Under the pieces are notes generated by a model. It was not told the DNA's origin. It worked only from the letters and a program-made list of their open reading frames with translations, and made no database searches. The position numbers and the translations under genes are program-made. A stretch of 32,000 nt of DNA. Source: Candidatus Saccharimonadota bacterium. GTDB taxonomy: Bacteria > Patescibacteriota > Gracilibacteria > BD1-5 > UBA6164. Below, piece by piece: positions 1-32,000 of the stretch. The DNA is taken from the NCBI GenBank assembly GCA_963677765.1, contig OY782392.1, positions 30,001 through 62,000 on the forward strand, given 5' to 3'. Within the stretch, counting starts at the first letter, position 1; each line of letters starts with the position of its first letter.

Positions 1-1309
1 CATATCCTCATCCATGAGCTGATTCAACTTCTTCTGCCTTATCAGAATCGAATTTATATTCAAAATCTGTAAAAGTAGTCGTAGCCTTATGAACTCAATG
101 ATTTAAATTAGTTTTAAAAATCTTTTCAATTTTAGCAGTTGTTATTCATGATGGTGAAACTATTTCAATATCATCTCAAACATTAAATCTATTTTTAACC
201 TCTACTCTTACAAGTTTATTTACTTCATCATAATCTCTTAAAATTCAAAGAAACGATTTAGTACCAAAACTACCATTTCTTTCATAGAATTGAGCATTAG
301 CATTAGGATTTCATGCTAGAAAACCTGGTATATATCATCTATTTGCTATTGCAAATAGTTCTTGTGATAATTTTTTAGAATCATATTTTTCTCATCTTTC
401 AACTGCATCAACTGCTTCTCTATAAGCTAATCAAACAGAAGCTAAATAATTAACTGTTTTATTTCTTCATTCTACCTTGAAACTTATTATTCAAGCATCA
501 GCTAAATCATCAATATAATCAATAGCACATAAATCTCTAGAATTCATCAAATATGTACCATATTGATCTTCATCTATCTCCATTATATCTCCAGGTCTAT
601 CTTTTTCCTCTAAATAAAAATTACCAGTTAATTCATCATAATCTTCTGGTCTACCAGTAACTTCTTCTAATTCTGCTTCAGTTCTTTCATCTTTGAAAAC
701 TTTAAATTCCCATCTACATGAATGACTACATGTACCTTGATTAGGATCTCTATTTGATAAATAATTTGAAATTAGACATCTTCAACTATATGCCATACAA
801 ATAGCTCAATGTACAAATGCTTCTAATTCCATTTCTGGAACTTGTTCATGAATTTCTTTCATTTCTCTTAATGAAATTTCTCTTGAAAGTATTATTCTTT
901 TTATACCCAATTTATGCCAAAATTTTGCTTGAGCCCAGTTCGTATTATTAGCTTGTACTGAAAGATGAACTTCAACATCTGGAAATTCAGTTCTAACTAT
1001 ATCAATAAGTCATGGGTCCGACATAATAAATGCATCTGGTCACATGTCTACCATTTTTTTAAATTGAGCCATAAAAGGTTTGATTTTCATATTATGAGCA
1101 TATATATTTGCTGTGAAATATATTTTTTTTCATAAATTATGAGCATAATCTACAGCTTCTTTTAGAGTATCCATAGTAAAAGCATTTGTTCTAGCTCTAA
1201 GAGAAAACATAGGAGCTCCAACATAACATGCGTCAGCTCAATAAGCATATGCAAATTTTAATTTTTCCATATCTCATGCTGGCATTAGTAATTCCAATTT
1301 TTTTGACAT
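1..1309 (-). CDS. Peptidase U32 family protein (collagenase-like/YhbU-type); C-terminus runs off the window
   Basis: ATG is the reverse complement of 1307-1309. The table-25 translation starts MSKKLELLMPAGDMEKLKFAYAYGADACYVGAPMFSLRAR and includes AICMAYSGRCLISNYLSNRDPNQGTCSHSCRW and ISFKVEGRNK, which are typical U32 motifs. It contains many in-frame TGA codons and no TAA/TAG through position 2. Confidence 0.8.
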
Positions 1310-1474
1310 ACTAAAAATATTAATAAATAAAACTAGTTCCTGACTAGCCCTTTTTAGTTTTTCTAAAAAGCTATATCATATTATGAAAAAATAAAAAAAA
1401 TCAAGTTTTTGATATAATATAGTTTTTATGTTATAATATATAAATAAGTAAATAATATAAATAATTTATAATAA

Positions 1475-2689
1475 ATGGGTAATTTTGAAAATAATAATTT
1501 TTGATTTAAAGAAAGTGAATTAAAAAATAATAACTTCAATCCAGAATTAGAAGCTTTTTTAAAAGATAATATTTTAGCAAAAGAAGAAGCTGATATACTA
1601 AATGATATGTTTGAAGAAAATAAAGCATGAATAATACTTGTATCTAAACAAAATCTAAGAAAATTAAGAGAATCAATATGAAGTAACAGTAAAGTTAACT
1701 ATATTAGTTCAAGTGATAAAAATATAATAAACAATATATCTCAAACAGAAAATACAAACTCAAATAAAGATACAGAGCCAAGTTATAATCTGGAACCTAA
1801 AAACAATCATATAGATTCAGAATGATATTTAACAAATGTAACAAAAATAAGATTAGATGAAATAGTTTGACCATCTGAAATGATAAAATTTTCAATAAAA
1901 TTATCTCAAAACAGTTTATATAATAACAATATGGATTGAAATACTTATAATGTTATATGGTGAAAAGATAAAATTTCAGGAAAACAAACTTATATTTTTC
2001 AAGAATGACCTAAAATAGGAGAAAGGGTAATGATAAGTAATGGCGATAAATTATGAGAATATATAGAAACACAAAATAATAATTTAGCACCTGAAACATC
2101 TCAAAGACCAATTCAAAGACCTGAAATTTTAACAAAAGATAATGAAGAATTAAATCAAGATAATCAAGAATTTATAGAGTGATTAGATTTAAATAATCAT
2201 TATAAAGAAATAGCTAAAGAATTTATATCAAAATTAAATTCAAATGAAATATTAACAAAAAATACACCGATAGCCCTAGTAAGTCATCAAAAAAAAGAAA
2301 TGGCATATATAATAAATTGAGAAACTATAATAGTTCCTGTATTATTATGAAAAAACTGAGTTACTAATTGATGATATATACCTAATGATAGAAAAACACC
2401 TATATGAAAAATCCATAGATTTGATCCGGATTTATCAATATTAGCAAATAGCCCTGATTGAGATGCAAGTAATTCTCAAAAATCAAAAACAGTAAAATCT
2501 GCATCTTTACAATCTGAATTATCTATTCAGTATTGATGAAGATATTTCCATTGAGTAGCACAATATAGAATAGACTGAAGAAATAATTGAATGTGAACAT
2601 GGTGATGTGTATGAGTTGATGTTAATACGATAAGAAAAATGTACCAAGATATACAAAGAAATGGTAAATGATATTGATATGTTTCTTAA
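1475..2689 (+). CDS. Hypothetical protein with C-terminal L,D-transpeptidase (YkuD)-like domain
   Basis: Open from ATG 1475 to TAA 2687-2689 with TGA read as Gly. The C-terminus reads TPIGKIHRF...YFHGVAQYRIDGRNNGMGTWGCVGVDVNTIRKMY, resembling the YkuD TPxGxF and His/(S/T)xGC(I/V) catalytic motifs. The N-terminal two thirds are Asn/Lys-rich with no recognisable domain. Confidence 0.5.
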
Positions 2690-2696
2690 ATAAAGT

Positions 2697-2720
2697 CCTA
2701 CTTAAATTGTAGGTCTTTTT
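2697..2720 (+). terminator. Weak intrinsic terminator
   Basis: cctac-ttaaatt-gtagg hairpin followed by tcttttt, a few nt after the stop at 2689. Confidence 0.4.
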
Positions 2721-2746
2721 ACTTGCAAATATTTTTTTTTAGATAT

Positions 2747-2760
2747 AATACGCGCGTATT
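2747..2760. promoter_or_regulatory. 14-bp perfect GC-cored palindrome aatacgcgcgtatt in the ndk promoter/leader
   Basis: Self-complementary and overlaps a tataat-like -10 (2744-2749) downstream of ttgcaa (2723-2728). I noticed no other CGCGCG run while tracking CG dinucleotides across the window. Confidence 0.3.
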
Positions 2761-2783
2761 TATATTATAAAATAAAAAATATT

Positions 2784-3230
2784 ATGGAAACTACATTAAT
2801 ATTATTAAAACCAGATACAGTTGAAAGAGGTTTAATCGGTGAAGTTATTTCTAGATTAGAAAACAAAGGTTTAAAAATCTCAGGTTTAAAAATGATGCAA
2901 TTAGATGATGCTATAGTTAATGAACACTATGATTTCTTAGCTGATAAACCATTTTTTCCAAATATCGTTAAATATATGCAAAGAACTCCTGTAGTTGCTA
3001 TTGCTGCTACTGGTGCTAATGCTATTGCTACAGTTAGAAACTTAACTGGTGCTACTAATCCAGCTGAAGCTCTACCTGGATCTATAAGAGGTGATTTTGG
3101 TTTAACAATAGATGCTAACATAATTCATGCTTCTGATTCTGCTGAAACTGCTGAAAAAGAATTAAATAGATTTTTCAAAGGACAAGACGTATTTAACTAT
3201 ACTAGAGTTATTGACGAAGTTATTTCATAA
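2784..3230 (+). CDS. ndk: Nucleoside diphosphate kinase
   Basis: Intact even under the standard code. METTLILLKPDTVERGLIGEVISRLE...NIIHASDS matches the NDK fold and catalytic His motif (NxxHxSDS). Contains no TGA codon. Confidence 0.95.
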   Translation: METTLILLKPDTVERGLIGEVISRLENKGLKISGLKMMQLDDAIVNEHYDFLADKPFFPNIVKYMQRTPVVAIAATGANAIATVRNLTGATNPAEALPGSIRGDFGLTIDANIIHASDSAETAEKELNRFFKGQDVFNYTRVIDEVIS

Positions 3231-3235
3231 TAAAA

Positions 3236-3265
3236 AAAGACTAAATTTTATTTAGTCTTTTTTTT
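3236..3265 (+). terminator. Intrinsic terminator
   Basis: 11-bp stem aaagactaaat/atttagtcttt with a 3-nt loop, followed by a T-run. Confidence 0.7.
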
Positions 3266-3309
3266 ATTTTTTTATATAATGAAGCGTAATATAAAATAAT
3301 AAAATTAAA

Positions 3310-4770
3310 ATGGCTAAGTTTTATGATACTTTAATTTGAGAATATATTAAGAAACCTTGAAATAGAAACCTATCTCTTGATAAATTAGCTCAAAATGATT
3401 TAAATTATGAAATGATATCGTATAATGATATAACAAATAAATGAAAAAACAATTTTAAAGATGTAGATTTAATTACAGCATCTAAATATTCATGAGAAGA
3501 CGTTATAATAACAAACAAAATATATAAAAAACACCTAGAATTAAATTTAAATAATGAAAAAATAATAAATGAAATAGAACTACCTCTAATGGAGGTTTTA
3601 GTTAATATGGAAATTGACTGAGTAAAGGTAGATAAAAATAAATTATTTGATATTTGAGAATTACTAAAAAAAGAAATTAAAAGATTAGAAGAAGAAATCT
3701 TTATAATATCTGATGAAGAATTTAATATTAATTCTCCAAAACAAGTATGAGAAATTTTATTCAATAAGTTAGCTCTACCGAAAGGAAAAAAAACTAAAAC
3801 TTGATATAGTGTTAATGCAGAAGTTTTATGAGAATTATCGCATGAATTTGAAATAGCTCAAATGATTGTTGATTACAGACATTATTCAAAACTTTTATCT
3901 ACTTATATAGAATGATTATCAAAATTATTAGATTCAAATTGACTATTACATACTAGTTATAACCAAACAGTAACAACAACAGGTAGATTATCTAGTACAA
4001 ATCCAAATCTTCAAAATATACCATCATCTCATTGAATAGCATGAGAAATAAGATCTGCTTTTATATCTAGATTTGAATGATGAAAAATAATAGCAATAGA
4101 TTATTCTCAAGTAGAAGTTAGAATATTAGCTATATTATCAAAAGACGAAAATCTTTTAAATTCATTTAAAAATAATGAAGATATTCATCATAAAACAGCA
4201 GAGTTTATTTTTCCTTGAAAAACAATAACATCCAACGAAAGAAAAATAGCAAAAGCAGTTAACTTTTGAGTAATATACTGAATTAGTTGATTTTGATTAT
4301 CAAAAATGATAGGGAAATCTCTAAAAGAATCTAAAGAATATATAGATAAATTTTTTGAATCGTATCCAAAAGTGAGAAGTTTTCTAGACAATACAATTAA
4401 AAAATGTGAGGAAACATGATATGTAGAAACGATTTTTGGCAGAAAAAGATATATAGCATGAATAAATGATTCTAATAAAATGATAAAATCATGAGCTGAA
4501 AGAGAGGCTATAAATATGCCTATTCAGTGAACAAGTGCAGATATTATTAAAATAGCCATGATAAAAGTATCGAATTACTTAAAAGAAAAAAATCTGAAAA
4601 CAAAAATGATAATGCAGGTTCACGATGAATTAGTTTTTGATACATATCCATGAGAAGAGGATATTATTAAAAATGATGTTATGAATATAATGGAAAATAT
4701 AATAACTAACGAAGATATAAAATTAAAAACAGATATATGAATTGGTAATAACTGGAGAAAAACTATTTAA
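3310..4770 (+). CDS. polA: DNA polymerase I, polymerase (family A) domain only; lacks 5'-nuclease and most of the 3'-5' exonuclease domain
   Basis: 486 codons. Motif A is DYSQVEVRILA, motif B is RKIAKAVNFGVIYGIS (both Gly are TGA) and motif C is QVHDELVF. The N-terminus MAKFYDTLIGEYIKKPG...YSGEDV aligns to the region around the Exo III motif of Klenow fragment. The gene is preceded by the ndk terminator and ends at TAA 4768-4770. Confidence 0.85.
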
Positions 4771-4786
4771 TACTTAAATAAATAAA

Positions 4787-5014
4787 ATGGAATTCTTTTT
4801 TAAAATATTTTATGGAATAATTTTTATAATATTTTGATTATCTATATTGAAATATAGAAAACTAGTACATTCATGGACATGAAACTTTGTATGGGCAGAA
4901 CAATATATATGAAGAGGTTGAACTTATTTTGTATTAGTACTAATATGATTAGGTTTTGTGTTTTTTTGAGCAATTTATCCATTTTGAGGTTTAGAGTTAT
5001 TAACTTCAAAATAA
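4787..5014 (+). CDS. Small hydrophobic (2-TM) hypothetical protein
   Basis: 75 codons. MEFFFKIFYGIIFIIFGLSILKYRK...GGTYFVLVLIGLGFVFFGAIYPFGG gives two hydrophobic segments. There is no homology basis. Confidence 0.4.
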
Positions 5015-5111
5015 AATAACAAATAGACAAGTCATATTTACATAATGTTTTTAAAAAAAATAAAAATATAAGTAGTATTAGGATGTATTTAATTTATAAA
5101 ACAAAAAACAA

Positions 5112-6662
5112 ATGAGGAAATTTTTAAGTATAATGGTATTTATATTACTATCTATAAATATAAATTATACTAATGCTTTGGAAATAGAGTATAGTGAAAA
5201 TGACACAATAAAAATTGAAAATCAAATTAAAAAAGAAGTATCTAGATGAGATGTTTTTATATTCTTCGCTGACTTTTTTAACGCAACACCAAAATCATAT
5301 AAATATATAGATTTAAATTTTGAATGAATTGAAAAGTGATCAGAACTTGAAGATTCTCTTAAAAAATTAGTTTATCATGATAAATTAGATAATACTAAAA
5401 CTAATATATATCCTGAAAAAGATATAAATTCATATGCTTTTTACTACTTATCTAGAGATATTTTAGATATAGATATGAATTTAAATAAATCAACTCTAAT
5501 AAAAAAGAATACAACAGAAGAAGATTTAGTATTTATTAAAAATACATTTAGATATTTAGAAGAAGAAGAAAAAGCATATCTTGAGTATAAAAATTTTAAT
5601 GCTTTATGAAATAAAAAACAAATATTTGATGATGTTTATTCAACAATAACAAATGAACATTATAAAAAAGATGAAATAAATAATGATGATCTAATATATT
5701 CAGCTATAGAATGATTAGCTAATTGAGTATGAGATCAACATACAGTTTATTTCCCACCTGTAGAAAATAAAAGTTTTGCTGAAAACCTAGAATGAGAATA
5801 TGAATGAATTTGAGCATATGTAGAAATGACTAAACCCTGAGAAGTAAAAATAACATCTCCTGTTCCAGGTGGTCCAGCAGAAAAATCAGGTATAAAATGA
5901 TGAGATATAGTAACAAAAGTAAATGAAAAAGAAGTAACTGAAGAAAATTCTCTAGAAGAAGTAACAAGCTGGATAAAATGAAAAAAATGAACTAAAGTTT
6001 CTCTTACTATATTAAGAAAATGAGAAGAAATAAAAATTGATGTAATAAGAGACAAAATAGTAATAAAAAATCTAGAATATAAAAAATTAAATTCTTCAAC
6101 TTTCTATATAAAAATAAAATCATTTGGCAGCCATATATCTAATGATTTTGAAGAATCTCTTCTTGAACTAAAAAAAGATAATAATATTAAAAAAATAATA
6201 ATAGATTTAAGAAATAATTGATGATGATATCTTGATCAAGTTGTTAAAATGCTATGATATGTAATTGATGATTGAGAAAAAGTAGCAGTAGTAAAATATG
6301 ATAAATTCAAACAAAATTATTATGCTAGTTGAGATAATATAGTAGATTTAAGTAAATATGAAATAATAATACTTCAAAATTCATGAACTGCATCAGCATC
6401 TGAAATAATGATTTGAACCCTTAAAGATTATTTTAATGTTTATACAATAGGGGAAAAAACTTATTGAAAATGATCAGTACAAACAATAAAAGAATACAGT
6501 GACTGATCTAGTTTTAAATATACTATAGCTAATTGGTATACTTGATGAAGTGAAACATGAATTGATTGAAAATGAATTGAAGCTGATAAATCAATAGAAC
6601 TAGATATTGAAATGCTAAACAATTGAGAAGATAATCAATTAAATGAAGCTCTTAAAAAATAA
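5112..6662 (+). CDS. Carboxy-terminal processing protease (peptidase S41) with PDZ domain, signal peptide
   Basis: The signal-like N-terminus is MRKFLSIMVFILLSINI. The PDZ region is GIGAYVEM...PVPGGPAEKSGIKGGDIV. The S41 catalytic context is NSGTASASEIMIG (Ser) and TYGKGSVQ (Lys). Many Gly are TGA. Confidence 0.85.
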
Positions 6663-6673
6663 ATAATAAAAAA

Positions 6674-8137
6674 ATGAAATATATTATATGATTATTATTA
6701 ATAATGATGCCAGTAAACATAATGGCATCATATTCAGATATAGATAATAATATATCTAAACTTTATAATGCTTTTTACAGTAAAGTTGAAAAAAAATATA
6801 CAAATGATAAATGATTAAGCTTTTTAATAAAGTTAGATTTAGCAATAAATAATTTACAAAAAAACAAAAAATTATCTAATAGTTCATATAAAAAGTTAAA
6901 TGATTTAGAAAAGTTAAATAACCAAAAAATATTTGAAATTGAATTTACAAATATACAAAGAAACTGACAAGAAGAAATAAATTCTAATGAATTATTTAAA
7001 AATTTTAAAAATAAATCTTATAATAAAGATATTTTAAACCTAGAAAATTGAGTATGGTATAGTTATGATTATAAAAAGTCTTATTATTTTAACAACAATG
7101 ATAAGATAACTTACAATGATCTTATAAAAAACTGAATAAATCCTGAAACAGATTTAATTATTTATTGAGATAATTGAATAGCTTTCGTTAACGAGTTTTC
7201 TAAATTCAAAATAGTTACAGATGATACAATATATTGAATACCAAATAAATTAGAAACTATAAATTTTTTAAAAAAATCAAATAGACACTTAAGAAAAGAT
7301 ATAGATAATGATTTAAGTCTAATAAAAAAAATATCTATTGATATAAATGAAAATCAGACTAATAATGAAGAAATTATAAAAAATATATATTTATATATTC
7401 TTGAAAATATAGAATATTCAAATAATTTTAACTTAGATGATTATGAAATATATTCTTGAGTAGAAACATTTAATAGAAAAAATTGAGTTTGTGAATGATA
7501 TGTTGAGTTATTTAGTTTAATGTTATCATATAACTGAATAAATAGTAGTATTATAAAATGAGATGTTATAGACGCTAATGATTTTCCCAACATAGGTCAT
7601 GCTTGGGTAAAAATAGATGAATATTATTATGATATAACTTTTGATGATCCAATATGAAACACTCAAACTAAAAAATTTGATGAATATGAATATTTTAAAC
7701 TTCCAAAAGATTTATTTTATACTAATAGATATAACTTTTGAGACACCCCTGAAAATTTAAAAAATACATCAATTGAATATAGAAAAAAATTAATTAATGA
7801 AAACTTAACAAATTTAATTGATAAATATAGGAATGATAATTACAATTTATTAAAACCAATAATTTTCAAAAAAGAGAATAACATAGATACTGAAAAAATA
7901 ATTGAAGTAAATGACATATTAAAAATATATAAATATTATAAATTTGAAGATTATAAGATTTATTTTGATAATCAAATAAAAGAAGTTCAATCTCTTAATT
8001 ATACTATACTAGAAGATAATAGTATAAATACATTATTAAAAGAAAAAAATTATAATTTAAGTAATGAAATAATACTTGAATGGATAGATAATTGAACAAA
8101 ACAATATATATTGGTAAATCAAGTCACCTATAGATAA
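6674..8137 (+). CDS. Secreted transglutaminase-like cysteine protease domain protein
   Basis: Signal-like N-terminus. The core is NGVCEGYVELFSLML...IGHAWVKIDEYYYDITFDD, matching a Cys-His-Asp transglutaminase-like triad. Confidence 0.7.
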
Positions 8138-8183
8138 GTATATAAAAAGTATATAATCTTTTGACTTATGCGAATAATAAGTA

Positions 8184-8217
8184 AAATAGACTAAATTAAA
8201 TTTTAGTCTATTTTTTT
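8184..8217 (+). terminator. Intrinsic terminator abutting the next start codon
   Basis: 12-bp stem aaatagactaaa/tttagtctattt with a 6-nt loop and a T-run ending at 8217. The helicase ATG is at 8218. Confidence 0.65.
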
Positions 8218-11200
8218 ATGAATAAAAATATATTTGAGCAAGAGTATAAAAAATTAAATGAAGCACAAAAAGATGCAGTTGATAATATTTATTGACCACT
8301 TATGGTTGTAGCATGACCAGGTACAGGTAAAACACAAATTATTGCACTTAGAACAGCTAATATTATAGATAAATCATGAGCTGATGCTAGTAATATACTA
8401 ATAACAACATTTACAGAAGCATGAGTTATAGCTATCAGAAAAAGATTAGTTAAATTTCTATGACAAGATTGATACAAAGTAAAAGTTTCTACTTTTCATG
8501 CATTTGCATCAGAGGTAATTTCAGATTTTCCAGAAAAATTTTTAGAACAAAGAGCAAAACAAACAATTGATGATATTGAATCTTATGAAATACTAAGTGA
8601 AATATTAGATAAAAAAATTGAATCATGAGAAATAAAAGATTTATTCAATAGTATGGATAAATATGCTTTTTTAAGAGATATAAAAGATAGAATATGAAAA
8701 CTGAAAACAGAATGAATATCTCCAAAATGATTTGATATAATAATAAAAAAACAAGAAAATGAATATAATGAAAGATTGCTAGATTTGGAAAACAACAAAA
8801 GAATAAGAGATTTAGAAAAAAGAAGAAAAAAAGACAAAGATTGATATGATAAACATATAAATAAATTAAAAGAATTAAATCTTATATATAAGGATTATTC
8901 AAAAATAATAAAAGAAAAATGATTTTATGATTTTGCTGACATGATTAATTTTGTAACAGAAAAATTCAAAAATGATGAAGAAATATTAGCTTATTATGCT
9001 GAAAAATTTCAATTCATGATGATTGATGAATTTCAAGATACAAATAACTCTCAAAATCAAATAATAAATTTAATGCTTGATTATTTTCCAGAAGAGCAAA
9101 ATATAATGGTTGTTTGAGATGATGATCAATCTATATATCGTTTTCAATGAGCAAATATAGAAAATATGCTTGATTTCACTAATAGGTATCCTAATACAAA
9201 ACATATAGTATTAGATAAAAATTATAGATCTAGTCAGGATATATTAGATATATCTCAAGAATTAATAGAAAATAATTCACAAAGAATATCGAATAAAATT
9301 GAATGAATAAATAAAAATCTAACTGCTGAATGAAAATACAGAGAATACAAAGAAAATAATCTTTATATTCTTGAAAATGATCTAAAAGAGAAAGAATTTG
9401 TATATAGGGAAATAAAAAAGAAAAACTTAGATGAAGAAACATTTGCCATAATAGTAAAAACAAATAGACAAGTTGAAGAATGGTCATTGTTTTTAAAACA
9501 AAAATGACTGAAAGTAAATTCAAAAAACTCATCTAATATTTTAAATAATCATTATTGCAATTTTTTACTTAATTTTATAAAATTTGTAAATAATCCATAT
9601 TTTGATGATAATATATTACTTGATTTAATAAGAAGTGACTTAATTGATATAGAAAATATAGATGCTATTTACATGTCTAGAAGCTTATATCAAAAAAATT
9701 ATAGTAGAAACAAATATAAACTATGACTATGGGATATAATAAAAGATATAGAAAATGATGAATATGCAGAATTAAAGGATTTAGAAAAGATAGTTAGATT
9801 TAAAGATCTAGTAATAGATTTAAATTCAAGCCTATGAAATTGATGATCTACTAAATTAATAAGAGATATATTAGAAAAATTAGAAATATTAAGTCATGTT
9901 GAAAAAAATGGTAGTTTTGATGACTTACAAGATATTTTTACACTAGTAAATAAAATAAAATGATATATTGAAAACAATAAAGAGATAAGTCTTTCAAATA
10001 TTTCTAATAAATTTGATTTATATAAAAAGTTTAATGTATCAATAGCCAGGGAAAGCATAAAATCTATTAATTCAAATATAGAAATATTAACTGCTCACGC
10101 TTCAAAATGACTTGAATATGATCATGTATTTATACCAGAAGTTTATGAATGAAATTGGAATAGAAAGGCTTTGCCAGATAAATTAAAACTTCCTATTTGA
10201 ATAAGTTGAGATGGCCTTCAATATTCAAATCTTGATGAAAAAGAATACAAAAATCTAGAAAAAGAGATTTCATTAGAAGAAGAAAGAAGACTATTTTTTG
10301 TTGCAATAACAAGAGCTAAAAAATCATTAACCTTTACAGTAGCTTGAACAAAGGAAAACAAAATTTTAATAAAATCTAGCTTTATGGAATCAATAGATTT
10401 AGAAGCTAATGAAATGGATTTAGATATAAATGAGGATGAGTTAAAAAAGATATTAATATCATCAATGACTAATAATAATGAATTAGTAAAAACAAATGAA
10501 GATGAGATTAATTTTATAGCAAAATTCTTAGAAGATTATAAATTATCTCCAACAGATCTAAATAAGTTTTTAGAAAGCCCTAAAACTTTTTTAAGAGAAG
10601 TTATTTTTAGATATCCTTTTTTATCAAATGAAAATTTAGTATTTTGAAGTGTTTATCATAAAATATTAGAAAATACTTATATATCAAAAGAAAAAAATAA
10701 TATCTTAAGTAAAGATGAAATTATAAATTTATTTAAAGAAGAAGTAAATAAATATGATTTATCAAAAGATGAATATGAAAGACTGTTAGAAAGATGAATA
10801 AATTGATTAAATTGATATTATGAAATAATATTAAACAATAAAAGATCTACATTAGAAAATGAGTATAATTTTAGATCTAAAAATGTTATATTTAATTGAA
10901 TTCCTTTAACTTGAAAAGTAGATAAAATAGAATTAATAAATGACAACAACATAGCACTTATAGATTACAAAACAGGTTCTATAAAAACAATATGAGTTAT
11001 CAAATGAATAGATAGATATTGAAACAAAAAAGAAAGCTGATGAAATTACTTAAGACAATTACTATTCTATAAATTAATGTTTGATAATACATCAGAATTA
11101 AATAAGAAATACAATTTAATAGAACTTTGATTAGATTTTGTTGAATGAAAAAAAGGTGAATATAAATATGTAAATGTTGATTATAACGAAGATGAATATA

Positions 11201-11277
11201 ACTATTTCTTGAATGAATTAAAAGAATCATGGGAAAAAATAAATGATTTAGAATTCTGGAAAAATGAATTAAAATAA
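8218..11277 (+). CDS. UvrD/PcrA/AddA-family superfamily-1 DNA helicase with C-terminal PD-(D/E)xK (RecB-type) nuclease domain
   Basis: 1019 codons. Motifs are Walker A VVAGPGTGKT (first Gly is TGA 8314-8316), MIDEFQDTN, VVGDDDQSIYRFQGA, KNYRSS, TAHASKGLEYDHVFI and RRLFFVAITRAKK. The C-terminal GKVDKIEL...IALIDYKTG is a RecB-nuclease motif. Confidence 0.85.
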
Positions 11278-11342
11278 TTTTTTGATTTATATATTAAAAA
11301 ATATATAATTATTTTGTAAAGATTATTATGTAATTTAAATTT

Positions 11343-11798
11343 ATGTGAGATGTAATATGAAGATGAAAATTTCCTAGTGAAGAAGATATTTCAAAAAGAT
11401 CAAAAAAAGAAAATACAAAAAACAATAATTCATCACTAATAAATATTGATGACTTTATAGAAAGAAAATCATCTGATATAAACATAGAACAAGATATACA
11501 AGATTTTTGAGAAGAAATAATTAGAATAATAGATAATATAATTGATAAATGAATAGATAGATATAAATCTAGAGTAAATTCAAATAAACCTTATACAGAA
11601 GAAACAATTAAGATATGGGAAGAAATGTACTATAAATCTAGATGAATAGAAGATTGATTTGATTATATAAATAGTGATCCGGATTGAGATATAGAAATAC
11701 ATTGAGATTATATATTAGAAGCAATAGAAAATATATTATCTCCTTATTCATCTGTAGTTTATGAATATTTATTAAAAAATAATGAAGCAAATAAATAA
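11343..11798 (+). CDS. Hypothetical protein
   Basis: 151 codons open only with TGA as sense. The product is acidic and I recognised no motif. The start choice is uncertain. Confidence 0.4.
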
Positions 11799-12159
11799 TA
11801 CAATAACAATAATATGAGCTAGTAATAAAAAAGAAAGTTTTTGAAACAAAGTATTATTAGATCTAATTAATAAATGATATAAAATCATACCTATAAATCC
11901 AAAATATGAATCAATAGAAGGGATTAAAACATATAAAGATTTAAAATCAATAAGAGAAGATTACTGAATTATATGTTTTATTGTTAATAGTGAAATTACA
12001 GCAAAAATAATAAAAGAAAACACAGATATTATAAAAAATAAATTTTTATGGTTTCAACCATGAAGTTATGATGATAATATCAATAAAATATTAAAAGAAA
12101 TAAATCACAATAACTTTGAATATAAATCATGTATAATGTATAAAAAAATAGAGATATAA
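11782..12159 (+). CDS. CoA-binding domain protein (YccU/YneT-like)
   Basis: 125 codons. MKQINNTITIIGASNKKESFGNKVLLDLINKGYKIIPINPKYESIEGIKTYKDL fits the small CoA-binding Rossmann family. It overlaps the upstream ORF by 17 nt. Confidence 0.6.
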
Positions 12160-12177
12160 AAATCTCTATTTTTTTTT
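12146..12177 (+). terminator. Intrinsic terminator (stop codon lies in the loop)
   Basis: 10-bp stem aaatagagat/atctctattt with loop ataaaa, followed by a T-run. Confidence 0.65.
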
Positions 12178-12231
12178 AAATATGAATAATTTATGTTAAA
12201 ATAATTTATATTAATAAAGAATAATAAAAAA

Positions 12232-12981
12232 ATGATACAAATTATAAAAAATCTATTAGCAGAAATAACTATAAACAAAAAAAATAAAAATAAATTAAAA
12301 GAAATTATAAATAAGTATAGAATTTTAATTCAAGCTAAAAATTCAAGATATAAAAAAATTGCAGAAAGTTATTTAAATGATATAGAAGAGGATATAAACA
12401 ATAACATAGAAATAAATATAGATAGTAGTAGTAATGATGAATATTTAGAAAATTATTTTATATCAAAAAGACAAGCTGAAATATATAATAGGTTAATAGA
12501 CAAGGATATATACTTAGAATTAATAAGTTTATTAAAAGAAAAAAAATTAAATAAATCTAAAATAAATGAAAAAAACAAAAAGTTAATAGAGAATTTTAAC
12601 AAATACTATAAACTATTATCAGCTAATAAAATTGCAAAAAATTTACTTATTTTTAATACCATTAAAAAAGAAAATAACTATGAATACTATTATAGATTAG
12701 GTGCTTTATACAATAATTACCAAATGCATGAAGAAATAAAAACAATAAATCAAATTATAAATAAAATAAATATATTAAATTCAAATGTTTATAATTATTG
12801 AATACAAAATCTAAAAAATAATTCTTTTAATTATAAGTATTTACACTTTAAGAAGACATGAGAAAACTATGAAATATGAGATATGGTTATAGATTCAAGC
12901 ATTGTTAATTACAGGACATGATTAGCAAAATTTGAATATAAAATAGCATTAAAAAAAATAAAAAAGATAGATTATAATTAA
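12232..12981 (+). CDS. Hypothetical Lys/Asn-rich (coiled-coil-like) protein
   Basis: The ORF-track entry 12232-12801 stops at a TGA. Read as Gly, the frame continues to TAA 12979-12981 (249 codons). Confidence 0.5.
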
Positions 12982-12990
12982 TCTATCTTT
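12963..12990. terminator. Bidirectional intrinsic terminator shared by convergent genes
   Basis: 12-bp stem aaagatagatta/taatctatcttt with a 4-nt loop, an A-run on one side and a T-run on the other. Both convergent stop codons (12979-12981 plus strand, 12978-12980 minus strand) lie inside it. Confidence 0.6.
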
Positions 12991-13529
12991 TTATAAACTT
13001 GAAAACTATACTCAATTCAATTTTCTTCTTCATAATCAGTATAACTTTCTAAAACAAAATTATTAGGTATTCCGTCAAAGAAAACATCACAGTTAAAATC
13101 TCATTTTACTCTAGTAATATATATTTTATCTAATAACTCATTATCTAAAACATAATTATAAAGCATAGCTCAACCTATAACAAATATATTTTCAATATTA
13201 TCCTTTGATTCTAATTCACTTATACAATGTTCAAAACTACTAAAATAAAGAACGAAATCATCGATTTTTGATCATATATCACTATTTTTTAAATCATGAC
13301 TAAGTACACAATTAACTCTATCATTTAATGGTTTAAATTTACTAGGAATAGAATTCCATGTATTTTTTCACATTATAACAGCATTATGTTTTGCTAAATC
13401 TGTAGTTTTTGTAGTTATATTTTTGAAATATTTTAAATCACTTGGTAAATTCCAAGCCAAATCTCAACTAACTCAAATTCAATTTTTTTCATCAACTGCT
13501 AATATTAAATTAAATTTTATATTATTCAT
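12978..13529 (-). CDS. folA: Dihydrofolate reductase
   Basis: 183 aa. MNNIKFNLILAVDEKNGIGVSGDLAWNLPSDLKYFKNITT...AVIMGKNTWNSIP...VIGGAMLY are classic DHFR motifs. It lies immediately downstream of thyA on the same strand. Confidence 0.85.
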
Positions 13530-13547
13530 ATTATATTATTTTATTAA

Positions 13548-14474
13548 CTAAACAGCAACAGGAGCTTTTATAATTCAATGACTTTTATATCAAACAAGTT
13601 CAAAATCCTCCCATTCTAATTTTTCAATATCTTCAAGAGTTTTTATATCTTTCAATATTTTTAATTCTGGTAATGGATAAGGTTTATTTGATAGTTGTTC
13701 ATTAACCTGATCAATATGATTATTATATATATGAGCATCTCATAATGTATGAGTAAAAACTCATGGTTTTAATCAAGTTATTTTAGCAACAAGTAACAAT
13801 AAAGTTGAATAACTAGCTATATTAAAAGGAACTCATAAAAACATATCAGCACTTCTTTGATATAATTGTAAATTTAATTTATTATTTGTTGTATCAACAT
13901 TAAATTGAAAAAAAGCATGACAAGGAGGTAATAACATATCGTCTAATTGAACAGGATTCCATGCTGAAACAATAATTCTTCTATTTGTAGGATTATTTTT
14001 TATTTGTTCAATAGCATTCTTAAGTTGATCAACTCATTGGCTATTAAAATTCCTCCATTGATGTCAATAAACTGGTTATAATTCTCACCACTTTTTAACA
14101 AATGAATCATTTTCATCTAAGTTTTTTATTTTATCTGCAAAATTAGCCTTTTCAGTATACCGTTTATCACTATAAATAGGGAAGTCATCATTTAAACCAT
14201 TTGAATCCAAATAATTCTGAAAAGGCCACTCATCCCATATATGACAATTTCTATCAACTAAATATTTTATATTAGTATCTCATCTTATTAACCATATTAA
14301 TTCTACAATTATTATTCTTAAGAAAGTTTTCTTAGTAGTAACAAGAGGGAATCAATCATCTAAATTATATTTAGCTTGCATACCAAATATTCATCTAACT
14401 CATGTACCTGTTCTATCATCTTTTCAAATACCATTATCTCTAATTTCTTTTAATAAATCCAAATATTGTTTCAT
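13548..14474 (-). pseudogene. thyA: Thymidylate synthase (ThyA, long form with insert) interrupted by one in-frame TAA; a possible sequencing error or polymorphism
   Basis: [31 protein letters not shown]...KKWGEL[TAA]PVYGHQWRNF...[14 protein letters not shown]...[10 protein letters not shown]...[19 protein letters not shown]...[10 protein letters not shown] checked every triplet of the frame. The only internal stop is at 14076-14078 and the terminal TAG is at 13548-13550. Confidence 0.85.
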
Positions 14475-14612
14475 AAAAAAATATTTAATATATATATTAA
14501 TACTAATATAAAAGAAAAATATTTTTTTTCAAAAATAAATCTTTTTCTTTTGCAAAAAACAGGTTTTTAATTAGAATAATTCTCACTTAGATTTAATTTA
14601 TTATTAAAAGAA

Positions 14613-16489
<1,877 letters not shown>

Positions 16490-16490
<1 letters not shown>

Positions 16491-16523
16491 AAAGCTATAA
16501 AAATTAGCTTTTTATTTTTTTTT
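16490..16523 (+). terminator. Intrinsic terminator
   Basis: Stem aaaagcta/tagctttt with a 7-nt loop, followed by a long T-run. Confidence 0.6.
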
Positions 16524-16562
16524 ATATAAAATAACCTTCAAATATTAGATAATTAAATACAT

Positions 16563-16916
16563 ATGTTTAAAAACATAAAATCATTCTTATGAATAGAAAA
16601 AAAAGAAAATAATGAAAACTGAAATGAAAATGAAGATCTATTTATGAAAGAAACTGAAGAAGTAAGAGAAAAAATTAAATTATTATTAATTGAAAAATGA
16701 GATGCTTTTAAAAAAGCTGAACATTATATAGAAGATGATACATTAAATCTATCAAATGAAGAATATCAAAACTTTTTAGATTTCTGTAAAAATAATTGAA
16801 TTAATATAGATATAACATGATTTAATAAAAATAAACATATATTAACAAGATCTATAAAGACAAAAGATAAAAGTTTAACAATAATAATAAGAGAATTATT
16901 AATTAATAAAATATAA
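16563..16916 (+). CDS. Hypothetical protein
   Basis: 117 codons open with TGA as sense. I recognised no motif. Confidence 0.45.
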
Positions 16917-16918
16917 AA

Positions 16919-17536
16919 ATGCACGATATAATTGAAATAATAAAAAATTTTTTATGAAATATAGGTTACTTTGATATATTTATAATGATGGTCTTAGAAT
17001 CTAGTTTTTTTCCTTTCCCAAGTGAGGTAGCTATGATACCTGCATGATTTTTAGCTAGCACATGAAAATTAAATTTTTTCATAGCATTAATAGCATGAAC
17101 TACATGAGCATTAGTTTGAGCTACAATAAATTACTTATTATGATATTATTTATGATGAAAAACAATTAAATTAATGATACATAAATATGGTAAATATTTT
17201 TTAATCAAAGAACATCATTATGAAAAAAGTGAAAAATACTTTGAAAAACACTGATCAATAACTACATTCTTAGCTAGATTTATAACAGTGGTTAGACAAT
17301 TAATAAGTCTACCCGCTTGAGTCTTTAAAATGAATTTTACCAAATTTTTTATATATACAGGTTTATGAGCATGATTATGGAATCTAATACTAATGGTAAT
17401 ATGATATATTGCAGCGGAAAATCAAGAATTAATTGAAAAATATACTAAAGAACTATTAATTTGAAGCATAGTATTTGTAACTATAATTTGATATATTTAT
17501 TACAAAAAAAATCAAAAATGAAAATTGAACAAATAA
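16919..17536 (+). CDS. DedA family membrane protein
   Basis: The translation reads [32 protein letters not shown]...FLARFITVVRQLISLPAGVF, which are DedA/SNARE-associated motifs. It runs through the TGA at 17519-17521 to TAA 17534-17536. Confidence 0.8.
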
Positions 17537-18903
17537 AAAAAGCTAAAAATATAGCTATACTTTGATTTTGAAAAGAAGGGAAGTCTAATTTAAACTTCCT
17601 TTTAAAAATTTGAATAAAAAAAGAGAATATAACGATATTAGATAAAAACAATATAGAGGGGATTGATACTGTAAAAACAATATATTGAGATGATTATCTA
17701 GAAAACTTAGATGTTTATGATGTAATAATAAAATCACCATGAATATCTCCATATAAAAAAGAGTTGATAAATTATTATGATAAAATAATCACTCAAACTA
17801 GTATATTTTTTGACAACAAAGGGGATTATAAGATAATATGAGTTACAGCCACAAAATGAAAATCAACTACTGTTAGCTTATTAGAAAAATTATTATCGAA
17901 TTCATGATTAAAAATAAAACTCGTATGAAATATTTGAACACCAGTACTAGAAGAAATAGATATTATAAATCATAAAGATAATTATGACTTCATAATTTAT
18001 GAACTTTCAAGCTATATGCTAGAAAACCTTGAGCCAGAATGTGAAATATCGATTTTAGGGAATATATACAAATGTCATTTGGATTGGCATAATAATGATT
18101 ACAACACATATATAAAAGCAAAAACAAATATATTAAAAAATAGTAGATACAAATTAATAGGTTCAGACTTCCCTAATTTATGAGAAAATAAATCTAATGT
18201 TCAATTTTTTTGAACACATTGATATTATAAATTTGAATGAAATAATTTTCTTATCTGAGATAATATATATTATAAATGAAATATATGATTAAAATGAGAA
18301 CATAATAAAAAAAATATATCTTGAGTTATATGAGTTATGGATATTATTAATAATAATTATAAAAAAATAAATATAGAAGAATCTCTGAATTACATATTAC
18401 CAAAATTCAAATGACTATCTCATAGACTTGAAGATATATGAACATATAACTGAATAACTTTTATTGACGATGGTATATCAACAACACCAGAAAGTACAAT
18501 AGAAGCTATCAATACATTTGAATGAGAAATAAGTTCAATATTATTATGATGATGAGATTACTGATTTACTAGAGACTCATATAATTTATTAATAAATAAA
18601 ATTATAGATAACAATATATCTAATATAATATTATTTCCAGATACATGATTAGATATATTTAATTTAAAATGAAAATATAAACTATGAGATATTTTTAAAT
18701 TTAATATAAAAAATAAAGATATAAATTTTTTATACACAGACAAAATGGAGTCAGCTATAAAATTTGTATACAACAATTCTAAACCTGGAAAAATATGTTT
18801 ATTATCATGTGCAGCACCAAGTTATTCATTATGGAGTTGATATGAAGAAAAATGAAAAGACTTTATAAATAACATAAGAAAACTGGAAAATAAATATAAT
18901 TAA
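17518..18903 (+). CDS. murD: UDP-N-acetylmuramoylalanine--D-glutamate ligase
   Basis: 461 codons. The N-terminus is ILGFGKEGKS. The Mur ligase P-loop is IIGVTATKGKSTT. HRLE...FIDDGISTTPEST matches the MurD family. Confidence 0.85.
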
Positions 18904-18941
18904 TTTATTAATTTATGATTAATTAATCATAAATTAATAAA
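18904..18941. repeat. 38-bp perfect palindrome (19-bp arms) directly after the murD stop
   Basis: tttattaatttatgattaa|ttaatcataaattaataaa, verified base by base. Each arm has one G:C pair. Confidence 0.9.
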
Positions 18942-18977
18942 AAAGAGCTTAAAACGCAAAATTTTAAGTTTTACTTA

Positions 18978-19008
18978 AATAATGGCTATATATAGCCATT
19001 ATTTTTTT
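18978..19008 (+). terminator. Intrinsic terminator (murD side)
   Basis: Palindrome aataatggctata|tatagccattatt followed by a T7 run. Confidence 0.7.
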
Positions 19009-19166
19009 ATCTAATAATAGTTTATTAATAATTAAGCTGAATAAATATATAAATACAAATTAATCAAAGCTATATAAATAAAAATAAATATTATTAAATA
19101 ACAAATAATAATAAAAATTAATAAAAAATAATAAATGAAATCACTTCTTCAAAAATACATTATATT

Positions 19167-19194
19167 AATACACATAAGTTACATTATGTTAACT
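19167..19194. other. Candidate dif-like Xer recombination site
   Basis: aatacacataa-gttaca-ttatgttaact compared with E. coli dif GGTGCGCATAA-TGTATA-TTATGTTAAAT. The right arm matches 10/11 and the left arm 7/11 (CATAA core), with a 6-bp spacer. It lies in the 377-bp non-coding gap between convergent murD and pilT. Confidence 0.35.
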
Positions 19195-19240
19195 ATCTTA
19201 TATTAATATATTTAATACTCTATTTATAGATAACAAATAA

Positions 19241-19271
19241 AAAAACAATTTCATTTAATGAAATTGTTTTT
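19241..19271. terminator. Bidirectional intrinsic terminator (pilT side)
   Basis: 14-bp stem aaaaacaatttcat/atgaaattgttttt with a 3-nt loop, an A-run upstream and a T-run downstream. Confidence 0.7.
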
Positions 19272-19280
19272 TTATGTTTT

Positions 19281-20279
19281 TTAATCAATTAATCATTTCT
19301 CTCTAAGTTCTTCTAAATTTGATTCCATTGTATACATTCAGTCTGCCTTACCTGTTTCAATAGCTCAATCAATTTGATGTAAAGCTCATTTTCTAATCAT
19401 ATTTTTTATACTAGTATTGTTAACTAATAATTCTGATGCTAACACTCTTGATTTTCATTTTTTTGTTTTAACAAGATCTTGCCATATTATTCATATTAAT
19501 GAATCTGCAAGTTGAGATCTTATATGATCTTTTTCATCTCATGGAAACATATCTATAATTCTTGCTATAGTTCTAGCTGCTCAAGATGTATGCAATGTAG
19601 CAATTACAAGATTTCATGTTTCAGCAGCCCTAAGTGCTAATCTAAAAGTTTCTAAATCTCTCATTTCTCAAATCATTATAACATCACTAGCTTGTCTTAA
19701 CGCGTATTTTAAACCATTTTCAAAGCTTTTTGTATTAAGTCCTACTTCCCTTTGCTCAATTAATGATTTATTACTATTAAATATATATTCTATAGGATCT
19801 TCTACAGTAACGATATGCTTTGACATATTATTATTTATAATTTCTAGCATTGTTGACATTGTAGTAGATTTTCATGATCATACAGAACCAGTAACAAGAA
19901 TTAGTCAATTTTTCTTTTTTACAAATTTAACTAATTGTTTTGGAAGCATTAAGTCATCAAAGCTTGGAAGTTCTTTTTTTATAGGTCTAAAAACTACACC
20001 AACTCAATTTCTAGTATAAAAAACATTTACCCTAAATCTTGTATATCATTTTAAATCAATAGAAAAATCTAATTCTAAATTATCCCTAAGCATACTTCTC
20101 TGTTTTTCATTCATTATAGAAAAAAGTTCTCAAGATAAAGTATTATGAGAAAATTCTTCATATTCATCTAAATAAACTATATCTCAATATATTTTTAATG
20201 ATGGTTTAGATCAAGAACTAATTATTATATCAGAAGCATCTCTTTCTAATGCAACTTTTAGTATATCGCTTAATAACAT
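19281..20279 (-). CDS. pilT: Type IV pilus retraction ATPase PilT
   Basis: 332 aa. DASDIIISSGSKPSLKIYG is followed by Walker A LILVTGSVGSGKSTT, where two Gly are TGA. Further motifs are VEDPIEYIF, ALRQASDVIMIGEMRDLETF and TGNLVIATLHTS. The ORF track recovers only a 63-aa internal piece. Confidence 0.9.
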
Positions 20280-20359
20280 TAATAAAAAATTAAAAATAAA
20301 TTTAACTTATAATAACATATATATATAATTAAATCAAAATAATCAATTAATAATAAAAA

Positions 20360-20752
20360 ATGATTAATAATAAAAAATGATTTACAATATTAGAAATAAT
20401 AGTAGCTACTTCTATATTAACAATTTCTGTATTTTGAGTATATAAATTAATATCTGAAAATAATAAAATTATTAATAATTCAAATATATATTTAAATACA
20501 ACGATGTTAATTCCAAGCATTGAAAATTGTATAAAAAATATTGAACCTAGTTTATGAGTAAAACATTATTTTGATTTTTGAACTAATTATGAAGAATGTA
20601 ATATTTTAAATAATGAAGTAATAAATACTATAGATAATATAGAATACGTAATATCTGCTGAATGAACTAATACACCAATATGAAAAAGATGGGAAATTAT
20701 TATATATTCTGATAATACATGAAAAGTAGAATCAATTTTTTTACAAAAATAA
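20360..20752 (+). CDS. Type IV pilin/pseudopilin with class III (prepilin) signal peptide
   Basis: MINNKKG|FTILEIIVATSILTISVFGVY is a canonical G-1/F+1/E+5 prepilin peptidase site plus a hydrophobic helix. The G-1 codon is TGA at 20378-20380. It is divergent from pilT. Confidence 0.75.
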
Positions 20753-20782
20753 AAATAGTGAAGCTGCAACCCTTCCCTATTT

Positions 20783-20932
20783 TTATATAATTTGAACTAA
20801 TTCTTCTTTTTCAGATGAAGTCATATATCATAAATACTTCATAAAACTTATTTTTTCAGAATCAGTCATAACATTTGATGAAGATATTTTATCTAATACC
20901 CCTTCATCTAATTTAAATTTTTTGTTTTGCAT
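20783..20932 (-). CDS. Small hypothetical ORF (49 aa)
   Basis: MQNKKFKLDEGVLDKISSSNVMTDSEKISFMKYLGYMTSSEKEELVQII. It fills an otherwise empty gap but has no homology basis. Confidence 0.25.
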
Positions 20933-21056
20933 ATCTTAAATCTTATATAATTAATATTATTTTGTGAAAGTGATTTAAGAATACATATATATTATTCCAT
21001 ATATTTACAATATTGTCAAAAAATACTTTACTTTTTATTAAAATTATTTATAAAAT

Positions 21057-21545
21057 ATGATTATACTATGAATTGACCCGTGAACAACAACTGTATGATT
21101 TGCGATAATTGAGAAAAATTGATGAAATATTAAACTTTTAGATTATTGAATTTTTAAAACAACACCTAAAATACCAATTGAGGATAAATTATTAGAAATA
21201 TGAAATGATATAGTACATATAATAAAAACTAATAAACCTGATTTAATAGTTATAGAAAAGATTTATTTTCAATCAAATATTAAAACAGCAATTGATGTAT
21301 CTCAAGCTAGATGAGTAATTATATATGAATCAATAAAAAATAATGTAAAAATAATTGAATACACCCCTCTTCAAGTTAAAAAAGCTATAACATGAAACTG
21401 AAAAGCAAATAAACTACAATTACAAAATGCCATAAAAATATTATTCTGAATGGAAAAAATACCTAAGCCTGATGATGCTGCTGATGCAATATGAATGGCT
21501 TATATGTGAGCATTAAATAGTAATTTAATTAATAATTGACTATAA
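21057..21545 (+). CDS. ruvC: Crossover junction endodeoxyribonuclease RuvC
   Basis: MIILGIDPGTTTVGFAIIE...PDLIVIEKIYFQSNIKTAIDVSQARGVI...EYTPLQVKKAITGNGKANK...PDDAADAIGMA. By my count all 14 glycines are TGA and there is no in-frame GGN. Confidence 0.9.
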
Positions 21546-21593
21546 AATATTAAATATGATATAATATATAAAATGTAATTAAATATATATTAT

Positions 21594-23207
21594 ATGGAAT
21601 TTATAAAAAAATATTTTGAAGAAGAACTGCATCCTGAAGAAAAAATTAGTGATGCTGTTTTTTTGTGAGAAATAAATGATAAATCAAAACTTTTTTTAGA
21701 AGAAAAATTACTTAACCTAAAAAATGATTGATTACTCGAGGATTATGAAAAAGAATACATAAATAAACAAATAGACTACCATATAAAATTTAATAATACT
21801 GTAGATGAATTTGAAAATAATAAAAATTATATTAGTAGTAAATCAAAAAATGAAATAAAAAAATTAATAGATGAGATGAACTCCCAAAGCTTATCTATAA
21901 ATGAAATTAATTTTTTAAAAGAAAAAATTAATACATCTAAAGAATTATTAGAAGATAGATTTTTTTGAAAAAATATAAGAAGTTTAGTAGAAGAAAGTAT
22001 AGATGTTTCATGAGAGTTGGAATCAGTAATATCAAATGATAAAATAGATAAGTTTTATGAATTATTTAGTTTATATTATATTAATTTATTAGAATCAAAT
22101 TATAATAAAGAAGAGATTAGTAATATAATTAAAAATTGATGAAAAGAACTTCTAATATGAGAAACTTTATCAGAAAAATTAATACAAAAAATAATAGTAG
22201 AAAATTATAATTCCATGAAAAATTTTAGCTATAAAATTGCTTTAAATTTATCATGATGAAAAATAAAAGTCATTAATGTATGAAATACAATAAAATCATT
22301 AGAAAAAGCTAGTAGTAAAATATATAAAATTGAATTGCTGGAAAAATTTATAACTTGAGATAATAGCAAAACTGTAGAGATTAATAAACTTCTATGATTA
22401 GATATTGATAATAATGAAGAATTATTAAAAGTATATTGTGAATACTTAATTGAATCCAGGATTGTTTCAAAATCTAAGTTATTAAGTATATTTGAAGAAA
22501 ATCAAAATAACTTTAATTATCTAGATTTTTTAAATAATTATGGATTTACAGAAGAATCAGAAAATACATACAAAGATATGATACAAAGAGAATTATTATG
22601 AACAAGAATATGATGACAAAATATAACATTAGATCAAAAGTATATAAACTCAAATTATAGAGCTATAATAAATAATTTCGAAGTGTTTACAAAAATAATA
22701 CTTGAAGTTGAATCATCTTGAAAAAATGCATCAAATAATTCATGAAGTTCAGCTAGATGATATTTTCAATATATGACTTGAAATAATTGAAATAATTGAA
22801 GGGCTCAAGGAAAGTTTAGCTCATTAGAGACTGCACTAAGAAGATATTATATAGAATATAGCTGAAAAACAAATATTCCAAACAATAATTTAGAGCATCA
22901 TGAATTAGTACCAAACTGGATAGTAGATTTCTATAATAGTAATAATTTAGATACAAGAGATTTAACGGCACAACAACAAAATGATTTATTCATAATTGAT
23001 TTATTTAATAATAACAGAACAATCAAAAACTCTGCATGAAATAGAGTTTGAATAAATGATTTTTTATGACTTATAGCTATTTGAAATGTCTGGTGAATAA
23101 AAAATGCTTATAAGATTTTTCATCATACAAGTACAGATAGTCTTACAGATCAAGTATTAAATAGAGTAGTTAATAAATATCAAAAAGAATTAGTCAAATT
23201 AGACTAA
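21594..23207 (+). CDS. Hypothetical protein with C-terminal lytic-transglycosylase (SLT)-like motif
   Basis: 537 codons. The C-terminal LEVESSGKNASNNSGSSARGYFQYMTGN resembles the SLT catalytic E-S ... S-x-A-x-G-x-x-Q signature. I did not recognise the N-terminal ~400 aa. Confidence 0.55.
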
Positions 23208-23215
23208 TTCTTTTT
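23182..23215 (+). terminator. Intrinsic terminator (stop codon inside the 3' arm)
   Basis: 14-bp stem aaaaagaattagtc/gactaattcttttt with a 6-nt loop. Confidence 0.7.
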
Positions 23216-23269
23216 GATATTTTATATTTTTAAATAAAATAAAAATAATAATTTATTAAAAATAATGCC

Positions 23270-26200
23270 ATGAAAAAAATATTATCATTTTTATTATTAA
23301 TATTTTTCACATTTAATATATTAAATATAAATATATCAAATGTGAGTGCTGATGAATGGAATAAAGAAATGGCTGAACACTTAGCTAATAAAACATTATA
23401 TTATGTAGATCAAGAAATAATAAACCAATTATACAATGCATGAAGTAAAGAAAATGCAATTGATATATTATTTCCTTCAAAACAATGACAAAATAGAGAT
23501 GATTATAATAATCAGTTAAATAATATATTAAATGATGAGGATTTCAGTATAACAAACTGAAATGATATGAAAAAATATTATATTGCAAAAAGATACCTAG
23601 ATCCTTATCAAGCTAAATCAAAATTTTTTAATATAATTGAAGATACTTTTTCTGTAAGCACTTCATCATCAAAAGATATAACATATATAGACATAGAAAA
23701 TACTCATGACATGTTATATGATTTGAGTTTTTCTTCATATAAAGATATTATAAAAAGAAATCTATATAATAATGGGGATCAATGAGATTATTCATTGTCT
23801 AAATTTTTAGACCTATTAAATCAATCAAATCCAAAATACCCAAATGAAAATTACTGAAGAGAATTATTACAATTATTCTTAATGCTGGAATATATACCTA
23901 CTGAATCAGAAGATAATTGAGACAAAAGAAATTATAGTGAAGAAGATGTGAATGCAATATCAAAAATATTATTTTGATTTAAGAGTGACGAAAATACTCA
24001 TGAAATTATATATGATAATAATGCTAATACTAACACTACAGTAACTTTTTTAGATTGAGATTTAAAACAATGAGATAGTTTCCCATTTTATAATGAATCG
24101 ACTTGAGAAATAGATATTCAAGAATTGAAAAATCCTATAAACTGAAATAATTGATTAGCTGATAATATAGTTGATTATATTTTTTCAAAAAGAGAATATG
24201 AAATAAGTATGTTTCTAGCTGATAAAATATACAGATTTTATATAGCTGAAAATCCAGAAAAACAAGAACTAGAGCAATTATCAAATATAATAATAAATAA
24301 TAACTTTGATTTATATTACTCTTTAAAAGAAATATTAAAATTAGATTTATTATATAGTGAAAAGTCTTTAAATAGTATAATATATAAAAATCCTTTAGAT
24401 TTAACTATATCAACTAACAAATTATTTTGAATAAATGCTGAAAATATAAGAATATATAACTTAATTAATTTATGATGGGAACCATATTGAATAAGTAGTA
24501 TATTTGGTAGAGATTGATTTGATAAAAATGAAGCATTTTTTACAGCATATACTCAAACTCAATGGGTATCTGAATCGAGTTATATAGTAAACGATATGGA
24601 TTTAGATTCATTTTTATGAGAAAATACTATAAGCTCTACTTGAGCTATTGTAGAATATACAGCTAATAATTTAATTGATACTCTTGAAAATAAAATATAT
24701 AATTGATCTAAATTAAAAAATTATACAAAAGAAAAATTATTAAACTTTTTATCAAAAGACAAAGACTGAAATGATATAGAGTTTCAATTTAACGATAATA
24801 ACTATAGGAATTATTATATAAAATGATTAATTCATTTAATGTTAATACAACCCGAATATTTATTAGCTAGTTGATATAATTTAGAAGAACAAAACAAAAA
24901 TAATGAAAATAATAATTTTATAAATAATGATTCTAAACTAGTGATAATTAAAGCCAATTGAGGATTTGATTATCTAAGTTGAGTTATTCCAAAAGACGAA
25001 TACTCTACATATTTAGAATACAGATGATCATGAGCATTAGTTTGAAATGAAATAATTAGTTTAAACGAAGATTATTATATAAATTCGGCATTAGCACCTT
25101 TTAAAGAACTATTTGATTCATGAGATCTAAAAATAATAAATAGAGTATGAACTCCAGAACATTCTAGATGACATGATACTGCATCTCAAAAAATCACTTC
25201 ATTAAACAATACATATGATATTGAAGACTATTGAATAGTATGAAACTTTATAAAAAATGAAGACTATTCTAAAACAATAGTATTATGATGATATAAACCT
25301 TTGATATTTAGATGATGAAACTATCTAAATATCTGAAGTAATGCATATTTTTACATAAGAGATAATACCAATAATGATTTCAGAGATTATAAAAAACAAT
25401 ATATAAGTGATTTATTAAACTCTAGAGAATACCCTTCTAGTTCATGAGATGTTTTCAAAAATGCAGTTACAATTAATAATGTAGCAATTGATTCGTACAA
25501 TAATTGATGAAGAGCTGGTTCATGATACAATATGGAAGATAATTTTACATTTTTAGAATCTATATTTGATTCAAATATATCTAATATAGCTAGAATGTGA
25601 GCTGACTGAGGTTATGATACTCATTGAAATCAAAAAAACACAATTGAGAATAACTTAACAAGAGTAGCTCAAAGAACATATGATTATTATAATAGAGTAA
25701 AAGATAAACAAGATGTTACAATAGTTATTTTTTCTGAATTTTGAAGAACTAATAAAATAAATTCATCTAATTGAACTGATCACTGACAATGAGGTTGAAT
25801 GTTTATAATATCAAATAATAAAAATGTTAAAAATGAATTAAAAGAAAAAATTTATTGAAATTTATCTTTTATAAACTCGAAAGACAACTGGTTATGAGTA
25901 TGAATAGACTATAGAGCTGTTTATTCAAGCCTGATGAATTTATTATACAATCAAGATATATCATCTGATTTAAAATGAGTATTTAAAATACAAGATTACA
26001 TAGACAATGCATGACCAAAAGTAGAATTATTAAGAAGAGAATTTGAAAATATAAATAATTCGAGCTCAAGAATTAACTTTGTTTTTGATATAAATGATAC
26101 TAACTTCAAAACAAAAGAAGCATCATATTTAAAAATAAATTATTGAACTGATCCTGATAATATGTATGAGGAATCTCAGTGGAGAATAAGTAGATATATG

Positions 26201-27832
26201 GGAATTAGTGATGATAAAATAAATGTTTATCTTAATAATATAAATTCAAAATTAAAATATTATTACAAAATAACACTTTATGATAATCAATATAATGAAA
26301 CTATATTAGAATGAAGTTTTATATCTCCAGAAGTAATAAGAGATTCTAGTGAATTATCTATTCAGTCTGATACAAGATTAACTAAATATAATAATACTAG
26401 TATTAATTGAAGCTTAGTACTTGAAGATCCTATTTTATTATGAAGTAATGATTCTATATCAAATATAGAATGAGAAAATGATATAAAAATGTTAACTTCA
26501 ACTTGAACATATATTAATTCCCTAACTAGTTCTAGTACTGGAGTAGTATGGAATTGAGGTTTTGTTTTACCAAAAGAAATAAATAAAGTTTATTTCCTTA
26601 AGGATTGAACAAAGATATGAAACAATGATATTTCTAATATAAATATAGAAAAATTAATTAAGGTATGAGCTGATAAGCTTTGAGTTTGAATGAGTTTAAA
26701 TAAAGATGTGGAAATACAAGTTCCTATAAATCAAAATAAAAACTATGTTGTATATTCTAGTGAAAACTGAATAAATTGGCAAAAACATAATTCAAATAAT
26801 GTAGTAAAAAATAACTGATTATTAAGTATAAAAACTAATCATTTTAGTTACTATGCATTAATTGAGGCTGATTCAAATTGAAATATAATAGATAACTCTA
26901 TCTTAGAAGAAAACTCAGATGAAGTAGAAAATACAAGTAAAAAATTTAGTTCATGATGAAGATCAGTAATCCTAAGAAAAGATAGTTGTGAATTCTGAGA
27001 TTTCTCTCCATCGTATTATGATAGAGATTGTTGAATAGATCCAGAAAAAGAATTAGCAACTATGAGTTATACTGATAGTATGCAATACCAAACAATAGAT
27101 AAAAAAGAAGAATCAAGAATTCAAATAGAAAAAGAAAACCTTGATAAAGATTTATCAAAAGATATTGAAGAAGAATTAATAAATGAAGAAAAAAATAACT
27201 CTGAAACTATTAAAATATGAGATAAATATTTTGAATATGAAGATAAATGAGATTATATATTATTAAAGCTAGATAATGAAAAATATTATAATATTTATTT
27301 AAAAATTATTGATTTCATAATTAAGAAAAAATTTGATAACAATACTACAAATTCTTTAATAGAAAAATTAAATAATTTGATGTGAAATATAATCATATAT
27401 AAAACAAAAAATATAGATTTGGAAACAAAAAATAAATCTAAAATAGCTATAATAGAAAATGCTGATGCATTTAATAAAATATATAAAAAAGCTGTTCTTG
27501 ATAAAAAAATTAGGAATATTTATTATAAAAAAGAAATAAAAACAGAAGAAAGTAATAATGTAGTAGAAACAAAAGAAAATATAAATGATATGGTAGATAA
27601 TAATGATAAAATTAATCTAAGTTATTATCAATACTATGTAGAAAGTGATAGTGTTTTATTAATGAAAGATGCATATTGGAAAGAAAGTATATGATTTTTA
27701 GAAAAATGAGATATTGTTGAACAAACAACTCAATTACATGAGAAATGATTTTTTCAAATAAAAGTAATAAAATCTAAAAACTTAGAAAACTGAACTATAT
27801 GATATATTTTCAAAAAGCACTTAACTAAATAA
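23270..27832 (+). CDS. Giant secreted protein: DUF1800-like plus DUF1501-like (sulfatase-fold) fusion with a ~650-aa C-terminal extension
   Basis: 1520 codons with no TAA/TAG. Three ORF-track fragments (23567, 24209, 27419) are all in this frame. The signal peptide is MKKILSFLLLIFFTFNILNINISNVSA. The DUF1800-like region is SMFLADKIYRFYIAENPEK...LYYSLKEILK. The DUF1501 hallmarks are LVIIKANGGFDYLSGVIP and VTIVIFSEFGRTNKINSSNGTDHGQGGGMFII. Confidence 0.8.
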
Positions 27833-27834
27833 AT

Positions 27835-27862
27835 AAAAAACTCTTGTTATCAAGAGTTTTTT
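27835..27862 (+). terminator. Intrinsic terminator
   Basis: 12-bp stem aaaaaactcttg/caagagtttttt with loop ttat. Confidence 0.75.
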
Positions 27863-27903
27863 ATTTATTATAATTTTAAGATATATTTTTATTTACATAT
27901 TTT

Positions 27904-29379
27904 ATGAAAAAAATAATTATAAGTGTATTAGTATTTTTTGCTTTTATTAATATTACTTTTGCTCATCCATTAGACATATCTGTATCAACATGAAATATAA
28001 AATGAAACAATATTGATATAACAACTTATTTTCATTCATTTGAAATAGAATACCTTCTAAAAAATAATTGAATTAATCCTGATTGAGTTGATTATTATTA
28101 TGAAAATGAAAATATAATAAAAGAATATGTAAAAAATAATTCTAGCTTCAAAAATAATAATAAAATATGTAAAATAGAGAATATAGAATTACAAAATGAT
28201 GAAGCATATAAAATATTAACAAATTGATTATGAGTAAGTTATAGATTTGAATGCGAAGAAAATATAAAAGATTTTGACTTAGAACTTAGATATTTTATAG
28301 AGTTTCCCCTACAAACAAATAGAATTACTCTATATAATCTAGAAAATTGAATAAAAAATTTAAAACCAATAATTTATAAAGTTTTAACATATAAAATATA
28401 TAATTTAAAACTAGATTTAGATAATTTAAATATAGTAAGAATTGATAGTGATTTAGATTGATTATCTGATGAAGAAGAAAAAGTATATTATACTGATATA
28501 AATAACATTGATACTGATGGCGATAATTATACAGATAAAGAAGAAATAGATTATTGATGGAATCCTTTAAATAAAGAGCTTTGACCAGGACAAGAATACA
28601 GAGAAAAACTTGATATAGAACTAAGTAATCAAAACATCAACAAATTAATAGAAATTAATTCAAAATTACAAAATCAAAATTTATCAGATTACTGATATGG
28701 AAATAATTATTTAGAAAAAGTAATGAAGTACATAAATAACTTTTTCGAAAAATGAGAATGAAATTTATTAATAATTTTTATAATTGTTTTTTGATTATGA
28801 GTTATACATGCTATATGACCATGACATTCTAAATGAATATTAATCGCATATACTCTTGAAGAATGAAATTGATATAAGAAATGATTATTCTATGCTTTTA
28901 TATTTACAATAACTCACATATTAGATATTTTAATATTATTTGCTATAACAAAAGTTATAATAAGTTTTATAGATACATCTAAATATATATTTCTTGTACA
29001 ACTAATAAGTTGAATAATACTTTTTTTAATAAGTATTTATTTATTATATACATCTACTAAAAAAATAAAATGCAAAAAAACAAATCCTAGTTTATATACA
29101 GCTTTTTTAGTTTGATTAGCACCATGTAGTTTTGCTTGGAGTATATATTTACTATTATTAGCTCTATGAAAATCAGAATGGGTTACTCCTTTGATTTTTG
29201 CTCTTTGATTATGAATACTAACAACTCTATCATGAATAGTAATAATAAGTGTTTTTATAAAAAATAAAATATATTCAAAAGTAGAATTATTAGCTAAATA
29301 TTCTAAAATATTGTCAGCAAGTATAATTTTTATAATAAGTATTATTATATTAATAAATTTAAGTAAAAATCTATTCTAG
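27904..29379 (+). CDS. NicO/RcnA-family (nickel/cobalt) transporter fused to an N-terminal extracytoplasmic domain with thrombospondin-type-3-like Ca-binding repeats
   Basis: Signal peptide MKKIIISVLVFFAFINITFA is followed by the repeats DSDLDGLSDEEE and DTDGDNYTDKEE. The TM core carries GVIHAIGPGHSKG, the HAxxPGH(S/G)K motif of the NicO family, and several further TM segments. The gene ends at TAG 29377-29379. Confidence 0.7.
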
Positions 29380-29384
29380 TTTGC

Positions 29385-29424
29385 ATTTCAATGTATTTTT
29401 AATAAAATAATCATACATTGAAAT
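29385..29424. repeat. 12-bp inverted repeat (16-nt loop) between the transporter stop and the tRNA 5' end
   Basis: atttcaatgtat ... atacattgaaat. The 3' arm ends 3 nt before tRNA position 1. Confidence 0.6.
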
Positions 29425-29427
29425 TAT

Positions 29428-29504
29428 AAGGACCTAGCTTAATTAGAAGAGTGCTCGGATTCCGACCCCGAGAGGCGTAGGTGCAATTCCTACGGTCCTT
29501 GCCA
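29428..29504 (+). tRNA. tRNA with anticodon CCG (nominally tRNA-Arg; identity ambiguous), genomically encoded CCA, non-canonical anticodon arm
   Basis: Manual cloverleaf: AAGGACC/GGTCCTT acceptor, TA, GCTT-AATTAGAA-GAGT D arm, G, CTCGG-ATTCCGACC-CCGAG anticodon arm, AGGC variable region, GTAGG-TGCAATT-CCTAC T arm, discriminator G, CCA. It is the only GC-rich island in the window. Confidence 0.8.
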
Positions 29505-29522
29505 AACAAAAAAACAAAAAAC

Positions 29523-29555
29523 AAAAAATCTTAAACATACTGTTTAAGATTTTTT
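29523..29555. terminator. Bidirectional intrinsic terminator (tRNA and the convergent minus-strand gene)
   Basis: 15-bp stem aaaaaatcttaaaca/tgtttaagatttttt with loop tac, preceded by an (AAACAAAA)-like A-rich tract. Confidence 0.75.
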
Positions 29556-29556
29556 A

Positions 29557-30363
29557 TTATTTAAGTAACTCTTTTACTTTAGCTGTTTTCATTAAATTAG
29601 CTAAATATTCAGAATCTTGTATAACTTCTCTATAATCAGGAGCTAGGCTAAGTAAATTATTAATCGCAGCTATAGCATTTTCTTTGTCATCAAGACAATT
29701 AAAAGCACAAGCTCTATTGTAAAGTGCATGTGGTTGATGTTTGGCTCTATCTCAAGAAACAATAGAGTCTGTTATTTCGATAACCTTATCATAAAGTCAC
29801 ATAGATAAATAAACATTTGACTTTTCAATAGTTACAAATTGAGATTCAGGTTTTAAATAATAAATTCTATCTAAAATATTTATCTTTTCTTTATCACTAT
29901 CAGAAGTATTGTATTGTCTCCATAAAATATTTATTTTTTGTTCTTTTTCTAGTTCTTCAATCTTTTTTTGGAATTGAGATATAATTTTTTTTGTTTCTCT
30001 ATCCATAGAAGCTTTAGTAGCATTTTTTATATCCCCAATTGTTTTCCATCAAACTATTCAAAATCATGCTATAACAACAGTAAGTAGAACAAAGAAAAAA
30101 TTAACAGTGTTAGCTGAGTATGATAAAGCTTTATCAATTGCTGAAATTTCTCTAGATTGAATATCTTGATATATTTCTCTTTTTAATGTCTCTTGATCAA
30201 TTCTTAATTCTTTTAATTCAGTTAATATAAACCTTTGAGTCCAATCTATTTCTTCTGGAACTAAAACTTCAGTATCAGAAGAATCAAATCCATTTATATC
30301 AGCTGAAAAACAAAAAGAAAAAGAAAGAAAAAAAGCAATCAAAACAAAAAGTATTTTTTTCAT
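29557..30363 (-). CDS. Membrane-anchored hypothetical protein (signal peptide, one TM, coiled-coil, TPR-like C-terminus)
   Basis: This joins two ORF-track fragments (30064-30363 and 29797-30006, same frame) through TGA codons. MKKILFVLIAFFLSFSFCFSA...NFFFVLLTVVIAGFGIVGW...ALYNRACAFNCLDDKENAIAAINNLLSLAPDY is TPR-like. Confidence 0.6.
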
Positions 30364-30376
30364 ATATTTTTAAAAT

Positions 30377-30961
30377 TTATTTAATATTAGTTTTATTATT
30401 AGAATGTCATGTATAATAATCAACTATAGGGTTGCAAAAATTATAAAATCAATCTAATAATTTATAGTTAGGTTCATTTGTATTTTCTAAATAATTTTTT
30501 TTGAATTCATCTGGTTTCTTATCAAGAATTCACATTATTAAATCATGATATTTTTTTGGAATTATATAACTATCATCAGACTCATAACAAACATCTTCAT
30601 TTTTTAATTTAATATAAGCTGTAAAATAACTATATCAATCTTGTTTTTGTTTTATATTATCTGTAACATCTATCATTTCATAAGCAAGTTCCCTTTTTGA
30701 AATCATTTCAAACTCTTCATCACTTACTACTAATCAGTAACCATTAACAAAACAGTTATTACATTTTTTTATATCTAGAAAAACACCATTATAACATGTT
30801 TTTTTATCCTCAAAAGTTATTTCAATCGTAGGAGTCCAAACTCTTTTATATCATTGTAATTCTAAATATATCATATCTTCTTCTGATATTTCTCTATTTA
30901 AAGTAGAGTTCCAACCAGATGCAGATAATAAAGATCAGTATCAAAATATTACTTTTTTCAT
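30377..30961 (-). CDS. Gamma-glutamylcyclotransferase-like (AIG2/ChaC-like) protein
   Basis: 194 aa. The N-terminal MKKVIFGYGSLLS matches the (V/I)FxYGSL motif of GGCT-fold enzymes. The rest is not diagnostic. Confidence 0.5.
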
Positions 30962-31165
30962 TATAAATTATTACTCAAAAAAATAAAACATAAAAACACT
31001 TATTAGTTTTTGATTTGAAACCATAAAACTATAAGTGTGTTGCTCAAAAATACAAGAACAATATATCTATTAAGAATAAAAAAACAAAAGTTTTTATAAA
31101 ATTTAAATTTTGTTTTTTTTATAATATATTTAAAATATAAATATTAAGATGTTATCTATCTAAAT

Positions 31166-32000
31166 ATGGAAGAAATAAAATTTAGAGATAAATTAGAAAG
31201 ACAAAGATTTGATAATTTATACAATGAGAAATGACATCTTTTGACAAAAGACTTAGAACTATTAATAAAAAATGTTATAGTTATTTTTAAGAGGCATTCA
31301 AATGATGAGTCATACTTAACATTAGCACTAATATATTGAATGCTATACTTTTGAATTATAGATAAAAACCATAATATTATAAAAAAATCAGATTCAGAAA
31401 AAATAAAACTTATTAAATTAAGTTTTAAATATGAAATGGAATGAGATTATAAAAAATTTTTGGATGTAGTATTAGAAATGGAAAAAGATTTATTTCTTTT
31501 CAAAACTGTTATTAAATATTCTATTTTGTCTTTTGAAAAGAAATTTATAAAAATAGCTTCAAATCAAGAAAATTATTATAAATCAATATGATATGTATTA
31601 CCATACCTTACATATATTGAATCACCTTTCCTTGGTTTTTTCCAAGATATATATTTTAAGAAGGTTTATCCTAAAAAATATGAAAAAATAAGAAAATTCT
31701 ATAGAGAAAGAGTTGATAGAATAGAATTTCCTTGAGAGCATATGTTTACAATGGTAAATAATCTTACAAATATAATGATGCAATCAGAATCATTTTGAAA
31801 TATTAAAGTAAGAAGAAAAACATATTTTAGTATATATAATAAACGTATAAGAAAAAAAGGTAATACAAGTATGGATAATATAGGTATAAGAGTAATTTTT
31901 CCTGATAAAGAAAATTTAGAAAAATTTGTTAAATTATTTGAAGAAAAATATGTTTTTATAGAAAAAAAAGACTATATAGAAAAACCTAAAGAAAACTGAT
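31166..32000 (+). CDS. RelA/SpoT-domain protein ((p)ppGpp synthetase-like); 3' end beyond the window
   Basis: The frame is open from ATG 31166 to the window end. KVRRKTYFSIYNKRIRKKGNTSMDNIGIRVIF matches the RxKxxxSIxxK...D(x)xGxRxI synthetase motif. The preceding ~210 aa have no clear HD hydrolase motif. Confidence 0.55.

Follow-up and report, generated by a model that had tools for sequence, protein, structure and literature searches.

UGA as the main glycine codon, and probable reading of CGG as tryptophan, in chromosomal DNA of an AT-rich Gracilibacteria/BD1-5 member

In the stretch of DNA analysed here, a segment of 32,000 nucleotides referred to below as the window, UGA is almost certainly a sense codon for glycine, with UAA and UAG as the sole stops, and the DNA is best read as chromosomal DNA of a Gracilibacteria/BD1-5 member that employs the SR1/Gracilibacteria code (NCBI table 25). 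This assignment corresponds to the published code 25 and is not a new finding. Table 25 is probably incomplete for the window, however, in that CGG appears to specify tryptophan and not arginine, a change that has also been predicted earlier for some low-GC BD1-5 genomes (PMC8629427). The preliminary description of this DNA, which had assigned it to table 25, was thus right with regard to UGA, but the label of table 25 probably falls short of the full code.

Reading frames, stop codons and lineage

The window has a GC content of 21.8%, and 26 long ORFs span 91.8% of it when only TAA and TAG are taken as stops, the longest frame measuring 1526 aa; under table 11, 16 frames stay open for 100 aa or more, cover 19% of the window and reach 198 aa at most. 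Within the 26 ORFs, 485 in-frame TGA triplets stand against 22 TAA and 2 TAG, while the two off-frames contain 702 and 713 TAA and 419 and 212 TAG, so that the in-frame excess of TGA over TAA and TAG cannot be due to chance. In-frame TGA is carried by 25 of the 26 ORFs, and Pfam matches run end to end only when it is read through. UAA and UAG are still stops: the ORFs have 24 ends (22 TAA, 2 TAG), or 25 if the small ORF at 4778-5014 is added. The earlier claim that genes end in TAA or TAG and never in TGA therefore stands, but its count of 27 ends (25 TAA, 2 TAG) could not be reproduced, and one TAA, at 14076-14078, splits thyA internally instead of ending a gene, being the sole internal TAA or TAG in the ORFs of the window.

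Judged from sequence, the source is a very AT-rich member of Gracilibacteria/BD1-5, in GTDB class JAEDAM01. The best homologues of its ThyA (82-87% identity) and NDK (approximately 80%) are named Candidatus Gracilibacteria, as fits the suggestion that this is the code reported for Absconditabacteria (SR1) and Gracilibacteria; they include the closed genome CP042461.1, whose gene order is shared by the window. Code 25 was proposed for this very clade and has found confirmation there by proteomics (PMC4032931).

A reading by the standard code, in which the window would consist of decayed pseudogenes, a poor assembly or a stop-recoded phage, would account for the fact that table 11 yields fragments only and that thyA holds one real in-frame stop, but it deserves virtually no credence. 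It is refuted by the nature of the interruptions, which are nearly all TGA (485, versus one internal TAA), and by Pfam matches of full length. Pseudogenes are also at odds with dN/dS values of 0.04-0.16 against the closest relative, which indicate purifying selection, and a phage origin with the presence of cellular housekeeping genes (those for FtsH, MurD, PolA, RuvC, ThyA and DHFR) that are collinear with Gracilibacteria chromosomes.

Glycine at UGA

All of the TGA sites that had initially been quoted from conserved motifs are present. They are located in ftsH (14613-16490, + strand; 37 TGA) at 15330 (AVA-g-E), 15390, 15396 and 15960 (the HEV-g-HA zinc motif); in the gene for a UvrD/AddA-type helicase-nuclease (8218-11277, +; 40 TGA) at 8314, within Walker A (A-g-PGTGKT); in that for a DNA polymerase A polymerase domain (3310-4770, +; 26 TGA) at 4267 and 4279, within motif B (NF-g-VIY-g); in the pilT-type T2SSE ATPase gene (19281-20279, -; 18 TGA) at 19872-19880, within Walker A (V-g-S-g-KSTT); in the murD-like Mur ligase gene (17518-18903, +; 33 TGA) at 17839 and 17857 (g-VTATK-g-KST); in ruvC (21057-21545, +), where all 14 glycine codons are TGA, at 21069 and 21081 (IL-g-IDP-g); and in thyA, encoding thymidylate synthase (13548-14474, -; 308 codons, as in relatives; 14 TGA), within PVY-g-HQWR. 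Further TGA-bearing genes include folA (dihydrofolate reductase; 12978-13529, -; 8 TGA) and those for a DUF1800-DUF1501 protein of 1520 aa (23270-27832, +; 81 TGA) and for a Peptidase U32/TrhP-like protein (2-1309, -; 18 TGA; Pfam PF01136, 282.5 bits; 42% identity to E. coli TrhP), the 3' end of which lies beyond the window. The only ORF without TGA is ndk (nucleoside diphosphate kinase; 2784-3230, +; none of its 10 glycine codons), which is therefore read correctly under table 11; the statement that almost no genes would be seen under that table holds in general, with ndk as the intact exception.

When translations were compared by Pfam score, glycine ranked above X, and X above tryptophan, in five of five proteins; for TGA read as G, X and W, respectively, the scores were 472, 443 and 432 bits for PolA, 362, 337 and 315 for ThyA, 214, 175 and 165 for the M41 domain of FtsH, 151, 123 and 113 for RuvC, and 150, 124 and 115 for PilT. 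Tabulation by column against E. coli K-12 homologues gave the same answer, since glycine occupies 95 of 172 TGA columns (background 7.3%; binomial P = 4e-61) and, conversely, the 235 E. coli glycine columns hold TGA at 95 sites and GGT at 28. The 45% of TGA columns with a residue other than glycine are expected, the homologues being only 22-44% identical; by comparison, AGA meets arginine in 58% of cases and GGN meets glycine in 76% (34/45). All well-sampled codons match their standard residue in this comparison. Six TGA columns of the window's ThyA hold glycine in 35 of 35 standard-code ThyA sequences, and in the thyA DNA of 44 relatives the TGA columns hold TGA 323 times, GGN 200 times and TGG never.

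These data bear on a Mycoplasma-type code (table 4), in which UGA would encode tryptophan. This is a low-GC genome with in-frame TGA, and many public protein records of the clade have been translated in this manner (in 120 public ThyA homologues, the cells of the glycine columns read W 868 times and G 621 times), but the reading is scarcely believable. It is refuted by the E. coli comparison, where only 2 of 172 TGA columns are tryptophan; a tryptophan translation scores below even X in each of the five Pfam tests, TGA has a glycine-like frequency, and relatives exchange TGA with GGN and never with TGG. The claim that UGA means glycine across the window is borne out, and so is the observation that conserved ThyA tryptophans are TGG, which is true of the window and of 43-44 of the 44 relatives.

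UGA is, moreover, the main glycine codon of the window. It accounts for 4.9% (485) of approximately 9,800 codons, with 100 GGN and 50 TGG (0.5%), and is thus about ten times as frequent as UGG; its share of glycine codons is 83% here and approximately 71% over related loci. AT-biased mutation pressure that favours UGA over GGN would fit this dominance. From literature on relatives, the decoder of UGA would be a tRNA-Gly whose anticodon is UCA; RF2 would be absent and RF1 alone would terminate at UAA and UAG. In BD1-5 genomes, prfB has not been detected in any case (PMC6851277). BD1-5 proteomics yielded 97 glycine-specific versus 3 tryptophan-specific peptides (PMC4032931). A tRNA-Gly(UCA) gene was not found in the 32-kb window, whose sole tRNA is a tRNA(CCG), nor was any tRNA with anticodon UCA found in approximately 70 related loci.

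An in-frame UAA in thyA

The TAA at 14076-14078 (-) lies in frame at the invariant glycine of 'EL-G-PVYG'. This column is glycine in 35 of 35 standard-code ThyA sequences, and relatives carry TGA (21) or GGN (22), none of the others having a stop there. A single G-to-A transition separates the TAA from the ancestral TGA. Every UGA glycine codon being one such transition away from UAA, the thyA TAA, unless it stems from an error in base calling, would be a hit of this kind, to which the code itself gives rise.

Tryptophan at CGG

The sole CGG of the window, among approximately 9,800 codons, is found at 14160-14162 (-), codon 105 of thyA, in a conserved tryptophan column within a lineage-specific ThyA insert; CGA is absent from the window. 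In 44 relatives this column holds TGG 41 times, CGG twice and TTT once, while standard-code outgroups display W (7), T (4) or I (1) and no R. Overall, CGG occurs here in four DNA sequences, and 'R' is written in 11 of 120 database proteins. In the DHFR column that carries CGG, found in five loci, the Pfam score of tryptophan exceeds that of arginine by 4.8-4.9 bits in three relatives. Across loci with a GC content of 0.28 or less, CGG aligns to TGG in five columns of five proteins and never to AGA or arginine, whereas in BD1-5 loci with a GC content of 0.31-0.38 its counterparts are AGA, CGA or R. The Codetta source data display the same division, with CGG given as tryptophan or '?' in low-GC BD1-5 and as arginine in high-GC BD1-5, although tryptophan was called in only two of the low-GC genomes (PMC8629427). 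Taken together, these comparisons make it rather likely that a very rare CGG is read as tryptophan in a second code change, with the tRNA(CCG) encoded at 29428-29504 as its likely decoder.

The alternative is that table 25 applies strictly, with CGG as arginine, the CGGs at tryptophan columns as tolerated Trp-to-Arg changes and the tRNA(CCG) as an odd tRNA-Arg. TGG and CGG differ by one transition, the window offers a single CGG, and for six of eight low-GC BD1-5 genomes the Codetta results give CGG as '?' (PMC8629427). This explanation is nevertheless unlikely, since in the low-GC clade several of the five TGG columns bear CGG in multiple species, outgroups with the standard code have W, F or Y at CGG columns and never R, and Pfam favours tryptophan by approximately 4.8 bits. 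The tRNA itself offers arguments for both sides.

The tRNA(CCG)

The tRNA(CCG) gene (29428-29504, +), which ARAGORN calls 'Arg', encodes its CCA end and has A1:U72 and G73 in the acceptor end. Its D loop, AAUUAGAA, lacks the G18 G19 pair; in the T loop (UGCAAUU) G55 replaces U55; and the anticodon arm has two extra nucleotides, which give either a 9-nt loop or a stem of 6 bp with A·C (or A:U) as its closing pair. An Rfam alignment places A at position 20 of this atypical D loop. By such straightforward alignment the tRNA carries the classical arginine identity set of A20, C35 and G36, to which G73, fitting both tryptophan and arginine, may be added, in favour of strict table 25. By sequence rules its identity would therefore be ambiguous, and not of tryptophan type.

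Orthologues were detected on 20 contigs of 19 assemblies in the GTDB species-representative genome collection, under titles naming Gracilibacteria, Patescibacteria, 'Peribacteria' or Ca. Altimarinus; their occurrence in Gracilibacteria and Patescibacteria MAGs accords with the lineage given above. Part of the T loop and of the anticodon loop was prescribed by the search pattern, and loop invariance among these 20 therefore proves nothing; six further orthologues, found independently of the pattern, share the same anticodon and T-loop features. Compensatory changes support 12 of the 22 cloverleaf pairs, a level reached by none of 500 shuffles. A1:U72, which may be atypical for tRNA-Arg, is invariant in 26 of 26 orthologues; G73 is likewise reported as invariant. 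The former is listed as a tryptophan identity element (PMC8629427), which argues against strict table 25. Arginine marks (A20, C35, G36) occur here together with tryptophan marks (A1:U72, G73), a combination that would point to capture of an arginine tRNA by TrpRS, or to charging that is ambiguous, and would speak against a duplicated tRNA-Trp as the origin of the tRNA(CCG). A doubly altered code, with glycine written mostly as UGA and with CGG read as tryptophan through a structurally aberrant tRNA(CCG) that is dedicated to it and bears mixed Arg/Trp marks, can be put forward tentatively, at somewhat less than even confidence.

Implications

Pipelines based on table 11 or table 4 mistranslate this DNA, and records mistranslated in this way would have errors at approximately 5% of their residues. 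In this lineage even a translation by table 25 probably shows arginine where the cell inserts tryptophan. The window illustrates a late stage of codon capture, in which the captured stop now dominates among the codons of its amino acid, as well as the cost of that capture, given that nearly 5% of codons lie one transition from UAA and thyA bears exactly such a change. No new question is opened by these observations, the code itself having been established since 2013-2014.

Comparison with known codes

Table 4, as used by Mycoplasma/Spiroplasma and insect symbionts, resembles the situation in the window in that a low-GC genome has taken over UGA as a sense codon; the amino acid differs, being tryptophan there and glycine here, where UGA is ten times as frequent as UGG. 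Closer similarity is found with table 25, which shares UGA as glycine, UAA and UAG as stops, low GC and Candidatus Gracilibacteria homologues. That code was reportedly described by Campbell and by Rinke in 2013. Proteomic support followed (Hanke 2014, PMC4032931). The window departs from table 25 in that UGA makes up most glycine codons (83%) and is not simply an additional one, a figure not met with in the literature consulted, and in that table 25 keeps CGG as arginine, where window and clade data argue otherwise.

The CGG change has its parallel in the Codetta predictions (Shulgina & Eddy 2021, PMC8629427, Fig. 4 source data) of CGA and CGG as tryptophan in Absconditabacteria, and of CGG as tryptophan in some low-GC BD1-5. 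The Absconditabacteria variant thus includes CGA, a codon that the window lacks. The tryptophan marks given for the tRNA(CCG) of the Codetta variant are G73, the absence of A20 and, as a supportive feature, A/G1:U72 (PMC8629427), a rule that the tRNA of the window does not pass cleanly because A20 seems to be present. The window shares with the CGG variant the extreme rarity of CGG, AGA as the arginine codon, CGG at tryptophan columns and the presence of a tRNA(CCG), while higher-GC BD1-5 keep CGG as arginine in the Codetta data, a split that the comparison of loci reproduces here.

Reading Frames and Stop Codons

The window has a GC content of 21.8%, and table 11 leaves 16 open frames of 100 aa or more, which cover 19% of its length, the longest being of 198 aa. 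When TAA and TAG are the sole stops, the longest frame extends to 1526 aa, and 26 ORFs tile 91.8% of the window. Within the frames of these ORFs, TGA occurs 485 times, TAA 22 times and TAG twice, against 702 and 713 TAA and 419 and 212 TAG in the two off-frames; these frames are thus closed to TAA and TAG but open to TGA. All sites at which the preliminary description had placed a TGA were checked, and each carries one within the motif reported. Its claim that genes end in TAA or TAG also stands (22 TAA and 2 TAG in frame), except that one of the TAA codons counted as a gene end interrupts thyA. A 75-aa ORF with 8 in-frame TGA codons lies at 4778-5014 (+), between polA and the gene of an S41 peptidase; its product is apparently a small membrane protein. 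The gene is probably genuine and could account for the 27th gene of the preliminary description.

The Amino Acid Encoded by UGA

Glycine is the amino acid of UGA, as had been proposed from the sequence, and four independent tests concur on this point: Pfam scoring, alignment to Escherichia coli proteins, ThyA sequences from standard-code organisms, and the thyA genes of relatives. Translation of TGA as G, X or W gave, respectively, 472.3, 442.7 and 432.0 bits for PolA, 362.4, 337.3 and 314.8 for ThyA, 214.2, 174.9 and 165.4 for the M41 domain of FtsH, 151.0, 123.2 and 113.1 for RuvC, and 149.6, 123.9 and 115.3 for PilT; glycine at TGA adds information, and tryptophan subtracts it. For the comparison with E. 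coli K-12, window proteins were written with X at every TGA and set against ten regions of the E. coli genome, and 9 homologue pairs were aligned, the MurD pair falling below the alignment threshold. Among the 172 TGA columns, E. coli has Gly in 95, Ala in 14, Gln in 9 and Trp in 2, the proportion of Gly being far above its background frequency of 7.3% (P = 4e-61). Viewed from the E. coli side, 235 Gly columns correspond to TGA in 95 cases and to GGT in 28, and TGG lies opposite Trp in 12 of 18 columns. Six of the TGA columns of the window's ThyA hold Gly in all 35 standard-code ThyA sequences (43-51% identical), and thyA DNA from 44 relatives displays TGA 323 times, GGN 200 times and TGG never at the window's TGA columns. 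Codon frequencies in the window (TGA 4.9%, GGN 1.0%, TGG 0.5%) point to Gly as well. The code in which UGA is Trp, denied by the preliminary description, is contradicted both by the scarcity of Trp in the E. coli columns and by the Pfam scores, which are lowest with W.

Gene Content

Once TGA is translated as Gly, Pfam matches run end-to-end across the window proteins, as seen for DNA_pol_A (profile positions 4-380 of 381), thymidylate synthase (1-266 of 266) and RuvC (1-145 of 148). The remaining matches include Peptidase_U32, NDK, CoA_binding_2, DHFR, Peptidase_S41 with PDZ, a transglutaminase core, a helicase-nuclease (UvrD/UvrD_C/PDDEXK), FtsH (AAA and M41), a VTT/DedA domain, a Mur ligase, a PilT-like T2SSE, a prepilin N-methyl motif, a DUF1800-DUF1501 fusion and a RelA_SpoT fragment. 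This content is cellular housekeeping, neither phage nor plasmid. The fusion of DUF1800 to DUF1501 is part of a 1520-aa protein (23270-27832, +) with a long C-terminal extension, for which six peptide patterns, searched against a collection of species-representative genomes, returned 29 matches and no confirmed relative.

A local gene replacement has occurred at 1316-2720, in the interval that separates ndk from the gene of the U32 peptidase. This interval harbors a 404-aa ORF (1475-2689, +) that has no match in Pfam and whose C-terminus, 'HGVAQYRIDGRNNGMGTWGCVGV', appears to be L,D-transpeptidase-like; relatives that are ~90% identical on both flanks carry the gene of a 361-aa rhodanese (UPF0176) in the same place.

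Uneven Use of UGA

UGA accounts for 83% of Gly codons in the window and for 71% over 32 related loci. The ndk gene (2784-3230, +) has no TGA among its 10 Gly codons, whereas the share of TGA in the other ORFs is 60-100%. Recent transfer of ndk from a standard-code donor was considered as the source of this deficit and rejected, because its best homologues are from Gracilibacteria and are as distant as those of ThyA, its GC3 (0.107) is unremarkable, and ndk is poor in TGA throughout the clade, with 'W' in ~9% of the cells of NDK Gly columns in public records as opposed to 58% for ThyA. The missing TGA thus looks like a codon-choice bias rather than gene transfer. In addition, E. coli has Gly opposite 34 of 45 GGN codons and opposite 95 of 172 TGA codons (Fisher P = 0.017), a hint that GGN is retained at the glycines under the strongest constraint. 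Both patterns would fit a UGA that is somewhat less favored at sensitive sites or in highly expressed genes.

A Thymidylate Synthase Gene Interrupted by TAA

Two adjacent ORFs in the same frame, 13548-14075 and 14076-14570, form a single 308-codon thyA (13548-14474, -) with an in-frame TAA at 14076-14078, in the context 'W-g-E-L-TAA-P-V-Y-g-H-Q-W-R'. In relatives this column holds TGA (21) or GGN (22), and Gly is present in 35/35 standard-code ThyA sequences; the TAA is one G-to-A change away from a UGA glycine codon. The possibility that thyA is an old pseudogene was rejected, given that comparison of the window with its closest relative gives thyA a dN/dS of 0.076, similar to that of neighboring genes (0.04-0.16) and indicative of purifying selection. 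The TAA is therefore recent, polymorphic, or a consensus or base-call error.

The contig of the closest relative (L088, ERZ1673962) is 84.6% identical to window positions 13036-21773, and its own thyA (L088:7313-8267) is disrupted after 'R-g-DTN' by a 29-nt insertion (ATATGTAAAAAGTTGATATAATAGATATT) that is independent of the window's TAA. This insertion may be an assembly artefact; as contig coverage is just 4.6x, no argument is built upon it.

CGG as a Likely Tryptophan Codon

CGN codons number only three in the window: CGT occurs twice and CGG once. The helicase motif 'DDDQSIY-R-FQGA' contains one of the CGT codons, at a position where E. coli UvrD has Gly; judging by motif III of UvrD/PcrA, Arg is presumably acceptable there. 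The sole CGG (14160-14162, -) is codon 105 of thyA, in a column that 41 of the 44 relatives fill with TGG, two with CGG and one with TTT, and where the standard-code ThyA sequences that align have W (7), T (4) or I (1), and never R.

The comparison was extended to ~70 BD1-5 loci, split by GC content. Where GC does not exceed 0.28, CGG is found opposite TGG at five separate columns (one each in ThyA, at codon 105, in DHFR, at 'GRKT-W-ESIP', in a 483-aa protein, in the C-terminus of the helicase and in a small ORF) and never opposite AGA, while in loci with GC of 0.31-0.38 its counterparts are AGA, CGA or R, among them the invariant Arg of 'LYQ-R-S' in ThyA. Replacement of R by W at CGG raises the DHFR Pfam score by 4.8-4.9 bits in three relatives. 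At the Trp column of ThyA, R is written for CGG in 11 of 120 public proteins.

The sole tRNA gene of the window (29428-29504, +) encodes tRNA(CCG), and not tRNA-Gly(UCA). Its orthologues, 20 identified by a pattern scan of species-representative genomes and 6 found independently beside thyA, are 77 nt long, and compensatory changes affect 12 of 22 stem pairs, a value reached by none of 500 shuffles; the gene is thus functional. Every copy has A1:U72, G73 and an encoded CCA. The G18 G19 pair is missing from the D loop, whose sequence is AAUUAGAA; the T loop reads UGCAAUU; and two additional nucleotides in the anticodon arm either enlarge its loop to 9 nt or extend its stem to 6 bp, with A·C (A:U in one subgroup) as the closing pair. 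Unlike this molecule, the clade's Ile, Pro, Gly(UCC) and Lys tRNAs have a canonical structure; these four were the only others detected in the ~70 related loci, with neither tRNA-Gly(UCA) nor tRNA-Trp(CCA) among them.

The identity marks of tRNA(CCG) are mixed, A1:U72 and G73 fitting Trp and A20 (by the Rfam alignment), C35 and G36 being of the Arg set. Since this is so, the proposal that CGG is translated as Trp in this low-GC BD1-5 lineage, which we consider likely, is based on codon columns rather than on the tRNA. The low- and high-GC pattern of the ~70 loci matches Codetta source data, in which low-GC BD1-5 genomes have UGA as Gly and CGG as Trp (two genomes) or '?' (six genomes), lack tRNA(UCG) and mostly possess tRNA(CCG), and high-GC BD1-5 genomes retain CGG as Arg (PMC8629427).

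Lineage and Relation to the Known Code

The source is a member of the BD1-5 lineage (GTDB class JAEDAM01). Searches with ThyA recovered 308-aa proteins with 82-87% identity named 'Candidatus Gracilibacteria bacterium', including one from the closed 1.34-Mb genome CP042461.1, and NDK gave the same outcome; metagenome contigs with 85-92% DNA identity are collinear with the window. In BD1-5, the assignment of UGA to Gly has been proposed and then confirmed by proteomics, with 97 Gly-specific and 3 Trp-specific peptides (PMC4032931), and this assignment has been linked to the absence of prfB (PMC6851277). The interpretation of the preliminary description is therefore supported, and the phenomenon was already known, being code 25 of BD1-5 Gracilibacteria. 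Most public proteins of the clade are translated with table 4: in 120 ThyA records (P0001-P0120), W fills 868 cells and G fills 621 at the columns where the window has TGA. Public records of this lineage are systematically mistranslated. Beside code 25, it is worth recording the likely use of CGG for Trp together with an unusual tRNA, the thyA with its internal stop, and the predominance of UGA among Gly codons, three features that are largely in line with published predictions.

Follow-up and report, generated by a model that had tools for sequence, protein, structure and literature searches.

The tRNA locus and its host genome

ARAGORN predicts a single tRNA gene in the 32,000-nt stretch of DNA analyzed here (the window), located at 29428-29504 on the (+) strand and bearing the anticodon CCG, and the Rfam tRNA model RF00005 recovers the same gene with a score of 47.1 bits (E = 3e-7; gathering threshold, 29). 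Both results bear out the preliminary description of this DNA, which had recognized the gene, here called tRNA(CCG), as the only tRNA of the window and as having an encoded CCA end. Read directly, the tRNA consists of AAGGACC UA GCUU AAUUAGAA GAGU G CUCGG A UUCCGAC C CCGAG AGGC GUAGG UGCAAUU CCUAC GGUCCUU G CCA. Its parts, the flanking elements and the one codon of the window that it would read are as follows:

14160..14162, (−) strand: sole CGG codon of the window, at codon 105 of the minus-strand gene thyA (13548-14570)
29380..29408, (+) strand: putative promoter-like site TTTGCA-17 nt-TAAAAT, from a consensus scan, 20 nt upstream of tRNA(CCG)
29428..29504, (+) strand: tRNA(CCG) gene, 77 nt with encoded CCA (ARAGORN, Rfam and 59 homologues with compensatory changes); proposed Trp-accepting decoder of CGG
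29428..29434, (+) strand: acceptor stem, 5′ strand, AAGGACC; A1 pairs with U72 (29500)
29441..29448, (+) strand: D-loop AAUUAGAA; A18 (29445) replaces G18, with G19 at 29446 and A20 at 29447 (direct reading)
29454..29472, (+) strand: expanded anticodon arm CUCGG-A-UUCCGAC-C-CCGAG; anticodon CCG at 29462-29464, A37 at 29465
29473..29476, (+) strand: variable region AGGC, 4 nt (Rfam alignment and MFE fold)
29482..29488, (+) strand: T-loop UGCAAUU; G55 (29483) replaces U/Psi55, with C56 and A58 retained
29501..29504, (+) strand: discriminator G73, then the encoded CCA; both invariant in 39/39 distinct family sequences
29523..29555, no strand assigned: 15-bp A/U-rich hairpin between tRNA(CCG) and the convergent gene 29557-30369 (−)

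The hairpin folds at −12.8 kcal/mol (z = −6.1), with an equal fold in 0 of 200 shuffles, and is probably a bidirectional terminator. Matches to the promoter consensus are not above chance in the AT-rich DNA of the window.

Direct reading confirmed each of the unusual features listed previously, namely the expanded anticodon arm, the T-loop with G55, the D-loop with A18-G19, and the joint presence of A1-U72 and G73 with A20 and C35. The anticodon arm can be drawn either as a 5-bp stem with a 9-nt loop or with a sixth apposition (A29459·C29467) that closes a 7-nt loop, UU-CCG-AC. Position 37, which was absent from the earlier list, is A. In other respects, the tRNA retains U8, A9, an 8-nt D-loop and the 7/5 acceptor/T arm.

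The window has a GC content of ~21%, and TGA is read as Gly: long ORFs emerge only with TGA taken as sense, and TGA aligns with Gly codons of orthologues and with conserved Gly residues of solved thymidylate synthases, in agreement with the UGA recoding proposed at the outset. With TGA treated as a sense codon, 27 ORFs totaling 9,937 codons were called; in these, in-frame TGA occurs 493 times versus only 104 for GGN. Among the other codons counted, AGA (247), TGG (52) and AGG (22) are followed by CGT (2), CGG (1), CGA (0) and CGC (0), and CGG, whose only occurrence lies in thyA, is thus as close to extinction as had been claimed. UGA = Gly together with low GC corresponds to genetic code 25 (GTDB class JAEDAM01, order BD1-5, 'Gracilibacteria'), and the nearest named relatives are Candidatus Gracilibacteria; the GTDB order BD1-5 was assigned by comparison with a published table. 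The lineage is BD1-5 and not Absconditabacterales, its sister order.

A conserved tRNA(CCG) family confined to TGA-recoded genomes

Searches with two tRNA patterns yielded 59 homologues of tRNA(CCG), comprising 39 distinct sequences, all with the anticodon CCG and all on TGA-recoded Gracilibacteria/BD1-5 contigs with 19–29% GC; conservation of the gene over the 59 loci is 92–97%. CP042461.1 and GCA_028691535.1 are among the carrier genomes. Three carriers are labeled 'Peribacteria' but appear to be mislabeled, because their GC content is 19–23% and TGA is read as sense; they were rejected as a standard-code control in which CGG = Arg. No Absconditabacterales genome matched either pattern, and a scan of viral contigs for the family gave no matches. 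Metagenomes scanned for the 5′ half of the tRNA, with the anticodon left free, returned 49 complete matches, every one of which carries CCG, with no CCA-anticodon paralogue among them. BLAST against annotated records produced no match in E. coli genomes and one weak match to a phage tRNA-Gly, which is uninformative on isotype.

Across the family, pairing reaches 96.6% when the cloverleaf is drawn with a 6-bp anticodon stem, and 11 stem pairs have changed on both sides, a level of covariation matched by 0 of 500 shuffles. Covariation is visible in three helices, and the fourth, the D stem, was fixed by the search pattern. Acceptor pairs 2:71, 6:67 and 7:66 vary on both sides, A1-U72 is invariant among the 39 distinct sequences, and the five ordinary anticodon-stem pairs all covary. 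The sixth position of the anticodon stem is A·C in 28 and A·A in 1 of the distinct sequences, while the remaining 10 of 39 have a standard pair (five U·G, three C-G and two U-A) that closes the loop to 7 nt. Position 18 is A (n = 28) or C (n = 11), G55 is present in 38/39 and A37 in 39/39 distinct sequences, and A20 does not vary among the 10 genome matches for which the search pattern left the D-loop free. Both patterns also left G73 and CCA free, so the invariance of these positions was not imposed. These data show that tRNA(CCG) is a real gene, maintained by strong purifying selection and with compensated changes in its stems, and that its unusual architecture (6-bp or A·C-closed stem, 4-nt variable loop, G55, A/C18, A1-U72, G73 and A37) is family-wide.

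The other tRNAs of the carrier contigs have T-loops with UUCGA, and three of the four neighboring tRNAs are canonical; the fourth, a tRNA(UCG) in locus L054, has a normal elbow and a 4-bp anticodon stem. No ribosomal or aminoacyl-tRNA synthetase genes were found near tRNA(CCG) in the carrier loci examined.

CGG occupies conserved Trp positions

In carrier genomes, CGG is found at conserved Trp positions in ~9 independent sites and at conserved Arg positions in none. The sole CGG of the window, in a thyA gene that also contains an in-frame TAA at codon 133 (14076-14078; either a sequencing error or the mark of a pseudogene), corresponds to TGG in the orthologue from L048 (77% identical). Of the 120 closest homologues, 109 have W in this column and 11 have R, although most of the database W entries come from code-4 translations and could equally be TGA; all 15 close homologues with an unambiguous translation have W. 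The R entries proved to be CGG in all three distinct genomes checked (L094-L098). As a control, the conserved Arg columns of ThyA are never W and never CGG. In distant ThyA homologues from the PDB, codon 105 lies within an insert of variable sequence, opposite E or Q, which is uninformative.

A similar pattern holds in other proteins. In the glycosyltransferase motif IPKxIHYC[W]F (GT32), unambiguous translations have W in 82 cases and R in 1; R at this position is confined to TGA-recoded sequences, and its codon is CGG in L051, L089 and L090. The CGG of an ApaH-like GH[CGG]A motif is TGG in orthologues, and solved bacterial ApaH proteins have GHW, while DHFR T[CGG]ES has TGG in three orthologues. 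A CGG site in a UvrD-like C-terminus is TGG in the copy carried by the window, a CBM2 site aligns with W, W, W and Y of solved structures, and two additional CGG sites match TGG of one orthologue. Locus L097 contains CPxG[CGG]HVPS, a FISUMP-like motif in which we take the CGG position to be W. PDB searches with the CGG-containing GT32 protein and with a YkuD-like protein gave no matches.

Pooled over orthologues, the residues aligned to CGG are W 16, Y 8, K 2, N 2, R 1 and I 1; for the reference codons, AGA aligns with R in 71% and K in 15%, and TGG with W in 92%. Two conserved CGG sites lie off Trp, one aligning with Tyr four times and Arg once and the other with Ala and Phe, and the second CGG of a PL7 lyase sits in a variable stretch. 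Every CGG site is in frame within conserved alignments. Some of the CGG codons at Trp columns could be W-to-R substitutions, since CGG is one transition from TGG.

The restriction of the tRNA family to TGA = Gly contigs and the alignment of CGG with TGG/Trp instead of Arg support the idea, raised in the preliminary description, that CGG has been captured by or reassigned to Trp. We consider it likely (probability of roughly 0.7), judging from sequence comparisons, that tRNA(CCG) is a functional, non-canonical tRNA that reads the rare codon CGG and inserts Trp rather than Arg in low-GC, UGA = Gly BD1-5 Gracilibacteria.

CGA is not co-reassigned in carriers

In carrier orthologues, the residues aligned to CGA are K 15, N 9 and R 8. 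Thus, CGA behaves like an Arg/Lys codon, without co-reassignment to Trp in carriers, and tRNA(UCG) was seen only in L054 among the carrier loci. In contrast, CGA occupies Trp positions in L091-93. The preliminary description had also pointed to a published Absconditabacterales clade with CGA/CGG-to-Trp as a possible home for this genome; of this comparison, the CGG-to-Trp part stands, while membership in Absconditabacterales does not (the relatives are BD1-5 Gracilibacteria), nor does the CGA-to-Trp part.

Proposed identity of tRNA(CCG) and alternative explanations

The determinants of bacterial tRNA-Trp are G73, A1-U72, C34, C35 and A36, relative to which the sole change in tRNA(CCG) would be A36 to G. 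We infer from these nucleotides that tRNA(CCG) is charged with Trp, with TrpRS recognizing it via G73, A1-U72, C34 and C35. The tRNA probably descended from, or converged on, tRNA-Trp, because it has A37 instead of G37 and an 8-nt D-loop with Trp-like spacing. Under this scenario, AT pressure would have made CGG near-extinct (~2 per 10,000 codons), and its capture by a Trp tRNA would therefore have cost little.

The determinants of ArgRS (A20, C35, G/U36 and A/G73) are also all present in tRNA(CCG), as A20, C35, G36 and G73, of which A20, C35 and G36 may leave room for some Arg charging. According to Shulgina & Eddy 2021, A20 plus A/G73 denotes an Arg-type tRNA, whereas a Trp-type tRNA(CCG) has G73 and A/G1:U72 and lacks A20 (PMC8629427). 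The BD1-5 tRNA has G73 and A1-U72, but because it retains A20, the family breaks this sequence rule for tRNA identity: the rule would class tRNA(CCG) as Arg-type, and the codon evidence contradicts it. We tentatively suggest, with the odds against it, that the extra stem pair and the remodeled 18:55 elbow may hide A20, C35 and G36 from ArgRS and enforce strict C34-G pairing. With such strict pairing, one could speculate that CGG (Trp) and CGA (Arg-like) differ inside one codon box.

The alternative that survives best, though we regard it as unlikely, is an ambiguous intermediate in which both TrpRS and ArgRS charge tRNA(CCG) and CGG is translated as a Trp/Arg mixture, which would be tolerable because CGG is so rare. 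The conservation of both identity sets (A1-U72/G73 and A20/C35/G36) and the AGA aligned to one CGG site in one orthologue fit such a mixture, as does the outcome of Codetta, which gave '?' for CGG in most BD1-5 genomes (PMC8629427). However, CGG is retained at catalytic or structural Trp residues (DHFR TWES, ApaH GHW, GT32 and CBM2), at which partial incorporation of Arg would carry a cost, and it is used in no conserved Arg column.

Far less probable is an ordinary tRNA-Arg(CCG) with lineage quirks, in which case CGG would keep its Arg meaning and its occurrences at Trp columns would represent W-to-R substitutions through the frequent TGG-to-CGG transition. ARAGORN does label the gene Arg, a label derived from the anticodon, A20 and G73 fit the published Arg rule, and TGG is the codon from which a single mutation most often leads to CGG in carrier genomes. 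Yet the same Trp columns hold CGG repeatedly in several diverged genomes, the ~9 independent Trp sites compare with essentially no Arg sites, and A1-U72 and A37 (not G37) are atypical of tRNA-Arg(CCG).

C-to-U editing of mRNA, which explains the apparent 'CGG = Trp' of plant mitochondria, would turn CGG into UGG and leave tRNA(CCG) unrelated to the Trp signal; it would produce an identical genomic pattern (CGG at Trp columns), but that precedent is its only support, we know of no such mRNA editing system in bacteria, and the occurrence of a conserved CGG-reading tRNA with Trp-like acceptor features in exactly these genomes makes it extremely improbable. Hardly credible, finally, are a frameshift or quadruplet decoder acting through the 9-nt loop that can be drawn for the majority form, a decaying pseudogene, or a mere integration site (a serine recombinase gene adjoins tRNA(CCG) in four loci), given that a standard pair closes the loop to 7 nt in 10/39 variants and that the gene is 92–97% conserved with compensatory changes; quadruplet decoding was rejected on the ground that no CGG site is out of frame.

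Decoding of CGG as Trp by tRNA(CCG), the reading that we favor, would add to a very short list, as sense-codon reassignments in bacteria are very rare and CGG = Trp in BD1-5 formerly rested on two Codetta calls. What is new here is that the CGG = Trp signal is clade-wide in BD1-5 and tied to one conserved tRNA family. Several questions become testable, including how TrpRS and ArgRS divide a tRNA of dual identity, how stem length relates to wobble stringency and how a codon box is split during capture. Proteins of this clade are routinely mistranslated in databases, where CGG appears as R and TGA often as W.

Comparison with known tRNAs and recoded lineages

With bacterial tRNA-Trp(CCA), here represented by that of E. 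coli, tRNA(CCG) shares A1-U72, G73, A9, C34, C35, A37 and an 8-nt D-loop with equal spacing, but it differs in having G36 for A36, A20, G55 for Psi55, A/C18, a variable loop of 4 nt and one more pair in the anticodon stem. With canonical bacterial tRNA-Arg(CCG), in which G37 after G36 is a substrate of TrmD (m1G37), it agrees in its anticodon (CCG), in A20 and in having a purine as nucleotide 73. It departs from that tRNA in A1-U72 (not G1-C72), A37 (not m1G37), the non-canonical elbow and anticodon stem, and a cognate codon that lies away from Arg positions.

Anticodon stems of 6 bp are known in tRNA-Pyl, tRNA-Sec and mitochondrial tRNA-Ser(UCN) (review PMC7609411). Like these, tRNA(CCG) has a short variable region, a link to a recoded codon and an anticodon stem that appears lengthened, and like tRNA-Pyl, it has no canonical G18/Psi55 pair. 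Features of that group include at most one nucleotide between the acceptor and D stems and a very small D-loop. Unlike them, tRNA(CCG) keeps nucleotides 8 and 9 between these stems, an 8-nt D-loop, G19-C56 and the 7/5 acceptor/T arm, and most members have no more than an A·C apposition as the sixth pair; nor does it have the stop-codon anticodon of tRNA-Pyl and tRNA-Sec or the 8/5 or 9/4 arm of the Sec type. The family is not homologous to any of these tRNAs, and in the searchable literature, we found no description of a bacterial elongator tRNA that combines a sixth anticodon-stem pair, G55 and the absence of G18.

Among recoded bacteria, Absconditabacterales translate CGA/CGG as Trp together with UGA as Gly (Shulgina & Eddy 2021, PMC8629427). 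Their Trp-type tRNAs resemble tRNA(CCG) in G73, A1-U72 and the logic of codon capture, and in both cases the host is a low-GC, UGA = Gly member of the CPR with rare CGG at Trp positions. In contrast, the family described here resides in BD1-5, where CGA is not among the reassigned codons and, outside L054, the family occurs without a tRNA(UCG); it keeps A20, has G55 and is without G18, and its anticodon stem has 6 bp or is closed by A·C versus the 5 bp reported for Absconditabacterales tRNA(CCG) genes (PMC13092985). In the only two BD1-5 genomes for which Codetta called CGG = Trp, tRNA(CCG) is present and tRNA(UCG) absent (PMC8629427). The same split of the CGR half-box (CGG Trp, CGA Arg), by a tRNA(CCG) one base from the Trp anticodon CCA, occurs in Anaerococcus/Onthovivens, which are unrelated Bacillota in which many tRNAs have shortened, 4-bp anticodon stems (PMC13092985), the opposite of the lengthened stem in BD1-5. 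If the split-box reading is true, the 6-bp or A·C-closed stem would be the structural mirror image of the 4-bp-stem 'superwobble' tRNAs reported in 2026 (PMC13092985).

Genetic code and gene content of the window

The window (GC ~21%) carries cellular housekeeping genes, e.g., U32 peptidase, ndk, polA, uvrD-like, folA-thyA, ftsH, murD and ruvC, and contains long ORFs only when TGA is taken as sense. Among 27 ORFs (9,937 codons), TGA occurred 493 times versus just 104 for GGN; because TGA is this abundant, occupies the conserved Gly of thymidylate synthase and is matched by TGA or GGN in orthologues, the code of the window is 25 (UGA = Gly). In the same ORFs, CGN codons were near-absent (CGT 2, CGC 0, CGA 0 and CGG 1), and Arg codons AGA and AGG numbered 247 and 22, respectively. 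The features relevant here are as follows.

14160-14162, minus strand: the sole CGG codon, codon 105 of thyA
29428-29504, plus strand: the single tRNA gene of the 32 kb, anticodon CCG (ARAGORN)
20 nt upstream of tRNA(CCG): promoter-like site, of a kind no commoner than by chance in DNA as AT-rich as this window
3′ of the tRNA(CCG) gene: strong 15-bp A/U hairpin (z = -6.1)

The thyA gene (13548-14570, minus strand) also contains an in-frame TAA at 14076-14078, with the CGG codon lying 28 codons upstream of it. This TAA stands in place of the conserved Gly codon (TGA or GGT in orthologues) of the G-x-L-G-P-V-Y-G motif; the remainder of the gene is intact (74-87% identity to homologues), and the TAA reflects an error in sequencing, a polymorphism or very recent pseudogene formation. 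The window also has a 405-aa ORF (1475-2689), lacking any Pfam match, in the interval from the U32 peptidase gene to ndk; this slot holds a 361-aa rhodanese/UPF0176 gene in L099-L104, contigs encoding the identical NDK protein.

Structure of the window tRNA(CCG)

The tRNA gene matched the Rfam tRNA model with 47.1 bits (E = 3e-7) and reads AAGGACC UA GCUU AAUUAGAA GAGU G CUCGG-A-UUCCGAC-C-CCGAG AGGC GUAGG UGCAAUU CCUAC GGUCCUU G CCA. All oddities listed in the preliminary description were confirmed by direct reading: an expanded anticodon arm (a 5-bp stem with a 9-nt loop or, equivalently, a sixth A·C apposition closing a 7-nt loop of canonical size), a T-loop with G55, A in place of G18 in the D-loop with G19 and A20 retained, and an acceptor end of A1-U72, G73 and encoded CCA. 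Beyond that list, position 37 is A. G37, which is usual in bacterial tRNA-Arg(CCG), is the m1G37 substrate of TrmD.

Distribution of tRNA(CCG)

A genome scan for the exact anticodon-arm pattern, with one genome per GTDB species, yielded ten true homologues, located in Gracilibacteria-named MAGs, three 'Peribacteria' MAGs and one unclassified MAG. In metagenomes, the 5′-half pattern, which left the anticodon and the 3′ half unconstrained, matched 51 loci, 49 of them with a complete tRNA; all 49 tRNAs were 77 nt long with anticodon CCG. Every carrier had 19-29% GC and TGA as sense. Since the carriers labeled 'Candidatus Peribacteria' (L020, L026, L030 and L035) are also low in GC (19-23%), with TGA as sense, and are BD1-5-like, this label appears to be wrong.

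Among the loci, L057 is the closest relative of the window (90.6% nucleotide identity) and is syntenic across the tRNA, which in both comes after a NicO-like gene. In L089, where synteny is kept apart from the tRNA, tRNA(CCG) (8141-8217) comes after ruvC instead, and the NicO-like gene directly adjoins the RelA/SpoT-like gene. In at least four loci (L066, 1820-3379 on the minus strand; L067; L070; and L020), the gene directly 3′ of tRNA(CCG) encodes a large serine recombinase (Pfam Resolvase and Recombinase), which suggests that a mobile element uses the tRNA gene for integration.

Conserved architecture of the family

Across 39 distinct tRNA(CCG) sequences, the cloverleaf was 96.6% paired and eleven stem pairs had changes on both sides; the observed covariation was reached by 0 of 500 shuffles, and slid registers collapsed. 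The sixth anticodon-stem position held a standard pair in ten sequences (five U·G, three C-G and two U-A), A·C in 28 and A·A in the remaining one, and therefore the lengthened anticodon arm, together with a 4-nt variable loop, is a genuine trait of the family, with the extra pair of the window's subtype being an A·C apposition only. G55 was present in 38 of 39 sequences, and position 18 was A in 28 and C in 11. A1-U72, G73, U33 and A37 were invariant, to be read knowing that invariance is meaningful only in regions left free by the patterns, which fixed positions 3-25 (metagenome scan) and 27-45 (genome scan).

Four other tRNAs were found on the same contigs. Those for Lys, Gln and Ser are canonical throughout, and the fourth, tRNA(UCG) of carrier locus L054, combines an ordinary D-loop (GG) and T-loop (UUCGA) with a 4-bp anticodon stem. 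Because these neighbors have ordinary elbows, the odd elbow is specific to tRNA(CCG). This CGG-specific tRNA is under selection and occurs only in low-GC genomes with UGA = Gly.

Meaning of CGG codons

With TGA treated as a sense codon, ORFs were called in the window and every carrier locus (~143,000 codons), and orthologues were compared between loci.

Residues aligned in orthologues with each codon
CGG (~2-3 per 10,000 codons): W 16, Y 8, K 2, N 2, R 1, I 1
TGG: W 92%, Y 2.7%
AGA: R 71%, K 15%
CGA: K 15, N 9, R 8

In carrier genomes, CGG stands at Trp positions and CGA does not. Two conserved CGG sites were not Trp-like, one lying opposite Tyr (four times) and Arg (once) and the other opposite Ala and Phe. 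Quadruplet decoding by tRNA(CCG) was excluded, as every CGG site in the carrier loci is in frame.

Codon 105 of thyA, the window's CGG, is TGG in the 77%-identical orthologue of L048, and its column in the 120 closest database homologues is W for 109 and R for the other 11. All R-bearing sequences come from code-4-style translations, the R proved to be a CGG codon in the three distinct R-bearing genomes examined, and W was found in 15 of 15 sequences clearly translated with Gly at TGA. The remaining ThyA W columns hold W in 119-120 of 120, save one (W 108, Y 11, R 1), and W was never present in the ThyA Arg columns of these homologues. The bracketed position of the GT32 glycosyltransferase motif IPKxIHYC[W]F is W in 82 and R in 1 of the unambiguous translations, with seven further R in code-4-style translations; in L051, L089 and L090 this R is encoded by CGG. 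CGG also corresponds to TGG in orthologues of an ApaH-like phosphatase (GH[CGG]A; GHW in solved bacterial ApaH proteins), in three DHFR orthologues (T[CGG]ES), in the window's copy of a UvrD-like helicase (C-terminus) and, at two additional sites, in an orthologue. For a CGG site in a CBM2 domain, solved structures have W (three times) or Y (once), and a FISUMP-like motif reads CPxG[CGG]HVPS, the CGG occupying a position at which that motif has W.

Public protein predictions of the clade (P0002-P0037 and P0121-P0240) mostly use code 4, in which TGA-encoded Gly is shown as W, and all those examined show CGG as R; therefore, Trp and Gly columns are systematically corrupted in databases.

Proposed mechanism and relation to known codes

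The occurrence of CGG at Trp columns supports the earlier proposal that a Trp-like tRNA reassigns this codon. AT pressure would have removed CGG ahead of its capture, and TrpRS would charge tRNA(CCG) via G73, A1-U72, C34 and C35, the anticodon being one base from that of tRNA-Trp (A36 to G) with A37 kept. A20, C35 and G36 are all present in tRNA(CCG), and ArgRS may therefore charge it as well. We conjecture that the additional anticodon-stem pair and the exchanged nucleotides at 18 and 55 serve as an antideterminant against ArgRS and/or restrict C34 to reading G; such restriction, if true, would separate CGG (Trp) from CGA (Arg-like). In L054, a Trp-type tRNA(UCG) forms a tandem with a tRNA(CCG) whose 6-bp stem is fully paired, which argues against a simple link of the extra pair to CGA discrimination. 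This tRNA(UCG) (9904-9978) lies 5 nt upstream of tRNA(CCG) (9984-10060), has A1-U72 and G73 without A20, and has a body unrelated to the CCG family; a G31·A39 mismatch leaves its short anticodon stem.

CGA/CGG to Trp has been reported in Absconditabacteria, with CGG = Trp predicted for some Gracilibacteria (Shulgina & Eddy 2021, PMC8629427). Of the preliminary comparison with that report, CGG to Trp is supported; the window belongs to BD1-5, not to Absconditabacterales, and CGA is not reassigned. The window fits the low-GC BD1-5 subclade of the 2021 table (GC 0.21-0.29), in which tRNA(GCG) is present, tRNA(UCG) absent and tRNA(CCG) mostly present, CGG occurs at 0.5-3 per 10,000 codons, and Codetta gave CGG = Trp in two genomes ('?' in others) and CGA = Arg or '?' (PMC8629427). 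In the BD1-5 carriers, CGA lies opposite Lys, Asn and Arg, and neither tRNA(UCG) nor tRNA(ACG) is reported for the subclade. The same table gives tRNA(CCG) as absent for strain 28_42_T64 (PMC8629427); ARAGORN found it in this Gracilibacteria genome (L031, CP042461.1, 1541-1617), and its unusual structure may have escaped detection or been removed by filtering.

Under the published identity rule, A20 with A/G73 denotes Arg-type and G73 without A20 denotes Trp-type (Shulgina & Eddy 2021, PMC8629427), by which the L054 tRNA(UCG) is Trp-type and the window tRNA(CCG) is labeled Arg-type, a label contradicted by the codon evidence. CGA is frequent in loci L091, L092 and L093 (13 in 10 kb of L091), and in all three it stands at Trp positions; in L091 these include the GT32 motif's invariant Trp (6346-7065) and the enolase 'EG[W]K' position (4359-5657). 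Such usage corresponds to a code of the Absconditabacterales type, with CGA = Trp.

The tRNA(CCG) genes of Absconditabacterales are reported to have anticodon stems of 5 bp, and 4-bp stems have been argued to relax C34 wobble (2026 survey, PMC13092985), whereas the BD1-5 family has a lengthened anticodon arm. Anticodon stems of 6 bp occur in tRNA-Pyl, tRNA-Sec and mitochondrial tRNA-Ser(UCN) (PMC7609411). We found no description of the tRNA(CCG) architecture in the searchable literature, and the family is a new structural variant among the reassignment tRNAs already known.
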